Source: a virus. Taken from it: a stretch of 60,348 bases of DNA. The position numbers were made by a program, and so were the translations under genes. The stretch lies in the UHGV virus genome UHGV-0030339, one strand, 5' to 3'. The notes under the pieces were generated by a model that was given only the letters and a program-made list of their open reading frames with translations, ran no database searches and was not told the origin of the DNA. How positions within the stretch are numbered: the stretch's first letter is position 1; every line of letters starts with the position of its first letter. Below, one piece after another: positions 1 through 60,348 of the stretch.

Positions 1-751
1 GATAATCTTTTCTGGTATTTGTTATTTTCTCATGGCATAATGCTATCTTTTTCTTTGTTTTGTAGTAATTTTGACTTTTTTTCTCTTTATGGGCTAACTG
101 CCTTTGCAGTTTTTCCAGTTTCTTCTCGTTTTTTCTGATAATTTTGGGATTTTCGTATTTCTTTCCACCAGAAGTAATACATAAATCCTTAATACCTAAA
201 TCGATTCCTGTATTTTGGGTTGTATGTGGCAATTCCACATGTTCTGTTTCCACTAAAACCGATACATAATATTTCCCACTCGGCACTTGTGATATCGTTG
301 CTGATTTTATCTGCCCGCTAAACTTTCTATGCAGTTTTACTTTTACGCCTTTTAATTTAGGCAATTTTACTTTGTTTCCATCGAAATCTACTGTTATGTT
401 GCCATTCGTAAAATTTGTTGTATATGATTTATGATTATCATGTTTACTCTTAAACTTTGGATAACCTGCATGCTCCCTAAAAAATTTCTGATATGAACTG
501 TCCATGTTATAAATCGCATTTGTTAAAGCAAACTTATCCACTTCTTTCAGCCATTCATACTCTTTCTTTAATTCCCTGTTGCAGTAATTATTACAATCTG
601 TTTTGCTGACAGATTTTTTCTCTTTTTCGTATCTTTCTTTCCGATATGCAAGTGTCTGATTATACACAAAACGGCAACAGCCAAATGTTTTTTCTATCTG
701 TACTTTCTGCTCATTATTGGGATATATTCTGTATTTATATGCTTTTAACAT
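1..751 (-). CDS. tnpB: TnpB (OrfB) RNA-guided endonuclease, N-terminal ~250 aa; same ORF continues at 60348..59996
   Basis: RC translation MLKAYKYRIYPNNEQKVQIEKTFGCCRFVYNQTLAY...GIDLGIKDL (RuvC-I) ...LCHEKITNTRKDY; the partial codon at pos 1 plus the last 2 nt of the window make CTT(L), followed by [12 protein letters not shown]... Confidence 0.85.
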   Translation of the reverse strand, partial: MLKAYKYRIYPNNEQKVQIEKTFGCCRFVYNQTLAYRKERYEKEKKSVSKTDCNNYCNRELKKEYEWLKEVDKFALTNAIYNMDSSYQKFFREHAGYPKFKSKHDNHKSYTTNFTNGNITVDFDGNKVKLPKLKGVKVKLHRKFSGQIKSATISQVPSGKYYVSVLVETEHVELPHTTQNTGIDLGIKDLCITSGGKKYENPKIIRKNEKKLEKLQRQLAHKEKKSQNYYKTKKKIALCHEKITNTRKDY

Positions 752-769
752 TCGCTGCCACCTTCTTTC

Positions 770-1189
770 TTAGCCTTGATTTTCGATATACTTTTTTAGC
801 ATTTCTTCTGATACATTTCCTACACTACAAGCAAAATAACCATCTGTCCAAAATGTATGTTCTTTCCAGAAATGCTTCCGCAAATAATTCGGATAGCGTT
901 TCCATATATGGTAAGTCGTATAACTTTTCATTAGGTTTACAATTTTACTCACCGACATTGTAGGTTCAGTTTCTATCATGTAGTGAATATGGTCTTTGTC
1001 AGTTTCCATGTATTTGATAATAACTTTGTGCTTTTGACATATCTCATATGAAAACTGCTTTATATCATCTGATACCTGTTGCGAAACCAGTAATTTCTTC
1101 CTATATTTGCAGACGAAAATAATGTGGTATTGTAATAAATATTTGTGTCTGTTTTTAGATTTCCATGTTCCCATATCATTAGCATACAA
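770..1189 (-). CDS. tnpA: IS200/IS605 TnpA (Y1 HUH transposase)
   Basis: 139 aa; HIH motif (DHIHYMIETEP), C-terminal ...TDGYFACSVGNVSEEMLKKYIENQ typical of IS200 TnpA. Confidence 0.9.
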   Translation of the reverse strand: MYANDMGTWKSKNRHKYLLQYHIIFVCKYRKKLLVSQQVSDDIKQFSYEICQKHKVIIKYMETDKDHIHYMIETEPTMSVSKIVNLMKSYTTYHIWKRYPNYLRKHFWKEHTFWTDGYFACSVGNVSEEMLKKYIENQG

Positions 1190-1204
1190 TAATTCTCAGC
1201 TTTT

Positions 1205-1249
1205 GGCTACCTTAACCCACCGTCTAAAGCCAGTGGGATTGCGGTAGCC
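1205..1249 (-). repeat. IS left-end subterminal imperfect palindrome (TnpA recognition hairpin)
   Basis: ggctacc..cccac-tggctttagac-ggtggg..ggtagcc; near-identical hairpin cccattggctttagacaatggg at 59893-59914. Confidence 0.7.
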
Positions 1250-1856
1250 TTATTTCAACAAGGTCAAGTCCTTTCTCTGGAGCATGACCAACTTCCTTTT
1301 TATAGATTTCATTTGCCTTGTCCAAGTCAAATTCCTCGCCAACTTTCAGCATAATGTGGTATTCCAACACAAACTGTGGCACATTGGCATTGTTGCAAAT
1401 CCTATACATCCTCCGCTGATTTCTCGCATACCAGCTAGGATTTTTTGGTATAGGTGTATTGCTTGGCTGGCAAACTGAAGATTGCTCCAAAGTTGCTGGT
1501 TTTGCTTTTGCACGGAAGTATGTGTTCACCAACTCCCTCTGGACTTTCCAAGATAAATCATCTGTAAAGGTTTTGACTATCATCAAATAGCCGCTTTCTG
1601 TAAGCAAATAAGTTATAAGGCTTGGATTTCCCTTAATTATTTCATTAGGGGAATATCGTTCCCCTAATTCTTTTCTTGTCATTTCAAAGTAATCCTCACC
1701 CAAAATAAAATGCTTTTTATGCTTTTGAAAAGATTTCTTTGCGGTATCTGTTTGCTTCCCATGTACTCTGTCAATGTCTTTTAGTGTCACAACTCTCTGA
1801 CCGTTGTACTCTCTCACTGGCATTTCAGTATTTTCAATAGTAATGACTTCTTTCAT
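1224..1856 (-). CDS. ORF6N-domain phage antirepressor-like protein; last ~11 codons lie inside the IS left end
   Basis: N-terminal ...EYNGQRVVTLKDIDRVHGKQTDTAKKSFQKHKKHF resembles ORF6N; paralog of 58937..59563. Confidence 0.55.
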   Translation of the reverse strand: MKEVITIENTEMPVREYNGQRVVTLKDIDRVHGKQTDTAKKSFQKHKKHFILGEDYFEMTRKELGERYSPNEIIKGNPSLITYLLTESGYLMIVKTFTDDLSWKVQRELVNTYFRAKAKPATLEQSSVCQPSNTPIPKNPSWYARNQRRMYRICNNANVPQFVLEYHIMLKVGEEFDLDKANEIYKKEVGHAPEKGLDLVEIRLPQSHWL

Positions 1857-2128
1857 TTTTTCATGCCTCCCCCAAATTCAATCTTGCCATTGGAAAGGCA
1901 CTTGCAGGCATATGCAAAACCCGCAATAAATGACTGCTCTTGAATACTCCATACCTGCTTATTTACAGATCTCTCAATTTCGTCTGCCAGTTTCTCATTG
2001 AGAATACCATAGACTTTCTTCCAGGCGTCATTATATCCCTGACCCCACGCAATTTTTTCTACTTCTCCAGAACTACACCACTGCTCATAAATCATCTTTG
2101 CAAATTCTTCCATTTTAAAATCCTCCAA
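1853..2128 (-). CDS. hypothetical protein
   Basis: 91-aa ORF translationally coupled to the downstream gene. Confidence 0.4.
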   Translation of the reverse strand: MEDFKMEEFAKMIYEQWCSSGEVEKIAWGQGYNDAWKKVYGILNEKLADEIERSVNKQVWSIQEQSFIAGFAYACKCLSNGKIEFGGGMKK

Positions 2129-2232
2129 AAATTATTGAAATTTCCGCAAGAATTTGATAGGATAGATTTATCAGTCCTTGCGGATTGGTGTTTGGAGTAG
2201 CCATAAGTCGGTCAAAACTTGTAGTGGCTACT

Positions 2233-2418
2233 CTATTTTTTTAAGTCCGAATAAAGTTTCTGAACGCCTCTGCGAATACTTTCTGCCCTTGTCTCGTTAT
2301 AATGCATTGCAACTACATCAAGTTGTTTAAGCTGCTCATCATCAAACCTAACTCCTAATTGCGTTTGCTTTGGCTTTTCGCTTTTCGGTCTTCCTGTTCG
2401 TGGACTCATGTTCTTCAC
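2233..2418 (-). CDS. small ribbon-helix-helix-like DNA-binding protein
   Basis: 61 aa, RPKSEKPKQTQLGVRFDDEQLKQLD pattern typical of RHH/CopG-like proteins. Confidence 0.45.
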   Translation of the reverse strand: MKNMSPRTGRPKSEKPKQTQLGVRFDDEQLKQLDVVAMHYNETRAESIRRGVQKLYSDLKK

Positions 2419-2530
2419 CTCACTTTTTGATTACCACAAATTTATATTACTTTATGATTACCAAAAAGTCAACCATAAAAAACAAAAAAATCAGGGAAGT
2501 TTTTCGCTCCCCTGATAATTCGTACCAATA

Positions 2531-2836
2531 TTAAACTTTCCATGTGTGACCGCAGTTCTGGCATGTGGCTCTGGTTTCAAGGATAGATTTTTCTTTTCCC
2601 TGAGTTTTTCCAACACCTACTTTATCACCTCTAAGAGTTCCAAAAAGTAATTTCCACAACCAGCCCATACACAAAAATTGTATTACGTCAATACACCAGC
2701 CAAAGCAAAGCCAATATAAACAGCCCTTTTTTCTAGGCTCTCTCATAACGATTTTCCCGGTAGATGTGCTACCGGTCTGTACATTCTGAACAAAAACATT
2801 TTCGCTTCCACATTTAGGACACTTCATAAAATCCAC
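2531..2836 (-). CDS. zinc-ribbon membrane protein
   Basis: CPKCGSE...CQNCGH flanking a hydrophobic W/L-rich core. Confidence 0.45.
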   Translation of the reverse strand: MDFMKCPKCGSENVFVQNVQTGSTSTGKIVMREPRKKGCLYWLCFGWCIDVIQFLCMGWLWKLLFGTLRGDKVGVGKTQGKEKSILETRATCQNCGHTWKV

Positions 2837-2903
2837 CCCTTGTATAATATTTGTGGATATTGTACCACATAAAAGGGCAAAAGAAAAGAGGCTCGGTGGC
2901 CCC

Positions 2904-3569
2904 TTATGCTGTCAGATATGCAATATCTGCAAATCTCTCCAATCTGTCTTTGCAGTCCTTGTAAATATCCTTATATGGCATATTCATTGACATGTCAATT
3001 CTGATTGTCTGTAAAATGATGCTTTCAACTAACGTCAGGTTATTCAGGTCGGTAACCGATGCAGCGTCCCGGTTTCCCCCAACAATTGACTTAGCCAGCT
3101 TCGTATATGTGAGATACAGTTTATCAGAATGCGTACTGCCCTGTTCTTTCGCATAATCAACAAGCATCTTGATCACATCAGTTTCTTTCAGCCGGTTTTC
3201 TTTATTGGCAAGTCTGGTGTCGTTCCACTGCTTTGACTGTTTTTCGCGAATAAATTCTCTCATTCTGATAAACTCGCTTGCCAGTCTTGCTTTGAAATTT
3301 ACTACCGCGCCATCTACGCCATCGTTTCTCAAAAGCGTCATCAGAAACATTGCCTGCCCCTCATTTAAAAAGTATATTTTTTCTTTTTGACCGTTTTTTG
3401 AAGGCTCCGTTTTAAACGTAACCTTTCCGAGCATAGGTGTTTTTTCAAACACTTCCTCATACTTCTGTATAATTTCTCTTACATTTTTGTGCTGATTTCC
3501 AGTTCCTTCCGCAATCATCTTGCTGTTTGTAAATACATCATTCCCTTTGAGTTCAACCAATTCATACAT
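2904..3569 (-). CDS. Rha-family phage regulatory protein (antirepressor-like)
   Basis: N-terminal NDVFTNSKMIAEGTGNQHKNVREII matches the Rha family signature. Confidence 0.6.
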   Translation of the reverse strand: MYELVELKGNDVFTNSKMIAEGTGNQHKNVREIIQKYEEVFEKTPMLGKVTFKTEPSKNGQKEKIYFLNEGQAMFLMTLLRNDGVDGAVVNFKARLASEFIRMREFIREKQSKQWNDTRLANKENRLKETDVIKMLVDYAKEQGSTHSDKLYLTYTKLAKSIVGGNRDAASVTDLNNLTLVESIILQTIRIDMSMNMPYKDIYKDCKDRLERFADIAYLTA

Positions 3570-3659
3570 ACTGATACCGCCTTTCCTTAACTACTGCTTG
3601 TGCAGGTAGGTTATTTTGTATCAGTATTATGGACATGTACTTCATCAATGGAACTGGGC

Positions 3660-6600
3660 TTAAGTAAAGCTAAATCCATTTCTGCTAATCCGGCTGTTAA
3701 TAGCACTGACAAGCTCGCGCCCGTCAAGACTAATTGACGTATCCTTGTCAGCAGTTTCCCTGGTATTCTCTGCAATCTGGGACAGATATGGAGCTAAGAC
3801 ATCTGCAACAGCTTCTCTTACTCCGGCAGTAATGCCAGCTACAATCTGCTCATTATTTGCTACTGCTGTCTTGCCATTAGAGAATTGGCCAACCATTTCA
3901 TTATGATTTGCAAAAAACAGACCATCTTCTGGAAACCCACCTACAGAGTATTTCGGAATGTCAACATGAGCTATTGCTCTAAAAGATACATGTGAAATGG
4001 TATCTTCTTGCATTTCCTTTGCCGCCTCATTGTAATCGCTGATCAGGTCATTCATGGACTCTGCAATTCTGGACAATCCAGTATTGAACAAGTCAATCAT
4101 GCCATTGACTAAATCTCCAACTTCTTTCACAATGCCTTTAAATCCAGAATAGATACCATCTTTCATATTAGTGCCAAATGGTTCCCATTTTTCCTTTGTG
4201 AACCACGTAGACACGTTATTGGTAAACCAGTTGTTGATATTGATATTCCACTGAGTTTCAAACTCTGTCCATTTGTCCAGAAGCGCAGTTTTGAAATGGT
4301 CGCCCTGTTCCTTCCACTTTTCAACGGTAAACCATGTTTTTACGTTAGTATTCCACCACGTATTAGTCTTTGTTTTCCACTGAGATACAAATTCGTCCCA
4401 CTTGGCAATAAGACCTGTTTTCATTCCGTCCGTTGTAGTTTTCCATTTTTCAGTGGTAAACCATGGAGAAACATTTGCACTAAAAAATGTTGGCATTGCG
4501 GTTCCAGACCACCATACAGCAGCTTGGTTCCATGCATTCATTAACGATGTCTTAAGATTGCCAAAAATAGGATCCAGTGCCGTAGTAGTAAAACTTGACG
4601 CAAGACCGGATACAGCGGTTGTACCAATCGTGCTAAACTGCGACTCGCTAAGGGTATCAGAAATGGTATTGTACACGTCAGTAGCAAATGTGCTGATCGT
4701 ATCAATGCCGTTGCTACTCTCAAATGGCTTTATCAATCCGTCCAGCATACCTTGACCTATCTCTTTCCACTTGGACTCAGAGAATATATCATAGACATCG
4801 TTTATGGTGTCAGAAATACCATTGTGCAGTCCTTCAATAAGGTAAACACCATTCTCATCCATGACAGTAGATGGAGAATGGATACCAAGAACATCTTTAA
4901 ATTTGTCAATAACTCCTTTGGCAACATTTCCAACACTCTCTTTGATATTATTCCAACCGTCTTTGATGCCATTAATCAAGCCTTCCATGAGGTATCCACC
5001 CATTTCCGCCATGACTTTCGATGGAGAGTGGATAATAAATACTGACTGAAATGCATTCATAAATGGAGTAAAAATGTTATCAGCAACCCACTGTCCTATT
5101 GACTTTAATGCATCTACAATACCCGTAAATAAGCCTGCAACAATGTCTCCGCCAGCCGCCTGGATATAAGTGGTAAAATATGTTTTAGTCGCGTTAAATC
5201 CATTCACAAGCATATTCCATACTTGTTGTGCAAGAGCTACCACCAGCGAAGAAAGCGCACCTAAATATGTGCCTAAGTATGTGAAATACGTGGTAATTAA
5301 TCCAGTATAGTTAAATGCAGTAACAATATTGTATAAGGCATTCCAAAGATTAGTTCCAATTTGTGCCCAGTCTACAGAAGCAAGACCGGATATTACGAAG
5401 TCAAATATACCTGTGGTAATTGCATAGCCGGCATCTACCAATCTCTGTGCCAGGCCACCCCAGTCAATACCTACCAGAAAATCCATAACTCCTTCGCCAA
5501 AAGCTCCCCAATCGGTTTCGTCAACAAAGGTAATAAGTGCATCAAGTAGGCCATTAACCACAGAGTTGAGACTTGTAGCCGCACCTGCCCAACTAAATGT
5601 TGAAGCAAATGTATTAAAACTAAGCGCCAAGCTGTTTCCCAAATTCGTCCAACTAAATGTTGTCGCTGCATTTTCCAATACTGTAAACGCTGCGTTTAAC
5701 CCATTAGCGAACATTTGTCCCAGTTCATCCCATTGAACCGTATCGACAATTCCATTAAGTCCGTCACCAATGAATTTTCCAATAGAGTCCCAGTGCGTAA
5801 CATCCAGAAGAGTATTGGCAAAATCTACAGCCGTGTTAACTGCCTGTCCAATTGTTGTACCAATTGATGTAGCCAAACCTTCTGTTTCAACAAAGCCATT
5901 GATGAAGGTTCCAATACTGGATGCAATCTTTCTGGCAGACTCCTGAATGCCGTCCCACGGGATAGAGTCAAGGCCGTTCTTAAGCCACTTTCCAACAGCT
6001 GATCCAAGTTCTGTAAAATCTCCGGCGTTCCACATGGACTTGATTTTATCAGCCCATTCTTTGTACTTGCTGTCAATATCTTGTGTCTCAAACATATCAG
6101 CAGCACTAGCGCCGCCGCTACCGCCGGATCCGCTATTTTTGTTTTGGTCTACAACATTCAGTTCGTCAATTCCAAGCGTATGGGTCTTAAGATCATCAGC
6201 AGCTTTTCCAGCCTTTCCAAGGCTTTTGGCATAGTCTTGTGTCTGTTTTTTAGCTTTAATCCATGTGCCATGTCCTGTAAGTGCTGAAAACAACTGATTA
6301 ACCGCATTTGCCGCATTGATACACAGTTGGATTATCGTGTTTAAAGCCGGGGCGAGTGCATTAAGTATTGGGGCTCCTGCCGCCGCCACAGAGTTTTTCA
6401 GCTGGTTTGTAGAATTCATTAACAATGACATGCTAGCATTGGTTTCACTGCTATATTTAACCAAGTTTTGCATGCCGTCAGTAAAGGCTTTTCTAAGTTT
6501 ATTGACCAATGCAAATAAAGTTCTTACACCAATTGCATATCTCAGTATCGTTCCCAGGTTTTTCAACAATGAATTATGAGTGCCTTTACTTGCACCTGTA

Positions 6601-8078
6601 AGTCCGGAAAATGCTTTTGAAAGTTTACTTTTAATCGCAGATGCCAATGAGACTATTGTTTTTTTTGCTACCTTTAAAGGTGCAGTCAATCCGGTTAATA
6701 TAGCTTTTTTGGCGGCACCTGCTGCTGCTCTAGCAGCCGCTCCAATAAGTGACAATTTGCCAGCAATTCCTGAAGCTGCTCTTTTTGCCAAATTTGGCAA
6801 ATCTCTAAAAGTCTGAGCTATCATGCCTTTCATATTTTGCAATTGACCTGATAAGCTGCTAGTATTCGGCCCGGCAATCGCCGCAGGTTGAGCGGGTACT
6901 TTTGCAGCTTCCTCAGCTGCTTGACGTGCGGACCCACGCATAGCATCTAATTGCGCTTTTAAGCTTTCAATCTGGTTTTCATACTTAACAACACTTGCAA
7001 TAGCATGTTCGTATGATTTACCATCTGTATCCCCTGAAAGTTCGATTTCTTGCTGTTTGAGCTTTGCATTTTCTAAACTGTTGGTCAGAGATTTTATCTT
7101 TGACTCAATTTCTTTTTCGCTGCCAGACATGGTAAAACTTTTTCCAAGTTCCGCATATTTTTCTCTGATTTCCTGAGCTTTTTCAGAAATGCTTTTGCTC
7201 ATATTTGACATTTGGTCATTGATTTCTTGGCTTGTCTCAGTAGCACCTTGAACCATTTCAGGGTTATTTAAGGCCTGTCCGGCCTGCGCACCATACTCAC
7301 TTACAGCCTGTGCCCAATCCCTAATCTGTGCTGCGGCTTCTCCAAATGTTGCAGCCATAGCATCTGCGTTATACTGCATATCAGAAACAGCCACTTTTAC
7401 AGCGTCTTGAACTTCGGTAATGTTTTCCTTGACGTTGTCTCCAAAAAGTTCTGATACATCATGTACATCAAACATATCGTCAAGTTTTGGAAATTCACCA
7501 TCAATCGTACCTGTAAACTCATTGGGGTTTGATTTTGTAGCCGCTACCTCTTGCGCCGCAGCAGCGGCTTCAATTTCAGCTTGTCTAAGAGCCTCAAGCT
7601 GTGATTTCAGACTTTCAATCTGGTTCTCATACTTGACAACGCTTGCTACAGCTTTCTCGTATGACTGACCGCCAGTATTTCCGGAAGCTTCTAATTCCTG
7701 CTGTTTCAAGCGTGCATTTGCTAAGGCGTTAGTTAAAGAGTCTACTTTTTTTTGAATTTGCTTTTCAGAACCGGACATGGTAAATCCCTTACCAACTTCC
7801 GCATACTGCTTTCTAATTTCTTCTAATGATTTAGAAACATTCTTTGCAAGCGCCGACGTTTGATCCTTAATTTGCTTGTTAATGGAATCAAGGCTTTTAC
7901 CACTATCTTGGGAAGCCTTAGAAAAACTCTTTCTAAAGTCAGATAGGGTAGAATTTTTTTTTAACGCAGAAATACCTTCTGCCACAAGCCCTAACTTTTT
8001 TATAAGCTCATCAAGGCTCTTACTTGCTTCGTCAGCTGTAGTTTTAACTGATATTTCCAGAGAATCTACTTCTGCCAT
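3660..8078 (-). CDS. tail tape measure protein
   Basis: 1472 aa; duplicated coiled-coil blocks; IHSPS/HSPS motifs; W-rich tandem repeats (WFT.EKW); long Ala/Gly-rich segments. Confidence 0.9.
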   Translation of the reverse strand: MAEVDSLEISVKTTADEASKSLDELIKKLGLVAEGISALKKNSTLSDFRKSFSKASQDSGKSLDSINKQIKDQTSALAKNVSKSLEEIRKQYAEVGKGFTMSGSEKQIQKKVDSLTNALANARLKQQELEASGNTGGQSYEKAVASVVKYENQIESLKSQLEALRQAEIEAAAAAQEVAATKSNPNEFTGTIDGEFPKLDDMFDVHDVSELFGDNVKENITEVQDAVKVAVSDMQYNADAMAATFGEAAAQIRDWAQAVSEYGAQAGQALNNPEMVQGATETSQEINDQMSNMSKSISEKAQEIREKYAELGKSFTMSGSEKEIESKIKSLTNSLENAKLKQQEIELSGDTDGKSYEHAIASVVKYENQIESLKAQLDAMRGSARQAAEEAAKVPAQPAAIAGPNTSSLSGQLQNMKGMIAQTFRDLPNLAKRAASGIAGKLSLIGAAARAAAGAAKKAILTGLTAPLKVAKKTIVSLASAIKSKLSKAFSGLTGASKGTHNSLLKNLGTILRYAIGVRTLFALVNKLRKAFTDGMQNLVKYSSETNASMSLLMNSTNQLKNSVAAAGAPILNALAPALNTIIQLCINAANAVNQLFSALTGHGTWIKAKKQTQDYAKSLGKAGKAADDLKTHTLGIDELNVVDQNKNSGSGGSGGASAADMFETQDIDSKYKEWADKIKSMWNAGDFTELGSAVGKWLKNGLDSIPWDGIQESARKIASSIGTFINGFVETEGLATSIGTTIGQAVNTAVDFANTLLDVTHWDSIGKFIGDGLNGIVDTVQWDELGQMFANGLNAAFTVLENAATTFSWTNLGNSLALSFNTFASTFSWAGAATSLNSVVNGLLDALITFVDETDWGAFGEGVMDFLVGIDWGGLAQRLVDAGYAITTGIFDFVISGLASVDWAQIGTNLWNALYNIVTAFNYTGLITTYFTYLGTYLGALSSLVVALAQQVWNMLVNGFNATKTYFTTYIQAAGGDIVAGLFTGIVDALKSIGQWVADNIFTPFMNAFQSVFIIHSPSKVMAEMGGYLMEGLINGIKDGWNNIKESVGNVAKGVIDKFKDVLGIHSPSTVMDENGVYLIEGLHNGISDTINDVYDIFSESKWKEIGQGMLDGLIKPFESSNGIDTISTFATDVYNTISDTLSESQFSTIGTTAVSGLASSFTTTALDPIFGNLKTSLMNAWNQAAVWWSGTAMPTFFSANVSPWFTTEKWKTTTDGMKTGLIAKWDEFVSQWKTKTNTWWNTNVKTWFTVEKWKEQGDHFKTALLDKWTEFETQWNININNWFTNNVSTWFTKEKWEPFGTNMKDGIYSGFKGIVKEVGDLVNGMIDLFNTGLSRIAESMNDLISDYNEAAKEMQEDTISHVSFRAIAHVDIPKYSVGGFPEDGLFFANHNEMVGQFSNGKTAVANNEQIVAGITAGVREAVADVLAPYLSQIAENTRETADKDTSISLDGRELVSAINSRISRNGFSFT

Positions 8079-8100
8079 TTTGCACCTCTTTTCTGTAAAA

Positions 8101-8138
8101 CAAAAAAAGGGAGATAAGTGATTAAACCTATCTCCCTA
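8101..8138 (-). terminator. intrinsic terminator between the CHAP lysin gene and the TMP gene
   Basis: minus-strand gggagata-loop-tatctccc followed by a T7 run, then RBS and the TMP ATG. Confidence 0.6.
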
Positions 8139-8142
8139 AAAC

Positions 8143-8922
8143 TTAAAAATTTCCCACATCCTGTTTGCCATCTGAATTTGTCAAGTACAATGCACACTCA
8201 TATGGATGTCCTGATCTAGGCTCAAAGTAATACCAACTATCGCCAATCTCTTGCCAGCCAGTTACCGCATATCCATCTTTGTTGAAATAATACTTATGAT
8301 GGTTGATAACTTTCCAACAATTTTTGCAATATGTTGATTTCGTATCTGCATACCACCAACCATTGCTATCATGGTTCCATCCAACAGTGTATGAATTACT
8401 TTCTGCAAGGGTCCAATCCGGTCTTCCATATCCATCAATTCTGCTGTTGTTAAGATTATACGATTTTTCGCAGACGGCACCACCATTGGCGACAACTTCT
8501 GCACCACTGCTGGTATTACCTTCAATCGTATAGACTTTCCCACCGGAAACTTTTATTACAATTCCGGTGTGGCATATTCTTGACGAATTGCGAAAAAAAA
8601 TCTGGTCTCCTGGTTTGGGATCAGATTTGTGGTATTGGCCCTTATTTTTAAAATATTGTGCAGACGTAGGAGTATAAGCGCTAAAGCCATCACACAACAA
8701 TTGTTTAGCTTTTACTGAACCAAAGGCTTGTACAAAACACCAGTCTACGAACATATCACACCACGCTTGACCTTGAAGTGACGGATAAATATCCCTGGCA
8801 TACTTTGTGTAATTATTGCTACCTGCATTGCCGGTTTTACTATCTAGAATATCATTTGACCTTTTTTCAAGATATCCAACTTCTGCTTTTGCAATTCCTA
8901 TTAATCTGTCAACTACGCTCAT
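8143..8922 (-). CDS. CHAP-domain peptidoglycan hydrolase with C-terminal cell-wall-binding repeats (endolysin or virion lysin)
   Basis: QAWCDMFVDWC (Cys) and ICHTGIV (His) catalytic motifs; C-terminal GW...WYY choline-binding-type repeats. Confidence 0.75.
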   Translation of the reverse strand: MSVVDRLIGIAKAEVGYLEKRSNDILDSKTGNAGSNNYTKYARDIYPSLQGQAWCDMFVDWCFVQAFGSVKAKQLLCDGFSAYTPTSAQYFKNKGQYHKSDPKPGDQIFFRNSSRICHTGIVIKVSGGKVYTIEGNTSSGAEVVANGGAVCEKSYNLNNSRIDGYGRPDWTLAESNSYTVGWNHDSNGWWYADTKSTYCKNCWKVINHHKYYFNKDGYAVTGWQEIGDSWYYFEPRSGHPYECALYLTNSDGKQDVGNF

Positions 8923-8936
8923 TCATAGATTCTCCT

Positions 8937-9281
8937 TTAATCCGGCCCTTCAGGAAGACCAGCTTGCCTTAGCAAGTTAATTCTCTGCTTCATTTCATAG
9001 ACAGCGCATTCCTCATTAGATTCAACATTACCGTTATCAGAGCTATCTTTGTATTTATCCAATACTGGATGTTCGATATACTTAGCTCTTGACTTTTTGC
9101 CTGCCAAATTGCGCTCAATTGCAACTCCAACGGCAGATAACCCATAGGATCCCCATTGCATCCATGCTTCTACATCTCTATGTTTACGTTCAAGCATATT
9201 AGCCTCAGCATATGGCTGTAAATCAGTCGGGCATGATTCGTCTATTTCTGATACTGTCAATCCATAACCTTTAGACACCAT
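8937..9281 (-). CDS. tail assembly chaperone T-portion (expressed as a G-T fusion by -1 frameshift)
   Basis: frame open upstream through the G stop; sits between the tail tube and TMP genes. Confidence 0.55.
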   Translation of the reverse strand: MVSKGYGLTVSEIDESCPTDLQPYAEANMLERKHRDVEAWMQWGSYGLSAVGVAIERNLAGKKSRAKYIEHPVLDKYKDSSDNGNVESNEECAVYEMKQRINLLRQAGLPEGPD

Positions 9282-9322
9282 TAACCAATACGGCCGTATT
9301 TCTTTACAATATGTCTGCCAGG

Positions 9323-9799
9323 TTAGTTCTTTTTGTTCTCTGCCGTTTCCGAAACTGCCTGAGACGTTTTCTGCTTTTTGGCTTTTGCCATTCTGGATAA
9401 AAAACCATTCTCAAGCAACTCCTTCTGTAAAATAGAAAACAAGGTATTCATGTCTCCCTCTTCACCATCAAAATAATCATCCAGAAGCGCATATACTTTT
9501 TCCAGACATGCGTCTTTCTGACTTTCATTTTCCGGTTCATAACCAAACTCTTCTTTGTGGAATTTTTGCAGACCAACTAAAAGCATCTCTGGTAAGAAAA
9601 GTAAAAGTTTTTCCACTGACTCCATGTCTCCTGAAATATTATCCATATTCATCAGATCACGAATAATGCCAGACTTGATTGTAGCCTCATAGCCATACTT
9701 GATTTTTAATTCTCTATCTCCAAACTTAATTGTAGTCATTTTTATCCCCTTTCCCCTATGGTATACATAGGAAAGGGGGCACTCCGTAGAATGCCCCAC
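9323..9799 (-). CDS. tail assembly chaperone G (probable true start near 9739, MTTIKFGDRELKI...)
   Basis: position between major tail and TMP; acidic C-terminus; frameshift partner downstream. Confidence 0.6.
   Translation of the reverse strand: MGHSTECPLSYVYHRGKGIKMTTIKFGDRELKIKYGYEATIKSGIIRDLMNMDNISGDMESVEKLLLFLPEMLLVGLQKFHKEEFGYEPENESQKDACLEKVYALLDDYFDGEEGDMNTLFSILQKELLENGFLSRMAKAKKQKTSQAVSETAENKKN
9329..9335 (-). other. putative -1 programmed ribosomal frameshift slippery site (C AAA AAG) at the end of chaperone G
   Basis: minus-strand gag aac aaa aag aac taa; the -1 frame continues into ORF 8937..9281 without a stop. Confidence 0.5.
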
Positions 9800-9808
9800 T
9801 TATCTTAC

Positions 9809-10309
9809 TTATGATTTTTTAGTTAATGTAATGCTTGTCGGATAACCATTTTCATCCTCAACTACCGCAACGTCATAATCATCCTCAATCCACTTAGGAA
9901 CAGTCTGAACAGATACCGTTGCAGTACCAGTCAGATGATCATCGGATGCTTCTCCAGGTGCGAAGGACTCCTGACCAATAAATCCGCAGATTCCTTCTGA
10001 ACCCTTACCGTCTGTTCCATACAGAATGATAAAGTCCAGTTTCTTGCCCTCGTTGGTCACCATCTCATCTTTGTACTTTTTCTCAAAAGCACCCTCAACT
10101 TCCATGGAACCAGCAGAACGTCTTCCCATTTCCTGAGTCTCTACAAGATCCTCCAGCGTAGATGTGTCTACCATATTCTGAGAACCGAATGGAGACGGAA
10201 TGCTCTTCGCTCTCAGCAAAAGCTTATAAGTACCAGCCCAATACTCGCCTGTAGTTGCAGAAGTGCTGGTTTCTTTGTAAGCAATCCTTGATTTTAAGCC
10301 TGTAGCCAT
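9809..10309 (-). CDS. major tail (tube) protein
   Basis: 166 aa, position after tail completion genes, RBS, beta-rich composition. Confidence 0.6.
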   Translation of the reverse strand: MATGLKSRIAYKETSTSATTGEYWAGTYKLLLRAKSIPSPFGSQNMVDTSTLEDLVETQEMGRRSAGSMEVEGAFEKKYKDEMVTNEGKKLDFIILYGTDGKGSEGICGFIGQESFAPGEASDDHLTGTATVSVQTVPKWIEDDYDVAVVEDENGYPTSITLTKKS

Positions 10310-10359
10310 AGTTTTACCTCCTGAATTTTCATAAAAAAATAAGAGCCATAAGCCCTTTA

Positions 10360-10773
10360 CTACAAAATGTCTGTTGCGCTAATAATGCGCCGCGCCCTCA
10401 TCGTGCTTCTGTACGTTCCATTGTCACCGGAAAACTCCGGCATTACAGTTATCCGAAAGCACATGCGTTTAAACTCATCGGCTATGACTGCCATAACCTT
10501 ATTTGCATCACTCTGATTTGTATTAGTGATGACATCAACCTGGAACGTTTCTTGTACTGCATTCACGCTGATCCCTTCTAGGTCTTGTGCTTTCTCAACA
10601 CCAGGGAGTTCGTGCAGATACACCGTAGGAAACAGGGCCTTAGAAGTATTCTGCTCAATGTCGGTAAAGTAAATGTTTGGGTATTTTCCAGAAAGCTTCT
10701 CAGTCGCCCTGGATTTCACGATTGAGAATATTTTCTTTTCAAGGTCATATACCCATTGATTTACACTTATCAT
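10360..10773 (-). CDS. tail completion / head-tail joining protein
   Basis: position in the morphogenesis block. Confidence 0.4.
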   Translation of the reverse strand: MISVNQWVYDLEKKIFSIVKSRATEKLSGKYPNIYFTDIEQNTSKALFPTVYLHELPGVEKAQDLEGISVNAVQETFQVDVITNTNQSDANKVMAVIADEFKRMCFRITVMPEFSGDNGTYRSTMRARRIISATDIL

Positions 10774-11324
10774 GCGCCAAACACCTCCCTTACTGTCTCC
10801 TCTATAATGTCCCTCAATTCATTTGCTGTATTGTGCATAAATGGTCGGCTTGTCATGCCTTTTGTGATATGAACTTTTCCGTCCTTGCCAACATAACTCC
10901 AATAATACTCACCAGCCTTAACAAACGTGCTGCCATGAATTACAATGTCATTCAATGCCTGACGAATGGTTTTACCTGTATTGTATGACCATGAGATACC
11001 GTCTGGAAATCCATACGGATAAGGTGACTGCTGTCCTACTTGACCTGTACCAAATTCTACGAACAATGCATGATCGGTACCGGCCACAACAGCCCATACA
11101 CCGTCCCCTTTGTCTTCAGAGTGAATACTATTAAGAAGTTCACTGGTAAATACCGCATCAAGGTCCACAATCTCTGCCTTGGCAATCTCCACGCCCTTTT
11201 CAGCCAATCTTTGGCTAAGCATGTTACACTTATTTGCCAAATCCTTTTTATAGTCCTCTAAGTCCTTTATAGCGGCTCTAACGGACGAAACTGAAAGGTT
11301 AAACGTTATGGTATGGCCAGTCAT
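10770..11324 (-). CDS. head closure / minor capsid-like protein
   Basis: position, translational coupling. Confidence 0.4.
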   Translation of the reverse strand: MTGHTITFNLSVSSVRAAIKDLEDYKKDLANKCNMLSQRLAEKGVEIAKAEIVDLDAVFTSELLNSIHSEDKGDGVWAVVAGTDHALFVEFGTGQVGQQSPYPYGFPDGISWSYNTGKTIRQALNDIVIHGSTFVKAGEYYWSYVGKDGKVHITKGMTSRPFMHNTANELRDIIEETVREVFGA

Positions 11325-11749
11325 TACTTCACCACTTTTTGTAATAAGAACAAGTCTACAGTCAACCCCTCGTCAGCTACACCACGGACCGTGTAATCCG
11401 CAGTCAGCGGGTCAACGCCACCATAAGCATCATATCCCACAGCTGACTTTTTCCAAACCATGTCCCCGGCAGTCAGTGATAGATAACCTTTGTCTGTCAC
11501 AATCTGGACATAAGTGCTGCTATCATCAATACCAAATTCTTTAACAAGAACCTCACTAAGTTTGTTGCTGATGTTTGCATAAAACTCTTGTGGTTCGGAA
11601 TAACCGATTTTTTCGTCAGCAATAATCGGTATCTTATTCCCATCCCCATCAATGTAGTATTTTATGCTTCCATCTTCTTCTTTTTCATATACAATGATAC
11701 GCTGTCCTTTGCGGGAACATTTCATTTTCTGCTTATTAATATCAAGCAT
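11324..11749 (-). CDS. head-tail adaptor-like protein
   Basis: position. Confidence 0.35.
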   Translation of the reverse strand: MLDINKQKMKCSRKGQRIIVYEKEEDGSIKYYIDGDGNKIPIIADEKIGYSEPQEFYANISNKLSEVLVKEFGIDDSSTYVQIVTDKGYLSLTAGDMVWKKSAVGYDAYGGVDPLTADYTVRGVADEGLTVDLFLLQKVVK

Positions 11750-12020
11750 CTTTCTTTACCTGTTTAAATATCTGATTCACTCCGGTACTTGCCAAACCGC
11801 TAACAATGCCAACTGCAATAGCTGTCATAATATCGCTGGCTGGGAAATCAGGCATAACATACATTCCTACTGCTCCAAGAATGCCACCAGCCGCACCTAC
11901 TATGACCGGAATATAAGTATCCTTGACTCCATCCATTGTTTTAGCCACAAGCCCTACTAGATAACAAATAACCACTATTGCTAATGACGTTCCGATTTGA
12001 GTAATATCCATAATTATCAC
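11742..12020 (-). CDS. holin-like small membrane protein (3 predicted TM helices, charged C-terminus)
   Basis: 92 aa, three hydrophobic Gly-rich segments, ends KQVKKDA. Confidence 0.5.
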   Translation of the reverse strand: MIIMDITQIGTSLAIVVICYLVGLVAKTMDGVKDTYIPVIVGAAGGILGAVGMYVMPDFPASDIMTAIAVGIVSGLASTGVNQIFKQVKKDA

Positions 12021-12382
12021 TCCCTATCCTCTCTTTGTTCATCAATGCTCAACCGCCTGTTAAGTTCATCAATTCGTTTATGTGCCTGTTTACAGCTCTG
12101 TTCAAGCACAATCAACTTATCATTATGCTTTTGCAGATCCACTCTCACTGTGCTGAGTTCCGTCTTGATATCCTGCGTTGTCGAATTGATATTATCGAGT
12201 TTCATGTTAATACGAGTATTTTCTTTGACCCGTTCTTCAACATCTTTTGTATCAGTACGCTTATTGCTTTTTAATCCCATTATGATAGTAAAAGTAAGCG
12301 ATATCACGCTTATTACGATTGCTGCCGATACTTCTATCGTCACATCATATACCGCCTTCCTTTGTATTTGCACACTGCCCAC
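12017..12382 (-). CDS. XhlA-like membrane-anchored coiled-coil protein
   Basis: N-terminal TM (VSAAIVISVISLTFTIIMGL) then heptad-rich coiled coil; overlaps the holin start. Confidence 0.4.
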   Translation of the reverse strand: MGSVQIQRKAVYDVTIEVSAAIVISVISLTFTIIMGLKSNKRTDTKDVEERVKENTRINMKLDNINSTTQDIKTELSTVRVDLQKHNDKLIVLEQSCKQAHKRIDELNRRLSIDEQREDRE

Positions 12383-12471
12383 CGCCGCAAAAAAGTGTGC
12401 CCCCTGCTACGTTTTGTTGACCTCAACAAAACCATAACGCACAATCTTCTAACCCCCTCGATATCGAGGGG

Positions 12472-12834
12472 TTATAAAACCTTTACAAATGGATATACCC
12501 CAGCCAGAAGGCTATCACGATCCTTCCAGTTCCTGCTTACTCCATTCTCTGTATAAGATGCCATATAAGCCTCTCCTGCCTGTGACCTGTCATACACAAC
12601 CAAATTTACGATGACACTTTCATATTTCTTCATGTCATTTTCAATTTGTTCCTTTGTATAACTCTCTGGGTACATCCGCCTGCTCATGATTTCATCTGTT
12701 GCCTGAACAATTAGCTGCTCCAATAATGGATTTTCTTCTTTATGGTCAAACACAGTAATGTCAGTTCCGGAGCTATCATCGATGTGAAATTGTTTCAGCC
12801 GGATTTTTACCTGCTCTAATACCGTATATGCCAT
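12472..12834 (-). CDS. gp6-like head-tail connector protein
   Basis: MAYTVLEQVKIRLKQFHIDDSS... typical of the Phage_connect_1 family. Confidence 0.6.
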   Translation of the reverse strand: MAYTVLEQVKIRLKQFHIDDSSGTDITVFDHKEENPLLEQLIVQATDEIMSRRMYPESYTKEQIENDMKKYESVIVNLVVYDRSQAGEAYMASYTENGVSRNWKDRDSLLAGVYPFVKVL

Positions 12835-12842
12835 AAAACCTC

Positions 12843-13079
12843 CTAAAGCCCAAACAAGTTGATAAAATACTCTTTCAGTGCTGATCCTGTCATAGATTCA
12901 TATCCTACAACTCCATTTTCAGCAGCAAGAGACTTTAAATCGTCAGTGCTCATTCTGTTAATTTCTGTTTTGGTAAACCTTTGGTCAAATGGTAAAGAAG
13001 CGGTTTCACCCACTTTTTTAATTTCTTGACCAGGAAGATACCATTTGCCATTGTATTTAACTTTGTAGTCAAACTTCAT
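12843..13079 (-). CDS. small protein with HeH/SAP-like motif
   Basis: DDLKSLAAENGVVG motif. Confidence 0.35.
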   Translation of the reverse strand: MKFDYKVKYNGKWYLPGQEIKKVGETASLPFDQRFTKTEINRMSTDDLKSLAAENGVVGYESMTGSALKEYFINLFGL

Positions 13080-13095
13080 GGTAATAGCCCTCCAA

Positions 13096-14202
13096 TTAAT
13101 AACACTTGATTACATATGTGCTATCCATTCTTTCATAGGACGGAAGTACGATTTCAGATACGGTAGTCTTTGTCTGTACTGGATCACTGGTGGTTGTCAC
13201 TGCCACAGCTACACCAGTATTGACAATTGATACATCTGCTTCTCCACTTCCCATAAGGGTTCTTTCCTCAGGAGTTGTACCATACCAAGTGTTTCCTAAT
13301 GCACCATTAGGAATAAGTGTTGCAAATCCATCTGGATAGAATTTGGCAGCAGTGCCAGCCTCATTCTTGTACTGCTTTGAGTATACAATAATGCTTACTC
13401 CTAACTCGTTGGAGAATACTTCTTTTACACGATTGTCATTCATGAAAATGTTAGCTGTTACATTTTGTGCCAGAATAGCATTGCGGATTTTCTTATTCTG
13501 CTTCAGATAATCCATTGTCTTTCTGGAAACAATCATGATGGATGGGCGTTCTCCAGTTTCTGCTTCTACTGCATCTAATGCAGTAGCAACATCATCTAAT
13601 GGGTCAGAATTAGTAGTATCGTCCCATTTATCAGTTGCAGTTTCAAGTGAAGCAAAATTCTTCGTAGCATATGTGTTGTTTGGATCATAGTTATATGCAT
13701 AATTTACTCCATTTGCCTGAATTGAAATCTTAGGATGTCCATCGGATGGTGCTAATAACTGCATAATCATACGTTCTGGAACAACATTGGCACCGTCAAT
13801 TAAGGTATTGGCATCATCGAAGATTCTGCTCAATACTTCTGATGCATATGGATCCGTACTATCCTGAACACGCATAATTTCCTGTTCATCTGCTTCCTTA
13901 ATCAGCATTGATTCGCGAAAAAACGCCATCTCTGTTTCAGTCAGCTTAAAACCTTCACGGCTTCTAAGAGTAGACACAGCATCAAAATTTGATGGTGCCA
14001 GGGAAACTGGAAGACCTTTAGATGTCTTGATCCACTTCAGGTCAAGTCCCATTTTCTTTTTTGCCGGAAATAATCCGGAACCAAGATATGCAATTTTGTT
14101 ACTTGCAACTTCTGTATTTACGAGTGCAATCGCTTTAGCGCTATACGCATCTCTAATATTCATCATGTCCTCACTTTCTACCGATACGGTTAATGGTCGC
14201 AA
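13096..14202 (-). CDS. major capsid protein (lambda gpE-like)
   Basis: 368 aa immediately after a 112-aa D-like decoration gene and a scaffold gene. Confidence 0.7.
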   Translation of the reverse strand: MRPLTVSVESEDMMNIRDAYSAKAIALVNTEVASNKIAYLGSGLFPAKKKMGLDLKWIKTSKGLPVSLAPSNFDAVSTLRSREGFKLTETEMAFFRESMLIKEADEQEIMRVQDSTDPYASEVLSRIFDDANTLIDGANVVPERMIMQLLAPSDGHPKISIQANGVNYAYNYDPNNTYATKNFASLETATDKWDDTTNSDPLDDVATALDAVEAETGERPSIMIVSRKTMDYLKQNKKIRNAILAQNVTANIFMNDNRVKEVFSNELGVSIIVYSKQYKNEAGTAAKFYPDGFATLIPNGALGNTWYGTTPEERTLMGSGEADVSIVNTGVAVAVTTTSDPVQTKTTVSEIVLPSYERMDSTYVIKCY

Positions 14203-14222
14203 ATCTTTATGACCATTTTTTC

Positions 14223-14561
14223 TTACTCAAATACAATAAGCGGAAGTGCTGTTTTTACACCTGATGCAATTGTAATTCCCGCATTAGTGTTCGCATTGGT
14301 CTCATTTACACATGCAAATGCCTTCACAATGGTTCCATTCGGGTTTGAATCATATACATCTGTCAGAAGTATTCCTACTGCTGCCCCATCAGAAGATCCA
14401 GCATTTACTTTTTTTCCAGTAGCATCAATGGGATTTCCTGCCTTGCAAACATGATCCGTAAAAGCTGTAGAATCGAGGGTGATCTCTTCAAACAGTTCTC
14501 CGCCCAGTTTTCTTTTTAAAATTTCTTTCTGTGTAGTTACACTAGACTCTGTAAATTTCAT
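14223..14561 (-). CDS. head decoration protein (gpD-like)
   Basis: 112 aa, directly upstream of the MCP. Confidence 0.5.
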   Translation of the reverse strand: MKFTESSVTTQKEILKRKLGGELFEEITLDSTAFTDHVCKAGNPIDATGKKVNAGSSDGAAVGILLTDVYDSNPNGTIVKAFACVNETNANTNAGITIASGVKTALPLIVFE

Positions 14562-14571
14562 TGCTTGCCTC

Positions 14572-15129
14572 CTATAAATAACTATCTACGACTGACTTTG
14601 CAGCTTCATTCACTCCGGCAAGTGACTTTCCAATTGACTCAGCTGCTTTTTCAGCATCTGTTTTTGCTTTATTACCGCCTGTTCCACCACCCGGAATTTC
14701 CTGATTTTTAGCAATCTCTTGTTCCTTGGCCTGTGCTGCAGCCGTTTCTTTATCGGACATAATTTTTCCAAGTTCAGCGTAGTCAAGGCTACCGTCATCT
14801 TTCACAACCGTTTTGGCCTGTTCAGCTGTAATCTTAAAATTGGTCATTGCAGCTTCTCTCTGATCTCTGATGGCATTATTCTTCTGTAGGTCAGCAATTG
14901 TCTTATTCGCCGCTTCCAGAGCCTTGTTGACTTTCTCAACCTCAGAAAGATTACCGGCTTCCAAGTCATCAATTTTTTTCTGAAGATCAGCCGCCTTATC
15001 TGCATCAGCTTTATAAGCCTTTGCTTTTTCTTTTTCCCTAGCCACTTCACTGTTGTTCTGATTTAACAGATTTGTAATCTGGTCATCGGTTGCGTCTGGA
15101 AAAAGTTTTAAGATTTGTTCCCTTGTCAT
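14572..15129 (-). CDS. capsid scaffolding protein
   Basis: 185 aa, highly charged coiled coil (KAKAYKADADKAADLQKKIDDLEA). Confidence 0.65.
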   Translation of the reverse strand: MTREQILKLFPDATDDQITNLLNQNNSEVAREKEKAKAYKADADKAADLQKKIDDLEAGNLSEVEKVNKALEAANKTIADLQKNNAIRDQREAAMTNFKITAEQAKTVVKDDGSLDYAELGKIMSDKETAAAQAKEQEIAKNQEIPGGGTGGNKAKTDAEKAAESIGKSLAGVNEAAKSVVDSYL

Positions 15130-15244
15130 AAAAAATTACCTCCATTACTCACGCTTTTGTTTCCGCAGGTCGCTCCTGCTGAGTTTCCTATTTACCGCAT
15201 AGGTGCAAATTTTTATAAGAAAAAAGCAACCCTAAAAAGGTTGC

Positions 15245-15880
15245 TTAATCTTTCGTGTATCTCAATGAACATCGACAATTAATAATTTCCTCGGGAAAAG
15301 CATCTGCTCCTAAAGATGTATCCCTCGGGAACATCATTTGCGCTTTTCCAACATCGAAATGCTCAAAAATACCTATTTTCTGTTCATCTAATCTGATATG
15401 TGTATGCCGAACACGGCTATCTTTCATCGTGCGCCAAGTCTTGAACCGGTATCCCTGTTTTACCATTTCCACCTGCTCTCGATAGTTTCCAACAGAGTTA
15501 GCCTCATTGGCAGCCAGAAGCATTGCTCTGTCTTCTGACAGGTAATACTCACTGTCGACATTCTCCAATGTGGTATCAACAATCGACTTTGTTACCTGCG
15601 CAGCGTATTCCGAAATATATGCCGGAGTTGCTTTTACACCCATATACTTTGTGGCAATCTGACAATATTTATCATCAATGTACTGATAGCAACTGTCTGC
15701 ATTCTCATCATCCTGTACTGCCATTGCAAATAAAAGTAAAAAAGCCGCTTCCATATCTTTTGCAAGTTGAATGCGGTCTTTCTTTTCCTTTTCCGATATT
15801 TCCATTTCTCCAAAATATTGCTCATAGGATAGTGGTTCGGCTATATTCAGTTCATCTATGTCTAGTCTACGACTTGCCAT
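15245..15880 (-). CDS. head morphogenesis protein (Mu F-like / SPP1 gp7 family)
   Basis: C-terminal ...RHTHIRLDEQ...INCRCSL motif. Confidence 0.65.
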   Translation of the reverse strand: MASRRLDIDELNIAEPLSYEQYFGEMEISEKEKKDRIQLAKDMEAAFLLLFAMAVQDDENADSCYQYIDDKYCQIATKYMGVKATPAYISEYAAQVTKSIVDTTLENVDSEYYLSEDRAMLLAANEANSVGNYREQVEMVKQGYRFKTWRTMKDSRVRHTHIRLDEQKIGIFEHFDVGKAQMMFPRDTSLGADAFPEEIINCRCSLRYTKD

Positions 15881-15884
15881 ATCA

Positions 15885-17387
15885 TCACTTCTCTACCTTC
15901 TGATTGCTGTTACTGATATTATTTCCATTTTGATTGCCAATCTGAGAAGCTATTTCTTGCGCTTTGCGTTCCTGTTCTTCCACATCATCAATGGTTTTCC
16001 ACAAATTATCAACGTATGGCTTAGACAGAAGGAAGGTCTTTTCTGCATCTCCCCAAAGCCCGACAGTCTTTATTGCAACAAGCGGATGAATGCCACATTG
16101 AAGAAGCTGTAACAGTGTCTGTGACTTAGTATACATGTTGTCCTGAGGACTGTGATTAATCTGTACATCAAAATCACGAACAGTAAGGTTCAAACCGTTA
16201 CCTGCAACACGCAGAACATTCAGCACTACCATTGCAAGCCTTTTCTCTGCCGACTTAACAAGCGGGTCTTTCAGTTTTGCCCTGGTTTTAGAAAAGTCCC
16301 ATCCATTTCTCAACTGTACCGCCCCTTGTGTATCGCCTCCGGTATTGCTCTGCTTCGTTGGAATAGCCAGAATTGACAACGTATTATCCCACAGATCATC
16401 TTTTGCGACTTGACATTGGGACTGATTCAATTCCTGTGTCATCACATCAACATCAGACTTATTGTCTTTATTAATGGACTTTACTACTAGAGCCCTGTTC
16501 ATCTTCATTTTTTTAAACTGCTCTTCGTCAACTTCGCAGTTTACAAATTTAATCCACGACTGAACGAACTGTTCAATACCATCCATGCGGTTGGACTGCA
16601 TGTTGTTAATCGCATCCAGCATAGAAATAACCAGTTCAATATCTGAAATTCTTTCATGATTGTTCGGATACTCTACAATCGGGATTCCGCCATATGTATG
16701 CAGTTTTGTTTCAACCACATTGCTGTCAGCAATCTTAAATGACATCGTTTCGGAAAATGCCAGTTTGCAGTATTTTCCTTCCTCATCCTTCAGTTCTTGT
16801 ACGGCAAGAATCGGTTCTTCCGTGTTCCTGTTATAAATCATGAAGGTATTCATAGGAGTAGGTGCAGTAATCCGAAACGGAACGTCTCCTTGCTTTGGCT
16901 GTATAGCTTTAAACGATGTTCCTGTAGCCGACTGCCACTCACCGGCCTTAATGTCCTTTTCCTGCTTGTTGGCATCTACCATGTAATCGTTCAGCTCATC
17001 AACAGCCTTGTTGATAGCTTCATCATCTTTCCGGCTGATAAACTGCACAGGTTCTCCATATATCTGGCCCACTTTAAACTGGACAATCTCATAAGCATGA
17101 TTCTCAACGATTTTGTTTGTTATGTCCTCATTGGTAATCTTCGTTCTGTATAAAGTTGGCTGGTCACCTTTATAGTAGCGCCATAGATACCTGATTGCAA
17201 TTTTATTCCCATAGAAAACACCAATGCAATCACCAATTACCTTTACAACATTCTGTGGTGTGATTTTATCGACATCCGTATATGCTATTTTTCGTCCATA
17301 AACTCCATGAACCAGGTCTTGGAATTTCATTGTGTTTCTTGTAAAATTCATGTTTTCACCTACATATAAGTAAGGCCTGAAGAACAT
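15885..17387 (-). CDS. portal protein
   Basis: 500 aa between terL and the head morphogenesis gene. Confidence 0.8.
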   Translation of the reverse strand: MFFRPYLYVGENMNFTRNTMKFQDLVHGVYGRKIAYTDVDKITPQNVVKVIGDCIGVFYGNKIAIRYLWRYYKGDQPTLYRTKITNEDITNKIVENHAYEIVQFKVGQIYGEPVQFISRKDDEAINKAVDELNDYMVDANKQEKDIKAGEWQSATGTSFKAIQPKQGDVPFRITAPTPMNTFMIYNRNTEEPILAVQELKDEEGKYCKLAFSETMSFKIADSNVVETKLHTYGGIPIVEYPNNHERISDIELVISMLDAINNMQSNRMDGIEQFVQSWIKFVNCEVDEEQFKKMKMNRALVVKSINKDNKSDVDVMTQELNQSQCQVAKDDLWDNTLSILAIPTKQSNTGGDTQGAVQLRNGWDFSKTRAKLKDPLVKSAEKRLAMVVLNVLRVAGNGLNLTVRDFDVQINHSPQDNMYTKSQTLLQLLQCGIHPLVAIKTVGLWGDAEKTFLLSKPYVDNLWKTIDDVEEQERKAQEIASQIGNQNGNNISNSNQKVEK

Positions 17388-17557
17388 TTTCTTTCAGGTC
17401 TCTCTTTCAGTTCAGTATCATCATTATCGGGATAATAGATGACCCGCCTATAGCATTTTTTGCAAATACAAATAACTGGTGTTGATGTACGCCCGTCCCA
17501 TCTGCCTACTCTTATACCGCATCTAGGACAGTACACAGTTTTAGGTTCATGCTTCAT
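17360..17557 (-). CDS. small zinc-ribbon protein
   Basis: CPRCG...CKKC. Confidence 0.35.
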   Translation of the reverse strand: MKHEPKTVYCPRCGIRVGRWDGRTSTPVICICKKCYRRVIYYPDNDDTELKERPERKCSSGLTYM

Positions 17558-17697
17558 ACTGGTATCCTCTTTTCACATAAGAAAAGCGCTACCACATTAT
17601 GGTAGCGCTCCTCACGTTTGGATGGATTGGATTTTTACAAGTATATAGTAACACATTGTTTTTTCAAAATAAAGCATTGTAAAGAGGACATTTCGGG

Positions 17698-18144
17698 TCA
17701 TTTTGACTCATTGTGGGACACTTTGCCCCCTAAATACTTATTCCCGTACATATTTTCAAAAACAGCCAATGCATTGTAATAAATCCTTTTGACTTGTTTA
17801 AGCGAAATATCACCTCTAAGTCGAATGGTTTTTAAATCCTTATCCAAAATAAACTTCTGACACAGAACATCATACATATTCGTATCTGGAATGCTTTCAA
17901 TTTCTTGAACAATCTCATATCGCTTATCAATAATATTGTCAACTTCACGTTCCATATCTACAATTTTGGAAACATATGAACTAATTTTGTCAGGATTCTT
18001 CGAGGTCTGTATTCTATCACCATTACTCTGAACAGCCGACGTGCTGTAGATAATAGACCTTAGATTTTCAACTTCCTTTAATTTATTTTCAATCATTCGA
18101 TTATATCTTACTACTAATGATAAATACTCTCTCGTTTCCATCAT
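17698..18144 (-). CDS. hypothetical protein between terL and portal
   Basis: 148-aa ORF coupled to the terL stop. Confidence 0.4.
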   Translation of the reverse strand: MMETREYLSLVVRYNRMIENKLKEVENLRSIIYSTSAVQSNGDRIQTSKNPDKISSYVSKIVDMEREVDNIIDKRYEIVQEIESIPDTNMYDVLCQKFILDKDLKTIRLRGDISLKQVKRIYYNALAVFENMYGNKYLGGKVSHNESK

Positions 18145-19919
18145 CCAAACCTCCTAAACGGATTTATTACTGCTTCAACCTTTGCCGTCCTGTTCCCTTG
18201 CGTAATCCTAAGCGCAAAGTTTGAGAACACATCTGGAACATCGTCTAATTGCTTCTTTCCAGATACGGAATATTGCTTAAGCAACGTCATCATCACACCA
18301 TATGGTTCTTTCGGTGTATACTTTGATGCATCTTTGAATATCACATGTTGTAATATCCAGTTTGAGCACTGGAAGATACGTGCTTCTTTGTTAGTTTCAG
18401 TAGGGACATCAGTGATATTACAAATCCACCCCTTTGCTTCTACTCGCTTATTGACTTCCATTGCTACACGGTCACCACCAGCATTTCGCTCAAATTCGCA
18501 CTCAATAACCTCGTTATTGACAAGCATATTTGCCGCATTTTCATACTGCATTTCATAATCAGCTGTATTGTCGCACACAGCATCCACACAATAATAATCC
18601 TCGCCAAATTTCTGAAATACCGGCATAACAAAATAATCAGTTCCCTTACCCTTGGTATCGCACTGAGCTGTGACAATCTCAGGTACACCATGTGGCATAT
18701 TCAAATATCGCCTGATTTTATCTTCTGGGAATAACAGGCCCTCACGTTCAATAGGCTCCTGCTTATACAGACATTTGTATGAAATATCATCCATCAATAA
18801 TTGTTGATCCGCAAAGAACTCCTCGTCAAAGCCTGAGAATTCATAATCAAAATTACTTTTTCCGGTAACCGGATCAACATCAGGAACAGCAATTACCTTT
18901 ACTCTTTGATTCCCTTCATACATTTTTTGGATACGCCCTATGACATCCTGGACGCTCCATCTGGTTGCAATGTGTATTTCCTTACAATTCTTACCATCAG
19001 TATCTTTGATTTTTCTTTGGCGTGCATCTACAGAATACTTACTCCACAACTTTTCAAGTATAGCCGGATTCAATGCTTCCTCGATACCGCCAATCATATC
19101 ATCAACTAGTAGAAACTTAGAAGCACGTACCTTACCGGCATTTTTGCTTCCTACTGATGTGCACTGCACAGATGGGAACGGCTTATATTTTCCTACGTTG
19201 AACTGTTCTGTCTTTGCATTTGTACTTGTCACATACAAATCCGGGAAAATATCATTCCACGCATATTCGTCAGAATTAGTAACTATATCGTATATACCGT
19301 CATAGTACATTCTGGTAATGTCACCGCTATGGGAATAAAACAGGTTAAAGTCTTTTGGGTACCAACCAATTACCGCAGCATTAAAGAATTTTTCGATGGT
19401 CGTTTTCCCGGCGCCCGGAATGAGGCTAATACACAAAATATCGTACCTGTCATCAATCATGCCTTGAAGCGCATCAACCAGCCCGATTTTAAGTAGCTGT
19501 TTTCGCCTAGGCATATAAAACCGCTCTTTCGGTTCTCTTTTGTGCTCTATATACCTGAAAAAACTGTCAATCACTTTATGTTGAGCTTCCAAAAGCAAAA
19601 CCGAATAAAAACAGTCTATCAGCTCCAATATGGTTTTATTGGTTGTCTTATGCTCAAATGCATATTTTTCCAATTCCCATATAGCACCACCTGTCTGTTC
19701 TAGACAATAACGCTCCGTCAGCTCCTTTGAGCGCTTTGCAAGTTGTAATCCATAATGAATATCATTTTCACCATTAATAGCCACTGCGCAAGCCTTTGCG
19801 TATGCCTGAACAACCCGCCAATCGACACCGTTAGCCTGTATGTAATTTTCATAGTCCTTGATTGTTTGCTTCAGATTTTCGGAAGCCAAAAGGCAAGCAC
19901 CTCCACTTTCAAAAAGCAA
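18141..19919 (-). CDS. terL: terminase large subunit
   Basis: Walker A IPGAGKTT, Walker B LLVDDM, 592 aa. Confidence 0.9.
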   Translation of the reverse strand: MLFESGGACLLASENLKQTIKDYENYIQANGVDWRVVQAYAKACAVAINGENDIHYGLQLAKRSKELTERYCLEQTGGAIWELEKYAFEHKTTNKTILELIDCFYSVLLLEAQHKVIDSFFRYIEHKREPKERFYMPRRKQLLKIGLVDALQGMIDDRYDILCISLIPGAGKTTIEKFFNAAVIGWYPKDFNLFYSHSGDITRMYYDGIYDIVTNSDEYAWNDIFPDLYVTSTNAKTEQFNVGKYKPFPSVQCTSVGSKNAGKVRASKFLLVDDMIGGIEEALNPAILEKLWSKYSVDARQRKIKDTDGKNCKEIHIATRWSVQDVIGRIQKMYEGNQRVKVIAVPDVDPVTGKSNFDYEFSGFDEEFFADQQLLMDDISYKCLYKQEPIEREGLLFPEDKIRRYLNMPHGVPEIVTAQCDTKGKGTDYFVMPVFQKFGEDYYCVDAVCDNTADYEMQYENAANMLVNNEVIECEFERNAGGDRVAMEVNKRVEAKGWICNITDVPTETNKEARIFQCSNWILQHVIFKDASKYTPKEPYGVMMTLLKQYSVSGKKQLDDVPDVFSNFALRITQGNRTAKVEAVINPFRRFG

Positions 19920-20039
19920 AGGTGCTAGTAGACCTCTGCCTATAATTTTTTAGGTTAGCGGCTGAAACAATATTCAGTCGGTAAAGTTTCATCAATTTTT
20001 AAATTTTCTTTTAGTTTACCACCTCGGGCAAAAATGGTT

Positions 20040-20393
20040 TTAAATACAGCCTCCACAGCTTCCGGATCTAAAATCTTTTTCATTTATCGCGAAAAAGATT
20101 TTCTCTTTTATTTCTTCGTCAGTAGTAATGTTTTTAAGCCAATAATCGTTATCTGCAATCCACTCATCACATTCTAACCCGTCTTCATAAGGTTCCCATG
20201 TTTCATCGTAATGTTCTCCAAAACGCAACATTTCATATGTTTTATAGGTGTTCATACTGGAGGTTCTCAGACTTTCAGGAATTTGGGAAGAAACATTTTT
20301 GCCATTTACTATCAATGTCCATTGCCCTGAACACAGGCATGGATAACGCCCGCTCCAACTAGCAAATATTTTTTCACTCTTATGTTTCTCCAT
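20040..20393 (-). CDS. hypothetical protein
   Basis: 117-aa ORF. Confidence 0.4.
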   Translation of the reverse strand: MEKHKSEKIFASWSGRYPCLCSGQWTLIVNGKNVSSQIPESLRTSSMNTYKTYEMLRFGEHYDETWEPYEDGLECDEWIADNDYWLKNITTDEEIKEKIFFAINEKDFRSGSCGGCI

Positions 20394-20511
20394 ATATATC
20401 CTTTCTAAATTTCTTTGATTCTTTACTGTTTTATTCCTCTACGCCATTCGTTGCCAAACATAAACCGTCAAGTATGGGGGCATGTTTTTATTGTTTTTGG
20501 ATAATGATTAT

Positions 20512-21036
20512 TTAAAATAATTTTGTCCAATTTCCTGTAAATCGTCCATCCTGTATTCCAACTCTTTTATACAAGGTATAAAGATTATCTGCCATCCATA
20601 ATTGGAATGGTGTACCAACACTCATTATTACTATGAACAAACAGTTATTGGTATTAGGACCATTTGTGTAACTAGAAACAATCGTATACATACCTTCAGT
20701 TGTTAGCGTATTCAAATCTACTGTTGTGCTAATTTTAAAATAAGGAAATAAATTACTATTTAGCGTATTAATAGCACTAATTACATCTGGTGCATCTGAT
20801 GGTAATTCATCTGTTCCCAATTTTTCTTGCAGAGTATATACCGCAGCCATACTTGCGATTTTATCTGGGTCATTCACGATATTGGAAACTACGGCATTTG
20901 CAATTTGATTTATTGCTTCTGAGTTACTTCCAATGCCATTTTCAATGTGGTTCAAACGTTCAGCATTAAGCGGTGTACTTTTATCTGGTCTATCGTGCCA
21001 GTATTGCTTTACATATTTTACGAAATCACTTAGCAT
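20512..21036 (-). CDS. hypothetical protein
   Basis: 174-aa ORF. Confidence 0.4.
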   Translation of the reverse strand: MLSDFVKYVKQYWHDRPDKSTPLNAERLNHIENGIGSNSEAINQIANAVVSNIVNDPDKIASMAAVYTLQEKLGTDELPSDAPDVISAINTLNSNLFPYFKISTTVDLNTLTTEGMYTIVSSYTNGPNTNNCLFIVIMSVGTPFQLWMADNLYTLYKRVGIQDGRFTGNWTKLF

Positions 21037-21068
21037 TGCTACTCTCTCCTAAAAATCAATTTTTAAAA

Positions 21069-21141
21069 TCGGAACACCTGGACTTGAACCAAGGCGCATG
21101 GCTTATAAGGCCACCGCTCTAACCAACTGAGCTATGTTCCG
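21069..21141 (-). tRNA. tRNA, anticodon TAT (Ile-like)
   Basis: cloverleaf folded by hand: acceptor CGGAACA/TGTTCCG, D-arm GCTC..GAGC, anticodon loop CTTATAA, T-loop TTCAAGT. Confidence 0.7.
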
Positions 21142-21443
21142 TTTTTAAATGCGGTGCCGCTTCTCCAAACTGCATATGCCCCGTGAAAGCATTCTAGGTG
21201 ATATGCAAGCACCTGACGGCCTTGTACGTGACCGCCGAACGGATTTTAACGTCTTTACTGACCTTAACCTTATTGCGAGGAGAAGGATTCTGCTGCCTAT
21301 AACAGCCGTGTTGACGCACAGGTTGATTTTCACAAATCCCACCGGACCTTGTGACGGTCCTTTAATCAGCTTTCCGCTAGTGGGTCAGGGAGGATACCTA
21401 TATGAAAACACATACAGATATTGGGGCCCTTGCCATACCCCAG

Positions 21444-21516
21444 CTAGGCTACCGGGATTTGAACCCGGGCATTCAGGAGTCAAAGTCCTGTGTCTTTACC
21501 GCTTGACTATAGCCCA
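21444..21516 (-). tRNA. tRNA-Gln (anticodon TTG) with U1-A72 and G73
   Basis: acceptor TGGGCTA/TAGCCTA, anticodon loop CTTTGAC, T-arm CCGGG-TTCAAAT-CCCGG. Confidence 0.7.
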
Positions 21517-21660
21517 TTGTTTTTGCGCCGTTCTTCATGGTGCATCTGGCACCGGAACATCTGAGAAACATTTTCTCTTTCCCGGCCTATTCCGTGCCCT
21601 TGCCTACATAATTCGCAGGTAAGAATTTGACCGCAATATTGGCACTCATCTTTGATTTCC

Positions 21661-22083
21661 TTAGCACCAATCTTCATTTTCTTCCTCTTCCAGCTCAATG
21701 TATTTTTTCAAATACCAGTCAGCTTTCTTAATGTCCTCAATGCCGTTCTTACGTTTGTGCCGATACAGATATTTGAATGCGTTGCATATACAGAAGTTCT
21801 TTACAGCCTCAGCGCCTTGTGTTTCCAGCATGGCACCGATACATTCAAACTTACCAGTTTCATAATGCCCAGGATGATTAATTGAATCGATTTCAGAAGA
21901 ATCCATGTGGACTTCTGTATATGTAAACGGAAGTTCTTCAATTGCATCAGGTCCGTATACATCGCATTCATCTATTGCTTCAATAAACCGATCGTAATTA
22001 TCACTGCTACTGTTCCCGCAAACTAACTTATCATTGCATTTGAAAAGCTTAGGGCATCTCTCACATTCTTTCATTTTACTCAA
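21661..22083 (-). CDS. DUF3310-family phage protein
   Basis: HPGHYETGKFECIGAMLETQGAEAVKNFCICNAFKYLYRHKRKNGIEDIKKADWYL. Confidence 0.6.
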   Translation of the reverse strand: MSKMKECERCPKLFKCNDKLVCGNSSSDNYDRFIEAIDECDVYGPDAIEELPFTYTEVHMDSSEIDSINHPGHYETGKFECIGAMLETQGAEAVKNFCICNAFKYLYRHKRKNGIEDIKKADWYLKKYIELEEEENEDWC

Positions 22084-22421
22084 ATGTCACCCTCTTTTCT
22101 ATGCAGGGATTTATCCGTCTCGAAACCATTTGGGTATCGTTCCCAAAGCTTACGATTGTTTGTAATGGCAACATTCTCCAGTGTTGTCCCCAGAGCTTCA
22201 GCAATCAGGGCTAAATAATATAGCACGTCACCACACTCTTTGATGTAATGATCCCTGTCATGCGGATGACCTTGGAATAATTCCTTTTTAATCAAGTCTG
22301 CAAGTTCACCTGATTCACCGGCCGCCCCTAAAATACCATTTAGCAGCATATTTTCCTTTGTGGCCGCTGTCACCCCGCTTGCAGTGCGCAGGCAACCTTT
22401 CTGAAATTCATCAAATGTCAT
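22080..22421 (-). CDS. MazG-like nucleotide pyrophosphohydrolase
   Basis: EE.GEL motifs (AAGESGELADLIKK ... ECGDVLYYLALIAEALG). Confidence 0.6.
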   Translation of the reverse strand: MTFDEFQKGCLRTASGVTAATKENMLLNGILGAAGESGELADLIKKELFQGHPHDRDHYIKECGDVLYYLALIAEALGTTLENVAITNNRKLWERYPNGFETDKSLHRKEGDI

Positions 22422-22753
22422 TTTGTGTTCTCCTTTTCCGTTTCAAACCGAACGCCACCATATGTCCATAAATCTTCTACCATGGACTCCATTGATACTT
22501 TTCCTGCCTCATACTGTTCGTACAGATCTAAAACCTTTTGGACAAATCCAGGACATCTTTTCTCTGCTGATCTAGGCCAATAATCTTTTGCCAAGACCTC
22601 CAGAGGAATTGTCAGCATCAATTTCATTGCCTCTGCTATCGCTTCTTCATGAGCTACTTGCTTTAGCTGTTCTATCTGCGATTGCGTCAGCGTATATGTA
22701 TTTTGCTTTCTTTGCGCAGCCTTTTGCATTCTACGCATTTCAGCTCTTCCCAT
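22418..22753 (-). CDS. hypothetical protein
   Basis: 111-aa ORF. Confidence 0.4.
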   Translation of the reverse strand: MGRAEMRRMQKAAQRKQNTYTLTQSQIEQLKQVAHEEAIAEAMKLMLTIPLEVLAKDYWPRSAEKRCPGFVQKVLDLYEQYEAGKVSMESMVEDLWTYGGVRFETEKENTK

Positions 22754-23193
22754 CCAACCATCTCCCGTATATTTGCTATTTTTGCTTTAGTCTAAAATAC
22801 TCAGATACCGCCTGTCTAACTATCTGTGATACGCTCTTCCCTGTTCGATTCTTTTCCTCAAACAACTTATTTGCCATATCATCATCAAGTCTAATCCTTA
22901 AAGCCTGACCTTTTAAAACTACTCTACGATTACCCATTTGGTATCATCCCTTTGTGTTTTATATTATTTTAATCGGCATAGAAGCTGTATCTTTACAGTT
23001 TATCGGATTATCCTATCTATGCCAGGAGAGTGCCTTTTTGTTTTTGGCGGATATTTTGGTGACTTAGTAGGCCCCTCTTCGGGCACCTCCCAGACCCCCA
23101 CCCTGGTGCCTCTGGGAGCTGATCCGGTGGTATTTCAGCAACTATTCGTTAAAGAGATGTTTCGCGAATAGTTAAATACTATATTTTGTTGTT

Positions 23194-23871
23194 TTAATCG
23201 TCATTCACACAAGATATAGCGTCATTCCCATTGTTTTCCGCTTTTGTGGATAACTTCGGGAGTGCTTCGGCTGTAAGCGCTTGTTTTGGCGGCTCAATAT
23301 GCACCGGAGCAGTCTCTACTAGACCATCAACAGCTTTGCAGAGGAAGATATAACCAACATTGCCAGCTGCGGCCCCTTTGTAGCGTCCTAACCTGCATTC
23401 ATTCTGCCATTTTCGGACGGTGTCGGCCCTCGAACAGCTAAGTTTAGAACACCAATCACTGCTCCTATACTCACCAGAAGCCCACGAATATAATATATCT
23501 CTTGAGCATCCAATCAATAACGCAAACTCTTCTAATACAGGCTTTTGATCATACTTATAAACGATATCAATATACATATCCCATATATCATCTAAAAGAT
23601 TAATATCGTCATATATAGCCCTGGTAAATCCCATTTTTTTATTAATATATCTTATAAGGCCTGTAAATGTACTAGATGATAGCTTATACAGATTTTCTGG
23701 ATGTGGTAAGCTGTCCTCGTACTCTTGAGCGTATATGTGCATGTCATCTGGGTATATCTCAACGCCTGCATCTGTACTGATTGCATTAGTCTTTTTTTGC
23801 GCCCTGTTCACTGTATCACCTCCAGAAGAGAAATAAAAAACGCCCACAGACAGAACCGATATAGATCCCAT
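23194..23871 (-). CDS. terminase small subunit (putative)
   Basis: HTH FALLIGCSRDILYSWASGEY resembling TerS; first gene of the late operon after a long non-coding region. Confidence 0.5.
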   Translation of the reverse strand: MGSISVLSVGVFYFSSGGDTVNRAQKKTNAISTDAGVEIYPDDMHIYAQEYEDSLPHPENLYKLSSSTFTGLIRYINKKMGFTRAIYDDINLLDDIWDMYIDIVYKYDQKPVLEEFALLIGCSRDILYSWASGEYRSSDWCSKLSCSRADTVRKWQNECRLGRYKGAAAGNVGYIFLCKAVDGLVETAPVHIEPPKQALTAEALPKLSTKAENNGNDAISCVNDD

Positions 23872-24424
23872 CTGTGAGCGTGTAGCCTCAAAGTTTGCCG
23901 TCCTTGCTCCTGCTGCCTATCCTGATCCGAGTTGTGCGCCCTTCTCACGGCTCCAGGGCAACCCTACAAGACTCAGCTATATTGTACATAAAGCATACAC
24001 CAGTTTTTTTTATCTGTCAAGCATATACACCATGTCATTTTTACAAATACCCTAGGCCCTTATATATAATATATATATTAATAATAATTATCGTTGATTA
24101 TATTAAAAATAAAATATATAAAAAAATTAATATAATAATTAAATTCGCCAAAGGGATTAAAAGAGATAAAAGGATATAGGATAATAATAGGGGGTATGGG
24201 GGAAAGAAGAAGGGAAAAGGGAAGAAGAGAAATTAAGGGGAAGGACACATTTTTACACGTATTGTCTACCTGCTGATCTGCTGACCTTGCCCGGCTGTCT
24301 GGATCCAGCCCAATTGCGATCCTCGGAGCCATGGAAAACCTAGGATTTACGCCGGTTTGCGGGATTTATGGAAGTTGCCCGGCGCCGCCTCTGGAAGTGC
24401 CCACAAAACGCCCAAATAAACGCC

Positions 24425-24580
24425 GTGAACCCCAGACGAACCAGAAAGTGAACCAACACATGAACCACCAGACGAACCAGCAAAAATCCAGTAAATACAA
24501 GGCTTCACGGGCACATGTGAACAGCGGGCGAACCAACTAACGAACCAGTAAACGGACACCCAGACGAACCAACAAGTCAC
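24425..24580 (+). repeat. array of about 8 [T/C]GAACCA repeats, five spaced 11-13 bp apart
   Basis: copies start near 24428, 24439, 24451, 24464, 24475, 24531, 24543, 24566. Confidence 0.6.
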
Positions 24581-24646
24581 AAAAAAGAGGTCTTATTCGA
24601 CCCCTTTCATGTGGGGCGGTTGCCCGTCCCGGTGGTTTAGTCTAGT

Positions 24647-24796
24647 CCTCTAACGTGCTTTGCAGGTTATCCAGAATTTTCTGGATCCGCTCATCTTTCT
24701 TTTCGGTGTCCTGCTCTTCCTTGGCTTCTTTTAATCCGTCAATCAGGAAGCGAATAAAGCCGTTAAACTGCTTATCTGTCATTCCCATGTCTTGCA
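24647..24796 (-). CDS. small hypothetical protein (49 aa)
   Basis: MQDMGMTDKQFNGFIRFLIDGLKEAKEEQDTEKKDERIQKILDNLQSTL by RC translation. Confidence 0.35.
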
Positions 24797-24856
24797 TCTT
24801 TTACCTTCCTTTCCGGCCTATTGCCATTTGGTTACTACCTCTTGACAGTTATTATT

Positions 24857-24874
24857 ATAACTTATTTTAGTTAT
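24857..24874. promoter_or_regulatory. operator palindrome ATAACTTATTTTAGTTAT (copy 2)
   Basis: identical to 25222-25239. Confidence 0.55.
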
Positions 24875-24884
24875 AATATCAATA

Positions 24885-25136
24885 CTACGATTTAAGTTTT
24901 ATTTTTATTTCTTTTTCCTCTTCCTGATCCTTATCATAGTATATCAGATGCTCCGGCTGCATGTTTAATATAGCGCATATGCTATTTAATGATTTCATGC
25001 TTATATTTGCATTGTTTTCTTTTATTTTTCTCCATGTGTCCTGTGATAAAATCCCACTTTTTTGTGCCTTGTATGCTGTCATTCCGGCGGTTTTAAGCGC
25101 TCCCGCCACGTCAAATTTAAAACGTATCATTTGCAT
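24885..25136 (-). CDS. XRE-family HTH repressor (Cro/CI-like)
   Basis: 83 aa, HTH TAYKAQKSGILSQDTWRKIKEN; flanked by two copies of an 18-bp palindrome. Confidence 0.7.
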   Translation of the reverse strand: MQMIRFKFDVAGALKTAGMTAYKAQKSGILSQDTWRKIKENNANISMKSLNSICAILNMQPEHLIYYDKDQEEEKEIKIKLKS

Positions 25137-25215
25137 TACCTCCTTATAAATAGAGGATACAGCAACAGCTGTAAAAAGTCAAACAAAAAATAACTAAAAA
25201 AAGTTGTATTTGCTC

Positions 25216-25244
25216 TTGACTATAACTTATTTTAGTTATATAAT
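25216..25244 (+). promoter_or_regulatory. sigma-70-type promoter (TTGACT-17-TATAAT) whose spacer is the operator palindrome ATAACTTATTTTAGTTAT
   Basis: consensus hexamers with a 17-bp spacer upstream of 25292..25663. Confidence 0.65.
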
Positions 25245-25291
25245 AAGGACAGTTAAAGAAAGCAACACACCAAGAAAAGGAGATACAAACC

Positions 25292-25663
25292 ATGAGAAAA
25301 TACACCGTAGAAAACAGAAGCAAGTACACCGAGTTAATCACATTTGACGAGCTTAACAGCAAGGGCGAGAAAATCCAGCTTGAAATTATCAAATGCACAA
25401 ATCCGGGTGGAAAGCATTCCCTCCCGTACCTCTGGAAGAAAAACGGATTCGCTGACAAGATTCTTGATACCTGGTTAAGCATTGACACATACGCCACCGA
25501 GGACGGCGGAAAAGGTACTTGCTGGGGGCGCTACAATCCACAGACCAAATTATCAGAAGACGGAAGACGCCAAGTTATCAACTTTGAGTGGATGCTTGAA
25601 GCCACCGAAGAAAACCGCAAAAAACTTATAGAAGAAGTTGAGCGGTTAGCGTTTACAAAATAA
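25292..25663 (+). CDS. hypothetical protein (moron-like, higher GC)
   Basis: strong RBS aaaggaga; 123 aa. Confidence 0.55.
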   Translation: MRKYTVENRSKYTELITFDELNSKGEKIQLEIIKCTNPGGKHSLPYLWKKNGFADKILDTWLSIDTYATEDGGKGTCWGRYNPQTKLSEDGRRQVINFEWMLEATEENRKKLIEEVERLAFTK

Positions 25664-26057
25664 GCCGAAACGCCCGCCAGGGCGTCCACCGCGGGACGGT
25701 CTCCCGGTGCTGATGAGGCAGACCAGAAAGGGAAAAACATGAGTAGCGAAGATAGACACGTTTTAGAAAGCTTGGTATTTGCTTATTTTGTCGGTGAAAT
25801 GGAAATGGAGCCGATCACGGCACGCCGCAAAGTTGACAACATGACAGATGAGCAACTAGAAAGCTTTACAAAATAACCGCCGCAGGGGATGCAAGCCCGG
25901 CCCGATACCGGGCGGCGGTGTTTATCTCCCGGCTCCCAGGTTGAAAGGGAAGAAAGAAAAGCTATGTTAGATTTTATCATGGCGATATGCATATTTTTAG
26001 GTGGTTATGCGTGCCGCGTAGCTGCTGAGGATACAGAAGAATAAGGAGGTTCACACA

Positions 26058-26354
26058 ATGAGAAAATACGATTTTGACAAAATGGGCGGTTTATGGGCAG
26101 ATCAGGCCCGCGAGATTACAGAAAAGGGCGTATTTGTAGCCCATTCCGGCAATTGGGATTTATGGAGCTATTCCGGCACTGTTTATAGTATCCCGGTTAA
26201 AGGCTCCGGCTGCGGTGCTTCCGCTTGGTGTGCCCTGTCCAATCTGCGGCGGCATCTGTACCACCTGCGGAACGTCTGCGGCTATGCAGATCTAATCCCG
26301 GCATATTGGGAAGATATCAACCGGGATTTCCTGAACTCTTACGGTATTGTATAA
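26058..26354 (+). CDS. hypothetical protein
   Basis: RBS aaggagg; 98 aa. Confidence 0.5.
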   Translation: MRKYDFDKMGGLWADQAREITEKGVFVAHSGNWDLWSYSGTVYSIPVKGSGCGASAWCALSNLRRHLYHLRNVCGYADLIPAYWEDINRDFLNSYGIV

Positions 26355-26399
26355 ATATTGCCTGCTATCCGGATCCAGTCCGGCGAGGGTTCGCGACCT

Positions 26400-27300
26400 G
26401 TAGCAGGCGTTTCCTCTGTTGTACCTTGCCACGCCCGGCAAACGTGGAAACCATACCGGAACAGAGATAACAAAGCGGCTAGGATGTCAGGAAAGCGAAG
26501 GCAGCCGCAAAACTTCGCAACGATTTTATAGCAGCCCCAAGAGCATATACAGCAAATAAACGGCCTTAAAGCCGTTCCGAGAGCCGCGAGCGGTAAATAA
26601 CAGCGGCGATCCTGTGAGGGCTACCCATGCGGTAATAAGTGCATACACCAGGCGCAAGGAAAAGCGGAACCCGTGGAGGTTGGCAATAATCCATAACCAG
26701 AGATACCACGTTAAACACAAGGGCTCATATTGGACGCAGCCGAGAGCGTAAGACCCGAAAACCGCACGAGACCGGGAAAGCGGTATAAAATCGGCCCGGC
26801 ATCGTGTCAACGCCTTAAGGGACACAAACAAAGATTGAAGGCAATCAGAAAAAAAGTACTTGCTGCAGATCACCAGCAAGCCGGGCACTTGTAAACCTTT
26901 CCACCCTCTGCCGGAGTTAGGCAGCGCACAACGGGCGGCGATATAGTCCAGTATAGCGCGGGAGGTACTCCCTATAAGCCACGGGGCAGGACGTGGACGG
27001 AAGAAGGACACACTATACAAAGCAACCAGAAAACCACAGCAAAGCAGAAAGAAAGTGATAAAAATGTTTACAGCTGACATCATAAGCCAGAAAACAAGGG
27101 CGGTGTATATTGCCGCCCCGGTATCTATGATCTTGTTAATTCTTCAATATATTTGTACGGCGGGTTTTGCCTCTGCTCACACGCTTCTTTTGCTTGCGCT
27201 GCCTGTATTCAGTCTTTATGATTGTTATGTTTCCGCGCTTTTCTTCCATTCTAATCTTGACGGCCTCCGGGATATAGGCAGACGTTATAAGCCGGTGCTT
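26400..27300 (+). ncRNA. candidate large structured non-coding RNA (purine-rich, ORF-free, many local hairpins); strand uncertain
   Basis: no ORF in any + frame; the only minus ORF is a no-A compositional artefact; hairpins such as aacggccttaaagccgtt, cttgctgcagatcaccagcaag, gggaggtactccc. Confidence 0.3.
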
Positions 27301-27313
27301 GGTTCCCGATCTA

Positions 27314-28024
27314 CTACCCATTTATCCACACCCCCGCATCATTTAAAACGGTTTGTCCGCCACTGATCCGCCGGATCTGCTGCCCGTATGACTCCAGGTA
27401 GACCACCGGCGCAAGGTCCCGGGGTAAATTCTGAAGCTCAGGCCCCACAACTAGCACTTGATCTGGATGTAACCGGCGAATCATTTCCCGGTATCCAGTC
27501 TCAAAGCAGTGTTTCCCGTCATCCCAGAAGCAGCCGGTTGTACTTATTGCCACTGTTCCGCCCTGGCTCAGTCCGTCAAAACAAAAACTAAAGCTGTCTG
27601 GGCTGCCCCATCCAACCGAAGGAATCACTTCAAAACCGTTGGCATGGAGCCACCAGCTAAGCGCCCGGCTTCTGTAGACTTGCCAAACCTTCATAGCTAG
27701 CGGCATACCGTCATAAAATGAAAAATCCGGTGCGCAAACATATCTGAAATTCTCCAAAATTCCAAAATATTTCTCTGGATTATTCCATAATCGCTCAAAC
27801 CTGTGATCGTCAATAAAAAAATGGCATACAGAATTTCTGGGCTTTAGTTCTCTTTGTGCCAAATTAAAAGGCACTGCTTTAACTCCAGTCAAATCTGCGT
27901 TGACCGCCGGAAGTTTTGGAAAACCATATTTCCCGTCTAATTCTGAGCCATACAAATAGCGCTCACGTATTACATCGTTAATCGTATTGATTTCTTGATA
28001 CATTCGGTTCTCTCCTTTCGTCAA
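27314..28024 (-). CDS. hypothetical protein
   Basis: 236-aa ORF. Confidence 0.45.
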   Translation of the reverse strand: MTKGENRMYQEINTINDVIRERYLYGSELDGKYGFPKLPAVNADLTGVKAVPFNLAQRELKPRNSVCHFFIDDHRFERLWNNPEKYFGILENFRYVCAPDFSFYDGMPLAMKVWQVYRSRALSWWLHANGFEVIPSVGWGSPDSFSFCFDGLSQGGTVAISTTGCFWDDGKHCFETGYREMIRRLHPDQVLVVGPELQNLPRDLAPVVYLESYGQQIRRISGGQTVLNDAGVWING

Positions 28025-28093
28025 CTTGAATAATCGTAACTACAGGCTGTTAATCACAATTCATGCAAAAGGTAAAAATCCAAATCGTACCAA

Positions 28094-28432
28094 TCAATTT
28101 CCTGTATTCAGCATACCATTATTCTCTGAATTAAGCAACATTAAATTGTCTAGCAAATACACCAGGTCCGTCCCATACAGGCTGATCCAGTCCGCCATAT
28201 ATTCTTCTTGTTCAATAGGCATATGGATATTGTAGGAAAAGCAAAAACAATGGCATAATTCATGTGACAATACTTTGCGCAGGAATACCCCTCTAAGACG
28301 TTTGTTTAGGTAAATGGTTTTGTTGTTCCAATCGGTCACTCCAACGGTTTCTGAGCCGTCTGAGCGCATCAGAAAGGTACTTCCGCTAGGTACTCTGCTT
28401 ATGGTCCATTGTATCCCGTTGATTTCAAACAT
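28094..28432 (-). CDS. ImmA/IrrE-like zinc metallopeptidase (short)
   Basis: HEXXH motif VLSHELCHC. Confidence 0.5.
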   Translation of the reverse strand: MFEINGIQWTISRVPSGSTFLMRSDGSETVGVTDWNNKTIYLNKRLRGVFLRKVLSHELCHCFCFSYNIHMPIEQEEYMADWISLYGTDLVYLLDNLMLLNSENNGMLNTGN

Positions 28433-28492
28433 AATTTGCCCCTTTCAAAAAGAACTACCGTCTGAATATCAGACGATAGTTCATCTTCATCA

Positions 28493-29137
28493 CTATAGTT
28501 TGGTAGCCAGTGCAGAAATCTTAGATTTAAGCATGGTTCTTTCTTCTGGTGTCATATCAGACAGCAGTCCTGTGATGTCAGAAGAAATTTCTTTGAAATA
28601 ATCTTCCAAGCCTCTCATTTTGGCTTCTTTGTCCTGCGGAGTATTAGCTCTATGCAGTTCCTTTGTTTCGGTGTAATTGCGCTTTGCTCTATCGTAGTTA
28701 CTTTCATTCATGGTCATAGTTGGCTCAGTGTAATACATCCGTCCGGTATTTCTGTCCATGTCCCGGTATTCCTGCATGTCTTTGTACATTTCCGGAGTCA
28801 TTCTCCAATATGGTCCCTCATATCCTCTGCGATAAGAACCTCTGCCTTTTGGAGCAAATCTTCCGTCAGAATAGCGGTAATGATCGTAATACCGTCTTTC
28901 TGGATAATCTTCATATTGTTCCAGCATTTCCATAATATCATCGTTTTCTTCTGCTTTTTTCATTGCCTCTACGATTTTAAAATCTTTATCAAAGCAAGCA
29001 ATGTTCTTAGCAATTTCTGTCCAATCTTTCAAATCATCCAAATTTTGTCCTTCAAAATTCTCAATTCCGATTGATTCCGCTTTTACCTTAACACATTCCA
29101 GGATTTTTTTTGCCCATTCATGCATACATTCCACCAC
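28493..29137 (-). CDS. hypothetical R/Y/D/M-rich protein
   Basis: 214-aa ORF. Confidence 0.4.
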   Translation of the reverse strand: MVECMHEWAKKILECVKVKAESIGIENFEGQNLDDLKDWTEIAKNIACFDKDFKIVEAMKKAEENDDIMEMLEQYEDYPERRYYDHYRYSDGRFAPKGRGSYRRGYEGPYWRMTPEMYKDMQEYRDMDRNTGRMYYTEPTMTMNESNYDRAKRNYTETKELHRANTPQDKEAKMRGLEDYFKEISSDITGLLSDMTPEERTMLKSKISALATKL

Positions 29138-29141
29138 CCTT

Positions 29142-29579
29142 TCACGCTTCTCTGGTAACTACAAGGTTAGCGTTAGCCACTTCAATAGCCTGTGTGCTGG
29201 TATTTTCAACCGCAATATTCGCACAGCAGCCTGCCGGAACATCAATATAGATTCCGGCGGACACGTTGTTATACTGTGATACTGCTGCCGGAGTGGAGCG
29301 CATCTGAGAAGAAAGTATAGGTTCTCCGCTGACTGCGATTGCTAGAGAAATTTCTCCTGCTGTACCTCCTGCTGGAACAGCAATATTTGCAGAAAAATCT
29401 ACAAAGTATCTTGCTCTGCACTGATTAGTCAGTCCACGAAGCGTGATAATGCCGGATCCTTCCCGGTGTTTAATGCAATTCCCGCCTTTAACAGCGGTGC
29501 TTGTAAAGACTACGTTCCCATTCTGCGCTACTTCTTGAGCAGCTACAGCCACAAATTCAGCCATAATATTTACCTCCAT
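29142..29579 (-). CDS. hypothetical Ala/Val/Gly-rich protein
   Basis: 145-aa ORF. Confidence 0.4.
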   Translation of the reverse strand: MEVNIMAEFVAVAAQEVAQNGNVVFTSTAVKGGNCIKHREGSGIITLRGLTNQCRARYFVDFSANIAVPAGGTAGEISLAIAVSGEPILSSQMRSTPAAVSQYNNVSAGIYIDVPAGCCANIAVENTSTQAIEVANANLVVTREA

Positions 29580-29691
29580 AAATGATAAGGGCAGACCGTT
29601 AAGCCTGCCCTGTGTAATTCTGCTATGCAGACATAACCTGTTTGGTTAAGTTACGATTATTCCGTTGTAACCGTATGTGATTCCATACGGT

Positions 29692-30471
29692 TTAGCAACC
29701 GCAGCCTGTATTGCAGCCACAGCCATATGCATAAGCGTTCGGATTCGGAACAACGTATGCCGGAACTGCTGCCGGATTAACCGCGTTGATAATCTGCTGT
29801 GTCTGATTAGCCATCTGAGTTGTGAGCAATGCGCTCTGACGATCCTGAGAAGCTGCCCGACGAAGATCGTTGTTTTCTGCTTGCAGAGAAGAAATCTTCT
29901 CATTGCACAGATAATCAAGAATAGCACGGGTTCCAGCATTCTGGCTATCAATAATATCTCTGGTATTGTTGTTCATTGTATTCTGCAATGCGCAGGTATT
30001 CTGTGCCATGTTGTAGTTTACGCCCTGGATTGCTTCCCGGGTTTCGCAGCAACATGAAGCATTTTGAGCTGCCATATTAGCAAGTGTAGACTGAATAGCA
30101 TTTGTATTCTGCATGCCCGCTACTGTATCAGCGTTGATAGCCTGCTGGATTCCAAATCCAGTCTGCATGATGTTTGTGTTGATTCCGTTCATTCCGGTTT
30201 GGACTGCGTAGAATCCATCACACAAACCGTTGGTGATTCCGTCCAGTTTACTGATAACCGCCTGATTATCAAATCCACGCTGGATTGCAGAATCCGTATA
30301 ATAGCTAGAGTTGGAGCCGTTTCCTCCCCAGCCTCCATTGCCCCATCCTCCGAATACGAAAAACAGAACAAACAGGATAATCCACCATCCATTGCCATCT
30401 CCAAAGCCATCTCCTCCGTTGCCATAAGCAGGAGTTACCGGCATTGTAAAAGGTGTGTTTGAGTTAAACAT
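29692..30471 (-). CDS. Gly-rich membrane protein with Q/N-rich region and C-terminal CGCNTGCGC
   Basis: one TM (WWIILFVLFFVFGGW), low-complexity composition. Confidence 0.4.
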   Translation of the reverse strand: MFNSNTPFTMPVTPAYGNGGDGFGDGNGWWIILFVLFFVFGGWGNGGWGGNGSNSSYYTDSAIQRGFDNQAVISKLDGITNGLCDGFYAVQTGMNGINTNIMQTGFGIQQAINADTVAGMQNTNAIQSTLANMAAQNASCCCETREAIQGVNYNMAQNTCALQNTMNNNTRDIIDSQNAGTRAILDYLCNEKISSLQAENNDLRRAASQDRQSALLTTQMANQTQQIINAVNPAAVPAYVVPNPNAYAYGCGCNTGCGC

Positions 30472-30653
30472 GATTTTACCTCCTGAAATTGATATATACT
30501 TAATTCTTGCAAGAAATTAGTATCTTTTTTATAAAACTTGTTGTATAATGTTTATGTACGGATAGGGTAGCTCCCGAAAGCTGTTTGTCCTAACAGTTTC
30601 CGTACATTAAACTTATATAGGACATTTACACTGAAAGGACAGGTGTTATTTTT

Positions 30654-31469
30654 ATGCTCAAATACAAAATTGAGGATTATGTTGGTCAAAAATATGGTCA
30701 CCTAAAAGTTTTAGGAAAATCTGTCGATTCCAATATTCCTAACTGTTTCTTATTCCTGTGCGACTGCGGAAGAGAAATTTCTCTCGCTCCCGATCTAGTT
30801 ATTAAAGGTCACCAGAAATCTTGCGGAAAATGTTTGTTTTCTAACGAATCTCCATCAAGAATAAATCCAGAAGATTATATTGGAAAAAGAAACAATCTTT
30901 TAACTGTTGTTTCCACGCACAAAGAATCAAAAGGAAGAACAAAGCTCATTTGCCTATGTGATTGTGGTAAAACTACAGAAGTTTTGTCATATCAGTTCAA
31001 AAAAGGATCTATAAAAAGTTGCGGTTGCTTGCTCAAAAACAGTCCAAACTACTTGGACGGAAGAAGCACCAACGAACTTTATGGACTTTGGAAAAACATG
31101 CTTGGAAGATGTGAAAATCCAAATCACCCTAAATTTTACCGGTATGGTGCTAGAGGAATCAAAGTGTGCAATGAATGGCATAATTTTTGGAGTTTTGTTT
31201 CGTGGTCTATTTCTGTCGGAGGAAGACCAAACGGTTTTTCCTTAGACCGAATAAACAATGATAAAAATTACTGTCCAGAAAATTGCAGATGGGCTGATTC
31301 CAAAATTCAATCTACAAACAAGTCAACAAACAGAATCATTGAATATAACGGAGTTTCAAAGACTCTTCATGAATGGGCCACAGAAATCGGAATAAGCGAT
31401 CAATCTTTATCCAAACGCCTGCAAAAAAATTGGCCATCAGAAAAAGTTTTTGCTCCAAAGTCCAAATAG
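30654..31469 (+). CDS. HNH endonuclease (HNH_3/AP2-type) with duplicated Cys-rich N-terminal repeats
   Basis: FSLDRINNDKNYCPENCRWADSKIQSTNK motif; only large + strand gene in this block. Confidence 0.6.
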   Translation: MLKYKIEDYVGQKYGHLKVLGKSVDSNIPNCFLFLCDCGREISLAPDLVIKGHQKSCGKCLFSNESPSRINPEDYIGKRNNLLTVVSTHKESKGRTKLICLCDCGKTTEVLSYQFKKGSIKSCGCLLKNSPNYLDGRSTNELYGLWKNMLGRCENPNHPKFYRYGARGIKVCNEWHNFWSFVSWSISVGGRPNGFSLDRINNDKNYCPENCRWADSKIQSTNKSTNRIIEYNGVSKTLHEWATEIGISDQSLSKRLQKNWPSEKVFAPKSK

Positions 31470-31700
31470 TTATTTTATGGGGAATTGGTTTTTAAATTCA
31501 GCAAATGCTTTATCAAAATCAATTCCCTTTTCTTTTGCAATGTTTCTTCCAAATTTCTCTATTCCTTGTATATCTCCTCTTTGAGCCATATTCATTATAT
31601 TTCTTACCATTGGATTGCTCATGATCTGGTTATTCCCCATTATGTTTTGCATAAACTGCTGCGGATTTTGAAACATCTGCATTAAATTCATCGGATTCAT
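31470..31700 (-). CDS. hypothetical M/N/Q-rich small protein
   Basis: 76-aa ORF. Confidence 0.35.
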   Translation of the reverse strand: MNPMNLMQMFQNPQQFMQNIMGNNQIMSNPMVRNIMNMAQRGDIQGIEKFGRNIAKEKGIDFDKAFAEFKNQFPIK

Positions 31701-32218
31701 TCAGATTCACCATCCTTTTTCACTGTAGCAGTTCTTCCTTTTGTTCCTGGTCTGGCTATTGAAAGTTCCAACCGGTCAATCTTTTCGGAAAGCTCGTTGA
31801 AATGTCTCTCAAATACCTCTGTGACGTTCTGTGCGAGTCCAGAAGCCATTTTATCTGTATCAGCTTGTACTTCTTTAGGTGCATTTGGTTGAACCGGTTT
31901 ATAGGTCAATGTGCGTATCGTACCATCAGCGCACCAGCTTTTAACATAGATTTCTGATAAGTCCTGTTTTGGGAAGAAAGCTGCCGAACCATCCATCGGG
32001 ACGCAATCAGCTGTCACGTTTTCGATTGCCTGCACTACCATTCCGTTAAGTCCCCTTGGCATCTGTTGCACCTGTGGAGTCTGCTGCTGCACCTGTTGTA
32101 CCGGAACTTCCGGCTGCTGAAATCTCGGCTGCATATACGGAATGTAAGAATTTACACCGTACTGCTGCTGGCCATACGGCATCTGAGGATACATATTATT
32201 CTGATACGGAACCGGCAT
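31697..32218 (-). CDS. hypothetical Q/P-rich protein
   Basis: 173-aa ORF. Confidence 0.4.
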   Translation of the reverse strand: MPVPYQNNMYPQMPYGQQQYGVNSYIPYMQPRFQQPEVPVQQVQQQTPQVQQMPRGLNGMVVQAIENVTADCVPMDGSAAFFPKQDLSEIYVKSWCADGTIRTLTYKPVQPNAPKEVQADTDKMASGLAQNVTEVFERHFNELSEKIDRLELSIARPGTKGRTATVKKDGESE

Positions 32219-32374
32219 CTTCCTTTACCTCCTCTAAAACTTCCTCTATTGCATGAATTACGGCAGACTGAGTTTGCAAATCAAGCCTCTGCAATTCCTC
32301 TCTGGCAAAAATCTTTTCTAAAACTTCATCCGAAAACATATCTTATCCTCCTTCTACTTAAATTTTCGCATAAA

Positions 32375-32398
32375 AAAAGACGGTTAAACCGTCAAAAT
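32375..32398 (-). terminator. intrinsic terminator downstream of the integrase
   Basis: minus-strand gacggtt-taa-aaccgtc followed by T7. Confidence 0.55.
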
Positions 32399-32509
32399 GT
32401 CGCACATTATTAGTAAATTATCAGTAAAAATAGAATAAATTCCTAGCCATTTCTGTTTTTCGTCTTACCCACACTCACGGGAGCAACAGTAGGTAAGTTG
32501 AAAAGTCTA

Positions 32510-33859
32510 TTAAAAAGTAACGAAACGAATTTCTATATCGTTTCCGCTAATAACAATTCTTTCAATACATTCTTTCAAAACTCGGTTTTTCTCCTTAACA
32601 GAAAGCGTGTCCCAAACATCCGAAACATGCTTAATCTCTTGGATTTTTTGGGTATTATCTGGTTCCTTTCTATCATTTTCAGTTAAAAGTTGTTTGTTCA
32701 GTTTTTCAATTTTCTTTTCCGTCTCCTTGATGACGTCCATCAAGTTTTTACTTGGATTATCTGCATAAAGTACATATAAACGTTTGACATGCTCATTTTC
32801 TTTTCTAATTGCTACTTTGAGCTTTGCAACCGGATCATCTTTCGGTCCACTATTCGCTTTAACATTGATAGCAAACTTTTTAAAGCAGTCTTCCACATCT
32901 GCTTCTATAATCTCTGCATATGCTTTAATGTTAGTGCAGTTTTTATCCCGAATCATGTAACTCTTGCCACTGTATTGCGAGTAGCAAATAATGCGTGGCT
33001 TTATTCCGTCCCATTTATGATATCTCATCCTAGCACCACATATTCCACAGTAACACAGTCCACTTAACAAATAACCATTTGACACATGAGCATTTGTTGA
33101 ACGCTTTTTTTGCATATCTTGAACCAAGTAAAAAGTTTCTTCGTCAATGATAGGTTCATGCTTGCCTTTATAGACATTGCCTTTGTATTCAATTAATCCA
33201 ATGTATGTTTTACGCTTAAGCGCATTTTTCACAACATTTTCACAGCTAAATCCAAGAATATTAGCAATTTTATCACATGAGTATCCTTTCAGGTAAAGTC
33301 TAAATGCATCACGAACCAGAGCTGCCTTATCAGTATTGACATGGAGTATTCCGTCATTTCTATCGTAATAATACCCAACAGGAATATTTCCACCACCAGG
33401 CCAAAGACCGTTTTTTACACGTTCAACCATTCCTGAAGACATCCTCATTCGGATGACTTCCCTCTCATACTGGTTCATTGCTGCGTTCATAGTCAGCATC
33501 ATTCTATCCATTGGATTTTCTGTCCGCAACTCTTCTGTCATGGACACAACCTTTACTCCATATCCAGGAAGTGTTTTGTAGAACAAAGTCAGTGTATCAA
33601 TAACATCACGACTCATACGATCCAATTTATAGATGTACACCGTATCTATGATTCCACTTTTTGCATGTTCAAGCAACTCCTGTATCTCCGGTCTATCAAG
33701 TTTACTTCCACTATACCCCCCGTCTATGTACCATTTGTCAATAGTAATACCATGTTTTTCACAGTAATCCATGATTTTTTGTTTCTGCATATCCAAGCCG
33801 TATTTTTCAGTCTGTGTCTCTGTTGATACTCTCAAATATGCCACTTGCAATTTGCTCAT
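32510..33859 (-). CDS. large serine recombinase (phage integrase)
   Basis: N-terminal YLRVSTETQ...DRMSRD resolvase catalytic domain plus zinc-ribbon/coiled-coil C-terminus; 449 aa. Confidence 0.85.
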   Translation of the reverse strand: MSKLQVAYLRVSTETQTEKYGLDMQKQKIMDYCEKHGITIDKWYIDGGYSGSKLDRPEIQELLEHAKSGIIDTVYIYKLDRMSRDVIDTLTLFYKTLPGYGVKVVSMTEELRTENPMDRMMLTMNAAMNQYEREVIRMRMSSGMVERVKNGLWPGGGNIPVGYYYDRNDGILHVNTDKAALVRDAFRLYLKGYSCDKIANILGFSCENVVKNALKRKTYIGLIEYKGNVYKGKHEPIIDEETFYLVQDMQKKRSTNAHVSNGYLLSGLCYCGICGARMRYHKWDGIKPRIICYSQYSGKSYMIRDKNCTNIKAYAEIIEADVEDCFKKFAINVKANSGPKDDPVAKLKVAIRKENEHVKRLYVLYADNPSKNLMDVIKETEKKIEKLNKQLLTENDRKEPDNTQKIQEIKHVSDVWDTLSVKEKNRVLKECIERIVISGNDIEIRFVTF

Positions 33860-33873
33860 ATGCCATCCTCCTA

Positions 33874-33904
33874 AAAGAAAATGGCTAGGTTTTTATTCTA
33901 GCCA
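33874..33904 (-). terminator. intrinsic terminator between the sigma-like gene and the integrase
   Basis: minus-strand atggctag-aataaaaac-ctagccat plus T-rich tract. Confidence 0.5.
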
Positions 33905-33916
33905 TAGTCTACAACA

Positions 33917-34252
33917 TCACTTTGTCTTAGTCAATTTCTCAGCAAGCATTTTTTTAACACTTTCTATTTGAATTTCATTATTTTTCAGATCTTCCTTTGT
34001 AACTCGCTGCCCATTAACATAAATTGTAGTCATGTTTTCAAACACCTCCAAAAAATCCATTATTTTTCTGAAAATAATTTTCTTCTTTTTGGTTATGCTA
34101 GAAAGTGACAAATTTAGCTTTTCTGCCATTTGAATATCACTAGCACCAGCACTTGCCATTTTTAATAATATGATTTCAGGTCGTGAAAAATTACAGTTAT
34201 CCAATAAAAAATCAACTTCTGGCTTACTCAGTTTATTAAATCCTAACCGCAT
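33917..34252 (-). CDS. sigma-70 region-4-like HTH regulator
   Basis: 111 aa, HTH-like ...IQMAEKLNLSLSSITKKKK. Confidence 0.4.
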   Translation of the reverse strand: MRLGFNKLSKPEVDFLLDNCNFSRPEIILLKMASAGASDIQMAEKLNLSLSSITKKKKIIFRKIMDFLEVFENMTTIYVNGQRVTKEDLKNNEIQIESVKKMLAEKLTKTK

Positions 34253-34264
34253 AAGCCCTCCAAT

Positions 34265-34921
34265 TTAATTTCTAAAAATCAATTGGTTACTCTCTTTCCA
34301 AAATTTATTCTGAGGAAATTTCTCTGGATGTGTTTTTCTGAGTTTTATAGCATCATCGTGGCATTTTTGTATGCATGCGGCACACACTTTCTTTACGGAT
34401 CCATCTTCAAGCGGTGATCCGCAGTATCGGCAAAGATAATTTTTTTCTTTATATTCCATTTTAGGGATGACATTCGGAGGAAGTCTGTGCTTTTCCGCAT
34501 CTATTTCTAGGCACAGCTTGCATTTCTTTCTTCCGGGAGCAGCCTTACGTTTTCCGCATCTTGTACAAATGCCTCGTTCGCTTCTTTCTCTGTATACACT
34601 GCGACCATAATCTCTCATATCTGCTTTCTGTTCATCTGTTAAAGGTTCCTTGCTTTTCTGCTTATATTCATACTGCTTCTGTCTGCAAGTAATACACATT
34701 TTTTCAGTTCCGAAAAGGCGTTCCTTTCCGCACTCTGGGCAAATATGGTGTGCGCGCCAAAACGCCCTATTGTCTCTTAAATATTCATTACGCTTCGCTA
34801 AACACGCTGTACAGTAATAACCTTGTCTATCCATTTCTTTACCACACGTAGGGCATTTTCCTTCGCTTATCCTTCTGCGGCGCGTATATTCAATCCTTGT
34901 CTTCTTTTGAGTTGTTGTCAT
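34265..34921 (-). CDS. multi-zinc-ribbon protein
   Basis: 6-7 CxxC pairs in repeated modules. Confidence 0.5.
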   Translation of the reverse strand: MTTTQKKTRIEYTRRRRISEGKCPTCGKEMDRQGYYCTACLAKRNEYLRDNRAFWRAHHICPECGKERLFGTEKMCITCRQKQYEYKQKSKEPLTDEQKADMRDYGRSVYRERSERGICTRCGKRKAAPGRKKCKLCLEIDAEKHRLPPNVIPKMEYKEKNYLCRYCGSPLEDGSVKKVCAACIQKCHDDAIKLRKTHPEKFPQNKFWKESNQLIFRN

Positions 34922-34980
34922 AATTCATGGAGTAAAGTGCACTTTGTTGTCCGGACAAACCTCTTTACCTCCAATTCATA

Positions 34981-35649
34981 TTATCTCAGTCCAAATGCTT
35001 TTAATTTCTCCATAGCATTATCAGGAATGCCATGTAACCTTCCAGAAGCTTTATTTTTCTGCTTTTCTTCTTCTCTCGTATTTTCTATCAATTTGGTATC
35101 CGAAGTCTCTAACCTTCCTGCTAATGCGTTCTGGTTAAGATTTTCAACTAATGTCCTAATTTTTTCAGGAAGTTTATTAAGTTCCTTTCTTCTATCCATA
35201 ACCACACGATATGACCGCATAAAATTGCTACTGGCAACACTCTCATTAAAAGTTTCGTCCATAGCCCATATTTTGAGTTGTTCTGGCCTGCCAACTGCCT
35301 TTTGAACTGATGTGGGAAGTTTTTGGAACTCTCCAACACTATTATATGTACTATTCCTCAATGCCTTACTTACTAAAGTCCAGGCTTCCAACTCATTCAT
35401 TTCTTGTGGAGAAGTTAGCAGCATGATCTTCTCCACAATTTGACCAGGTGAAGGAGCAAAACCACTGGAATTTGTACGCATGTATACAGCAAATGCTCTC
35501 TGAACATCATCCCATTGACAATCGCTCAAAGCCATTCTCCAGGCATTAACAGCTGCTGTCTTGTCAGGTGGGTTGAAATTCGGATATGTTGCCTGTATCA
35601 TTGCAAGCAAGTTCTGTGTTTCTTCTCTCGTCATTATGACTGCCTCCAT
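34981..35649 (-). CDS. helicase loader (SPP1 G39P-like)
   Basis: AMIQATYPNFNPPDKTAAVNAWRMALSDC resembles G39P N-terminus; follows the replisome organizer. Confidence 0.5.
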   Translation of the reverse strand: MEAVIMTREETQNLLAMIQATYPNFNPPDKTAAVNAWRMALSDCQWDDVQRAFAVYMRTNSSGFAPSPGQIVEKIMLLTSPQEMNELEAWTLVSKALRNSTYNSVGEFQKLPTSVQKAVGRPEQLKIWAMDETFNESVASSNFMRSYRVVMDRRKELNKLPEKIRTLVENLNQNALAGRLETSDTKLIENTREEEKQKNKASGRLHGIPDNAMEKLKAFGLR

Positions 35650-36269
35650 TCATCTATAAGATTTCTATCTGTATGAGCTTCTGGCTGCTTCCGCAGTCTT
35701 TCCCACGTTCTAACAGCAGCTTTCCAGTCTTTCATTTTGTTTTTGCCTATCATCCAGCCTTTAGAACTGTAAAAATTTACAAAAGATTGAGCATCAATTC
35801 CATTTTGCCTTTGCTCACAGTAAGTCTGGACCTCATCCGCTGTTGGTGGAACAAAAATCTGTCTTTTGGGTTCAGGCTTTTTCTCTGCGTTAGGTGGTTC
35901 ATCTGGTGGTTCGTTAGGTGGTTCACTCAGATTTTCGGTAATCTGAAATTTATTGTAATTTACTACGTTTATCAGCGTTCCTCTGTTGGTTCGCTCTGTT
36001 GTCACCATTTGTTCATTCTCCAACAGTTTAAGGAAGCGTTTAACTTTGTTCCTGGACCATGACCAGCGGGCACTTAGCTTCTCTATACTGAACATATAGG
36101 AGCCTTTTGGGACTATGGTAGTCTTGCCGTCTATCAACATTTTTACATCCTTATGAGAAGCTGAAAGCAATATATCTATCCAAGCTGATCTTCTATCAAA
36201 TGCTTCCCTGCTGTTCCAAATAGAACAGTCAAATATTTGTCTATGTAGCTTTATCCAGCCTTTTTCCAT
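35634..36269 (-). CDS. phage replisome organizer (origin-binding, N-terminal domain)
   Basis: MEKGWIKLHRQIFDCSIWN... ; internal GGTGGTTC(A) direct repeats at ~35884-35925 encoding EPPNEPPDEPPN. Confidence 0.6.
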   Translation of the reverse strand: MEKGWIKLHRQIFDCSIWNSREAFDRRSAWIDILLSASHKDVKMLIDGKTTIVPKGSYMFSIEKLSARWSWSRNKVKRFLKLLENEQMVTTERTNRGTLINVVNYNKFQITENLSEPPNEPPDEPPNAEKKPEPKRQIFVPPTADEVQTYCEQRQNGIDAQSFVNFYSSKGWMIGKNKMKDWKAAVRTWERLRKQPEAHTDRNLIDEWRQS

Positions 36270-36284
36270 AATCCCACTCCACTA

Positions 36285-36632
36285 TCATTCAATCGTTGTA
36301 AATTGTTTCAATAAGCAGTCTTCGCAAAGTTGCCTATCTTCATATTCATAAAGACGATCCACCTCTGACTTGCACTTATCACAAATTAATATTTTTTCAT
36401 GCTGCTTCGGGCAGCTATCTCCCAAACAAGGATATCCAGGAGCAGCGCACCCACAGCAATTATTTACTTCTCGAACCATTCTATCTCCTATAATCCGAAT
36501 CCGGGCACAACTCAGTATATGCATATGGTGGCATATTGGCTGACCATGTATTTGGTCTATCCTGAAGCGCAGCTGCATCACTAGCTGCTTGCACAGCTTT
36601 GAGACGTAATGCATTTGCTTTTCTCTGCGCAT
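36285..36632 (-). CDS. Cys-rich small protein
   Basis: 115-aa ORF. Confidence 0.35.
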   Translation of the reverse strand: MRREKQMHYVSKLCKQLVMQLRFRIDQIHGQPICHHMHILSCARIRIIGDRMVREVNNCCGCAAPGYPCLGDSCPKQHEKILICDKCKSEVDRLYEYEDRQLCEDCLLKQFTTIE

Positions 36633-36707
36633 CCGTGTTCTTTAATCTCATGTTTTTTATCCTCCGTTAAATTTCTCATCCTTTGAATAACATACTCAAA
36701 CGCTGGT

Positions 36708-37313
36708 TTATTCCGTTTCCACATCTTGGCCCTCTTTCAATAACTCTTGGAATTTTTCATACTGTCTTTGGGATATCTTATTATTGGATTTATCGGGTCT
36801 AATAGCGATTGTAAGGTGTTTTTCTGCAATAGACGATAATTCCCTAGCCATAGCCTTTCTGCCTTGCTGTATTCCGTCCCTATAGTTCTTAACGGGTTTA
36901 AATTCATTTATCTTTTCCTTGCCTTCACCCTGGCCACCAGCTGTTTTGTTGTAGCGACACTGATATCCTTTCTTGGTGTATTCCAAGATCCAGTATTGTT
37001 CCCATTTATCAAGTTCTGGCACTGGATAATGAATAAAATTCAGCTTCCACCCATAAGGATTATTCTCACTGTAAAATCCTCTCTTTTTAATCGAAAGATC
37101 AATATGTTGATATCCTACCAAATGTCCGCACATCCTTTGTAAAATGTGCAGTGCCTGTCCGATATAAAAGTAAAATATTCCATTTTCGTCTTCCCTAGTT
37201 AAAAAATAGATGCCACTTTCATTATCTAAAAATGGATTTATTTCTAACAGTTTTTTTGAGTTTGCTTTCTCAATTGCCTTTGCTTTCGCAATATTTCTGT
37301 AGTTTTGCATCAC
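36708..37313 (-). CDS. GIY-YIG domain protein
   Basis: GIYFLT...FYFYIGQA motif. Confidence 0.5.
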   Translation of the reverse strand: MMQNYRNIAKAKAIEKANSKKLLEINPFLDNESGIYFLTREDENGIFYFYIGQALHILQRMCGHLVGYQHIDLSIKKRGFYSENNPYGWKLNFIHYPVPELDKWEQYWILEYTKKGYQCRYNKTAGGQGEGKEKINEFKPVKNYRDGIQQGRKAMARELSSIAEKHLTIAIRPDKSNNKISQRQYEKFQELLKEGQDVETE

Positions 37314-38468
37314 TTAATCTTTAATCCTTTTCGCCATATTTTCAGGTAATACTTCTGGAAAATCCATTATGCTCATTTGACCAGCTATCTTATCAGTCGG
37401 ACCACATTTTTCTTGTGACATTCTAGCCTTTTTATATTCGTTGTACTTAGATCTATAGATATAGCTTTTTCCGAATATAGCCCAAGCAGCCTTAACTACG
37501 TTCGGCTCAAATGGCTTGATTTTCTCAAGATCATCTACTGCTTTATACGATATAGGGCAGCCGCAGCAACCGGTCCTGGTAAGACCGTACACTTCATATG
37601 CATCTGAATATTTAATCCCATAGTGTTCCTTGTACCATGCCTTATCTTTATCAGAGACATAATACAATGGTCTTAGCCGGAACTGCCCTGATGCGGTCTC
37701 TGTAAAGCACAATGCTGTGTTATCTTTTCTAGGGACCGATCTCATACCGCCCTCATCTCTGCGCTCACCTGTGATTATCATTTCATAATCTTTTTGAACT
37801 TTATGGGCAACCTGCTTTTTACAATAGTCGCAGCACTTTGCAGATATTTTAAAATCCGGCGGATACTCTCCGATAAAATCACGCATGTACTTCGATGAAT
37901 TGATAACCAGCTGAATATTAGGTCTTGGCTCTCCAGCGGCATTGCAACAGCATAAGAAATTAATCACACTTTCACATTTTGGATATCTTTCTCTCAGCTC
38001 CTGTCGCTTCGCTGCTTTATCTTCCGCCTGATCATATTCATCAGCAATAGACAACGGAATGTTTTTCTTCTGCCATTCTGACAACCCAGAAGACATAATC
38101 TTGGAAACAAACGGCACTCCATTTGTACGTGTAGCCTGGACAATATTGATTTTTGGTCTAACTTCATCAATTTCAATACCATATTTTTCTGCTGTTCTCT
38201 TTACATGATCCTTTGTAGCTTTCATTTCCAAACCAGTATTGAAAAACACATACTTAACAAGTGGAAGGTCAAATGCTTTCCTTGTACGTTCAATCAGATC
38301 GAGCATGATATCACTATCTGATCCCCCTGAATATGAACAAATTGCATTAGGATGTTCTTTTAAATGCTTTGCAATAATGCTCTGAATTGCTGTAAATTTC
38401 GCTGGCGCTTCAAAATCGGCATAATCTGGTCTATCTGTGTATACTCTGCTCCTATATTCTTCTTTCAT
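37314..38468 (-). CDS. PAPS reductase / PP-loop ATP pyrophosphatase-family protein
   Basis: SYSGGSDSD PP-loop motif; 384 aa with Cys clusters. Confidence 0.6.
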   Translation of the reverse strand: MKEEYRSRVYTDRPDYADFEAPAKFTAIQSIIAKHLKEHPNAICSYSGGSDSDIMLDLIERTRKAFDLPLVKYVFFNTGLEMKATKDHVKRTAEKYGIEIDEVRPKINIVQATRTNGVPFVSKIMSSGLSEWQKKNIPLSIADEYDQAEDKAAKRQELRERYPKCESVINFLCCCNAAGEPRPNIQLVINSSKYMRDFIGEYPPDFKISAKCCDYCKKQVAHKVQKDYEMIITGERRDEGGMRSVPRKDNTALCFTETASGQFRLRPLYYVSDKDKAWYKEHYGIKYSDAYEVYGLTRTGCCGCPISYKAVDDLEKIKPFEPNVVKAAWAIFGKSYIYRSKYNEYKKARMSQEKCGPTDKIAGQMSIMDFPEVLPENMAKRIKD

Positions 38469-38700
38469 TTTTGTTTGGAGTAAAGACGTCTTTTGTACCG
38501 GCCGGTAAACCTCTTACTCCTTTCGATTATTCTTTTTGGTACTTATCGCACCACCCAATTTCACAATTTCTGCTCCTATGGGTTATGATTATATAATTGC
38601 AGCTGACTTCTTTATTAGTATTGTGTGTACAGTATTTACAAGTTCGGCAAAGTTTGCGACTTGTTTTAATCATCTGTGTCTCACTTGGCATAAGCTCTCC

Positions 38701-39147
38701 CTAATTGAAAGGTAATGAATCATCATCCAAATTGTCTGGGATATTCATAAATCCATCTGAGTCAGCCGGACCATACGGAGAAGAGCCAGGATCAGTCTGC
38801 GTAGCTACGTTGCTATTCTGCTGCTTACTTTCGCCAAACTCAATCTCTTCCACTACAACATCTGTAGTGTGAACAGTATTCCCGTCCTTATTCTTATAAC
38901 TTCCGGTCTGAATACGTCCAAAGACAACGGCTTTCATCCCTTTTCGGAAATATTTTTCGATAAACTCCGCAGTATTTCTAAACGCTGTACAGTTAATAAA
39001 GTCAGCAGTCTGCTGGTCCTTATCCTTTTTAGCAAATCTTCTGTCAACAGCAAGAGTAAATCTTGCCACCGCCATTGATTGACTTCCCTGTGTATATCTC
39101 ACTTCTGGATCCCGGGCGAAACGCCCGGACAAAATCACTTTATTCAT
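38701..39147 (-). CDS. ssb: single-stranded DNA-binding protein
   Basis: OB-fold N-terminus, acidic tail ...DDDSLPFN. Confidence 0.85.
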   Translation of the reverse strand: MNKVILSGRFARDPEVRYTQGSQSMAVARFTLAVDRRFAKKDKDQQTADFINCTAFRNTAEFIEKYFRKGMKAVVFGRIQTGSYKNKDGNTVHTTDVVVEEIEFGESKQQNSNVATQTDPGSSPYGPADSDGFMNIPDNLDDDSLPFN

Positions 39148-39163
39148 AGCTTTTATTCCTTTC

Positions 39164-39883
39164 TTAAAACGGGCATTCGCCCGGATTTTTTAATTTCCAG
39201 CATTTACCTGGTTCTGCAACATCTACATTTACTCTGGGAACCACTGCTTTCATCTTCTCGATAAATTTACCAGCATCTGCATTTCCATTTGACAAATGGC
39301 ACATAATAACGTTCTGTAACTGATCTGATGCATTCGCTTTCACAAATTCGCAAGCTGTATCAATGCTCATGTGTCCACGGACAACATGGTTCGTTTTTGC
39401 ATCGTCACTAGGCAACAGTTTCGGATCGTAATTGACACCAAGCAGAATGTGATTTACATCCTTGAACCGCCACTTAATCAATTCTGTGTCAGTTACATAA
39501 ATCATTGTTCCCATCTCCGGGTGCTGAATCCAAAAGCCGTAACACTGGCATTCAGAGCCATCACCGTTCGTGTGCATCCATTTGTCATTTAAGTCAGTTA
39601 AATCAAATGCCCTCACTTTCCACGGAGCTTTGAATTTCACGCCATCATTCCTGTATGGTGCAAATATTTGTACCCCAATGTTTTCTAGGTCATTCATTGA
39701 TTTGTTGTGATCTTTATGTTCATGAGTAACTAAACATCCAAAAACATGCCTTAAATCCCAATTCAAACCTTTTTTAATTTCGGCTATTCGCAAACCAGCA
39801 TCTAATATAAGTGTTTCTTCAGTATTTGTTGTTAAAAGATAACAATTCCCAGAAGATCCAGTCCCAATAATTTTCAACCTCAT
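39164..39883 (-). CDS. MBL-fold metallo-hydrolase
   Basis: THEHKDH motif. Confidence 0.65.
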   Translation of the reverse strand: MRLKIIGTGSSGNCYLLTTNTEETLILDAGLRIAEIKKGLNWDLRHVFGCLVTHEHKDHNKSMNDLENIGVQIFAPYRNDGVKFKAPWKVRAFDLTDLNDKWMHTNGDGSECQCYGFWIQHPEMGTMIYVTDTELIKWRFKDVNHILLGVNYDPKLLPSDDAKTNHVVRGHMSIDTACEFVKANASDQLQNVIMCHLSNGNADAGKFIEKMKAVVPRVNVDVAEPGKCWKLKNPGECPF

Positions 39884-40053
39884 ACTATGCTGCTTTACCG
39901 GTATGCTTCCGGTCTTTTCTTTCCAGGTACAGCTTTACCAGTGTGTAGATCTGGCGAAGGAACAGGCTGTCTTCTATACTGTTTATGTTCTGGATGATGT
40001 ACTGCTTTACATGTTTGTTATTCATAGGCTACCTCCTCTAAATTTCAGTTTAC

Positions 40054-40755
40054 CTACGCAATCCATGCTTCCGGCGGCAAAGCATCGGCATAACGTTCAA
40101 ATTCTCTCCATTCTTTGCTGTACTCCGCGTACCGTCCCTGTTTTGCAGCGGCATTTTCATATAGCCTCTCGATTTCTTTCACTGCCTGCAAATACCCTGT
40201 GTTTTGATCACGCAAAATGTCAATGGCCGCTTTCAAATTATCATATCTGTTCCGTAAGCCAACGTAAGCAGAGTAAATCTTGAAACACTGTCTGGCTGCA
40301 ACAATCATTTCGTCCTTTGTCATCTGCTTTAATTTCTTTTTAGCTTCATCCTCTGACCAAGAGTCAGAACATCCAATGCCAAAGTAATCCTGTTCATACG
40401 CATCAAAGCCAAGCAGCCCACCATATGTCTCTCCGGCTCCTACTACCACAAAAAATATATCGAAGCAGGCCGGGACCCATTCCTCCTGGAGATCCTCAAA
40501 CATTCTGTCGCATTCTCCACACAAATCGGCAAATGCCATTCTAAATTCATACACTTCATCTTCATCCCCAAACAGCGCATTAATAAGACTATCATTCCCG
40601 TCTTCAGAATCCGTGTACCAATGTACCTCTTCGCAAGCTTCTTGGATGTCACACAGGTCCTGTTGAATAAATTCAAGATTGAGATTTTTTACAATAGGCT
40701 TTTTATATCTTAGTTGCCTTGCCTTAAATCGCTTTGTTTCTTCTGCGTCTACCAT
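40054..40755 (-). CDS. hypothetical acidic protein
   Basis: 233-aa ORF. Confidence 0.4.
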   Translation of the reverse strand: MVDAEETKRFKARQLRYKKPIVKNLNLEFIQQDLCDIQEACEEVHWYTDSEDGNDSLINALFGDEDEVYEFRMAFADLCGECDRMFEDLQEEWVPACFDIFFVVVGAGETYGGLLGFDAYEQDYFGIGCSDSWSEDEAKKKLKQMTKDEMIVAARQCFKIYSAYVGLRNRYDNLKAAIDILRDQNTGYLQAVKEIERLYENAAAKQGRYAEYSKEWREFERYADALPPEAWIA

Positions 40756-40777
40756 ATCTTGCTCCTTTTGCTAAATC

Positions 40778-41110
40778 TTAATTTTCTTTAATATCTCTCA
40801 AATCCAAATACATACATCCATCGGGTTCGTAATCTCCGTTTTCCCAGTCTGCTTCAAACTCCTCCCATGCTCCGATATATCTTCCAATCATGCTATCCTG
40901 TTCGATCAAGTAAAACAGATCCTTATTCTTTTTCCCATCGACCAGACCACAGAAGACCCATTTGCCTTTTTCTATTGAGCTTTCATAAACAAAAGCATCT
41001 TCCCCATTTATAAGCTCGTAAACTTTTTTCCAAAGATTATAATCATCATCTTGGGGATTCGCCTCGTCAAGCATTCTTTCCGTATTGAGGCACACTTTTT
41101 TCATGTTCAA
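40778..41110 (-). CDS. hypothetical protein
   Basis: 110-aa ORF. Confidence 0.35.
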   Translation of the reverse strand: MNMKKVCLNTERMLDEANPQDDDYNLWKKVYELINGEDAFVYESSIEKGKWVFCGLVDGKKNKDLFYLIEQDSMIGRYIGAWEEFEADWENGDYEPDGCMYLDLRDIKEN

Positions 41111-41617
41111 ATCACCACCAATCTTAATTTTTGTTTTTATGAGATTCAGATATCCGCCTTTTTACACACTTGGGGCATAAAAAGGCTCTCTTACTTTTAG
41201 CTTTAAATACAGTTCCGCAGTCTTCGCAGATCGTGTTATATACCTTTTCCATCCTATCTCCTATCTTAATTTTCCTTTTCATCCATGATGTCCTTGAAAA
41301 AGTTTTCCACCTTTTTCTTTGTTTCTTCGGAATCCGTCTCAAAAACTAGATGATATTCTTTCTTTGTGCTCCCATCTTTCAGCTCTATACCGTTAATTCT
41401 GCTGTACCAAGATTTACTCACAATAACCTCCAACTCTTAATTATTCCCATCATAAAGTCCAACATTATATTCTTCATTAGGCACCACCTCCATATGGTGT
41501 TGTTATGACTTTATAAATCCAGTTGTTAATGTTGAAAAATAATCCTGTAGAGATATATTTTCCTGATTTAGTCAAATATCCTACATATTTCTTCATATAC
41601 TTATTTCTCCAATTTTG

Positions 41618-42157
41618 TTAATCCTTCCACTGGATAACTCGTCTAAATGCATCTACCACTTTTCCTTCTCGTACCAGTCTCATGGTTTCCCGGCTATACA
41701 TTTCCGTGCAATACTCATCCACACTCATCATTGCTGGTAGTTTAAATAAAAAATCAAACAGATCTGCACCTGCATCTTTGTCTGGATCACGATATCTGCC
41801 AAATGATTTCTTCATTTTGCCGTCAATGCATTCAAATACTGCCACACAGTCCAGATTTACCACACCAGTTAGATATTCCATTCGCTTCTCTGGCTTTACA
41901 GCGTCATCGAAGAAGCAGAATCCCACAGAACTTGTTACCCGTGATCTCTTGCGCCAGTCCGTAAGGTTTCGCAGCGTTTCACCTGCTTTATATTTATCCA
42001 ACTCATCCTGACTCATGAATCTCACGTATCTCATTGCATCACCTCCAAACTTTAATTTTGCTTTATTCTCCATAAACAATATTCCTTGCAATCTCATACA
42101 GATACGGGTAAGCATGAGGGTTGAAATTAAACCCATACAACCGAAAGAATGCATCAT
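41618..42157 (-). CDS. hypothetical protein (true start probably internal)
   Basis: ORF; the N-terminal extension looks like junk. Confidence 0.35.
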   Translation of the reverse strand: MMHSFGCMGLISTLMLTRICMRLQGILFMENKAKLKFGGDAMRYVRFMSQDELDKYKAGETLRNLTDWRKRSRVTSSVGFCFFDDAVKPEKRMEYLTGVVNLDCVAVFECIDGKMKKSFGRYRDPDKDAGADLFDFLFKLPAMMSVDEYCTEMYSRETMRLVREGKVVDAFRRVIQWKD

Positions 42158-42572
42158 TGCTCATCTTGAACCATAATACAGCCCACTCAATTAAGCTTTT
42201 TCCTTTATATCTGCGCACTGCGTACCGTGCTTTTGCTCTGCTTCGCGCTAAACTATGTACTTCCATTACATCCTCCCTGATCTTAATATACAAATAACTC
42301 AATCAATATCTCCAGAATCGTCATCATTCCAATATATTGAAAAGCTTGCAACATGCATTTTTACTATTTTTTCATATGCTGCAGCTTCTTCTTCAGAAAG
42401 CTCTTTGTTTGCAATGGAATGATGTTCAAGTTGGGTAATTCCGTATTTATTACGGATTTGCTCACGTGTCATAAAAAGCTCCTTAATATTAGCGATGATA
42501 CCAAATCATCTTGCCGTCAACCATTTTCAGTTCTACCTTATTAGGATATGTCATTTCCTTTTCCCCACGCAT

Positions 42573-42797
42573 CTAATGACTTATAACTTCTGTACAAATA
42601 TCGAACAGGCCGCACCCGTTATTTTCAATAAGATAATCAACACCATTTTTATTAAGTTCTTTTTGCCGTTTTAAGGCCTTTCTTTCCGATGTCCACACAC
42701 TGTCGATAACATAATAACAATCATCAGCAAATCCACAAGCTATAACGATGTATACTACATTCGGCATTTTTTCACTTCCTCTGCATAATCTGGACAC
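42573..42797 (-). CDS. hypothetical protein
   Basis: 74-aa ORF. Confidence 0.35.
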   Translation of the reverse strand: MSRLCRGSEKMPNVVYIVIACGFADDCYYVIDSVWTSERKALKRQKELNKNGVDYLIENNGCGLFDICTEVISH

Positions 42798-42918
42798 TCT
42801 ACTGCATATTCGTAAGCATCCATATAGTCACACTGAAACCCGCAAGTGTCATTTGAAGGGCACTCTAGGCAACAGTATTGTGATCCGAATGTACATTCCC
42901 TTTTACACATACTGTTCC

Positions 42919-43662
42919 TCACTTCATAAAATCCGGCATTGCCTGCTGGCCGTCTGGTTCGGTTATTGTTTCCGGTTCTTCTGGTTCAAAATCAACCATA
43001 TTGGCATTGGCTGCAATTTCTTTTTGAGCCTGCATCTGCATTTCTTCCACTGGATATTCCTTAAAGTCGTTGTCCTGCATTTCCTCTTTTGTATACAGTC
43101 CCATAGTCAGTTCTGGGCAATTAAGGCTAGAAAAGAAAGATGCAGCTCTGTAACGAAGCATCAGCTGTGGCATGGTTTTCCATTTGCTTCCATTTTTAGA
43201 AAGCCAGCCTTCATCTTTTGCCATATCCATATCAACAGTCATACCTTCAACTCGTCTGCCGTTCTTCATTGTCCATGCCATGCAAGAAAATGGCTTCCCG
43301 TCTTTATCCTTCGTTTCCTCAAACTGCAATTCCATGTCAAATTTTCCAGAATTGTTAATAGCTGCAATCAAGAATTTAGAACTCCATGACGGTCTACCTT
43401 GGATTACATAAAGGTTCTGCATAACCATAAGCGGACTAACCTTAAGCCGATTGGCCTGCTCTATTGCAATTAAACAGTTTGCATCATTCCTCTGAAATGT
43501 AGCCGGAACAATTGTAGAACTCGAAAGCGCTTTAGCCATTTGCATAGCCATAATGAAATTGTCTGACGTACCAAAAATTCCAAGACTGTAGTCTGTCACT
43601 TTGTTTCTTGCCTGAATGGCCTCTTTCTTTTCCTCCGTTACTGCTATCTGTGTATCTGCCAT
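42919..43662 (-). CDS. recT: RecT-family single-strand annealing protein
   Basis: 247 aa; family pattern; acidic C-terminus. Confidence 0.7.
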   Translation of the reverse strand: MADTQIAVTEEKKEAIQARNKVTDYSLGIFGTSDNFIMAMQMAKALSSSTIVPATFQRNDANCLIAIEQANRLKVSPLMVMQNLYVIQGRPSWSSKFLIAAINNSGKFDMELQFEETKDKDGKPFSCMAWTMKNGRRVEGMTVDMDMAKDEGWLSKNGSKWKTMPQLMLRYRAASFFSSLNCPELTMGLYTKEEMQDNDFKEYPVEEMQMQAQKEIAANANMVDFEPEEPETITEPDGQQAMPDFMK

Positions 43663-43911
43663 AATTATTTCTCCTCCCCATCAAAAATAAGATTTATAAA
43701 ATCATTTACAATTTTCTCTTTTCCTTTTAATTTTTCTGCTTCTTCGTGAAGTTCCTCATCTGTTTTTCGGGATTTCTCTATTGCAAAATCTACAAGTTTA
43801 TCTCCGAAATTTTCTCTTGCACTTTTCAAAATAGTAAATACTTCGCCAAGAAGATCTACTGTATTTCCATTCATTTCCACTAAACCTCTATCTGCTTTAA
43901 TCATATTTTCC

Positions 43912-44934
43912 CTACCTTTCCAATAATTCTTTTACATACAAATCCATTGAATGGCACAGCTTAATGCAATTTCCATGTAATGCATGGTTTTTCCAAGCAT
44001 TATATTTTTCGTAAAACTTCTCTTCTGGCATTTTTTCAACCTTAACCAACTCTATCCATTTACGGATGTTTTTCTTGGCTCTACGTTTGTTGCTGCCATT
44101 CAATTTCCTTATATACTTGCCGTCAGATGTTATATAATGGTGAAAACCTGTAAAAGCTATCCCACATTTAAACGGAACTATTTGTGTTTTCCCATTTAGC
44201 TCCAATTTAAGGCTTGACAGAATTTGTATTATCTGATCTAAGCACATCTTCAGATACCCTTTGTCTGGATGAATTAAATAAAAATCATCCATATATCTCC
44301 CATACCTGGAAATTTTGAGATTTTCCGTAATGATATGATCCATTTCATCTAACATCAGAAGCGCATATACCTGCGCTACCTGGTTTCCAAGGGGAAGTCC
44401 CAGACCTTCTGTACTGTCAATAAATAAATGGTTCAGCCATTTAATGTACTCATCTGGGAAATGATAATCTACAATCTGTTTGAGGATTTCGTGATCTATC
44501 TTGTAGAAAAACTTCCTGATATCACACTTAAGAATCCAACCAGATAGTCCGTATTGGCTATAAAACTCTAACATCTGCTCTTTCAGGCAATCCATTCCAT
44601 AATGAGTACCTTTACCCTCTTGCCCGGCATAATTCGTTCTGATAAAACGTTCCTTTAATACCGGATGCAAGATTTCATCGCAAAGACAATGCTGCACCAC
44701 TTTGTCTTTAAAAGAACACGATTTAATCACCCGTTCTTTAGGCTCATATATTTTAAATTCATTGTACGGGTTCATACTATATGTCTGATTTTCCAGTTGC
44801 TCTTTTAATAGGTGCAAACCTTCCAAATTCATAGTCTGGAATTTCGCACAACTTCCATTAAAACCTTTACCAGACTTAGCTTTCCTATACGCTTTATACA
44901 GGTTTTCATAACTACATATAACATCTTTATACAT
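43912..44934 (-). CDS. diversity-generating retroelement reverse transcriptase
   Basis: 340 aa; DGR-RT N-terminus (NLYKAYRKAKSGK...DKVVQHCL), LGNQVAQ (DGR variant of the QGxxxSP box), YMDD. Confidence 0.85.
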   Translation of the reverse strand: MYKDVICSYENLYKAYRKAKSGKGFNGSCAKFQTMNLEGLHLLKEQLENQTYSMNPYNEFKIYEPKERVIKSCSFKDKVVQHCLCDEILHPVLKERFIRTNYAGQEGKGTHYGMDCLKEQMLEFYSQYGLSGWILKCDIRKFFYKIDHEILKQIVDYHFPDEYIKWLNHLFIDSTEGLGLPLGNQVAQVYALLMLDEMDHIITENLKISRYGRYMDDFYLIHPDKGYLKMCLDQIIQILSSLKLELNGKTQIVPFKCGIAFTGFHHYITSDGKYIRKLNGSNKRRAKKNIRKWIELVKVEKMPEEKFYEKYNAWKNHALHGNCIKLCHSMDLYVKELLER

Positions 44935-45032
44935 TGTAAAAATTCCTTTGTATTTACCCTTCCTGGGAGGGCCATGAGCTTTTTTGTATCTTTTACTGAT
45001 TTCGGCTTAATGCCTACTCTTACCGTCTGTGT

Positions 45033-45106
45033 GATACAGAATGGACGAACACCGTTGTTGTTATTGTAATTGTTGTTGTTGATATTGCCGGAAGGCGAAA
45101 CAACGG
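45033..45106 (-). repeat. DGR template repeat (TR)
   Basis: 74 bp homologous to the VR copies; coding sense is AAC/AAT-rich (GNINNNNYNNNNGVRPF); every TR-VR mismatch sits at a TR adenine. Confidence 0.85.
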
Positions 45107-45131
45107 TTTGTACAGTTCACAGCCCAATTTC

Positions 45132-45503
45132 TTATCTTTCTCTGTCTTTCGTTCTCCAAGCAATCGCCATATGCTTAATATCGGTCACTATTTTTGACCA
45201 ATATTCCATGCTTTTCACATTGATAATATTTAACTTCATGGACAATTCAATGTAAAACAGAAGCTCATCGCAATGTGTGATTGCCTTGGTTTGCAATTCT
45301 GACCGGTCCCTGCGATATGATTTCAAATCAGTTCTGTTTGCTTCGTACAGATACTCATAAATTTCAAGAGCCTTATTCTGCATTTTATCTACAAGAGAAA
45401 ATCTATATTTCTTGGGATACCGGTTGCAATTTGAAGTCACTCGCAAGGTATGCTCCGCCAGTTCCTTTGCTTTAAGAATCACCTTTAAGTCGTTTTCTGC
45501 CAT
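45132..45503 (-). CDS. avd: DGR accessory variability determinant (Avd)
   Basis: 123-aa basic helical protein between the VR-bearing gene and TR-RT. Confidence 0.7.
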   Translation of the reverse strand: MAENDLKVILKAKELAEHTLRVTSNCNRYPKKYRFSLVDKMQNKALEIYEYLYEANRTDLKSYRRDRSELQTKAITHCDELLFYIELSMKLNIINVKSMEYWSKIVTDIKHMAIAWRTKDRER

Positions 45504-45507
45504 TTAC

Positions 45508-46122
45508 TTATTCCTCTGATTCAAAGATTGAAGAGGAAAAGATACAAAACGGACGAACACCGTTGCTGCCATAGTAACTGCAGTAGTTGACATCGCCGGA
45601 AGGCGAAACAACGGCTACTGTACTGGAATAATCATTGCAGGGTGTACTCCATGGAGTAATTAACCACCACCATTTATTTGCATTAGGAATGTACTCCCTA
45701 TATTTTCTGTACTCATCTACTGTCAGAAGAGACATTTTATCAGTGCATGATCCGTATTCTGTCTGACCATCCAGAGAAATGAGATTTCTTTCAAACTCTA
45801 ATACATTTCCTTTACCTATTTCTTCTTCCAGCTTTTCTAAAAACTCTTTGTTCAGATAGCTTCTCAGGTCACTTGTTTTCCAGTTGTTATCATCAGAGTC
45901 AAATTCTCTATTTCCAATAGATTCTGCCAGGCACATATATCCCGCATCTGTAATATCCAGAATTTTCCATGTTGTTCCAGCAAGTTGAAATTCGTCTCCG
46001 ATTGAAAGTCCAGCCGGTAGATTCTTCATGTTCTTAGAATCGTTACCTTTCAATGCATTTATTTCTTTCTTCAACTCATCGATCTGATCCTGAAGCACTT
46101 TCATTGTTAATGCCATGATCAT
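45508..46122 (-). CDS. DGR target protein 1 (DUF1566/C-type-lectin-like variable domain at C-terminus)
   Basis: C-terminal ...WWWLITPWS...VAVVSPSGDVNYCSYYGSNGVRPF; VR at its 3' end. Confidence 0.8.
   Translation of the reverse strand: MIMALTMKVLQDQIDELKKEINALKGNDSKNMKNLPAGLSIGDEFQLAGTTWKILDITDAGYMCLAESIGNREFDSDDNNWKTSDLRSYLNKEFLEKLEEEIGKGNVLEFERNLISLDGQTEYGSCTDKMSLLTVDEYRKYREYIPNANKWWWLITPWSTPCNDYSSTVAVVSPSGDVNYCSYYGSNGVRPFCIFSSSIFESEE
45541..45614 (-). repeat. DGR variable repeat VR1
   Basis: flanks ggacgaacaccgtt / gccggaaggcgaaacaacgg identical to TR; internal differences only at TR adenines. Confidence 0.85.
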
Positions 46123-46718
46123 TCTCCCTTCGATACAAAGATATGAGATTTCAAGATACAGAACGGACGAACACCGTGGAAGTTAATGCAACCGCTGTTG
46201 CTGACATTGCCGGAAGGCGAAACAACGGCTACTGAGTACTCCCAACCGCGTTCTTTGGTGCTCCATGGGGTGCATGTCCACCCCCAGTCATTCAGATTCT
46301 TATTGACAAGCAGGTCATTAAATTCCCTTGCCTCATCAAAGGTAATTGGCCTTACTTTGCATACACAGTCTTCATATTCATGCTGCATATCTACCGATGC
46401 CAAGTTTACAGTATGCTCAATCAGATTTTCTGCGCCTACAGCATTTTCAATGATCGGCTGAATATCCGATTCAATCAGTTTTTTAAGTTTGGACTTATTG
46501 TAATCTGTTGATCTTTTGTCAAATTCAACATTCTCGGCCATAAAGCCCTTTGAAATAACTGCCGCATAATTAGGTGCCTGCATAAGCACGATAAAATCAT
46601 GCTCACCAACTTTAAATACTTCCCCTGGCTTCAGTTCTGACAGCCTCGCTTCGTTCTTTTTCTCTGCTTCTTCTAATCGCTTTACTAACTCTCTTGCCAT
46701 GTCTAAGGCTTTGCTCAT
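46119..46718 (-). CDS. DGR target protein 2 (paralog of target 1)
   Basis: C-terminal ...CTPWS...VAVVSPSGNVSNSGCINFHGVRPF; ATGA overlap with target 1. Confidence 0.8.
   Translation of the reverse strand: MSKALDMARELVKRLEEAEKKNEARLSELKPGEVFKVGEHDFIVLMQAPNYAAVISKGFMAENVEFDKRSTDYNKSKLKKLIESDIQPIIENAVGAENLIEHTVNLASVDMQHEYEDCVCKVRPITFDEAREFNDLLVNKNLNDWGWTCTPWSTKERGWEYSVAVVSPSGNVSNSGCINFHGVRPFCILKSHIFVSKGE
46155..46228 (-). repeat. DGR variable repeat VR2
   Basis: same conserved flanks; adenine-specific substitutions relative to TR. Confidence 0.85.
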
Positions 46719-46900
46719 TTTTACTTCCTCCCTTACTAAATTGCGTTAAATGTCTGGACTGCAAACAGCTCATTTACGGTCTTTTTAAAGACTTCACCGT
46801 CAATCTTCACGCTGTACATAAACCCGTCATTTTCAAGAGTTACTCTGCACTGCTTTTTTCCTGCCCAAATTCTCTTTTCCTTTTCGATAACCAACATTTC

Positions 46901-48817
46901 TTAACCCTCCACTTTTAATTTTCCACTGTCGTTTACGACCAACATAATCAACTGACCTCTGACCATGTTAGAAACCTTTTTCTGGTTTTCAGAGTCCAGT
47001 GATTCGCAGTCATCCACCCAGATAGGAACTGATATTCCGACAATATCCTGTACGCTCTGGCAAATATCAACTCTACCAAGGATCCGATTACCCTTGTTAC
47101 TGATCGTTGTAAGGATAGATTTATCGTCAACCATAGGAATGCAGGTCGATTTATAGTTGCCATTCTTTGCGGTTTCAAATAACTGCCACTGAACTAATTT
47201 GAATTTCTGGTTGATCTGGTTTGAAAGCTCCTCATTCTTAGCTTTCTCCAATTCTGTAAGCAGATAAAGGACCTTTTCTGAATCTGCCTGCTGCTGCACC
47301 ATGTCAGTTCTCTGTTCTTTCAACTCTGCCAGACGCTTCTCTTCGGCTTCCGTATTTGACATAAGAATCTTTGATTCGCAGCCAGAAAGTTCTTCTCTTA
47401 GCTCCTGTTCCTCTTCCTTAAGTGCTTTTCGGTACTCGGAAATATTTTCCATGCTCTTAAGCGCATTTTCTTTTTCAGTAATCTGCTGCTTAATTTCCTG
47501 ATATTCACTTGTATCCGATATGTCGATCTTTTCCGGAAGTTCTGAAAGCTTGTCTTCTAATTCTTTAATCTCGGAAAAAACTGCATCATACTCAGCTTTT
47601 TGCTCTTCCAGATCTAACCGAAACTGGTCTAAATCTTTTGTTTTCCTATCCAACTGGTCTTTGGTATTGTTTCCGTCTGTTGTGATTGAAGCAAGCAGCT
47701 CTGCCTTTTCCTTTTCAAAATTGGTAAAAAGCTCTGCCTTCTTCTCTTCTGGATAAAGCTGCCTGCAGTACGGGCAAATGAGAGACTTTTCGTCAAGTTT
47801 TCTCTCATTCTCTTCTTTCCACTCTATACGGATACCTTCCAGTTTTCCTTTTAACCGATCAATAGCATCTGTAGCCGCAGAAATTTTGGTTTCGATAGCA
47901 TTTATATCTGCCTGTAATTTGTTACGCTCCAATTTCTTTTGTATGGAAACATCCAATAATTTAGACCTTTCTTCCACCAGTGACTCATTCGCTTTTCTTT
48001 CAAGCCCAGACAGTTCCATTTTCAGTTCTAAAACACCGTCAGTTAGCTCATTATAATTCTCATAAAGTTTTTCACTTTCAAGCTGCTTATCAGCATTTTC
48101 CTGAATTTTCTGCTTAAGGCAGTTTTTCTGGACTTCCAGATCAGATACATCCATATCTGACTTGGCTTTAATATCCGCTTCCTTTTCCCTAATCTGTCCC
48201 TCTAATATAGGAAGCTCTTTTTTAATATCAGCTACTTTTTTCTTATTCATCGCTGATAATTCCTCTGCTGAATATTTTCCAAGCAGCACTCCCAGTTCTG
48301 CCAGATCTGGATATTTGTCTGCCACAGACGTATCCGGAATATCTTTGACTGTCTGGAATAAAAACTTACGGACCTCATCCGGTTTCTGATTGAGAAATGC
48401 GTTAATATTGCTTGACATTTTAAAAGCATTTCCAACTTCCAAATATTCATTAAATTCAGTTTTGGTCTTCGAAACGTCATTAATAAAATACTTGTTATCA
48501 TCTTTATATGAGCTTCCGTCTTTGCTATAGGTACGCTTCTGTACCTTGCGAACTGTAATCTCTCTTCCGTCCATATCCAGAACCAGAGTTACTTCTACAT
48601 CACCGTCTACCGGCGATCCGTTTACCTCACGTCTTACAACTGGATTACTTCTCATTTCATAATCGCAGTCAAGAAAGCACCAAGTATATGCACTTGCTAT
48701 GCTGGACTTGCCTTTTCCGTTTGCACCAGAAATGACGGTCTTATCATGGAAATGGAAATCCTGTTCTTCATAACACATGAAGTTTTTGAGGTGCATACTT
48801 AAAAGCTTAATTTTCAT
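46901..48817 (-). CDS. SbcC/RecN-like AAA ATPase with zinc hook
   Basis: Walker A GANGKGKSS, long coiled coil, CPYC hook, C-terminal ABC signature region. Confidence 0.7.
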   Translation of the reverse strand: MKIKLLSMHLKNFMCYEEQDFHFHDKTVISGANGKGKSSIASAYTWCFLDCDYEMRSNPVVRREVNGSPVDGDVEVTLVLDMDGREITVRKVQKRTYSKDGSSYKDDNKYFINDVSKTKTEFNEYLEVGNAFKMSSNINAFLNQKPDEVRKFLFQTVKDIPDTSVADKYPDLAELGVLLGKYSAEELSAMNKKKVADIKKELPILEGQIREKEADIKAKSDMDVSDLEVQKNCLKQKIQENADKQLESEKLYENYNELTDGVLELKMELSGLERKANESLVEERSKLLDVSIQKKLERNKLQADINAIETKISAATDAIDRLKGKLEGIRIEWKEENERKLDEKSLICPYCRQLYPEEKKAELFTNFEKEKAELLASITTDGNNTKDQLDRKTKDLDQFRLDLEEQKAEYDAVFSEIKELEDKLSELPEKIDISDTSEYQEIKQQITEKENALKSMENISEYRKALKEEEQELREELSGCESKILMSNTEAEEKRLAELKEQRTDMVQQQADSEKVLYLLTELEKAKNEELSNQINQKFKLVQWQLFETAKNGNYKSTCIPMVDDKSILTTISNKGNRILGRVDICQSVQDIVGISVPIWVDDCESLDSENQKKVSNMVRGQLIMLVVNDSGKLKVEG

Positions 48818-49928
48818 CTGCCTTTACCGCCTTTCTTTCAACACCCAGAATAGCTCTCACAACTTCATCTGAGATATATCCGCAGTTTTCGAAAACCTCT
48901 TTAAGGACATTAAATCTGGCCTGCTTGTCTGCCAAAACTTCATATTCACACTTGGTAAGCGTAACAATTCTGTTATTTTCAACCATCCAACTTATCTCCT
49001 CATTCTTTTAAATTTGTCCACGATTTTTCTCTTATTCGTGGTCTTGTTAATGAGTTTCAAATAGAACTCAGTTTCTTCCACCAGCATCCATTCACTGGCG
49101 TTTAAATGGGCTGCCGAAACAGCTTCTTTCTGCGACCGGGTTAGTTTCTTCGGCTGCTTCATTTTCTGCTTCTCCATGCTACATAGAACAGAAACCCTAA
49201 AACTACTGTAACCTCAGCCAAAAGCGTGGTTAATACCCCAGCCCAAAACGGGTCTATATACATTTTGAGTATCCTCCTATCTTGTTACCAGCCACAGCGC
49301 CAGTGCTGCTCCCACCAGCATCAGCCCTACAGCTACAATCACTGTATCCGCAACCTTACAAAAGATTTCTTTCCAGTGTTTTTTTTCAGCCTTAATTGCC
49401 ACGTAGCTTACGCCAAGTGGACAATCATGATTTTTCATTTTTGCCATTATTCCAACACCTTTCTGTGATATAATCCTCTTATCTTTATCCAGAAAAGAGG
49501 TGAATTGAAATGGATACCAAAGAATTTGCATCTGCTTATGCTGTTGCTAAAATTTGCGGTTACACCGGATTATTTGACGATTTTAAGAACCTGTACGACC
49601 AATACTACTCTGAAATCATCAAATCACTACTGGAAGAAGAACCACAATTAGCAACCATAGAAGCAGTTGCTAATCCTTTCCATAACCCGAAGCACTTCTA
49701 AACGCTTCAATTACCGGTGCAATGGCGGTAAGGACTTTGATAGACAAATCAATGCTGGTTTCCTCAATCTTCTTATCGCCATTTGTAATGCTATAGTAAT
49801 CTTCAATGATGTTCATAGCTACATGCTGTGCCATTTCATCAATTCCAATATAGCGACCGTCTACTTTTTTCACTAAAACAGCCTTTCCTCTTGTATCGAC
49901 AACGTTGTATCTCTGTGCCTGCACTCTT

Positions 49929-50198
49929 TCACCCTCTTTCTACTTCAAAGTTAATTTTTTTATTGGTTTTGAATTTTATCTCTTCTATTTCTCCAATTCC
50001 GTCTTGTTTCATTATTAAAACAGATAAATCTACCGCAAGATCAAGTGCATTCAAATCCAACGTTAACGTTGGTACTGAATTTCCCACTTCCTGTTTAAGC
50101 TCAAATCTACGGACTCCATCAACTTTGTGTCCGTCAATAAGCACTTCTGTGAAAATTCCATGTTCGCCATCTACCTGTCGAATTTCAAGTTTTCCCAT
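49929..50198 (-). CDS. hypothetical protein, paralog of 52535..52807
   Basis: shared IDG.K..GVR.FELKQ....PTLT.DLNA pattern. Confidence 0.45.
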   Translation of the reverse strand: MGKLEIRQVDGEHGIFTEVLIDGHKVDGVRRFELKQEVGNSVPTLTLDLNALDLAVDLSVLIMKQDGIGEIEEIKFKTNKKINFEVERG

Positions 50199-50200
50199 TT

Positions 50201-50965
50201 TTACCTTTTCTCCGCTTCTTCCTCTACATTGACTTCCCGCACACTTCCGACAAACTTATTGACAAAGTAAATCTGACCTTTGCCTGTGACTTTTGTTGTC
50301 CGGGTTATTCGTACTGATCCGTCTGGGTTCTGTACATTGCTTTCTTTGACCTCAAACAACCCTTGTTCTACATACCTTTGCATTGGCATGTTTTTTGAGC
50401 TTCCGCCCTTTACCAAGTACCCATTTTCTCGCAGCCACTCAAATAATCTTTTCTGCCCTATCTGGTATCCGTTTTGGCAAATCAGCTTTGCCAAGTCACC
50501 AACAAGAATTGATGTGTGACTTGCGCTTACCGCATCCGCAAAAATTGTCTTAGGTTTATCGGCTTCAATTTTCTGCTCCAGAAGTCGGTTATTATGCTTT
50601 AGATCTTCAATCTGCCGGTCTGCGATTTTCAAGGCTCTTGCCATAACCTGTTCAGGCGTGTTCCAGGCTTTTTCCAAATCAATGAGATATTCTCGTATCT
50701 GCTTGCCTTTTTCAGTTCTCGACATAAGCGATAAATGTTTGGCCATTAATACTGAAATTTGATAATCTTCAAGCTCTCTTGTTGCACCATTGTTTACAAC
50801 CGTACTCGATGTACACTTGTGATAATCTTCGTTCTCTACAAATAATTCCTTATTTGTATCAAACCACCTACTAAATCTTGAAACGATACCCAATGCACTA
50901 TGCAGTTCTCTAGCGGACACTGTTTGCGTGTCAAAATTTACGTTCAATAACTCATTCATTTCCAT
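50201..50965 (-). CDS. phage antirepressor (Rha-like N-terminus, KilA-C/ANT C-terminus)
   Basis: VSARELHSALGI.SRFSRWF and ...LAKLICQNGYQIGQKRLFEWLRENGYL. Confidence 0.65.
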   Translation of the reverse strand: MEMNELLNVNFDTQTVSARELHSALGIVSRFSRWFDTNKELFVENEDYHKCTSSTVVNNGATRELEDYQISVLMAKHLSLMSRTEKGKQIREYLIDLEKAWNTPEQVMARALKIADRQIEDLKHNNRLLEQKIEADKPKTIFADAVSASHTSILVGDLAKLICQNGYQIGQKRLFEWLRENGYLVKGGSSKNMPMQRYVEQGLFEVKESNVQNPDGSVRITRTTKVTGKGQIYFVNKFVGSVREVNVEEEAEKR

Positions 50966-51008
50966 CCACCTTCTTTCGTGGTATAATGATAAAAAATTCT
51001 TGGAGGTA

Positions 51009-51438
51009 CATGCTCATGCAATCCTTAAATTCAGACCACTTAGAGCTTGCTATATCTGCCATAACTCTATGCGTAGCAATAATCTGTCCTGTTCTTGTTA
51101 CTATCGTCAATAGCATTCATAGTACTCACATACGAAAGCTTGAATTGAAATATGAAAAGCAGCTTTCCTATTATCAGAAACAGCAGTCTGTATTCAACTG
51201 TTTTTTAGAATTTGCTTCCAAACAGTTAGAGGCAAATTATCAAAGTGAGCGAATCGAATACATACGTTCTTACCATGAGTTAGTTTTATATGTACCCTCC
51301 AAATACTGGGGACAACTGTCATCTCTCCATGAGTCATTGCTCAATAGAAAAAATGACTCCTCTGAAAAATTGCTTGCCGTTACCCAAACATTGGGAAAAA
51401 TCCTACAAGAATCTGAGCAATTATTCCCAAAATTATAG
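51009..51438 (+). CDS. membrane-anchored hypothetical protein (possible superinfection exclusion or abortive-infection protein)
   Basis: TATAAT at 50981-50986, RBS ggagg, N-terminal TM helix; opposite strand to its neighbours. Confidence 0.45.
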
Positions 51439-51575
51439 TGTAGACAAGCCCCGCAATTCTCCAACCATGCACTGACCTTCCATGCCAATAACTTGTAGTG
51501 CATGTTACAAGCACAAATGCCGCAATAGGTATTGCGTCCAGCCAACTATAATGAAGCATTTCTTTCTCTCCTAAA

Positions 51576-51764
51576 CTAACTACTGACTAGCTCAGCCACT
51601 GTAATTCCAGTTACCTTTGCGATTTTTTCAAGGGTATCCAATGATGGTTTGCTACCCTTTTCCCATCTTCCGATAGTTCCATTTCCGATGTTACATTTCT
51701 TTTCAAACGCCGCAATCGAAAGACTGTTTTTCTCGCAATACTTTATGATTTTTTTATAAATCAT
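51576..51764 (-). CDS. Cro-like XRE HTH protein
   Basis: 62 aa, HTH LSIAAFEKKCNIGNGTIGRWEKG. Confidence 0.7.
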   Translation of the reverse strand: MIYKKIIKYCEKNSLSIAAFEKKCNIGNGTIGRWEKGSKPSLDTLEKIAKVTGITVAELVSS

Positions 51765-51977
51765 AAAATCGTCTCCTTTCTCTAAATATTTAGAGAAAAG
51801 TCTATTGACTTTAATTATATAGCGGTCTAAAATATGAATTGTCCAGAAACATATTTTTAGAGGCTTTTCTATATTATTTTTAGGCTTTTCTCTAATTCAT
51901 AAGCCAATTATATAGACTAACCTCTAATTTGTCAACCCTATTTTTAGAGTTTTACCTAATTTTTTAGGAGGTAGTCA
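51765..51977. promoter_or_regulatory. divergent promoter/operator region with repeated ATTTTTAG(A/G)G motifs and palindrome TCTAAATATTTAGA
   Basis: repeats at ~51781, 51854, 51877, 51942, 51962; TTGACT-17-TAAAAT at 51805-51833. Confidence 0.55.
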
Positions 51978-52322
51978 ATGAACGCAGTAGAACGGGTAAA
52001 AGCCATATGTAAACAGCGAAAAATACCAATTTCTAAACTAGAAACTGATTTAGGATATGGAAATGCATACATATCCAGATTAAAAAAAGGCGTATTCCCC
52101 AATGATAGATTAGAGGAAATAGCCAATTACTTAAATTTATCGTCTTATTATCTTTCCACCGGGGAAGAAAAATCCCCTAATGAATTGCCGGATCAGTCTG
52201 AATTATGGAAGAAAATTCGCCATGATGAAGCACTGCTAAGTGCTTTAGAAAAGTACATGAAACTTTCAGACAAAAAGAAAAAGCACGTTCTTGATACAAT
52301 CGACGTGCTTAGTGAGGCGTAA
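51978..52322 (+). CDS. CI-like XRE HTH repressor
   Basis: 114 aa, HTH ISKLETDLGYGNAYISRLKKG, divergent from the cro-like gene. Confidence 0.7.
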   Translation: MNAVERVKAICKQRKIPISKLETDLGYGNAYISRLKKGVFPNDRLEEIANYLNLSSYYLSTGEEKSPNELPDQSELWKKIRHDEALLSALEKYMKLSDKKKKHVLDTIDVLSEA

Positions 52323-52324
52323 AT

Positions 52325-52531
52325 ATGAGTTGCATATCTAAGAAATTCGCAGGATTTTGTCCTACTCAACAGAAAGAATACTCTGTTTTAGTAGAATATT
52401 ATGGTGACGGCATTCTGGAAGAAAAAGAAACTTTTTCCAGAGGTCGTCTTGACTGTAGTTATCAAAAAGGCTATGGATGTCCGCAAGCAAATAAATGTCC
52501 TATTATGGCAAATGCTCCGTATAAATTATAG
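52325..52531 (+). CDS. small Cys-containing hypothetical protein
   Basis: coupled to the CI-like gene. Confidence 0.4.
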   Translation: MSCISKKFAGFCPTQQKEYSVLVEYYGDGILEEKETFSRGRLDCSYQKGYGCPQANKCPIMANAPYKL

Positions 52532-52534
52532 CAG

Positions 52535-52807
52535 TTAGCTTTCACTACCAAGCAATTCGCTTTCATTGCCGTAATCGTCCTTAAGCGTTATCTTCAATTC
52601 TCCGTAGCCTTTGTGCCGTAAAATGCCCAAGCAGTCCACGCTCATGTTCATGGCATTAAGGTCTACGGTCAATGTGGGGATACCAGGCGCATCTTGTTTC
52701 AGTTCAAAGCTTCTCACGCCCTTCAGCTTTACCCCATCAATGAATATTTCCGTATATCCATCTTTGACATTTGACTTAATTTCTATATTAGGGTAATTAT
52801 CTTTCAT
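52535..52807 (-). CDS. hypothetical protein, paralog of 49929..50198
   Basis: see paralog. Confidence 0.45.
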   Translation of the reverse strand: MKDNYPNIEIKSNVKDGYTEIFIDGVKLKGVRSFELKQDAPGIPTLTVDLNAMNMSVDCLGILRHKGYGELKITLKDDYGNESELLGSES

Positions 52808-53081
52808 TATAATCCTCCTTAATAATATCTTCTACAATTTTGAAAATATAAATGAGAATATCTTTTCTGTTTACGTTTTTTACCATTTCAATAATTTTCT
52901 TCCGATACTCTTCTTTTTCATCCACTAAAAGTCCCTCCAATTCATCCAAGTCGCACGTTCTCTGTGTAGCGATAGGCATATTATAGAACGTATGTTCGAT
53001 TATGTCAAGATAGCATCGGGGACACCGATACAAAATCAATGTCCCCAAACCAGAAGTTGATTGCCCATTTTCATTGGACAT
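52797..53081 (-). CDS. hypothetical protein with CxxC
   Basis: 94-aa ORF. Confidence 0.35.
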   Translation of the reverse strand: MSNENGQSTSGLGTLILYRCPRCYLDIIEHTFYNMPIATQRTCDLDELEGLLVDEKEEYRKKIIEMVKNVNRKDILIYIFKIVEDIIKEDYNER

Positions 53082-53134
53082 TTCTAGTATATGCTTTTAG
53101 TGGGTAAAATATTCTTACGAGCAACGAAAAACTT

Positions 53135-53275
53135 TTATGATTCTTCTGTTTCTTCTGCAAGTTCTCCGCAATCCAGATCAATTAAAACCTGCTTTACCTG
53201 AGGCTTAATCTTTTCTGGTACCTGTGCGTAAGTCTTTTTACCTTTGATAATAAGAGTTGCATAGATAATTGCCAT
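53135..53275 (-). CDS. XkdX-like small protein
   Basis: MAIIYATLIIKGKKTYAQVPEKIKPQVKQVL after RBS aggagg. Confidence 0.5.
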   Translation of the reverse strand: MAIIYATLIIKGKKTYAQVPEKIKPQVKQVLIDLDCGELAEETEES

Positions 53276-53315
53276 ATCGCTTACCTCCTTTCGTAGTATT
53301 AAGAAAAGCAATAGC

Positions 53316-53429
53316 CTAAGCATTTAATAATGCCTCGACCTCTGCTCTAATCTTTTTCGGTACTTCATCAATTGTTTTTTTGCCCTTGCGGATTAAGTCC
53401 GCATATACTGTTGCCATGTAGCTTGCCAT
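53316..53429 (-). CDS. second XkdX-like small protein (37 aa)
   Basis: MASYMATVYADLIRKGKKTIDEVPKKIRAEVEALLNA. Confidence 0.45.
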   Translation of the reverse strand: MASYMATVYADLIRKGKKTIDEVPKKIRAEVEALLNA

Positions 53430-53431
53430 GA

Positions 53432-53800
53432 TTAAGCCTCCTTTGTGGTAGTTGTAGTGGTCTGGTTTGCTTCATAAAGTTCAGTCAATGCTAACTGGGT
53501 GTTAGTGACTTCATCTTCCAGTGCCAGATTAGCTTCATACTGCTCGGTAAGAGCTAACTGGGCTTCGGTGAGCTGGTCTTCCAAATCTGTTACTCTAATC
53601 TGTAGTTTTCCAATATCTGATTCTGGCAGATAAGAAAACACTGCTTTAGGCTCATCTGGATTAGTTACGTCAATTCTTTCAAGAGCTGCTCCGTCTGGAA
53701 TGTCCACGAACATTGACAACAGACCTTGTGGGGCTTGTTCTTCCCCATATACAATTGACCAGATTCTACCTGTGGCATCGTAAATTACTAATGCTTTCAT
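53432..53800 (-). CDS. tail-fiber-associated hypothetical protein with internal 42-bp tandem duplication
   Basis: QLALTEQYEAN / QLALTELYEAN repeat. Confidence 0.4.
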   Translation of the reverse strand: MKALVIYDATGRIWSIVYGEEQAPQGLLSMFVDIPDGAALERIDVTNPDEPKAVFSYLPESDIGKLQIRVTDLEDQLTEAQLALTEQYEANLALEDEVTNTQLALTELYEANQTTTTTTKEA

Positions 53801-53890
53801 TTGTTCTGTTCCTTTCTTGATTGTGATATACTGTTAATATCTTTTTACTTTTCTACAAATTTCTGCACCACACCCATTACCTGTTGATAC

Positions 53891-53933
53891 TATACTTTAT
53901 GGGAAGTCGATTTTTGGTGTAGCGGGGAATGTA
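53891..53933. repeat. inverted repeat L of the tail-fiber invertible segment
   Basis: tatactttatgggaagtc 18-bp perfect core; ~43 bp imperfect IR with 54527-54570. Confidence 0.75.
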
Positions 53934-54263
53934 AGACGATATGCTTATAAAAGTGGAACTGTTAATTCGTCTTCTGGTACACTGGCTTTTAAGGAAAGTG
54001 GTGGTTCAACCTATTATCTTCATTATTGTCAGATAAACAATATAGGATTTACCCCTATACTGGCTGTTTTTTTTGGTAGTGGTCACGTAACAATAGTTAG
54101 CAGTGGTGGCAATATAAACTTAGAAGCACAAAACGCAAGTGGAACCGGATATTATGCGAAAGGTTCCAATAGTAATGTAGTATTTAGCAGTTCTAAAGTA
54201 CAGGTGCCATCCACGTATCCTAGTGCAAATCCACATTGGTATTTTATAGCTGGATATTATTAA
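53891..54263 (+). other. promoterless alternative tail-fiber C-terminal cassette (no start codon) inside an invertible segment
   Basis: + frame encodes TILYGKSIFGVAGNV...AGYY*, paralleling ILYGKSIFGVSGNV...VTGYY* of the minus-strand gene. Confidence 0.7.
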
Positions 54264-54913
54264 TAGTATCCTGTAACGTAGTAATTGTATGTAAAATTAG
54301 CTGTAGTAACTTTTATTGTGATTGAATTACCATTTCTTGTTGGTGTAGATGTAGGCATGCTTGGGAGAATTAATGTATCTCTTGGATTCCATGGTACAGT
54401 TATTGATACATCTCTAGGATCTTCCACTTTCATCAAAATCCAGGATGTCACATAAAATCCAGGATTTAAAGTAACATAACCATTATTGTTTGAATTAACC
54501 TGTCCACTTCGAGATGCGTGCTGACGTACATTACCACTTACTCCAAAAATGGACTTCCCATAAAGTATATTATTACCAGTTAAATTCCCATCACCTTTGA
54601 TAACAATATCGCCGGTCATTTTCTTACCACTGCATGATACTGTCTGTTGAGCCGTATTAGGCGTATAAGTCCCACCACTCATCGTACCCATGGTGCCGGT
54701 CTGCTTGCTTTTGGGATTGGTGGTATAGAAAGTTTTACCGGATAACACATCACCGGCTCCGGCATCGCCACTAAGGGTTAGTGTACCTGTTAAAGGCTCT
54801 CCATCTACGCCAACAATTACCTTTCCAGACAAAACATCGTCCGCTGCGGCTGATACAACATCGAGGTCAATTCCACCACTACCACCAATCATTAATACCT
54901 GTCCCATGGTCAT
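54260..54913 (-). CDS. tail fiber / receptor-binding protein with switchable C-terminus
   Basis: DVLSGK..Y repeats; C-terminal half lies within the invertible segment. Confidence 0.65.
   Translation of the reverse strand: MTMGQVLMIGGSGGIDLDVVSAAADDVLSGKVIVGVDGEPLTGTLTLSGDAGAGDVLSGKTFYTTNPKSKQTGTMGTMSGGTYTPNTAQQTVSCSGKKMTGDIVIKGDGNLTGNNILYGKSIFGVSGNVRQHASRSGQVNSNNNGYVTLNPGFYVTSWILMKVEDPRDVSITVPWNPRDTLILPSMPTSTPTRNGNSITIKVTTANFTYNYYVTGYY
54527..54570. repeat. inverted repeat R of the tail-fiber invertible segment
   Basis: reverse complement of IR-L, located inside the fiber gene at codons ~115-129. Confidence 0.75.
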
Positions 54914-55368
54914 ACCCCTTTCAAGCCAATAACAATATCAACTGTTGGCAGTTTGTAAACTTTAAATGTCACACTGCCGTCTGCTGTAGTTCCAGTTCCA
55001 GAAGATATAATTCCAAATGCTTTACTATATGCCTTTTGTGCATCCACAGAAGCCCCATCAGCAAGCATACTTACAATTATTGGATTATCGTCTGCCCTAA
55101 GTCCCTCAACATCTACAGTTTGGCTATATGGGGCTGTATCGCCTACCCAACCAGTAGCAGTCAGTGTAACCGGTGTAATATGATTTATCTGATTGACATT
55201 TTTATTAGTCTTGTTGATATCATTTGCCCCAAAGGTATCCCCAACCTGTGAATAACTTGTAGCATCTGTAAACGATACTGTGCCATCATCATTGCTTGTT
55301 TGCGTATATTTGCGACTGTTTCCAGATGCAATGATATCGTCCATATAACTCGTTTTTAAAGTTTCCAT
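54910..55368 (-). CDS. tail fiber/baseplate-associated protein
   Basis: position, coupled ORF. Confidence 0.4.
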   Translation of the reverse strand: METLKTSYMDDIIASGNSRKYTQTSNDDGTVSFTDATSYSQVGDTFGANDINKTNKNVNQINHITPVTLTATGWVGDTAPYSQTVDVEGLRADDNPIIVSMLADGASVDAQKAYSKAFGIISSGTGTTADGSVTFKVYKLPTVDIVIGLKGV

Positions 55369-55775
55369 CAGGTTCTCACTCCTTTCACATTCCCAAGTCT
55401 AAATGCTAATACTGGCAACCCAGCTTCCAGCCTGTTCAACATTTCATAGATTCTTAATGTCGCAGACTCTATCCTGTTCAACTCATTCCATTGGATAAAT
55501 GCTCCATTGCTGTAAAAGGTAGATGTCATGCCTATATTCTGGGTGTAAACGTTTTTGTTGATGGTTTCCAGATTCTTCTCAAAATTATTGATTTCTTTGG
55601 CATACGGATAATCCGCATACCCTTTATCAGCTCCCATATCAATAATTCCAAAATTAGGGTAAAATTGTTCTGCTCTTTCATGCAGAAAATTCAAGTTCCC
55701 TTTTATCCGATTGTAATCACTGGCATTGAATCTGTCAGAAGATTCCCAATCAGTTTTAGGTTGTATCCATGGCAT
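55368..55775 (-). CDS. tail fiber N-terminal/collar-like protein
   Basis: MPWIQPKTDWESSDRFNASDYNRIKGNLNFL motif common at N-termini of Firmicutes prophage fiber proteins. Confidence 0.45.
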   Translation of the reverse strand: MPWIQPKTDWESSDRFNASDYNRIKGNLNFLHERAEQFYPNFGIIDMGADKGYADYPYAKEINNFEKNLETINKNVYTQNIGMTSTFYSNGAFIQWNELNRIESATLRIYEMLNRLEAGLPVLAFRLGNVKGVRT

Positions 55776-58078
55776 TACTCCACCACCTTCCTAGCCTTTA
55801 ATGTGCCGCTCCAAGCACCGCTATAATTTAGCTCGTTTTGATATGCACGTATCATTGTCTTATCCCTGTCTTTCAATTCCAGAAAGAATAAATCATTAGC
55901 ATCTGTACGTGGGTCTCCATTCCAAGGGATTTGATAATCAACATCGCCTAGATAATATTCTGCTAACCATTCTTCCTGGTCCTTCGCCAACTTTTCTTCA
56001 CTGATGAGCGGATTATTCCATGTCTTATTCACTCCTGTATCATTGTGCTTTGCAGTATAAGACTTTTCTAATACCACATATTCGTATCCGCTTACAGAAA
56101 TCTGAATGGAATCCCCGACTGTACCTGTAACTTTGATATTCGCATAATAATTGCTGCTCGATACTATTTCGACCACTGCTGTTCCTGAAGTAACAGATAC
56201 TTCCAGTCCATATGCAGGATTTGTAAAATATATCGTCTTTGTTATTTCTTCGCTATCAAGTGTCAATTCCTCTGATGTCAATTCAGTGATTTCCGCTTGC
56301 GACATGCTGTATATATTTCGTTTAACCGTAATGGACTGAATTTTCTCTTGCCTAGTAGCTACAGGAGATCCTTTTAAATTAAAATCTCGTGACAGCGTAT
56401 AATCTGTTGAGTCTCCAAATGATACTTTATCAACTGTTATCCTTGCATTAGGATATCCTTTCGAAAAAACGATTTCCATTTCATCGAATTTTTCAAGTTG
56501 TTCTTTATACTCACTATGCAGTTGTGGATTTTCTATCTCAATATCTTGTACCTGTTCTTGTTGATAATAAGTGATAATATGGTATTTCTGAGGTGCTACA
56601 TTACGAAAATCAATTGAAAATCCAAAACATGTGTATCCTGTTTCTAAGTCAATATTAATTTTAGGAATATCTTCAAAATCACCATTTGAATCCGCTATAC
56701 TATCACTAACGTACCCTGTATCTTTTGAGTACTCCGCTTCATTCTCCGGCAGAAACAAAACAGATCCGTCAACCAATGAAAAATCATTACTATACATGGC
56801 ATAGCCTATACGCTGATCTTGTTTCAAAACATTCTCAACATGGCTAAACTTTGTCTCGTTGTTAGCAGCTTTAATACCGGCCGGTAAAACATCCGCTCCT
56901 GGATACAAAAATCTACTCGGATATACAAGATCAATACCGGCACTGGCATACATGTCTGGCAGAAATGATGATTTTATCCATACCCTTCCTTGCCGGTCAA
57001 CACTTAATACACATCTGCCTGCATTTGAGATTATCTGTAATGCCTCTGAATGTTTTACCACCGGAACAGGATTATACACCTTAACATTTTGCAAATATGG
57101 ATCAACCACGTACTCATCTGTTTTCATACCGGCATCTTCCAGTACATCTAATGCCAAATCATAAAGTGATATTCCTTCTGGTCTATACAATCCCCTGTAA
57201 TACGTCCCATTCAATTTCCAGTCAAACACATCAACCATTGTGAATTTGGCTTCTGTATCAGTTGCGCTCCAAGATTTTAAAAATGCTGTAATTTCAGGAA
57301 CCCATTCAATATTCCTAGTCCCATCCAGATCATATCCAAATGACACTTTCATTTGCTGTCCTTGTTCCATATAAGCAACTGCTGATTCTGGATTATCTGG
57401 ATTGTAATATAGGTTCTGATTATCTACAGTCAAAGTCATATCTTGGCTTGGAAGCGATTCACAAATCGTTGATACATAATCCTTATAAGTAAATGATTTC
57501 ACTTGCTTATTTGAGAAAGTATTTGAAATTCCACATGTAAATTCCAAAATCCTCATTCTTCCCTGCCCATTAACCATTGTCAGTGGGGTTATCCGCAAGA
57601 AAGAAATAGCATCGAATGTATCTTCTGTAACGAAATTCCGGGAAGAATTTTCATAGGTTTGTGTGCCATTATCAGATTGAACTGTAAATGAAGTTGGGTA
57701 ATATTCGCCAAAATCAATTGTCAAGCCTTTTATGTCTGCCACATTGCCGTCAAAGTTAATATATACTGAGCCTTGGATTTTATCTGGAACCAAGCCATTA
57801 TTGTAATAGGCATATCCGTCATCCTGCTCTGGAAGAAAATACATTGTGCCGTCAACCTTGGCAAAATCTTCTTCCAGTGTAGCGTATACCTGGCTAACTG
57901 TATTACCTTTAAATGCTGCTGTTGTATTTGCAAAATAGGCAAAATCATTGTCTGCTTCACTTGCCACTATATTATTTTGTGCTATTGAACTAATAATACC
58001 AATCCTGGCAGTGATATAACCACGATTCCTATTAGGTTTTCGCATGGCTTTTTTATAAGCTGCACTTACAGTTTGCAT
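55775..58078 (-). CDS. tail-associated protein (Tal-like, prophage tail endopeptidase family N-terminus)
   Basis: 767 aa following a Dit-position gene. Confidence 0.55.
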   Translation of the reverse strand: MQTVSAAYKKAMRKPNRNRGYITARIGIISSIAQNNIVASEADNDFAYFANTTAAFKGNTVSQVYATLEEDFAKVDGTMYFLPEQDDGYAYYNNGLVPDKIQGSVYINFDGNVADIKGLTIDFGEYYPTSFTVQSDNGTQTYENSSRNFVTEDTFDAISFLRITPLTMVNGQGRMRILEFTCGISNTFSNKQVKSFTYKDYVSTICESLPSQDMTLTVDNQNLYYNPDNPESAVAYMEQGQQMKVSFGYDLDGTRNIEWVPEITAFLKSWSATDTEAKFTMVDVFDWKLNGTYYRGLYRPEGISLYDLALDVLEDAGMKTDEYVVDPYLQNVKVYNPVPVVKHSEALQIISNAGRCVLSVDRQGRVWIKSSFLPDMYASAGIDLVYPSRFLYPGADVLPAGIKAANNETKFSHVENVLKQDQRIGYAMYSNDFSLVDGSVLFLPENEAEYSKDTGYVSDSIADSNGDFEDIPKINIDLETGYTCFGFSIDFRNVAPQKYHIITYYQQEQVQDIEIENPQLHSEYKEQLEKFDEMEIVFSKGYPNARITVDKVSFGDSTDYTLSRDFNLKGSPVATRQEKIQSITVKRNIYSMSQAEITELTSEELTLDSEEITKTIYFTNPAYGLEVSVTSGTAVVEIVSSSNYYANIKVTGTVGDSIQISVSGYEYVVLEKSYTAKHNDTGVNKTWNNPLISEEKLAKDQEEWLAEYYLGDVDYQIPWNGDPRTDANDLFFLELKDRDKTMIRAYQNELNYSGAWSGTLKARKVVE

Positions 58079-58084
58079 TTGCTA

Positions 58085-58513
58085 TCACTCCAGTCCTGCA
58101 TCAATCAGATTAAACTTGCAGTTTTCATACTTGGTTACTATATGGCTCTCCGGATCTGCGAACAATGGTTTAGCTTCACGGTCTCCAGGATACATTGTTA
58201 TGGTTATCGGCTTTCCGGTTCTATAATCTTCAAATGTTACCGGAACGTAAAAAGGTTCAACTGCTCTCAACATCATCTGCCAGACTTCCGGTTCAAGCAT
58301 GGCCCATTCAAGGTTATTCAGCTTATACAGATCTCTACCCACTCGTTGACCTATGACGGCATTGTTAGCATTTCTTCCGGCATTGACAGTTGTTGTGATG
58401 ATATAACTAAATCCAGCCTTAGGACAGGGAAAGTCATATCCATTCACGTTCAGGAAAGCTGTTAGACCTGATCCAGTAACCTTTGTTGTTTGCGCCATTA
58501 AGTACACCTCCAT
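58085..58513 (-). CDS. distal tail protein-position gene (short, 142 aa)
   Basis: position upstream of Tal. Confidence 0.35.
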   Translation of the reverse strand: MEVYLMAQTTKVTGSGLTAFLNVNGYDFPCPKAGFSYIITTTVNAGRNANNAVIGQRVGRDLYKLNNLEWAMLEPEVWQMMLRAVEPFYVPVTFEDYRTGKPITITMYPGDREAKPLFADPESHIVTKYENCKFNLIDAGLE

Positions 58514-58936
58514 TCATTGGCAGTAATCTTTTTATCCCCCAAAAGGTAAAATCAGGGGACTTTTTCTTTTTAGATTATTACGTAAGTAATAATCTTTTTC
58601 TTTTTAATTTCTTACATTCTTATATTCTTACATTCTTTATATTCTTACATTCTTGTTTTGTGGTCCGCCTGGTAGTTCAAGTGGTGGTTCAACAGGTAGT
58701 CCATTAGGTGGTTCAATAGGTAGTTCATCTGGTGGTTCGTTGGTTGGTTCAATATTTTTTCAAAAAGTCCGCAAACCGTTGATTTTACTAGCTTTTTCGG
58801 CTATCAATATCAGTTCGCCAGTTGGTTCACATACATAACACTACTTGAGCACCAAAGTGAACACCAACCACACACCAAAACGATCACTCAGCGATCACGT
58901 TTTTTGGGTGCATTTTACCGACTGGAATGAGCTGAT

Positions 58937-59563
58937 TTAAAGCTCATAATCTGGATAAACAGCTTCCCAAACATCTTTATGATAAGCATTAATCGACCCA
59001 TAATTAGCGTCGAAGATCTTCTTGACTTCGTACCCCATACGTTCCCCAGCCTCTTTTAGCCTTCTCCATTTGAATGTTTTCCAAGAAACATTATTCAGTG
59101 CTGCTACTCGCTTGATAGAGTACCAATCTTTGCTTGTATCAAGCTGTGCCTGTAGCTCTGCTTCCCGATCCAGGCTTTCCAAAAGCTGTGCGATAGCGTC
59201 CCGGTAAGACATCGGCATATTCATCTTATCGTCTTTCTTCTGGAAGTAATTGTCAACTAGGCGGTCATACACTTCCCATGCCTGATCCGTATTCAGTGAC
59301 TTAGCGTGAAGAAAAGCACCTTTTTCTGTCCAGAGGTAAATTGTTTTTGCATTTTTCAGACCGTCGTGATTTTCCAGACGGTTCACAAATAAGGTCTTTT
59401 CTTCGTTTTCAAGTTTTATAAAATGTTTTCCTTCTACAAAACGATCAATATTGTGGTTAAAATTGTACGAGATTGTTTTTCTGTCCGTTCCATACGCTTC
59501 CGCAATCTGCTGTGTGGTCAATACTCTCTGGCATCTGTACTCTGTTACTGTTAATCCTTCCAT
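58937..59563 (-). CDS. ORF6N-domain antirepressor-like protein (paralog of 1224..1856)
   Basis: RVLTTQQIAEAYGTDRKTISYNFNHNIDRFVEGKHF. Confidence 0.55.
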   Translation of the reverse strand: MEGLTVTEYRCQRVLTTQQIAEAYGTDRKTISYNFNHNIDRFVEGKHFIKLENEEKTLFVNRLENHDGLKNAKTIYLWTEKGAFLHAKSLNTDQAWEVYDRLVDNYFQKKDDKMNMPMSYRDAIAQLLESLDREAELQAQLDTSKDWYSIKRVAALNNVSWKTFKWRRLKEAGERMGYEVKKIFDANYGSINAYHKDVWEAVYPDYEL

Positions 59564-59874
59564 CCAATTATCTCCTTCTGTATTTTAAGCAACAAAAAAC
59601 GCCCACCAGACATAGATTTTCTACATCTAGTGAGCGTGATTCTTAAACTGTTTTTGCCGTCCTTGCTCAGCTCGTCCTATCCTTTAAGCCTTGTTTTTCC
59701 CGCAACGGCTATTGGGCAAAGCTGATGGATTCGGCTAAATTTTACCCTTTTATTATACCTGTTTTGGGCTGGAATATCAAGGTTTCTTGAGCATTTACCT
59801 CAGTCTTCTACTAAAATAAAATCTGTCAAGTTCTTCCAAGCGGTCAAGATAATCGTCTGCGGTTTTCCCAAGGT

Positions 59875-60080
59875 CTGTGAAGTGGTGAACTACCCATTGT
59901 CTAAAGCCAATGGGCTTCCTGCTTCCCTGACCTCGTAACCTACTATCTCCACAGGCGTTAATTCGGGCAGTTCCTGCCCTATGTTGTTATTCCTTTTATG
60001 CTATTTGTCTTAATCCTTCTTCCAGTATATTCTTCGCCGCATTGATATCCCTGTCATGATTCGTTCCACAGACGGGACAT
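59875..60080 (-). ncRNA. candidate TnpB omega-RNA (reRNA) scaffold covering the tnpB 3' end and RE
   Basis: established architecture of IS200/IS605 TnpB systems; no sequence-specific verification possible here. Confidence 0.35.
59893..59914 (-). repeat. IS right-end subterminal hairpin
   Basis: cccattggctttagacaatggg (minus strand). Confidence 0.7.
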
Positions 60081-60348
60081 ATCCATTCCCTTACTGTCAG
60101 ATTTTTCGTCTCTGTATTTTGGTATCCACAGACTGAACACAACTGACTACTGGCATAGAAGGTATCTATTTTGACATATTCCCTTCCATTCCATTTTGCC
60201 TTGTATTCCAACTGCCTTGTCAGCTCATACCATGATACATCACTTATTGACTTTGCCAGATGATGATTTTTTACCATATTCTTTATCTGCAAATTCTCCG
60301 AGACTATCACTTGGTTTTCGCTGATAATCTCATGGGATATCTTGTGAA
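59996..60348 (-). CDS. tnpB: TnpB C-terminal part (RuvC-II E, zinc finger, RuvC-III)
   Basis: ...[44 protein letters not shown]. Confidence 0.85.

Follow-up and report, generated by a model that had tools for sequence, protein, structure and literature searches.

The IS200/IS605 element at the window ends

The window is a 60,348-bp stretch of viral DNA. Its two ends carry the parts of one insertion sequence (IS), which upon joining the ends is rebuilt as a unit of 1717 bp (59885..60348 plus 1..1253). The element lies on the minus strand and has the order LE - tnpA - tnpB - RE. The left end (LE; 1175..1253, minus strand) starts with base 1253, an edge on which six independent insertion contexts and the empty sites described below agree. 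It contains an imperfect hairpin, GGCTACCGCAATCCCACTGG-CTTTAGA-CGGTGGGTTAAGGTAGCC, at about 1205-1249, with the pairing CCCAC..GTGGG within GGCTACC..GGTAGCC. Directly 5' of LE is 5'-TTGAA-3' (1254..1258, minus strand), the target or transposon-adjacent motif (TAM), which precedes LE in all six contexts. The right end (RE; 59885..59995, minus strand) has an invariant terminus, ...GGGTAGTTCAC, with 59885 as the last element base, and a hairpin CCCATTG-GCTTTAGA-CAATGGG at about 59893-59914. Both hairpins are conserved in every copy examined. They are subterminal and imperfect, and stand in place of terminal inverted repeats.

The tnpA gene (770..1174, minus strand) encodes a Y1 (HUH) transposase of 134 aa, matching the Pfam profile Y1_Tnp over positions 2-121 of 121 (E = 9e-38). 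The gene is intact and tnpB starts 18 bp downstream of it. The 5' part of tnpB (1..751, minus strand) comprises codons 1-250 and the first base of codon 251, and encodes the HTH domain and RuvC-I (D184). The 3' part (59996..60348, minus strand) extends from the last two bases of codon 251 to the stop and encodes RuvC-II (E268), two CxxC motifs and RuvC-III (D351). The sequence reads g at base 1 and aa at the last two bases; the minus-strand codon C(1)-T(60348)-T(60347) is Leu, residue 251. The first-pass annotation had proposed that the TnpB reading frame crosses coordinate 1, and this is borne out: the frame runs from an ATG at 751 to base 1, has the Leu251 codon over the junction and ends with the stop at 59996. 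The peptide that had been written for the junction matches the joined translation exactly. The join is exact to the base, with no base doubled or lost, and there is no overlap or terminal repeat between the window ends.

The joined TnpB has 367 aa, with the RuvC triad D184/E268/D351 and the zinc ribbon (two CxxC motifs) intact. Upon testing it against profiles, the check that had been suggested together with joining the ends, three Pfam domains were found above their cut-offs: HTH_OrfB_IS605 (residues 1-46), OrfB_IS605 (residues 165-278, profile positions 2-119 of 120) and Cas12f1-like_TNB (residues 290-358). The OrfB_IS605 match is single and unbroken across residue 251.

By its TnpA, TnpB, hairpins, target motif and differing contexts, the element belongs to the IS200/IS605 family (IS605-type). 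Copies 99-99.9% identical to it adjoin unrelated chromosomal and phage genes, which marks it as mobile. It is similar to ISDra2 of Deinococcus radiodurans (IS200/IS605, tnpA and tnpB; TnpB structures 8bf8, 8exa and 8h1j), in which Y1 TnpA is likewise followed by TnpB, the LE and RE hairpins are subterminal, and insertion occurs 3' of a pentanucleotide without target duplication. The two TnpB proteins align in one stretch (residues 3-363 of the joined protein, 361 residues, E = 2e-87), with the RuvC D/E/D residues and the zinc ribbon conserved. However, ISDra2 has the target TTGAT (PMC8612924) instead of TTGAA, its TnpB has 408 aa instead of 367 aa, and its host is Deinococcus, whereas the window IS, known here from sequence, belongs to a gut phage or gut bacterium.

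Domesticated relatives of TnpB have been described (PMC10705468), and tnpB might be pictured as such a phage gene, independent of any mobile element and found at the window ends incidentally. Two relatives (L033 and L036) do have a tnpB-only ORF in the same accessory region, with no tnpA called beside it. In the window, however, tnpB has an intact tnpA just upstream, canonical LE and RE hairpins on either side and an intact RuvC triad. The whole 1717-bp unit, moreover, recurs almost unchanged in the unrelated chromosomal and phage contexts, and close phage relatives lack the element precisely, so that domestication is scarcely credible. The first-pass annotation took tnpB for a lone gene; it belongs to a complete IS200/IS605 element with tnpA and tnpB, by which an anti-repressor gene is interrupted.

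The RNA-scaffold role of RE is taken from ISDra2 (PMC8612924), and by this analogy RE presumably furnishes the scaffold of an omega RNA (reRNA). Against shuffled sequence the region has only a modest folding advantage (z = -1.7), and it has no match in Rfam, which holds no omega RNA family. The 16 nt 3' of RE, CACTTCACAGACCTTG (59869..59884, minus strand), are expected to form the guide segment of the omega RNA from this copy.

The interrupted anti-repressor gene and the empty sites

The gene that the IS interrupts encodes an ORF6N anti-repressor, and one half of the gene lies at each end of the window. The 5' part (1254..1856, minus strand) has 201 codons, and the ORF called there (1224-1856) ends 9 codons inside LE. 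The orphaned 3' part (59795..59884, minus strand) consists of 29 codons and the stop. Upon deleting the IS in silico, the 3' part comes back in frame and the anti-repressor ORF is restored, having a C-terminus ...GLDLVE/HFTDLGKTADDYLDRLEELDRFYFSRRLR up to the stop and being collinear with a 227-aa protein of the IS-free relative L002. A second ORF6N anti-repressor gene, of 208 aa (58937..59563, minus strand), is the next gene after the IS.

In L002, positions 9082-9684 correspond to window 1856-1254 and positions 9685-12555 to window 59884-57011, so that the flanks of the IS abut with zero bases between them. The same empty site, with the IS flanks directly abutted as CCTTGTTGAA/CACTTC..., is found in 11 IS-free relatives. 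The empty sites read TTGAA/flank, that is, the insertion has no target-site duplication. In L029 and L037, TTGAA is followed by 17 nt identical to the RE flank of the window copy; the motif is TTGAC in L032 and TTCAC in L035. The IS inserted 3' of TTGAA, in an ORF6N gene of an accessory block situated between the tape measure and baseplate-hub genes. The truncated anti-repressor has no exact-sequence record in the public collection.

The IS605-family TnpB of Geobacillus stearothermophilus cuts donor joints and thereby retains the transposon (bioRxiv 10.1101/2023.03.14.532601). The present case is similar in that filled and empty sites can be compared, and in that a "donor joint", consisting of the TAM and the RE flank, is present in IS-free relatives (L029, L037). 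It is different in that the donor joints are in sibling phage genomes and not in sister chromosomes, and cleavage and homing are deduced here from likeness. If the element behaves as the ISDra2 and Geobacillus systems do, TnpA would transpose it in single-stranded form by "peel and paste", TnpB with an RNA from RE plus about 16 nt of flank would cut TTGAA-flanked empty sites, and recombination after the cut would reinstate the element. Because L029 and L037 have TTGAA and a perfect 16-17-nt match to the RE flank, TnpB with its guide RNA could cut these genomes. It is conceivable, if rather unlikely, that when sibling phages co-infect, the IS works as an RNA-guided gene drive or as a weapon of competition between them, in which IS-free genomes are cut and recombination copies the IS in. 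The TTGAC of L032 and the TTCAC of L035 would then be escape alleles, and in the same speculative picture the shortened anti-repressor might alter the choice between lysis and lysogeny.

Circular closure of the genome

The 60-mer that spans the junction occurs exactly in five other loci (L004, L008, L009, L012 and L016), which rules out a chance in-frame read-through across the ends. The rebuilt IS aligns with the copies of L008 and L016 over all of its 1717 positions, free of gaps and with a single mismatch. One of the five loci, L004, comes from a contig of 60,489 bp (ENA ERZ27287414, contig k141_239344) that reads through the junction at 100% identity and without gaps, following the window from 902 to 1 and then from 60348 to 48937. 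The same contig also maps at an offset of -761 (L020), and the two mappings are 60,348 apart to the base. The span of the contig is therefore 762..60348 plus 1..902, a length of 60,348 + 141 bases. Its ends would overlap by 141 nt (762..902, no strand assigned), as judged from the coordinates and the length, and this appears to be the assembler's own closure point. The contig may be the source of the window itself and not an independent assembly. The window most likely originated as a de Bruijn-graph contig from which a terminal overlap of k = 141 was trimmed and of which the start was rotated. It is like the circular terminal-overlap viral contigs of de Bruijn-graph metagenomes, which are counted complete, in that its sibling exceeds it in length by exactly 141 bases. 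It is different in that the overlap lies inside a multicopy IS, where such closures are at risk of being false; the empty sites of relatives validate this one independently.

A false circle would arise if a segment between two direct IS copies in a chromosome or prophage were closed through the shared repeat by the assembler or a terminal-repeat detector. The IS does disturb assemblies. Identical TnpA is found in 4948 blocks of the public collection; in 4500 of these the contigs are shorter than 2 kb, a pattern typical of collapsed repeats. A Logan assembly of the same phage (L006) breaks 28 nt inside RE, and the overlap of the sibling contig's own ends is also within the IS. Some metagenome contigs seem to have been joined or rearranged through the IS, since L009, L016 and L017 have the same LE flank and different RE flanks. 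Closure through a multicopy IS is by itself weak evidence, and it is the empty sites that carry the argument. As the flanks abut directly at the TTGAA site in 11 IS-free relatives, and as removal of the IS gives an intact ORF collinear with relatives, the closure is not a repeat artefact; two flanking IS copies would not restore one gene. Both flanks, moreover, are phage tail-region DNA in an order conserved among the relatives. A false circle is very improbable.

Four independent lines of evidence thus show that the ends of the window are adjacent: the tnpB ORF and its Pfam domain run on unbroken, the IS is complete at 1717 bp, a linear contig crosses the junction, and relatives have the empty sites. 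There is no long internal duplication or second long repeat anywhere in the window, which is therefore one genome unit; a concatemer or duplicated window is excluded for the same reason. These results support the interpretation that the window is a single complete, circularly closed copy of a gut phage genome of about 60 kb (60,348 bp), with an arbitrary start point within tnpB. The complete account, a circular 60,348-bp assembly of a tailed human-gut phage cut in the tnpB of an IS that sits in an ORF6N anti-repressor gene, would very probably be right. For annotation, the record is a complete genome to be handled as circular. Otherwise two genes come out as fragments, tnpB and the ORF6N anti-repressor, which the linearisation point and the IS divide. 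The case also serves as a worked example of a metagenomic circle that closes through a multicopy IS and is validated by empty sites in IS-free relatives, which stand in for reads. The finding is correct and useful for annotation, and biologically ordinary.

Phage genes, virion DNA and integration

The tail module is divided by the window ends. The tail tape measure protein (TMP) has 1472 aa (3660..8078, minus strand; phrog_1535, E = 1e-52). On the other side of the junction is a baseplate hub or Tal-like distal tail protein of 767 aa (55775..58078, minus strand). Its AF2 model (pLDDT 70) has Foldseek matches to 3cdd, 3d37, 1k28, 8fqc, 9m7n and VgrG structures, and is predicted to have a gp27/VgrG/Mu-gp44-like baseplate-hub fold; a PDB sequence search with this protein and a 142-aa protein yielded no informative match. 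With a hub fold beyond the junction, the tail module continues across the window ends, as the first-pass annotation had argued from gene order. The same order, TMP, Rha, two ORF6N genes, a 137-aa protein and a 763/767-aa protein, is found on unbroken linear contigs of relatives. That the whole phage genome is present also proved right: all phage modules were found, among them terminase, portal, capsid, tail, tape measure, hub, cI/Cro-like switch, RecT, SSB and recombinase, and the window holds one copy of the gene complement. The contigs of relatives are mostly 55-60 kb long.

A circular assembly implies a circular map only, since linear genomes that are permuted or have terminal redundancy likewise give circles on assembly. 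Of the earlier claim of a closed circle, the circular map with adjacent ends stands, but covalently closed virion DNA does not follow from it. The chances are about even that the packaged DNA is a linear molecule, whether circularly permuted with terminal redundancy (headful) or with cohesive ends. This would be compatible with the circular genome map favoured here, and none of the results speaks against it. Among the phage genes are those for an SPP1-type portal and for a large terminase that has an RNaseH-like nuclease domain, and Pfam scans found no plasmid partition or replication initiator genes. Phages with such a portal and terminase often package by headful, and both genome types give circular assemblies. 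If the phage is temperate, there must be a replicative or excised circle too.

A large serine recombinase of 449 aa (32510..33859, minus strand; Pfam Resolvase, Recombinase and Zn_ribbon_recom) is the candidate integrase. Because it is encoded, an attP is expected, and integrated copies with attL and attR are likely. The earlier statement that there are no attL/attR ends to look for is thus true of the window sequence but probably not of the phage as a whole. All contigs examined that have the identical recombinase are phage-only, and neither attP nor an integrated copy was located. Scanning genomes with the recombinase brought up only relatives of 55-60% identity, the flanks of which share at most one to three genes with the window and have no clear phage-host junction. 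The homologue search returned no contigs of chromosomal size, the homologues being on contigs of 92 kb or less.

The tape measure and CHAP proteins have no exact-sequence record in the public collection, and Rha has exact matches on 2-kb contigs only. Megablast of window 1200-24000 gave no match among GenBank phage records, and the junction query found there a single unannotated 5-kb scaffold, matched through the IS. The element is a common gut-bacterial IS, here carried by a gut phage lineage that is abundant and uncultivated, an event of a kind already known. IS605-family insertions occur in other phages and prophages, for example those of Helicobacter pylori (PMC5311958), which are similar by description in that a phage carries a host-derived IS200/IS605 element, and differ from the window in both the phage lineage and the IS.

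Insertion sequence at the window junction

The window begins with gataatc... and ends with ...cttgtgaa, and a comparison of its two ends revealed no repeat or overlap common to both. When the last 1500 bases were joined to the first 1500 and the minus strand was translated, the tnpB frame was found to be uninterrupted: it starts with an ATG at 751, crosses from base 1 to base 60348, ends with a stop codon that finishes at 59996, and encodes a protein of 367 aa. Base 1 and bases 60348 and 60347 form the junction codon, CTT (Leu251). This is in agreement with the first-pass annotation, which had the ORF resuming in frame through CTT(L); the 36-residue flanking peptide is identical.

The joined product contains HTH_OrfB_IS605 (residues 1-46), OrfB_IS605 (165-278) and Cas12f1-like_TNB (290-358), all well above the Pfam cut-offs. 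One continuous match takes in 2-119 of the 120 OrfB_IS605 profile positions and therefore passes over residue 251 unbroken, so that the comparison with TnpB profiles, proposed as a check on the join, bears it out. Among solved structures, the product matches ISDra2 TnpB (8bf8, 8exa, 8h1j) in one stretch over residues 3-363 (E = 2e-87). The RuvC residues D184, E268 and D351 and two CxxC motifs are all present.

Eighteen bases upstream of tnpB is the gene for TnpA, a Y1 transposase of 134 aa (770-1174, minus strand; Y1_Tnp, E = 9e-38). In the public collection, 4948 blocks contain an identical TnpA, with unrelated chromosomal and phage genes beside it. Ten such loci, each with a copy of the insertion sequence (IS), were compared with the window. 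In every locus the IS starts with ATAAGGCTACCGCAATCCCACTGGCTTTAGACGGTGGGTTAAGGTAGCC..., which forms an imperfect hairpin, and ends with ...CCCATTGGCTTTAGACAATGGGTAGTTCAC; TTGAA directly precedes it in six independent contexts. The IS in the window is thus 1717 bp long and occupies 59885..60348 + 1..1253 on the minus strand. The first-pass annotation had treated tnpB as a stand-alone phage gene; the gene does cross the junction, but the junction lies inside a mobile element. A second gene, an anti-repressor, is also split between the window ends.

The rebuilt IS aligns end-to-end with the copies in loci L008 and L016 over 1717 bp with 1 mismatch and 0 gaps, and with four further copies with either no gaps or just 1-2. 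A 60-mer over the junction is found exactly in L004, L008, L009, L012 and L016, and an unrelated copy with 90% identity (GenBank MT838469.1) aligns over the junction without an indel, showing that the join is exact to the base. The IS has no target duplication, is mobile, being present in varied contexts, and retains an intact nuclease active site in its sequence. At the sequence level it conforms in every respect to an IS200/IS605 (IS605-type) insertion sequence. Among characterised elements ISDra2 is the closest to it, but has TTGAT as its target motif (PMC8612924) instead of TTGAA.

Closure of the circle

The IS is a multicopy repeat, and the closure therefore needed testing: the circle might have been closed falsely through the IS, joining ends that are not true neighbours. 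Most IS-carrying contigs are shorter than 2 kb, and a Logan assembly of the same phage (L006) breaks 28 nt inside the right end (RE) of the IS. Furthermore, three loci (L009, L016 and L017) have one flank of the left end (LE) in common and three different RE flanks, a sign that the IS has been a site of rearrangement or of chimeric joins.

Two pieces of a public contig, k141_239344 of ENA ERZ27287414, which is 60,489 bp long, bear on this question. One of them (L004) reads over the junction, being identical (100%) and gap-free to window positions 902 to 1 and then 60348 to 48937, while the other (L020) is 100% identical to 43859 to 22510. The mappings of the two pieces onto the window differ by exactly 60,348. 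Hence the contig spans 762..60348 + 1..902 and exceeds one turn by 141 bases, the same number as in its name. From these coordinates we infer a 141-nt terminal overlap. De Bruijn-graph assemblers usually leave an overlap of this kind when the assembled path is circular. The contig may be the window's own source, trimmed and rotated.

The evidence from empty sites in related phages does not rely on contigs assembled across the IS. In L002, a relative that lacks the IS, positions 9082-9684 correspond to window 1856-1254 (96.5%), and from the very next base, 9685, the match continues with window 59884-57011. The flanks abut in the same way in L003, L005 and L007, and the empty site, CCTTGTTGAA/CACTTC..., is present in eleven relatives in all. 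With the IS deleted in silico, 1856-1254 meets 59884-59795 and the two again encode a complete ORF6N anti-repressor, whose C-terminus, ...GLDLVE/HFTDLGKTADDYLDRLEELDRFYFSRRLR (stop), is collinear with that of the 227-aa protein of L002, ...GLDLVE/HFADLGKLADSYLDRLEELDRSYFGR (stop). Neither the empty sites nor a restored ORF6N could be produced by two IS copies flanking a chromosomal segment. Together with the contig over the junction they settle the question of the circle, and there is very little chance that the closure is false. The adjacency of the window ends, as originally proposed, is thus upheld by the continuity of TnpB, the complete IS, the contig, the empty sites and the restored gene.

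IS200/IS605 elements in phage genomes were already known (e.g. PMC5311958). Both an IS in a phage and a circular viral contig are well known, and the window is a new instance of each. The result serves the annotation of the window record and as a check on closures that pass through an IS.

Gene order and lifestyle of the phage

Along the minus strand, in reading order, a possible small terminase without a family match (20512-21036) is followed by the large terminase (18141-19919), an SPP1-type portal (15885-17387), a Mu-F-like protein, the major head protein (13096-14202), connectors, the major tail protein (9809-10309), chaperones, a CHAP/choline-binding lysin-like protein (8143-8922), the tape measure protein (3660-8078), Rha (2904-3569), a zinc-ribbon protein and the IS-interrupted ORF6N. 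Next come a second ORF6N anti-repressor (58937-59563), a 142-aa protein, a 767-aa protein (55775-58078) and three small proteins. Just upstream of the packaging genes, on the same strand, are tRNA Ile(TAT) (21069-21141) and tRNA Gln(TTG) (21443-21516).

The 767-aa protein has no match in Pfam or PDB sequence searches. Its AlphaFold model, built from 24 homologues (pLDDT 70), matches baseplate-hub proteins in Foldseek at probability 0.97-1.00, including Mu-gp44-like 3cdd and 3d37, T4 gp27 (1k28), the NF5 tail-associated lysin (9m7n), the Milano baseplate (8fqc, TMt 0.62) and several VgrG structures. These matches support the earlier claim that distal tail genes follow the tape measure gene through the junction, as does the same order (tape measure ... 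ORF6N, ORF6N, 137 aa, 763/767 aa) on unbroken linear contigs of relatives.

The rest of the circle carries a cI/Cro-like switch (51576-52322), a large serine recombinase (32510-33859), AntA/KilAC, an AAA_23 ATPase, RecT, SSB, a PAPS-reductase-like protein, DUF4417 and MazG. There is no other long repeat within the window, which is therefore a single genome unit. With all modules found, and with relatives' contigs mostly 55-60 kb long, the whole phage genome appears to be present, as had been suggested.

The lysin-like gene, with its CHAP domain and choline-binding repeats, has an odd position between the tail chaperones and the tape measure gene that is kept in all relatives. Its product gives a hint that the host is Gram-positive, with choline in its wall polymers. 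Gut Firmicutes in which the IS is found, such as GCA_046984565.1 and GCA_003481765.1, are likely hosts. The load of anti-repressor-type genes is unusual: Rha, two ORF6N and AntA/KilAC (1224-3569, 58937-59563 and 50201-50965), with 4 kb of such genes lying between the tape measure and baseplate-hub genes in a layout conserved across the lineage. In some relatives (L028, L029, L034 and L036) the first gene is a large terminase of 936-946 aa, in which a LAGLIDADG domain suggests that an intein or a homing endonuclease has been inserted.

A temperate lifestyle is suggested by the serine recombinase together with the cI/Cro-like switch and five anti-repressor-type genes. The first-pass annotation held that there are no attL/attR ends to look for, which is correct for the window sequence itself; a temperate phage, however, should have an attP. 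A search did not locate one: all the fetched contigs with an identical recombinase were phage-only; homologues were all on contigs of at most 92 kb, and genome matches were 55-60% identical, without a clear phage-host junction. A circular assembly gives a circular map; the virion DNA itself may be permuted linear, cohesive-ended or of another form.

Predicted mechanism of IS movement, and other elements of the genome

By analogy with ISDra2 (PMC8612924) and Geobacillus elements (10.1101/2023.03.14.532601), TnpA would excise one IS strand as a circle and re-insert it 3' of TTGAA. The guide RNA would extend from the 3' end of tnpB over the RE into about 16 nt of flanking sequence (CACTTCACAGACCTTG for this copy); TnpB carrying it would cut TTGAA-flanked empty sites, and subsequent recombination would reinstate the IS. 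The RE region folds only modestly better than shuffled sequence (z = -1.7), and no Rfam family matches it. The empty site is polymorphic among relatives, consisting of TTGAA and 17 nt identical to the RE flank of the window in L029 (about 19339) and L037 (about 19705), with TTGAC in L032 (about 19223) and TTCAC in L035 (about 19624). These states leave room for a speculative gene-drive reading among sibling phages, analogous to that for plasmids (PMC11870625).

Six loci (L009, L010, L012, L015, L016 and L017; about 9890-11700 each) share a chromosomal LE flank and have three different RE flanks, that of L016 being phage baseplate DNA. Either the IS has mediated rearrangement here, or metagenome contigs have been assembled chimerically across it. 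The relatives L033 (19349-20452) and L036 (19022-20125) have a tnpB-only ORF of 367 aa, with no tnpA called beside it, elsewhere in the accessory block that lies next to the tape measure gene.

A diversity-generating retroelement (43912-46718, minus strand) has a reverse transcriptase (43912-44934), a template repeat (about 45000-45112), and a bAvd-like protein (45132-45503). Its two adjacent target genes, for a DUF6273 protein and a 199-aa protein, each end in a variable repeat (45508-45620 and 46122-46234, respectively). In the AAC-rich core stretch, compared by hand, all differences between the template and the first variable repeat are at template adenines.

A type II hammerhead ribozyme (25663-25727, plus strand; Rfam RF02276, 61.2 bits against a gathering score of 37) lies directly after the stop of a 123-aa plus-strand ORF (25292-25663). 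The 24-27 kb block that includes it has a reversed strand bias and is the only one in which GC and AT skews run opposite to those of the rest of the genome. The Pfam results precomputed for L020 in the collection include a faint match between a metallo-beta-lactamase-fold protein (39164-39883, minus strand) and the anti-Pycsar Apyc1 family. A 92-nt inverted repeat (53877-53968 and 54492-54583) is 75% complementary, with arms 523 nt apart, one inside a 217-aa tail-fibre-like gene and the other in an ORF-poor stretch downstream; it could be an invertible or cassette-type host-range segment.

Follow-up and report, generated by a model that had tools for sequence, protein, structure and literature searches.

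An apparently active IS200/IS605 element recently inserted into an ORF6N antirepressor gene of a temperate tailed phage

Introduction

The virus genome UHGV-0030339, analysed here as one stretch of 60,348 nucleotides (the window), carries a transposase gene close to one of its ends, a TnpB gene divided over both ends, and next to these an antirepressor gene with an altered C-terminus. This raises the question of whether these features belong to one insertion sequence (IS), where such an element would begin and end, what it did to the gene that received it and whether it may still be mobile. The initial annotation, made from the sequence alone, proposed a complete IS200/IS605 element with tnpA, tnpB and hairpins at its left and right ends (LE and RE), and this was borne out, as the ORFs, the motifs and the hairpins are all intact. 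We are highly confident that the element is a complete autonomous IS of the IS608/ISDra2-like type that was recently transposed into a temperate tailed phage.

Results

The window represents a phage genome in circularly permuted form. Once its ends are joined, tnpB reads as a single unbroken minus-strand ORF (757..1, then 60348..59996) in which codon 253 straddles the junction, and the IS aligns over the circle junction to other copies without gaps and at 99.94% identity. The circle junction is therefore seamless, and the proposal that the IS straddles it is confirmed by both observations. The IS measures 1,717 bp on the minus strand, and the window shows it in two parts, preceded by its target:

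1..1253, minus strand: left (5') part of the IS, with LE, tnpA and the first 252 1/3 codons of tnpB; the first IS base is 1253
59885..60348, minus strand: right (3') part of the IS, with the remainder of tnpB and the structured RE or predicted omega-RNA scaffold; it ends in ...GGGTAGTTCAC at 59885
1254..1258, minus strand: TTGAA, the TnpA target pentanucleotide and predicted TnpB TAM, immediately 5' of LE

The ends were set by about 80 other copies that read TTGAA/ATAAGG...GTTCAC/ (slashes mark the boundaries), giving 1253 as the first base and 59885 as the last. The left boundary, TTGAA followed by ATAAGGCTACC, is common to about 45 copies with unrelated left flanks, and the RE boundary is common to about 90 copies with unrelated right flanks. 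Three empty sites, described below, agree with both ends. The initial annotation had located the IS correctly, but the ends it gave (1262 and 59875) were 9-10 nt too far out. In an alignment-anchored count over 28 distinct insertion sites, TTGAA was present at 27.

The coding regions and the left-end structure of the IS are as follows:

770..1174, minus strand: tnpA, a Y1 HUH transposase of 134 aa from ATG (Pfam Y1_Tnp, 1e-37), with an alternative TTG start at 1189
1..757, minus strand: the N-terminal 252 codons of tnpB and the first base of codon 253 (from the ORF and Pfam)
59996..60348, minus strand: the C-terminal part of tnpB, with E268, the zinc finger C321/C324/C341/C344, D351 and the stop (from alignment to ISDra2 TnpB)
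1205..1249, minus strand: LE subterminal structure, an inner hairpin (1216..1237) within an outer stem GGCTACC/GGTAGCC, with a predicted fold of -27.1 kcal/mol

TnpA aligns over its full length with IS608 TnpA (E=5e-18) and keeps the HUH (H62-I-H64) and YIENQ (Y129) motifs. TnpB is likewise full length (367 aa), contains the Pfam domains HTH_OrfB_IS605, OrfB_IS605 and Cas12f1-like_TNB, and matches ISDra2 TnpB (8bf8/8exa) with E=2.2e-87, where its residues D184/E268/D351 correspond to ISDra2 D191/E278/D361. Inactivating mutations in either gene had been named as evidence that would speak against the element; the HUH motif and the tyrosine of TnpA are intact, and so are the RuvC D-E-D motifs of TnpB. 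With both ORFs full length and the catalytic residues present, the IS is apparently active, as far as sequence can tell. In NCBI the exact proteins are named 'IS200/IS605 family transposase' (the 134-aa TnpA) and 'IS200/IS605 family element RNA-guided endonuclease TnpB'.

The LE hairpin CCCACTGGCTTTAGACGGTGGG at 1216..1237 and the RE hairpin CCCATTGGCTTTAGACAATGGG at 59893..59914 are similar, 22 nt each, and were the sole two matches within the window, with none in shuffled sequences. They stand 16 nt from the IS end at the left and 7 nt at the right, and the element has no terminal inverted repeats. A search among the bases 5' of the hairpins for the pairing by which a DNA guide leads TnpA to the cleavage site (the IS608 rule) gave no convincing register.

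Between the tnpB stop and the end of the IS lies a structured region, which is followed by the predicted guide:

59885..59989, minus strand: conserved structured RE, the predicted omega-RNA scaffold core, with helices P1 (59965..59979), P2 (59918..59955) and P3, the RE hairpin (59892..59915)
59869..59884, minus strand: predicted omega-RNA guide of 16 nt, CACTTCACAGACCTTG, made up of the flank bases directly beyond RE and assigned by the paradigm of ISDra2 and Gst TnpB (PMC10055086)

RNAalifold analysis of 30 diverse copies gave three helices with 23 pairs, 12 of which show compensatory changes. The bases can pair in 97.5% of the cells, against 27-50% when the partners are slid, and the observed score was reached by none of 500 shuffles; the fold of the single sequence showed a modest gain over shuffles (z=-2.3). 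Because of its G-U pairs the structure is specific to the minus strand. As TnpA also needs the RE hairpin as DNA, covariation in P3 alone is no proof of a role as RNA, and the RNA-specific evidence in RE lies in P1 and P2. The structured right end fits an omega-RNA scaffold, which would be transcribed and bound by TnpB. Rfam gave no match at RE at the gathering threshold and chance-level matches only at a relaxed threshold, the best being HPnc0580 with 16.3 bits and E=7.5, where the gathering threshold is 37 bits. A pseudoknot in which the P1 loop (GAACU) would pair with the 3' tail (AGUUCAC) was considered by eye and dropped because the P1 loop varies in other lineages and the tail does not. 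The guide had been expected just past the right end, which agrees with our prediction, but at 59860-59879, whereas the predicted guide runs from 59884 to 59869. TTGAA followed by CACTTCACAGACCTTG is an exact target in the sibling phage L003/L182 and has no other occurrence within the window. The IS-bearing allele itself lacks a TAM, since the RE junction reads TTCAC ahead of the guide match.

Two ORF6N genes are found in the neighbourhood, of which the first is divided by the IS:

1224..1856, minus strand: disrupted ORF6N antirepressor gene (Pfam ORF6N, 5.5e-16), with 201 native codons (1254..1856) followed by nine IS-encoded codons and a stop (1224..1253)
59795..59884, minus strand: the orphaned last 29 codons (59884..59798) and stop of the first ORF6N gene (HFTDLGKTADDYLDRLEELDRFYFSRRLR, then stop)
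58937..59563, minus strand: intact second gene for an ORF6N antirepressor, located downstream of the IS and outside it (Pfam ORF6N, 1.7e-21)

Homologs align to residues 1-201 only of the protein from ORF 1224..1856, and an intact homolog has 229 aa. The insertion replaces the last 29 ORF6N codons by nine encoded by the IS. The initial annotation was right that the insertion had rewritten the C-terminus of this ORF; the part inside the IS is nine codons and a stop rather than about 11 codons. It had also placed the IS between two ORF6N genes, which does not hold, as the IS lies inside the 3' end of the first and leaves the orphan 29 codons beyond RE. The insertion explains both the truncated ORF6N gene and the orphan fragment, and the practical value of this is for annotation. 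The two ORF6N proteins are 28% identical over the N-terminal domain (E=2e-11), and matches to PHROG anti-repressor families were also obtained. The IS site is a regulator island between the tape-measure gene and downstream tail genes; the name Dit, given earlier to the gene downstream of the island, was not confirmed, its match being phrog_1194, of unknown function.

Homologs with an empty site, proposed as a check on a precise insertion, were found in sibling phages and are exact to the base: TTGAA is followed directly by CACTTCACAGACC, without target duplication. Both flanks are collinear in the three contigs concerned, and the right flank is 97.5% identical over 5.3 kb in L003/L004. The alleles read TTGAA/CACTTC in L003/L182 and L004 and TTGAG/CACTTC in L002. 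L003/L182 has a perfect TAM and a 17-nt match to the flank, L004 differs at guide position 8, and the TAM variant TTGAG of L002 is a synonymous change.

Solo-hairpin scars of the IS also exist, as single-hairpin LE/RE fusions of 46-47 nt. Such a scar, an IS derivative, occupies exactly the same site in the 98%-identical sibling L183, in which the match leaves 8 nt of the stored locus beyond it.

Over its 1,717 nt the IS shows one nucleotide difference from the copies in contigs L101, L103, L105 and L021, and two from those in L106 and L108. These six were rejected as relatives of the phage, as nothing is shared outside the IS. A single difference from copies at several sites in unrelated contigs indicates very recent movement. 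IMG/VR holds a 100% identical TnpB in 8 contigs, with 5 distinct insertion sites fully seen, and 90 close relatives altogether; at the two IMG/VR sites where the flanking genes were checked, these are phage structural or lysis genes. The notion that ISs are rare in phage genomes is thus contradicted for this element by the eight contigs. The exact TnpB is present on at least 999 public contigs and the exact TnpA on at least 1,000, and confirmed relatives number 504, mostly in Lachnospiraceae genomes. The places where other IS copies occur suggest gut Clostridia/Lachnospiraceae as the host of the phage. The sole trace of the IS in INPHARED was a partial copy (90%) from a faecal scaffold without annotation, and nothing there was similar to the phage flank, which leaves no annotated relative usable for comparison there. 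With the exact proteins on about 1,000 or more public contigs and near-identical copies in unrelated phage contigs, the element is already known and not rare in these phages; it is ordinary, common in gut Clostridia and annotated under IS200/IS605 names. As an IS call the finding carries little weight, as the element and its proteins are correctly named in public databases and the way such a family moves is textbook knowledge.

Discussion

Transposase activity, omega-RNA expression and DNA cleavage are what we infer from the sequence and the paradigm of the family. TnpA (Y1 HUH) would bind the hairpins of LE and RE in single-stranded form, on the top strand, excise the element as an ssDNA circle and reinsert it after TTGAA, without duplication. 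The expected products of excision are the donor joint GTTGAACACTTC and the circle junction GTTCAC-ATAAGG. TnpB would bind an omega-RNA that is made from the structured right end and reaches with its last 16 nt (CACTTCACAGACCTTG) into the flank. This complex would cut any allele with TTGAA followed by the guide sequence, be it the donor locus after scarless excision or the genome of an IS-free sibling phage that shares the cell. With an IS-bearing copy as the template for recombinational repair, the IS would then be restored or spread. In ISGst of Geobacillus stearothermophilus one sequence is both TAM and TnpA target, the flank that follows RE provides the guide, and cleavage of the scarless donor joint by TnpB leads to retention of the transposon (Meers et al., PMC10055086).

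Both ends of the window fall within the IS, which is a high-copy repeat of the community and a frequent assembly breakpoint, as seen in the L183 match near the end of its locus and in several short IS-only contigs. That the repeated IS led to a false circularisation or a chimeric join is nevertheless hardly credible, since three independent sibling contigs show the flanks joined into an empty site, exact to the base, with a restored ORF of 229 aa, the junctions are canonical, TTGAA/ at the left and after GTTCAC/ at the right, and a sibling has an IS derivative at the same site. A random misjoin would not give such a picture. It is also very unlikely that the IS is an inactive relic, a dead passenger incapable of transposition or of forming a functional TnpB/omega-RNA complex. 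Intact sequence is no guarantee of nuclease activity, since IS608 TnpB was inactive in the assay of PMC10055086, but here neither ORF is truncated, every catalytic residue is in place, the RE structure is held by compensatory changes, and the 1-nt difference from copies at other sites in unrelated contigs speaks for very recent movement.

The TnpB/omega-RNA complex could alternatively serve mainly as a phage weapon or gene drive that cuts IS-free siblings at co-infection or superinfection of a lysogen, which we regard as rather unlikely. The outcome, exclusion of siblings or their conversion to the IS allele with co-conversion of flanking markers, like with T4 free-standing homing endonucleases, is doubtful to the same degree. 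In line with this idea, L003/L182 carries the perfect TAM with the 17-nt flank match, the differences in the remaining two siblings with an empty site fall exactly at the TAM (L002) or on guide position 8 (L004), and a review (PMC13565253) has 'transposon non-restorative homing' as a category, with co-infecting phages or plasmids as recipients. However, with three siblings only, chance may account for these TAM and guide differences, and the insertion harms a phage gene. Furthermore, the guide is whatever flanks RE, so the flank match is automatic and no sign of selection.

Beyond the complete and recently transposed IS that we favour, we offer a tentative idea, to which we give a rather low probability: the IS may be an RNA-guided homing element between phages, in which TnpB, with the ORF6N flank as its guide, cuts those IS-free siblings that have TTGAA and the 16-nt match, of which one is known, and converts or excludes them, while phages shed the 1.7-kb load again and again by recombination between the LE and RE hairpins, leaving 46-47-nt scars. 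Scarred genomes would be immune, since the scar lacks the omega-RNA scaffold and the target site is destroyed. The locus is known in four states, an intact recent IS, a perfect empty target, siblings with TAM or guide variants and a sibling with a solo-hairpin scar. Together they constitute a natural experiment that makes TnpB homing or exclusion between co-infecting phages directly testable; in the literature found, this is present as a category only (PMC13565253).

If TnpB cuts IS-free siblings, the result in mixed infections would resemble that of the T-even phage homing endonucleases of the free-standing kind (SegF, SegB, Mob), whose locus is inherited preferentially together with flanking markers. 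These enzymes recognise DNA by protein contacts and work without a transposase, and their likeness to the phage-borne IS is an analogy only.

Among known systems, ISDra2 has TTGAT as its TAM and IS608 has TTAC as its target. ISDra2 (Deinococcus radiodurans; PDB 8bf8, 8exa, 8h1j) likewise has co-oriented tnpA and tnpB, its TnpB aligns end to end with the phage-borne TnpB and shares the D-E-D triad and the zinc finger, its target/TAM pentanucleotide also begins with TTGA, and its structured right end also abuts the guide. It differs in the fifth TAM base (TTGAA here), in the length of TnpB (408 aa vs. 367 here) and in the host clade, which here is probably gut Clostridia, and the omega-RNA predicted for the phage-borne IS is unrelated to that of ISDra2 at an Rfam-detectable level. 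IS608 (Helicobacter pylori; PDB 2vhg, 2a6m), the structural paradigm of peel-and-paste ssDNA transposition, shares the subterminal hairpins and the lack of inverted repeats and of target duplication, whereas its target differs from the TTGAA used here and the LE of the phage-borne IS has an extra outer stem. The TAM/guide logic is common to ISGst and the phage-borne IS, but ISGst is chromosomal, whereas here the element sits in a phage genome and the IS-free allele can therefore be a competing phage. Gene-less PATEs coexist with full copies of ISGst (PMC10055086); these are two-ended, whereas the derivatives observed here are fusions of LE and RE with a single hairpin.

Structure and insertion site of the IS200/IS605 element

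Among the ORFs listed at the window ends were one resembling a Y1 transposase (770..1189, −) and one covering the C-terminal third of a TnpB-like protein (59996..60310, −). With the window ends joined, tnpB is a single open minus-strand frame of 367 aa (757->1 + 60348->59996) whose codon 253 crosses the circle junction, and the joined DNA of the insertion sequence (IS) aligned gap-free with other copies of the element at 99.9% identity; the window is thus a circularly permuted genome with a seamless junction. TnpA matched Pfam Y1_Tnp (1e-37) and TnpB matched HTH_OrfB_IS605, OrfB_IS605 and Cas12f1-like_TNB, each far over the cut-off. No further sequences like the left end (LE) and right end (RE) hairpins occur in the window, and none are expected by chance. 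The frame, the Pfam domains and the uniqueness of the hairpins bear out what the initial annotation described, tnpA and tnpB with LE/RE hairpins across the circle junction. The IS200/IS605 observation is real and its interpretation essentially right, given corrected ends, placement within a gene and a corrected guide.

Features of the IS and its surroundings
1253->1 + 60348->59885 (−), IS, 1,717 bp; break points common to relatives
1258..1254 (−), TTGAA, conserved pentanucleotide directly before the IS
1216..1237, LE hairpin, CCCACTGGCTTTAGACGGTGGG
59893..59914, RE hairpin, CCCATTGGCTTTAGACAATGGG
58937..59563, second ORF6N gene, intact
3660..8078, tape-measure gene

TnpB relatives were confirmed in bacterial genomes (504, of which the best 80 were retained) and found in IMG/VR viral contigs (n = 90). 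When the IS with its flanks was aligned to the relatives' loci, the same two break points were observed throughout, with unrelated DNA outside: similarity begins at TTGAA/ATAAGGCTACC (LE; slashes mark breaks) and ends at ...GGGTAGTTCAC/ (RE). This places the ends at 1253 and 59885, the previously proposed 1262 and 59875 being 9-10 nt too far out. Of 28 distinct insertion sites, 27 had TTGAA and one had TTTAA.

Sibling phages were located by a protein search with the interrupted ORF6N, and in one case (L182, the same contig as L003) by a pattern scan. Precise IS-free sites were found in L002 (...CTTGTTGAG/CACTTCACAGACC...), L182 (...CTTGTTGAA/CACTTCACAGACCTTGG...) and L004 (TTGAA/CACTTCATAGACC), and right of the site the identity of L003 and L004 to the window is 97.5% across 5.3 kb. 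Since the flanks are contiguous in these empty sites, the IS was inserted precisely 3' of TTGAA without target duplication.

In L003 the intact ORF6N homolog has 229 aa and the C-terminus ...GLDLVE/HFTDLGKTADDYLDRLEELDRFYFGRRLR, followed by a stop. The window's interrupted protein instead reads ...GLDLVE/IRLPQSHWL, its final 9 codons and stop coming from LE, while the original 29 codons are orphaned directly past RE (59884..59798, then a stop). The IS therefore lies inside the first ORF6N gene and not, as first proposed, between two ORF6N genes. The two ORF6N proteins are alike in the N-terminal domain only (28% identity, E=2e-11). A near-consensus promoter-like site (TTGATA-17-TATAAT, 11/12; 59752-59780, −) directly follows the orphaned tail and precedes the second ORF6N gene, so this gene may be independent of read-through across the IS.

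The genome is that of a temperate tailed phage, with terminase, portal, major head protein, endolysin and serine integrase genes, and the IS is co-oriented with the genes around it. The tape-measure gene is followed by a Rha-like regulator, a zinc-ribbon ORF, a small repressor-like ORF and two antirepressors. This agrees with the island initially described, except that 'Dit' was unconfirmed: beyond the antirepressors are phrog_1194 and phrog_13879 proteins, with function unassigned in PHROG. Rha/Ant/ORF6N-type regulators are unusually numerous: the island that follows the tape-measure gene has three of them, and a further Ant gene (50201..50965) is outside it. The phage also encodes an HNH endonuclease besides the serine integrase (regulator, integrase and HNH regions: 2233-3569, 50201-50965, 30654-31469, 32510-33859).

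Integrity, recency and spread of the element

TnpB aligned end-to-end with ISDra2 TnpB (8bf8/8exa/8h1j, E=2.2e-87), where D191, E278 and D361 correspond to D184, E268 and D351 of the window protein, and both of its CxxC pairs are kept. In TnpA the DKDHIH (HUH) and KKYIENQ (catalytic Tyr) motifs of IS608 TnpA are conserved in the alignment. The HUH/Tyr and RuvC residues, whose integrity the initial annotation had left to be checked, are all intact. The top solved-structure match of TnpB was an 'AI-designed RNA-guided nuclease' (9yyg, E=7e-98), with ISDra2 TnpB behind it.

The IS is one synonymous base (position 1022) apart from the copies in loci L101, L103, L105 and L021, and two bases apart from those in L106 and L108; none of these loci shares sequence with the window outside the IS. 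Its arrival in the phage was very recent, and the element is evidently mobile, judging from these near-identical copies. At two sites examined the neighbours were phage genes: in L105 the copy has a portal fragment on one side and scaffold/major-head genes on the other, and in L103 the copy is close to an endolysin gene. The best 80 of the 504 bacterial relatives were nearly all from Lachnospiraceae or other gut Clostridia. The exact TnpB was found on at least 999 public contigs and the exact TnpA on at least 1,000, named by NCBI 'IS200/IS605 family element RNA-guided endonuclease TnpB' and 'IS200/IS605 family transposase'. The element is of a known kind; it already has a correct annotation elsewhere, and in this habitat it is common among phage contigs. 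The supposed rarity of ISs in phages gives this case no special status; the IS is very common in gut Clostridia and often lands in phages.

Predicted omega-RNA, guide and sibling targets

A search of RE against Rfam gave nothing at the gathering threshold and chance-level matches alone at a relaxed threshold, and the single-sequence fold was modestly better than shuffles (z=-2.3). RNAalifold on the last 105 nt of 30 diverse copies predicted three helices with 23 pairs.

Predicted helices at RE
59965..59979, P1, GGGCAG/CUGCCC
59918..59955, P2, CCUGU...GCAGG, inner GAU/GUC
59892..59915, P3, the RE hairpin

Compensatory changes were observed at 12 of the 23 pairs, and 97.5% of cells were pairing, as compared to 27-50% with partners slid by 1-3 columns; the observed covariation was reached by 0 of 500 shuffles. 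Since G-U pairs are frequent, the structure is specific to the tnpB strand. As P3 doubles as the DNA hairpin required by TnpA, the evidence for an RNA role comes from P1 and P2. The comparative signal for a conserved strand-specific structure at RE is strong.

In the ISDra2/Gst paradigm the guide is the flank directly past RE (PMC10055086), and on this analogy the predicted guide is CACTTCACAGACCTTG (59884..59869). The earlier placement at 59860-59879 came close to these positions. In the window the guide-matching sequence is preceded by TTCAC and not by TTGAA, the predicted target-adjacent motif (TAM), so the IS-bearing allele is without a TAM, and no other sequence in the window is a match. 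L003/L182 carries TTGAA plus a 17-nt match to the guide flank and is thus a perfect predicted target. L002 has the fifth TAM base changed (synonymous GAG) and L004 has a change at guide position 8, and these differences among three siblings may be due to chance.

From established knowledge of the family, TnpA would catalyse ssDNA peel-and-paste transposition, an omega-RNA would be transcribed from RE, and TnpB would cut the TTGAA-plus-guide allele, leading to recombinational restoration or spread of the IS. A 2026 review has the category 'transposon non-restorative homing', with co-infecting phages or plasmids as recipients (PMC13565253), so the idea of phage-to-phage homing is not new; our literature search found no demonstration of it. 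With the natural set of sibling alleles (IS-bearing, empty, variant and scarred), TnpB homing between phages could be tested directly.

It is very unlikely that an assembly artefact put the IS in this phage: in three independent contigs the two flanks join into an empty site that is exact to the base, with the 229-aa ORF intact, and the IS has canonical ends. That the IS is a dead relic is unlikely too, given intact genes and a distance of 1 nt from other copies. A phage-beneficial role of TnpB as a 'weapon' is possible, its one support being that matching targets exist.

Solo-hairpin scars

A scan for the RE junction identified a further sibling, L183, with 98% identity to the window across 979 nt. 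Its IS site (L183:968-1009 = window 1253/59885) reads ...GAAAGGAGGGCTACCGCAATCCCATTGGCTTTAGACAATGGGTAGTTCAC/CACTTCACAG...; the full IS is absent, and what is present is the 5' part of LE joined via one hairpin to the RE tail. Such solo-hairpin derivatives of 46-47 nt (TTGAA/ATAAGGCTACCGCAATCCCAYTGGCTTTAGACAATGGGTAGTTCAC/; LE 5' part, hybrid hairpin and RE tail), always following TTGAA, were found at 11 distinct IMG/VR sites (loci L184-L197, L102 and L103), with L183 as the twelfth, and several are in the same contigs as full IS copies. The LE/RE crossover is of three kinds, before the C/T position, in the loop or after the 3' arm, which suggests repeated independent in situ deletions between similar hairpins rather than one spreading mini-element. 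The derivatives are closer in likeness to REP-like single hairpins than to two-ended PATEs. The L183 scar starts AGGAGG and the window LE starts ATAAGG; insertion at the same TTGAA therefore probably occurred independently in the two phages. In L184 and L189/L197 the same solo-hairpin element has an identical right flank (AGCATATTATAGAGTATATAAGAC...) and differing left flanks, suggesting that recombination has occurred at the element or that mosaic module boundaries lie there.

Other features of the phage genome

A diversity-generating retroelement is likely at 43912-46718. Its reverse transcriptase (43912..44934, −, phrog_1423) adjoins a template-like copy of a 113-nt repeat (45000-45112) that holds an AAC-rich tract, and ORFs 45508..46122 and 46119..46718 each carry a diverged copy at the 3' end (65-77% identity within the family). 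By eye, core mismatches are mostly at template-copy adenines; over the extended repeat, 27-28 of about 60 are on A. A type II hammerhead ribozyme (RF02276) at 25663-25727 (+) scored 61.2 bits (gathering score 37, E=3e-10) and is on the strand opposite to most phage genes. Two tRNA genes, 21069-21141 (−) and 21444-21516 (−), are near the terminase region.

Follow-up and report, generated by a model that had tools for sequence, protein, structure and literature searches.

The CI RNA of phage P4 and the c4 RNAs of phages P1 and P7 are leader-derived immunity RNAs of 70–80 nt, which pair with repeated targets in the same leader. The guanidine-III (ykkC-III) riboswitch is an H-type pseudoknot with ACGAG in its first loop. 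The large, ornate phage RNAs GOLLD and ROOL, associated with multimeric RNA cages, have one conserved multi-domain architecture over most of a stand-alone RNA of 500–800 nt, often beside tRNAs. Both families are prophage-associated (PMC12286853, PMC5737381). The conAn2 RNA of pLS20-type conjugative elements is a poorly conserved, cis-acting non-coding RNA of 260–600 nt in a Gram-positive mobile element; it sits just 3' of conAn1, close to the beginning of a long, terminator-containing operon with a strong repressor-controlled promoter, and an inverted repeat of ~20 bp, flanking a ~238-bp centre, is essential in pLS20 (PMC8191782). The smaller RNA antiterminators put of phage HK022 and EAR of Bacillus stand beside it. 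Only general analogues of the RNA described here were found in the literature.

We analysed a non-coding region of a 60,348-nt stretch of phage DNA (the window, meaning the whole stretch), and consider it probable that the region contains a real, conserved and structured RNA element belonging to an undescribed family. Like GOLLD and ROOL, it has a phage or prophage location, a length of hundreds of nucleotides and many short hairpins with GNRA-like loops, and the first-pass annotation had found the position consistent with an RNA of the GOLLD/ROOL type, with HEARO among the families to check. This suggestion is unsupported, since Rfam 15 gave no match, either at the gathering score over the whole window or at E ≤ 10 over positions 26000–27500 (1.5 kb) and 26600–26980 (381 nt). 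The covariance models of GOLLD (RF01998; whole window and E ≤ 10 sub-regions), ROOL (RF03087; region and related loci) and HEARO/IscB ωRNA (RF02033) were all without a match, and the neighbours of the region, a 98-aa ORF lacking a family match in Pfam and PHROG and a DUF4417 protein, include no IscB or HNH-RuvC gene. Elsewhere in the window and at related loci, Rfam matched only tRNAs and hammerheads. In contrast to the GOLLD/ROOL architecture, only ~240 nt are conserved here, the rest being a mosaic; the conserved part is embedded in a leader or a 3' tail and is modular, with an optional cassette, and the nearest tRNA genes (21.1–21.5 kb) lie 5 kb off. We regard membership of GOLLD or ROOL, even as a distant relative, as highly improbable.

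The immunity RNAs of P4, P1 and P7 resemble the present case in being RNA domains that lie in an early-operon leader by the immunity region and vary among related phages. However, no internal complementary target repeats were found in the region, and we know of no sequence relation. The likeness to conAn2 is one of position: cassettes in two other lineages, termed the L-family and L004, occupy a similar promoter-proximal position. By contrast, the longest inverted repeat in positions 26300–27200 is 15 nt at 80 % complementarity, where conAn2 has one of ~20 bp; the window RNA stands at the 3' end of its operon with nothing downstream on the + strand of the window; no ConAn1-like gene was identified, the neighbouring 98-aa protein being rejected as a candidate for want of a plasmid homologue; and uridine depletion, a feature here, is not mentioned for conAn2 in the consulted passages of its description (PMC8191782).

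A T-poor, non-coding region in a moron-like island

The region is the last part of a small, counter-oriented and moron-like island that adjoins a Cro/CI-type HTH gene, in agreement with the earlier placement at the 3' end of a moron operon. The island has a near-consensus promoter (25216–25244, 11 of 12 matches), is flanked by terminators, and carries a Hammerhead_II (Rfam) upstream in the same operon. In two closer relatives, Dulem virus 39 and L087, the island is kept but the whole region is missing, and the slot holds different cargo; the region is therefore accessory cargo. Neither the region nor the 98-aa protein had a match among PLSDB plasmids, and BLAST of the region gave none in 50,697 phage records or 72,556 plasmids. 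The region and its features, other than the parts of the cassette, are as follows.

26355–27097 (+): T-poor, A-rich, ORF-free non-coding region (composition, stops, hairpin counts)
26360–26422 (+): long hairpin GCCUGCUA (26360–26367)/UAGCAGGC (26401–26408), enclosing CCGGA/UCCGG and followed by the U-rich GUUUCCUCUGUUGU (sequence and MFE fold)
26474–26525 (+): interleaved complementary backbone segments, GCGGCU/AGCCGC and GCGAAG/CUUCGC, which may form an H-type pseudoknot (reading of the sequence)
26526–27083 (–): open frame of 185 aa, which we do not regard as a gene (coding tests)
26971–27097 (+): 3' backbone, present in L003; hairpin CCACG (26979–26983)/CGUGG (26992–26996), then an A/C-rich tail with little pairing
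27085–27119 (–): hairpin terminating the convergent minus-strand operon, GGGGCGGC..CCGCCC with UUGUUUUCU after it (sequence and MFE)

The region is bordered by the stop codon of the 98-aa ORF (26352–26354) on one side and by the convergent terminator hairpin on the other. The base content of the + strand at 26355–27095 is A 32.9 %, C 25.5 %, G 26.2 % and T 15.4 %, against 33.7 % T on the + strand of the window; equally T-poor windows of 741 nt numbered 3 of 5961 on the + strand and 0 on the minus strand. Of the earlier description as 'purine-rich, T-poor', the second half stands, but A+G amounts to 59 % and 'A-rich, T-poor' fits better. All three + frames are broken by 5–18 stops each, so the + strand is ORF-free as first read; TAA, TAG and TGA are mixed among these stops and stop-codon recoding is thus unable to rescue a + ORF. 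The region is genuinely non-coding and extreme in composition. From sequence comparison, its sense strand is taken to be the + strand, because the conserved cassette has the same orientation behind promoters at more than 60 other loci; promoters fix this orientation in L004 and the L-family.

Several other candidate explanations were rejected. An R-loop, a G-rich origin or a Rho rut site for the main region does not fit the finding that G ≈ C with a GC skew near 0. A link to the diversity-generating retroelement (DGR) of the phage was dismissed as well: the reverse transcriptase is 17 kb off, and the template and variable repeats lie at 45.0–46.2 kb. No repeat of the region sequence was found elsewhere in the window.

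The many local hairpins noticed at first reading were confirmed by counting: the region has 16 perfect 5-bp hairpins versus 6.6±3.1 in shuffles (p≈0.002), and 7 C-GNRA-G motifs versus 2.6 (p≈0.01). The global folding energy does not stand out (whole region, z = -2.0; cassette, -0.7; 5' backbone, -0.4). A long-range pairing of cccgtgg (26670–26676) with ccacggg (26979–26985) had also been proposed. Both sequences are present, but their pairing finds no support, as each has a local partner: CGUGG at 26672–26676 pairs with CCACG at 26706–26710 in a local helix that covaries in other lineages, and the ccacggg arm, which is outside the optional cassette, has a hairpin of its own. The hairpin at 26360–26422 could serve the 98-aa operon as a leaky terminator, or form the 5' structure of the RNA; a C>U change at 26361 in L003 retains a G·U pair. 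The hairpin at 27085–27119 also closes the + strand region, and an equivalent one terminates the operon in L087.

The optional cassette and its conserved domain

L003 is a near-identical phage contig (otherwise ~95 % identical) that is missing exactly positions 26611–26970, with a 3-nt ambiguity of the boundary from CCT microhomology. The region is modular, with a lineage-specific backbone (26355–26610 and 26971–27097) and an optional cassette of 360 nt. The cassette is dispensable for the near-identical phage, and the whole region for the closer relatives. Its parts are listed below.

26611–26970 (+): optional 360-nt cassette, absent from L003
26611–26672 (+): conserved 5' module, CCUGUGAGGGCUACC..GGUAAUAAGUGCAUACACCAGGCGCAAGGAAAAGCG, in 53 IMG/VR loci and twice in L004
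26672–26710 (+): helix Px, CGUGG (26672–26676) with CCACG (26706–26710) and a small hairpin inside (compensatory changes)
26761–26806 (+): near-invariant 46-nt core, aCCGCACGAGACCGGGAAAGCGGUAUAAAAUCGGCCCGGCAUCGUG (sequence comparison, three lineages)
26804–26825 (+): hairpin P3, GUGUC/GACAC (pairing kept across lineages)
26826–26836 (+): conserved single-stranded tail A(n)ACAnnGAUU, 3' of P3 in all lineages
26848–26970 (+): 3' part of the cassette, specific to the window; hairpins lie at 26859–26881, 26908–26924 and 26960–26972

The conserved domain comprises the first ~240 nt of the cassette (26611–26847), namely the 5' module, Px, the core, P3 and the ACA..GAUU tail. Outside it the region is a lineage-specific mosaic, and no homologues of 26848–26970 were found. 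Of the large structured non-coding RNA of 650–900 nt first proposed, a conserved structured domain thus remains; one RNA of that size with a single conserved architecture is unsupported.

In the 5' module, CCUGUG (26611–26616) can pair with CGCACG of the core (26763–26768); both segments of this candidate pairing are invariant. The Px helix appears as UGUGC/GCACA in the L-family and as CGCG/CGCG in L004, in the same register after a conserved AAACC in all three lineages, and compensatory changes (hand-checked) affect three of its five positions. Likewise, P3 reads GGGAG/CUCCC, UGGAG/CUCCA or GAGUG/CACUC in other lineages, with the sequence altered and the pairing retained (hand-checked).

The core is 100 % identical between the window and L004 and 98 % identical in L013 (one mismatch in 47 nt). 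The major L-family core type has a C>U change, giving U·G, and a U>C change, turning G·U into G-C, both of which preserve pairing. In a nested reading, the core forms P1 (26765–26769/26802–26806), P2 (26772–26776/26795–26799) and P2a (26781–26784/26790–26793). An H-type pseudoknot of CCGC/GCGG with CCGGG/CCCGG fits the sequence equally well, so that the two models are equally possible; since the core is invariant, its fold is beyond the reach of covariation. As a pseudoknot of ~40 nt, the core would have an order reminiscent of the guanidine-III riboswitch: stem 1, ACGAG loop, stem 2, short loop, stem 1', A-rich loop and stem 2'. However, the third loop is different, the gene context has no transporter or carboxylase, the nested hairpin serves equally, and neither guanidine-III (RF01763) nor any other riboswitch was matched at E ≤ 10 with the 381-nt query. 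The 5' arm of P3 has 3 nt in common with the 3' arm of P1, which, in this model, suggests two alternative conformations.

Leaders of other gut elements

The L-family consists of IMG/VR and human-gut contigs. Its cassette is collinear with that of the window and about 70 % identical over 227 nt (235–237 nt versus 238 nt long), and L004 has the 5' module, the Px stem, the core and the P3 hairpin in common with the window. In both lineages, the cassette lies inside a T-poor untranslated leader of 0.3–1 kb behind a repressor-controlled promoter. The core motif matched 8 IMG/VR and 8 human-gut metagenome contigs, and in these 16 it is always within a T-poor leader, behind TTGACT-17-TACAAT and operator-like palindromes. 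A common 3' end defines the leader in 67 IMG/VR stretches (306–965 nt, 10–18 % T), and at least 75 leader loci were collected from human-gut prophage-like elements; more than 60 further mobile elements of the gut carry the conserved domain, in the same orientation, within their long untranslated leaders. The short leaders of L063 and L032 are without the cassette, which, by sequence, is therefore present or absent in two unrelated backbones.

A covariance model seeded with the window and the L-family found the non-seed loci L004 (65 bits) and L013 (62 bits) and placed a single copy in each locus. In the Infernal alignment, which is fitted to the structure, 98 % of cells were paired, and 5 pairs had both partners changed (shuffles, 1.7±1.0). 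Compensatory changes occur in Px and P3 over three or four sequence types, and only G·U/G-C changes in P2 and P2a; the independent lineages are few. The support from covariation is thin, because only three independent lineages have the cassette and its copies within the L-family hardly differ. On a sequence-based MAFFT alignment, RNAalifold broke many L-family pairs in the window, and for the cassette as a whole the RNAalifold/MAFFT consensus and the single-sequence MFE folds agreed only on the core hairpin and Px.

No second copies of the core were found in the window, L001–L003, L032, L063 or L085, and the exact core had 0 matches in GTDB genomes. Three GTDB matches to a stem-degenerate core were rejected, as the covariance model did not support them (L024, 17 bits; L023 and L025, no match), and so was the single match to the motif GGTAATAAGTGSATACACC, a chance match in a coding region (L014). 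We found no proteins common to the window phage and the L-family or L004 that could be a shared RNA-binding partner, and the first L-family ORFs had no match in PHROG families.

Possible functions and alternative explanations

Under the preferred reading, that of a conserved structured RNA, the cassette would serve, within its transcript, as a recognition or folding domain whose partner is a protein, a small ligand or the machinery of transcription or decay. It would tune the fate of its carrier RNA (elongation, processing, stability) or be released as a stable RNA. Uridine depletion would keep the sense RNA free of intrinsic terminators and of A-U/G-U mispairing, so that it may fold as G-C hairpins with A-rich linkers between them. 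A cis-regulatory mechanism, taken by itself, is a tentative and rather unlikely explanation. The cassette is 3'-terminal in the window operon, where nothing follows that it could regulate, and in a 5' leader elsewhere, and one cis mechanism is therefore hard to fit to both contexts. Antitermination found no support in terminator counts: the early operon of L013 has no excess of sense-strand terminators.

The strongest rival is an accessory (moron) RNA that acts in trans: transcribed in lysogens or at an early stage of infection and processed free, it would sequester a host or competitor factor as a decoy or sponge, for instance to counter defence or to control superinfection. The hypervariable counter-oriented island with its own near-consensus promoter and flanking terminators, the varying cargo of the slot, the optional nature of the cassette and the Hammerhead_II upstream in the operon all fit such an RNA, and the sequence-invariant 46-nt core suggests a defined partner. 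Against it, the more than 60 other copies are found in 5' leaders, where cis elements classically occur, and GGA motifs are not enriched in the region, by which a CsrA-type sponge was discarded. We consider this rival possible but not likely.

It is improbable that the region is a compositional spacer, acting as a one-way insulator against read-through from the convergent minus-strand operon into the island and the regulatory sequences, with the cassette as a recombination remnant. G-C hairpins and A-runs on the + strand would then be hairpin-plus-U-tract terminators on the minus strand. The terminator-like matches in the region are indeed all on the minus strand (26881–26858, 26577–26558 and the hairpin 27119–27098), the L026 leader is equally one-sided, the global folding energy is unexceptional, and relatives do without the region. 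However, the counts of such matches are within shuffle expectation, no convergent operon faces the L-family leaders, and a spacer leaves unexplained both the compensatory changes in Px and P3 and a core that stays near-identical in three lineages while its flanks are 70 % identical or unrecognisable. If it were merely a spacer, the region would be of minor interest.

Group I introns follow a 5' exon U and end in a 3' terminal G; group II introns run from GUGYG to AY and have domains V and VI. A mobile element or a self-splicing intron in an RNA gene could be suspected from the clean presence or absence of the cassette with the 3-nt repeat CCT at its flanks, from the same cassette type in unrelated backbones, and from a GUGAG start resembling the 5' end of group II introns. 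However, microhomology deletion explains the repeat equally well, Rfam matched no group I or group II intron (E ≤ 10), and a terminal G, as in group I, is found at none of the four possible boundaries; domain V/VI features are absent and 360 nt is too short for group II. There are no terminal inverted repeats, and no transposase or reverse transcriptase is encoded. Since the 3' parts of the cassette are unrelated between lineages, recombination of modules fits better than transposition, and an intron or mobile element is very unlikely.

The minus-strand frame had been taken as an artefact of A-poverty encoding a nonsense protein. The verdict on the protein holds, but the cause given is too simple, since composition predicts a shorter open run than the 199 codons observed: this length was equalled in only 13 of 2000 dinucleotide shuffles (0.65 %; 1.4 % for the L004 counterpart). 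Beyond this length, a real hydrophobic, Cys/Leu/Phe-rich protein of 185 aa would have in its favour that the L003 indel (360 nt) is divisible by three and that gene callers have deposited the product (P0001). A conserved protein detectable by tblastn, the outcome that had been named as speaking against an RNA, did not emerge; the product had no match in Pfam or PHROG, and its sole relative in the databases comes from L004, where the same frame is open across the homologous DNA. The frame starts right after the minus-strand terminator, has no Shine-Dalgarno sequence, and runs antisense to a promoter-driven leader at more than 60 loci. Such a protein is extremely unlikely and was rejected, as five of the seven substitutions relative to L003 are non-synonymous (the first ATG being among the sites hit), and the homologous L-family frame has stops in its consensus, no codon-position bias (14/13/11 by codon position among 38 scored substitutions) and 1-nt indel variants.

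Returning to the conserved structured RNA, we further propose, as a speculation that we think doubtful, an undescribed class of uridine-depleted 'scaffold' RNAs of phages and mobile elements, 0.3–1 kb long with 10–18 % U and composed of G-C hairpins and A-rich linkers, whose structured cassettes would be swapped by recombination among unrelated elements. The cassette would be a sensor or recognition domain in which the near-invariant core binds a ligand or protein, and a switch between the mutually exclusive helices P1 and P3 would control lytic entry or its outcome in the leaders or, in the window, act in trans from the prophage moron.

If the preferred reading is true, the cassette defines an RNA family outside Rfam 15, and a common one among prophage-like elements of the human gut. 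It would be unusual in its uridine depletion over hundreds of nucleotides, in an optional cassette carried by two unrelated backbones and in a core conserved amid diverged surroundings. Natural pairs with and without the cassette exist, namely the window and L003, and L026 and L063. To our knowledge, very little is known about lysis-lysogeny or early-gene control in gut Firmicutes phages, and the position directly behind repressor-controlled promoters suggests that an RNA layer takes part in this control.

The T-poor region and its island

The T-poor region lies at the 3′ end of an island oriented counter to most of the genome (nearly all phage genes are on the minus strand). The features concerned are the following.

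25216–25244, near-consensus island promoter, TTGACT-17-TATAAT
26058–26354, + strand, 98-aa ORF directly 5′ of the T-poor region
26355–27097, + strand, T-poor region, between the stop codon of the 98-aa ORF and the next hairpin
27098–27119, hairpin, followed on the minus strand by UUGUUUUCU, which terminates the convergent minus-strand operon
27136–27321, minus strand, 61-aa ORF of the convergent operon
27314–28024, minus strand, DUF4417 protein gene of the same operon

The + strand of the region contains 32.9% A, 25.5% C, 26.2% G and 15.4% T, with T at 33.7% on this strand over the whole window; equally T-poor windows of the same length number 3 of 5961 on the + strand and none on the minus strand. 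All three + frames carry stops of mixed type (5–18 per frame); therefore, no + ORF exists in the region, whether read with the standard code or with recoded stops. Perfect hairpins with 5-bp stems (16 vs. 6.6±3.1 in dinucleotide shuffles) or 4-bp stems (44 vs. 27±6) and C-GNRA-G motifs (7 vs. 2.6 in shuffles) were enriched, and the global folding energy was unremarkable (z = −2.0 for the whole region, −0.7 for the cassette described below and −0.4 for the 5′ backbone). The first-pass annotation, which had called the stretch purine-rich, T-poor, hairpin-rich and ORF-free, was therefore correct apart from ‘purine-rich’, for which ‘A-rich, T-poor’ is more accurate. The moron context that it had proposed fits an island with its own promoter and terminator-like structures on both ends. 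The results showed that 26355–27097 is a non-coding, U-depleted, hairpin-rich region in RNA sense with an optional, conserved and probably structured cassette.

A near-identical phage contig, L003 (IMG/VR 3300045988_060590), is approximately 95% identical on both sides and lacks exactly 26611–26970 (360 nt, the cassette; the remainder is the backbone), the junction being ambiguous within a CCT microhomology. More distant phage relatives have the same counter-oriented island beside a Cro/CI-type HTH gene, and the T-poor region is wholly missing: in Dulem virus 39 (terminase 79% identical) the island stops at a terminator behind a small ORF, and in the relative L087 (DUF4417 protein 90% identical) another small gene replaces the 98-aa ORF and the T-poor region. 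Thus, the region is accessory cargo in a slot of variable content, and within the region the cassette is itself optional.

A type II hammerhead ribozyme (61 bits; 25663–25727, + strand) begins within the island at the stop codon of ORF 25292–25663, and hammerheads sit between small genes of the equivalent islands in Dulem virus 39 and L087 (5721–5785, minus strand). L085 carries two (6155–6222, minus strand; 8364–8428, + strand), and by eye only a further copy around 6704–6640. Island transcripts are probably cut into pieces. Contig L002 (4790–5460) contains a homologue of the 98-aa ORF (54% identical); its island ends in a terminator-like hairpin followed by an att-like sequence resembling a tRNA 3′ half (GGTTCGATCCCGGCGGCGGGT), after which come ~500 nt of unrelated, A/C-rich and T-poor sequence in which GACCGACCGCAGA motifs recur.

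In a second T-poor stretch (24330–24595, + strand, 9.5–14.5% T), GAACCA motifs recur at intervals that are multiples of 12 nt (TRF period 12, 24449–24479); an overlapping 69-aa + ORF (24331–24540) would read these repeats as 4-aa units. The stretch lies beside a very AT-rich block (24030–24150), a purine-rich block (24150–24260) and a minus-strand terminator (~24606–24580). Its possible identities are a further U-poor RNA, an array of protein-binding sites and an origin-like region. The phage is temperate; it encodes a large serine integrase (32510–33859, minus strand) and an Ant-type anti-repressor (50201–50965, minus strand). An HNH endonuclease gene (30654–31469, + strand) is another counter-oriented insert, and minus-strand genes for tRNA-Ile (anticodon TAT; 21069–21141) and tRNA-Gln (TTG; 21443–21516) sit between a MazG-like gene and the packaging genes. 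A diversity-generating retroelement (43912–46718, minus strand) comprises a reverse transcriptase (43912–44934; phrog_1423, E 5e-101), a template repeat at about 45033–45106 and variable repeats (45541–45614, 46155–46228) in the adjacent ORFs 45508–46122 and 46119–46718; in the aligned core, mismatches occur at adenines of the AAC-rich template. A 209-nt direct repeat (72% identity; 6964–7172/7612–7820) lies inside the tape-measure gene, and a 92-nt inverted repeat (75% identity; 53877–53968/54583–54492) around 54 kb.

The minus-strand open frame

26526–27083, minus strand, 185-aa open frame within a 199-codon open run

The frame had been dismissed earlier as an artefact of an A-poor template. 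We agree that it is not a gene, but the run is longer than composition alone gives (as long in only 13 of 2000 shuffles), and a likely reason is that the T residues, scarce on the + strand, are clustered. The frame had no Pfam or PHROG match, and among 5.8 billion clustered proteins its only matches were its own entry and the corresponding frame on the homologous DNA of L004, a contig of a separate lineage. It has no Shine-Dalgarno sequence and starts directly after a minus-strand terminator. Compared with the 95% identical L003, five of seven substitutions are non-synonymous, and one removes the first ATG. In a family of IMG/VR and human-gut contigs (L006–L084; the L-family), stops interrupt the homologous frame in the consensus, natural 1-nt insertion and deletion variants occur, and the 38 distinct substitutions located within the frame are spread 14/13/11 over the codon positions (10 synonymous, 28 not). 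A minus-strand protein is rejected on these grounds.

The antisense strand of the U-poor RNAs (26526–27083, minus strand; L004 695–1240) is open for 180–200 codons, more than dinucleotide shuffles predict, and gene callers deposit such runs as hypothetical proteins (P0001, P0002), making them a likely source of spurious protein families.

The cassette in other elements

We searched Rfam 15 at the gathering score and also at E ≤ 10 on 1.5-kb and 381-nt queries. The window matched two tRNAs and a type II hammerhead; nothing was found within 26355–27097 at either setting, and thereby GOLLD, ROOL, HEARO, group I/II introns and riboswitches are not supported. A GOLLD/ROOL RNA is rejected on these searches. 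The structured ncRNA proposed earlier is partly supported, the families suggested for it are not. There was no similar phage or plasmid record for the T-poor region.

The only protein-level match led to L004, a 2.9-kb Logan contig in which a TTGACT-17-TATACT promoter precedes ~1 kb of T-poor untranslated sequence up to the first ORF. It has in common with the window a 5′ module, CCUGUGAGGGCUACC..GGUAAUAAGUGCAUACACCAGGCGCAAGGAAAAGCG (twice in L004), and the core, 26761–26806 (46 nt, 100% identical). Scanning with the core gave eight IMG/VR and eight human-gut metagenome contigs, some of 250–300 kb. Each of these contigs has the core in an untranslated leader between a TTGACT-17-TACAAT promoter and the first ORF, and the promoter is operator-flanked and divergent from a small HTH repressor gene. 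With a pattern from the conserved leader 3′ end, 67 IMG/VR stretches were retrieved; with the metagenome contigs and L004 added, 75 loci have this leader end. For 69 of these, both leader boundaries could be set (306–965 nt, 10–18% T); the core was present in ~56 of the 75, and the 5′ module in 53 IMG/VR stretches. The cassette is wholly missing from the two shortest leaders, L063 and L032, as it is from L003, so two unrelated T-poor backbones occur both with and without it. Exact and stem-degenerate core patterns gave no copy in GTDB species genomes; three matches to the stem-degenerate pattern received no support from the covariance model.

The L-family leaders (e.g. L026 2250–3200; L013 4680–5900) have a conserved backbone. 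In their 5′ ~190 nt there are repeats of ACGAACCG and a pair of CCGGACCAAGG motifs, and the opening ACGAACC repeats resemble the GAACCA motifs of 24330–24595. The ~110 nt at the 3′ end finish with CCUCCGGGG..CUCCUAUUAUAACAGGCUUUCCCGGA, a sequence able to fold into a hairpin around the single U-rich patch of the leader, directly ahead of the ribosome-binding site. Several cassettes in the middle are exchanged between contigs and vary in an apparently compensatory way (e.g. CGUGCCGG/CCGGUGCG vs. CGCUCCGG/CCGGGGCG). A small terminase-like gene lies on the far side of the repressor; downstream there are FtsK-like and integrase genes.

Positions 26611–26847 (238 nt to the GAUU motif) are collinear with the L-family cassette (235–237 nt) at ~70% identity; the cassette 3′ part (26848–26970) and both backbone segments had no detectable relatives. 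Two pairings precede or enter the core.

26611–26616 with 26763–26768, candidate closing pair, CCUGUG with CGCACG, both arms invariant
26672–26676 with 26706–26710, predicted helix Px, CGUGG with CCACG

Px has equivalents in the same register behind a conserved AAACC (L-family UGUGC/GCACA, L004 CGCG/CGCG), with three of five positions changed on both sides; the hairpin that it encloses differs in sequence and keeps its pairing in both lineages. The long-range pair proposed earlier (26670–26676 with 26979–26985) competes with this covarying local helix, and its 3′ partner is not part of the optional cassette and has its own local hairpin; we do not retain it.

Every MFE prediction gave the core as a nested P1-P2-P2a hairpin, and the fold may be either this or an H-type pseudoknot. 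The major L-family core type preserves pairing at its two differences (C>U, U·G in P2; U>C, G·U to G-C in P2a). Hairpin P3 has four sequences (GUGUC/GACAC, GGGAG/CUCCC, UGGAG/CUCCA, GAGUG/CACUC) and is directly followed by a conserved A-rich ACA..GAUU tail. The arms of P1 and P3 overlap by 3 nt (26804–26806), which hints at alternative conformations. A covariance model of core and P3, seeded with the window and L-family sequences, found L004 (65 bits) and L013 (62 bits), both outside the seed, at one copy per locus, and no further copy in the window, L001–L003, L032, L063 or L085. In its alignment, 98% of cells were paired and both sides changed in five pairs (1.7±1.0 in shuffles), a count from only three independent lineages in an alignment fitted to structure and including one chance match; in a purely sequence-based alignment, many L-family pairs were broken in the window.

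Possible roles of the cassette

At more than 60 loci, the cassette would come first in the transcript of a repressor-controlled promoter, the classical place for cis-acting elements setting the fate of the transcript. U-depletion would keep the sense strand free of terminators and limit A-U/G-U mispairing. In the window, the cassette stands at the operon 3′ end, so a cis effect there could only change how stable the transcript is, how it is processed or whether the convergent terminator is read through. A trans-acting moron RNA would fit this context and the upstream hammerhead, but no partner was found for it; we consider a cis role somewhat more likely. The terminator-like matches within the T-poor region and the L026 leader are all antisense, as expected for a spacer or one-way terminator array; however, their counts are not above chance, and such an array leaves the invariant core and the compensatory changes unexplained. 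A mobile element or intron is contradicted by the lack of ribozyme or intron model matches, the wrong boundaries, the missing inverted repeats and cassette 3′ parts that are unrelated among lineages.

The RNA antiterminators put and EAR, and the immunity RNAs that P4 and P1 derive from leaders, are analogues of a leader-borne, cis-acting cassette. The nearest documented one is conAn2, a large, poorly conserved cis-acting antiterminator RNA (260–600 nt) of Gram-positive conjugative elements (PMC8191782). Compared with conAn2, the flanking 20-bp inverted repeat is missing around the cassette region, no ConAn1-like neighbour was identified, no plasmid homologues of the region or the 98-aa protein were found, and the L013 operon has no terminator excess. 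Since these defining features are missing and the cassette lies at the 3′ end in the window, we go no further than proposing a new family of domains for recognition or folding that are carried on transcripts.

Evidence for the structure remains thin. The most fitting description of the element is a new, modular RNA, poor in uridine, whose conserved domain of ~240 nt is shared with leaders of early operons in many gut prophage-like elements. Besides being new and fairly widespread, it has an odd composition, and the natural pairs with and without the cassette can be used for experiments.

What the first reader, a model, noticed from the sequence alone, without database searches (positions are those of the whole stretch)
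43912..46718. Diversity-generating retroelement diversifying two tandem small DUF1566/C-lectin-like proteins in the early (recombination) module, not in the virion genes
The sequence shows a DGR-type reverse transcriptase, a 123-aa Avd, and a 74-bp TR (45033-45106). Two VRs (45541-45614 and 46155-46228) sit at the 3' ends of two translationally coupled paralogous genes. The conserved flanks (ggacgaacaccgtt ... gccggaaggcgaaacaacgg) are identical, and every TR-VR mismatch falls on an adenine of the TR coding strand. TR encodes GNINNNNYNNNNG, VR1 encodes GDVNYCSYYGSNG, and VR2 encodes GNVSNSGCINFHG, so mutagenic retrohoming has clearly occurred into both targets. The targets are ~200-aa proteins with coiled-coil N-termini and no signal peptide or fiber features. 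They lie between an SbcC-like ATPase and RecT in the early operon. Phage DGR targets are usually receptor-binding tail proteins, so intracellular hypervariable binders co-expressed with recombination genes suggest a different role, for example adaptable binding of host defense or takeover targets. The same phage separately carries a DNA-inversion switch on its tail fiber.
Basis: seen in the sequence. Interest (0 to 1): 0.85.

Follow-up and report, generated by a model that had tools for sequence, protein, structure and literature searches.

The report
Phage DGR diversifying two early-gene lectin-fold proteins
A gut-bacterial virus carries a working mutation-generating retroelement whose only two targets are small binding proteins encoded among its early DNA-recombination genes, not its tail genes; the retroelement and the protein family are already known, but this placement suggests a job other than host attachment.

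Summary
On the minus strand the order is target 2, target 1, avd, TR, RT. This is a canonical diversity-generating retroelement (DGR). 22 of 23 TR-VR mismatches fall on TR adenines (P about 4e-11), and there is no third VR in the genome. Related phages keep the AAC-rich TR while their VRs differ. Non-adenine flank variants are shared by the TR and both VRs within each genome. Two near-identical contigs differ almost only in VR1. Both targets are about 200 aa: an N-terminal helix followed by a DUF6273 C-type-lectin-like domain (AF2 pLDDT 92.8).

The early-module placement is real. The cassette lies about 5 kb downstream of a consensus early promoter, between a Rad50/SbcC-like ATPase and RecT. 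It is an accessory insertion: most related recombination modules lack it. Homologous small DUF6273 genes also sit in early regions of FP_Brigit, FP_Toutatis, nd4 and a nucleotide-metabolism-rich phage.

Small DUF6273 DGR targets are already published (nd4/nd12 tgt2, Lelie, Toutatis) and assumed there to be receptor binders. A non-structural phage DGR target has a precedent in Quimbyvirus. An intracellular or counter-defence role is plausible but untested. Verdict: new member of a known kind, moderate interest.

The parts
51907..51935 (-). Consensus sigma-70 promoter-like site (TTGACA-17-TATAAT) of the lysogeny switch, reading into the early operon that contains the cassette
   Evidence: The only 12/12 match in 38-53 kb. 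It lies just upstream of a cro-like HTH gene (51576-51764, minus strand) and faces a divergent repressor-like gene at 51978-52322 on the plus strand. That it is the early promoter is inferred.
46901..48817 (-). Rad50/SbcC-like ATPase, the upstream flank and a core gene of the recombination module
   Evidence: Pfam AAA_23 1.6e-16. phrog_77 'SbcC-like subunit' 1.4e-54. Lies directly upstream of the target pair in 56 of 80 related loci.
46736..46897 (-). 53-aa ORF between the ATPase and target 2, function unknown
   Evidence: ORF. Conserved in close relatives. No family hit.
46119..46718 (-). Target 2 (199 aa): N-terminal helix plus DUF6273-like C-type-lectin-fold domain
   Evidence: phrog_9958 8.2e-29. 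Pfam DUF6273 17.3 bits, below the 23.5-bit cut-off. 30-33% identical to target 1. 4851 homologues.
46155..46228 (-). VR2
   Evidence: 11 mismatches to the TR, all at TR adenines. The hypervariable residues in 120 homologues are nearly all here.
45508..46122 (-). Target 1 (204-aa ORF; the likely start at 46116 gives 202 aa): helix 2-26 plus DUF6273 C-type-lectin-fold domain
45541..45614 (-). VR1
   Evidence: 12 mismatches to the TR: 11 at adenines and one C>T near the 3' end. The only positions with 2 bits or more of entropy among 120 homologues lie here. A hairpin follows it, z = -2.5.
45132..45503 (-). Avd accessory protein
   Evidence: phrog_3206 'Avd protein of DGR' 4.8e-22. NCBIfam DivGenRetAVD 7e-12, below its cut-off. 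Pfam bAvd and 23S_rRNA_IVP hits, below their cut-offs.
45033..45106 (-). Template repeat (TR), AAC/AAT-rich, between avd and RT
   Evidence: Conserved across related loci while the VRs vary.
44935..45032 (-). Non-coding spacer between the TR and RT. Assigning it to the DGR RNA is inferred by analogy with BPP-1.
   Evidence: The first 45 nt after the TR, the stretch compared, are nearly invariant even in relatives whose RT is only 76% identical. Folding alone is not significant, z = -1.0.
43912..44934 (-). DGR-type reverse transcriptase (YMDD present)
   Evidence: Pfam RVT_1 5.4e-15. phrog_1423 4.6e-101. Best solved-structure match is 8ub7_A at 2.5e-36 over nearly the full length. 38-48% identical to the RTs encoded in nd12, nd4, Lelie and Toutatis, phages reported to carry DGRs.
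43665..43904 (-). 79-aa ORF between RT and RecT, function unknown
   Evidence: A homologue is present in 20 of 80 related loci (cluster 11). No family hit.
42919..43662 (-). RecT-family single-strand annealing protein, the downstream flank
   Evidence: Pfam RecT 2.1e-07. phrog_561 1.6e-74.

Best explanation
This is a canonical, recently active diversity-generating retroelement in a complete, circular, roughly 60.3-kb temperate siphophage-type genome of the human-gut Lachnospiraceae kind. Its order is target 2, target 1, avd, TR, RT. The TR is transcribed, and the RT-Avd complex copies it into cDNA while misreading adenines. The cDNA then replaces the 3' ends (VR1, VR2) of two tandem paralogous genes. 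This randomises 9-11 codons on the ligand-binding face of a DUF6273 C-type-lectin-like domain. These steps are shown by sequence pattern and by comparison with relatives; the biochemistry is inferred from BPP-1. Each target is only a short N-terminal helix plus that domain. I suggest a collectin-like neck-plus-lectin oligomer, but that is untested. The five-gene cassette is a mobile accessory module inserted into the early operon between a Rad50/SbcC-like ATPase and RecT. It has no target in the virion module. I infer that the two proteins are made early in infection as soluble hypervariable binders. I think they are most likely not built into the virion, and that they recognise a variable host or competitor molecule in the infected cell. 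The ligand and role are unknown.
For: DGR identity: RT, Avd, TR and two VRs in canonical order. 22 of 23 mismatches fall at TR adenines, P = 4e-11. The RT's best solved relative is 8ub7_A at 2.5e-36.

Information flow and recent activity: across 106 distinct cognate TR-VR pairs from related loci, 1258 of 1481 mismatches are at TR adenines. Non-adenine variants in the 5' flank are shared by the TR and both VRs within each genome but differ between genomes. Contigs L005 and L006 differ at 17 of 2952 positions, 14 of them in VR1. Among 120 target-1 homologues, the only positions with 2 bits or more of entropy are 9 VR residues.

Early placement: there is a consensus promoter at 51935-51907. Between it and the cassette the scan found only two terminator-like sites, neither followed by a good T-run. 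The genes are tightly packed or overlapping. Terminase, portal, capsid and tape-measure genes lie 25-40 kb away.

Placement in relatives: SbcC-like upstream in 56 of 80 loci and a single-strand annealing protein within six genes in up to 64 of 80, nearly always downstream. In 21 genome loci, mostly Lachnospiraceae, the genes within three positions of the cassette are mostly SSB, RecT, DnaB, Lin1244, ERCC4, HTH or methylase genes. Only one tail hit and one packaging hit appeared. Distant homologues sit in early regions of FP_Brigit (after cI/cro, before exonuclease and RecT), FP_Toutatis and nd4. In another phage a close homologue pair sits between ThyX and DNA ligase.

The phage already has a separate invertible tail-fibre C-terminus.
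Against: Nothing here measures expression timing or virion composition. 'Early' and 'non-virion' rest on synteny only. The whole genome is transcribed in one direction, so read-through and other promoters cannot be excluded.

Where DUF6273 proteins have a described or proposed setting, it is extracellular or virion-linked: the tentaclins, some larger phage proteins carrying tail or receptor-binding annotations, and the IgA protease (PMC10743442). In Toutatis, Lelie and nd4 one TR serves both a tentaclin and the small protein, which suggests a shared kind of ligand.

The 80 IMG/VR loci are close relatives, not independent samples. The cassette is an accessory insertion absent from about 50 of about 60 related SbcC-RecT modules. 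Its position may therefore reflect a permissive insertion site rather than function. No known anti-defence or takeover family matches the targets.
Confidence: 0.55

Rival explanations
1. The two small proteins are extracellular receptor- or adhesion-binding proteins, functionally like Mtd. They would dock on the tail or capsid through the N-terminal helix, or act after release at lysis, even though they are encoded in the early region. The DGR would then serve host-range or environment adaptation, as the published papers assume.
For: The experimentally studied phage DGR target, Mtd of BPP-1, is a virion receptor-binding protein (as summarised in PMC8008677 and PMC8144416). DUF6273 occurs in tentaclins, in some larger phage proteins carrying tail or receptor-binding annotations, and in a secreted IgA protease. 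In Toutatis, Lelie and nd4 the same TR diversifies a tentaclin and the small protein (PMC10743442, PMC11792537, bioRxiv 10.1101/2024.10.15.618418). A helix followed by a lectin domain would suit an avidity-type surface binder; this is my suggestion, prompted by the tetranectin hit.
Against: The genes consistently lie in early or DNA-metabolism modules in several unrelated phage backbones: a siphophage-type genome here, the myovirus nd4, Brigit, Toutatis and a ThyX/NrdD-rich phage. It is hard to see a common virion docking partner across these. There is no domain beyond a roughly 25-aa helix to anchor to a virion. This phage already varies its tail-fibre tip by DNA inversion.
Confidence: 0.3
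2. The cassette sits beside RecT and the SbcC-like ATPase because the phage recombination machinery helps install the mutagenised cDNA into the VRs. This would be single-strand annealing at replication forks, as in retron- or oligo-based recombineering.
For: The order SbcC-like, targets, Avd, RT, then RecT or a second annealing protein recurs in many related loci. As far as I know, the cDNA integration step of DGRs is unresolved.
Against: The cassette is an insertion missing from most homologous SbcC-RecT modules. In other Lachnospiraceae prophages it lies several kb from, or on the other side of, the annealing-protein gene. In Toutatis, Brigit and nd4 the RT is far from the recombination genes.
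Confidence: 0.08
3. The element is a frozen relic. The VR differences are historical and the DGR no longer works in this genome.
For: Some relatives (L007, L009, L010) have lost the RT and most of avd yet keep both diversified targets. An identical genome copy and a 12.9-kb contig fragment from another sample carry the same VRs. Published work on Lelie saw no read-level variation (PMC11792537).
Against: In this window the RT (YMDD), Avd and TR are intact, and the TR-VR flanks are identical. Near-identical genomes differ almost only in a VR. Hundreds of 82-94% identical proteins differ essentially only at VR residues.
Confidence: 0.1
4. The RT is a defence-type enzyme (retron, Abi or DRT) or a group II intron enzyme, and the repeats are coincidental.
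For: Generic RT models for DRT, retron and group II enzymes give sub-threshold matches.
Against: None of these reaches its family cut-off. The RT is 38-48% identical to the RTs encoded in nd12, nd4, Lelie and Toutatis, phages reported to carry DGRs. An Avd gene and a TR lie immediately upstream. The adenine-specific pattern has P = 4e-11.
Confidence: 0.01

Closest known systems
Bordetella phage BPP-1 DGR (mtd-avd-TR-brt)
   Same: Same gene order: target, avd, TR, RT. Adenine-specific TR-to-VR mutagenesis. The VR is at the C-terminus of a C-type-lectin-fold protein. The RT's best solved relative is 8ub7_A; I believe this is bRT, but the organism was not shown in the output.
   Different: BPP-1 has one target, a 381-aa tail-fibre-tip protein with N-terminal beta-prism and beta-sandwich domains, encoded at the end of the tail genes. 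Here there are two tandem targets of about 200 aa with only an N-terminal helix, encoded in the early recombination module.
Small DUF6273-only DGR targets of gut phages: nd4_tgt2 and nd12_tgt2 (Baykov 2023, PMC10743442), the small targets of Lelie and CP11 (Gulyaeva 2024, PMC11792537), and FP_Toutatis gp24 (Egorov and Atkinson preprint, 10.1101/2024.10.15.618418)
   Same: Homologous proteins, 32-37% identical. Same DUF6273 lectin-like domain with a C-terminal VR flanked by short helices. In the records I inspected they also lie in early regions.
   Different: In those phages the RT-avd-TR unit lies 10-17 kb away near the tail genes (nd4 about 10 kb; Toutatis 17,480 nt per the preprint). It also diversifies a large Ig-domain 'tentaclin'. 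Here the whole DGR lies next to the small targets, there are two of them, and there is no tentaclin or other VR. Those papers assume an Mtd-like receptor-binding role, and in the passages I read they do not discuss the early-region position.
Quimbyvirus DGR second target, given as ORF 80 or 84 in the paper (Benler 2021, PMC8008677)
   Same: A phage DGR target lying outside the structural module, argued to be non-structural and involved in phage-host conflict.
   Different: That is a Bacteroides phage with a frameshifted RT. The target lies on the opposite strand in a defence/counter-defence island, and the same DGR also has a structural target. No homology to the proteins here was tested.
Cellular DGRs that diversify intracellular lectin-fold sensors in conflict systems of multicellular bacteria and cyanobacteria (PMC10907252, PMC7517822)
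   Same: A precedent for DGR-diversified lectin-fold domains acting inside cells as putative antigen sensors.
   Different: Those are cellular, not phage, systems, and the lectin domain is fused to NTPase, kinase or protease effector domains. The proteins here are stand-alone.

Membership tests
Diversity-generating retroelement (DGR) | Reverse transcriptase of the DGR clade with an intact catalytic YxDD motif | tested here: met
   YMDD is present. phrog_1423 4.6e-101. Best solved-structure match 8ub7_A at 2.5e-36 over residues 4-318. 38-48% identical to the RTs encoded in nd12, nd4, Lelie and Toutatis, phages reported to carry DGRs. No formal RT phylogeny was built.
Diversity-generating retroelement (DGR) | A TR/VR repeat pair whose differences fall almost only at TR adenines | tested here: met
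   22 of 23 mismatches at A, P = 4e-11. 1258 of 1481 at A over 106 cognate pairs in relatives.
Diversity-generating retroelement (DGR) | Accessory variability determinant (Avd or an equivalent) next to the TR and RT | tested here: met
   phrog_3206 'Avd protein of DGR' 4.8e-22. NCBIfam DivGenRetAVD 7e-12 and Pfam bAvd 1.6e-4, both below their curated cut-offs.
Diversity-generating retroelement (DGR) | VR at the C-terminal end of a C-type-lectin-fold (or Ig-fold) variable protein | tested here: met
Diversity-generating retroelement (DGR) | Unidirectional TR-to-VR information transfer that is still occurring | tested here: met
   This is indirect, from comparison of relatives. The TR is invariant while the VRs vary. 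Non-A flank variants are shared by the TR and both VRs within each genome. Near-identical contigs differ almost only in VR1. Read-level heterogeneity in the source sample could not be tested.
Diversity-generating retroelement (DGR) | IMH/IMH* asymmetry and a hairpin or cruciform downstream of the VR | tested here: inconclusive
   TR-VR homology ends at TGTATC. The bases just before it vary among VRs (A/G, T/G, C/T) while the TR always reads ATTC. VR1 is followed by a hairpin (z = -2.5) but VR2 is not (z = +1.6).
Pfam DUF6273 / phrog_9958 (stand-alone small form) | Match to the family profile above its curated threshold | tested here: met
   Target 1 scores 44.8 bits against a 23.5-bit cut-off, and phrog_9958 7.8e-54. 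Target 2 is below the Pfam cut-off (17.3 bits) but scores phrog_9958 8.2e-29 and is 30-33% identical to target 1. A profile search finds 1846 clusters at 50% identity, most of the best-scoring ones about 200 aa long.
Tentaclins (Baykov 2023) | [quoted passage not shown] | tested here: not met
   The proteins are 199-204 aa with no Ig domain, and the VR is at the C-terminus.
Mtd-like tail receptor-binding proteins | N-terminal beta-prism and beta-sandwich domains that attach the trimer to the tail fibre; presence in the virion | tested here: not met
Known anti-phage defence or defence-associated RT systems (PADLOC: DRT, retron, Abi) | Component proteins match the system's models at their thresholds | tested here: not met
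   No PADLOC hit for target 1, target 2, Avd, orf53 or orf79. The RT gives only generic RT matches, all below NCBIfam equivalog cut-offs.

The most novel reading that the evidence does not exclude
Stand-alone DUF6273 'neck plus lectin' proteins may be a widespread class of early-expressed, intracellular, DGR-diversified binders in gut Bacillota phages. They would act somewhat like a phage-encoded antibody, letting an incoming genome adapt its binding to variable host defence or takeover targets. Each variant would be selected directly through the replication of the genome that encodes it. This would be a second major use of phage DGRs besides receptor binding.
Probability: 0.3. Interest if true: 0.85.

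Novelty: new member of a known kind. Interest (0 to 1): 0.5.

Why it matters
DGRs were the strongest genetic correlate of broad host range and high prevalence among human-gut phages in one atlas (PMC12636319). That is usually explained by diversification of tail proteins. This phage is a clean case where the only DGR targets are two small lectin-fold proteins inside the early recombination operon, while the tail fibre varies by a separate inversion switch. Homologous small DUF6273 genes lie in early regions of several unrelated phages, which the papers I read do not discuss. If these proteins act inside the infected cell, part of the DGR-host-range link would come from post-entry adaptation rather than adsorption. 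The proteins would also be a compact natural scaffold of about 200 aa for evolvable binders. If they turn out to be virion add-ons, this is simply one more DGR with an unusual gene position.

Tried and rejected
1. Megablast of 43-49 kb against GenBank phages found no match. Context therefore came from protein-level and IMG/VR searches.

2. The first AF2 run used a shallow 44-sequence alignment of close homologues and gave pLDDT 39.7, which is unusable. A second run with 85 sequences, including 50%-cluster representatives, gave 92.8.

3. The genome-contig scan with target 1 alone confirmed no relative, and alignment A2 was too divergent to seed a scan. Alignment A1 worked.

4. Pfam scans of ten N-terminally extended homologues, looking for an informative fused domain, found only DUF6273.

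5. PADLOC and NCBIfam scans for a defence or anti-defence identity found nothing for the targets.

6. Avd against PDB sequences gave no hit.

7. A conserved hairpin downstream of both VRs was sought but is present only after VR1.

8. A third VR, for example in a tail gene, was sought and none exists.

9. Rfam has no match in the TR-spacer region.

10. I considered and set aside a functional link between the DGR and RecT, because the cassette is an insertion missing from most related modules.
Full report
**1. What is in the sequence**

Between 43912 and 46718, five tightly packed minus-strand features lie in this order:
- a 199-aa ORF (46119-46718, target 2, T2);
- a 204-aa ORF (45508-46122, target 1, T1), whose first ATG overlaps T2's stop codon; gene callers start it two codons later, giving 202 aa;
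- a 123-aa ORF (45132-45503);
- a 74-nt AAC/AAT-rich repeat (45033-45106);
- a 340-aa ORF (43912-44934) containing YMDD.

The 340-aa protein is a reverse transcriptase: Pfam RVT_1 5.4e-15 and phrog_1423 4.6e-101. Its best solved relative is 8ub7_A, at 2.5e-36 over nearly the full length. I believe that chain is BPP-1 bRT, but the output did not name the organism.

The 123-aa protein matches 'Avd protein of DGR' (phrog_3206, 4.8e-22). It also matches NCBIfam DivGenRetAVD, below that model's cut-off.

**2. The TR and VRs**

- TR against VR2: 11 mismatches, all at TR adenines.
- TR against VR1: 12 mismatches, 11 at adenines and one C>T near the 3' end.

With A making up 22 of the 74 TR bases, 22 of 23 at A has binomial P = 4e-11. 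A whole-window scan that ignores changes at A positions finds no third VR. The only corrections are the single C>T and the domain name.

**3. Evidence that the element works**

Related loci from IMG/VR and public assemblies keep the same cassette. In them the TR stays AAC-rich while the VRs differ.

Synonymous or neutral non-adenine variants in the 5' flank are shared by the TR and both VRs within each genome but differ between genomes. Examples are TCGCCTTCCGGC here, TCTCCGTCCGGC in another clade, and TCCCCGTCTGGCTAC in L017. This is what repeated TR-to-VR copying predicts.

Further counts point the same way:
- Over 106 distinct cognate TR-VR pairs, 1258 of 1481 mismatches are at TR adenines.
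- Contigs L005 and L006, from different samples, differ at 17 of 2952 aligned bases, and 14 of these lie in VR1.
- Among 120 T1-like proteins, the only positions with 2 bits or more of entropy are 9 VR residues. The mean over all positions is 0.34 bits. The T2 family shows the same picture (alignment).
- Some relatives have lost the RT and most of avd but keep both diversified targets (L007, L009, L010). One clade has three targets (L011).

**4. The targets**

T1 matches Pfam DUF6273 above the threshold (44.8 bits against 23.5). T2 is below it (17.3 bits). Both match phrog_9958 (7.8e-54 and 8.2e-29), and they are 30-33% identical to each other.

AF2 with a shallow alignment failed (pLDDT 39.7). 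With an 85-sequence alignment it gave pLDDT 92.8: a helix at residues 2-26, a short linker, then a compact alpha/beta domain whose last strands carry the VR.

- dozens of classical C-type lectin domains, including tetranectin, which combines a coiled coil with a lectin domain.

Prompted by that hit, I suggest the proteins are collectin-like 'neck plus lectin' modules that probably oligomerise. That is an inference. A profile search finds 1846 clusters at 50% identity, and most of the best-scoring ones are about 200 aa long.

**5. Genome context**

The window equals a 60,489-bp k141 contig minus 141 bp. I take it to be a complete circular genome. Reading the minus strand from high to low coordinates:
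- a perfect TTGACA-17-TATAAT site at 51935-51907, facing a divergent repressor-like gene;
- a cro-like HTH gene and an Ant gene;
- the Rad50/SbcC-like ATPase;
- the DGR cassette;
- RecT, an MBL-fold hydrolase, SSB, a PAPS-reductase-like gene, DnaD-like and helicase-loader genes, and a large serine recombinase;
- then, 25-40 kb from the cassette, the terminase, portal, major capsid and tape-measure genes.

Between that promoter and the cassette the scan found only two terminator-like sites, neither followed by a good T-run. By synteny the cassette lies in the early operon. Expression timing was not measured.

**6. Is the placement conserved or accidental?**

*Close relatives.* In 80 IMG/VR loci with T1 homologues of 53-84% identity:
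- 71 have the tandem pair;
- 56 have the SbcC-like gene directly upstream;
- 52 have Avd and 46 have the RT;
- up to 64 have a RecT-type or second single-strand annealing protein within six genes, nearly always downstream.

These loci are relatives, not independent samples.

*Searching from the ATPase instead.* About 50 of about 60 usable loci have the order SbcC-like, annealing protein, a 102-aa ORF, MBL, SSB with no cassette. About 10 have the T2-T1(-Avd-RT) block inserted. So the cassette is a mobile accessory insertion in a conserved recombination module.

*Bacterial genome loci.* In 22 loci, mostly Lachnospiraceae (Lachnospira, Roseburia, Agathobacter, Dorea and others), the cassette occupies various positions. 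In the 21 loci scanned, the genes within three positions are mostly SSB, RecT, DnaB, Lin1244, ERCC4, HTH, methylase or replisome-organiser genes. Only one Tail_P2_I hit and one GP3_package hit appeared among 118 neighbours.

*Other phage backbones:*
- A pair 82% identical to T1/T2 sits between ThyX and an NAD-dependent ligase in a phage rich in nucleotide-metabolism genes, with no RT within the 20-kb locus fetched.
- FP_Brigit gp06 sits right after cI/cro and before the exonuclease and RecT genes, while the Brigit RT is 41 kb away.
- FP_Toutatis gp24 sits among methylase and replication genes.
- nd4 tgt2 sits among early and replication genes about 10 kb from its RT.

The early-region position is therefore a property of the small stand-alone DUF6273 family, not only of this phage.

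**7. What is already known**

Small DUF6273-only DGR targets were described in nd4 and nd12 (PMC10743442), in Lelie and CP11 (PMC11792537), and in Toutatis (bioRxiv 10.1101/2024.10.15.618418). All were shown to have a lectin-like fold by AlphaFold and were assumed to be Mtd-like receptor binders. In the passages I read, none discusses the early-region position.

A non-structural phage DGR target was proposed for Quimbyvirus (PMC8008677). Large surveys state that viral targets are mostly tail proteins (PMC8144416, PMC12636319).

What is new here is the arrangement. The whole DGR sits next to two small targets, there is no tentaclin or tail target, and the cassette is inside the recombination operon.

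**8. Mechanism and rivals**

*Shown by sequence:* adenine-specific TR-to-VR transfer into both targets, recent activity in the lineage, the lectin-like fold, and accessory insertion into the early operon.

*Inferred:* early expression, absence from virions, and oligomerisation.

My best reading (about 0.55) is that these are soluble hypervariable binders made early and acting in the infected cell on a variable host or competitor molecule. A counter-defence role is attractive because each variant would be selected directly through its own genome's replication. I put that specific role at about 0.3.

The main rival (about 0.3) is an extracellular or virion-associated binder, as the literature assumes. 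It is favoured by the settings described or proposed for other DUF6273 proteins, which are extracellular or virion-linked, and by the sharing of one TR with tentaclins in other phages.

A mechanistic link to RecT (about 0.08) is weakened. A frozen relic (about 0.1) is weakened. A defence RT is excluded.

**9. Side observations**

- The phage has an invertible tail-fibre C-terminus. Arms of 92 nt at 53877-53968 and 54492-54583 flank the segment. A promoterless alternative C-terminal cassette on the plus strand shares the crossover motif ILYGKSIFGV and ends in GYY, like the active gene.
- A type II hammerhead ribozyme lies at 25663-25727.

**10. Verdict**

This is a genuine, well-supported DGR and a new member of a known kind. 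The placement pattern is under-appreciated and makes the 'non-virion DGR target' question directly testable. Interest is moderate (0.5).

Noticed in passing
window 53877-54583 (arms 53877-53968 and 54492-54583); gene 54260-54913 (minus strand): 92-nt inverted repeats, 75% complementary, flank an apparent invertible segment. On the plus strand (from 53877 to about 54260) lies a promoterless alternative C-terminal cassette. It shares the crossover motif ILYGKSIFGV(S/A)GNVR and ends ...AGYY**, like the active 217-aa tail-fibre-like gene (...TGYY*). No small invertase gene is nearby. The only serine recombinase found is the 449-aa one at 32510-33859.
   Followed up: partly
window 25663-25727 (+): Type II hammerhead ribozyme, Rfam RF02276, 61.2 bits against a gathering score of 37 and matching the full model. 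It lies in the strand-switch region at 24-27 kb.
   Followed up: no
window 770-1189 (minus strand) and 59996-60310 (minus strand): Transposase-like ORFs (phrog_2577 8.8e-42; phrog_506 3e-48) at the two ends of the window. They lie between the tape-measure gene and the likely distal-tail genes. This fits a circularly permuted complete genome (the window equals a 60,489-bp k141 contig minus 141 bp) carrying an IS element.
   Followed up: partly
L011 10001-11169 (same contig as L077); L007, L009, L010: Variants of the cassette. One clade has three tandem DUF6273 targets. Several relatives have lost the RT and all but the first 21 codons of avd, yet keep both diversified targets.
   Followed up: partly
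L021 9393-10609 (ena:ERZ28664020 scaffold_522), also L022 and L023: A pair 80-82% identical to T2/T1 sits between ThyX and an NAD-dependent DNA ligase in a different phage that is rich in NrdD, dUTPase, guanylate kinase and radical-SAM genes. No RT lies within the 20-kb locus fetched. Only a 61-aa ORF of unknown identity follows. Whether a TR exists elsewhere in that genome was not checked.
   Followed up: no
window 46901-48817 (minus strand): The Rad50/SbcC-like ATPase of the recombination module resembles the Lamassu defence protein LmuB (PADLOC PDLC03859, 1.9e-26). It is a core gene of this phage group's recombination module, so it probably reflects shared SMC/Rad50 ancestry.
   Followed up: no
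window 50201-50965, 58937-59563, 1224-1856, 2904-3569 (all minus strand): Four Ant/Bro/Rha-type anti-repressor-like paralogues are scattered around the genome, two of them between the tape-measure gene and the distal-tail genes.
   Followed up: no
window 21069-21141 and 21443-21516 (minus strand); 26001-28000: Two tRNA genes, Ile(TAT) and Gln(TTG), lie just upstream of the packaging genes. A local G+C peak (0.49 against about 0.39) lies at 26-28 kb.
   Followed up: no
P0358 (6979 aa): A giant protein with 17 matched DUF6273-like stretches appears among the family representatives. The domain is therefore also used in large repetitive proteins, possibly at the cell surface.
   Followed up: no
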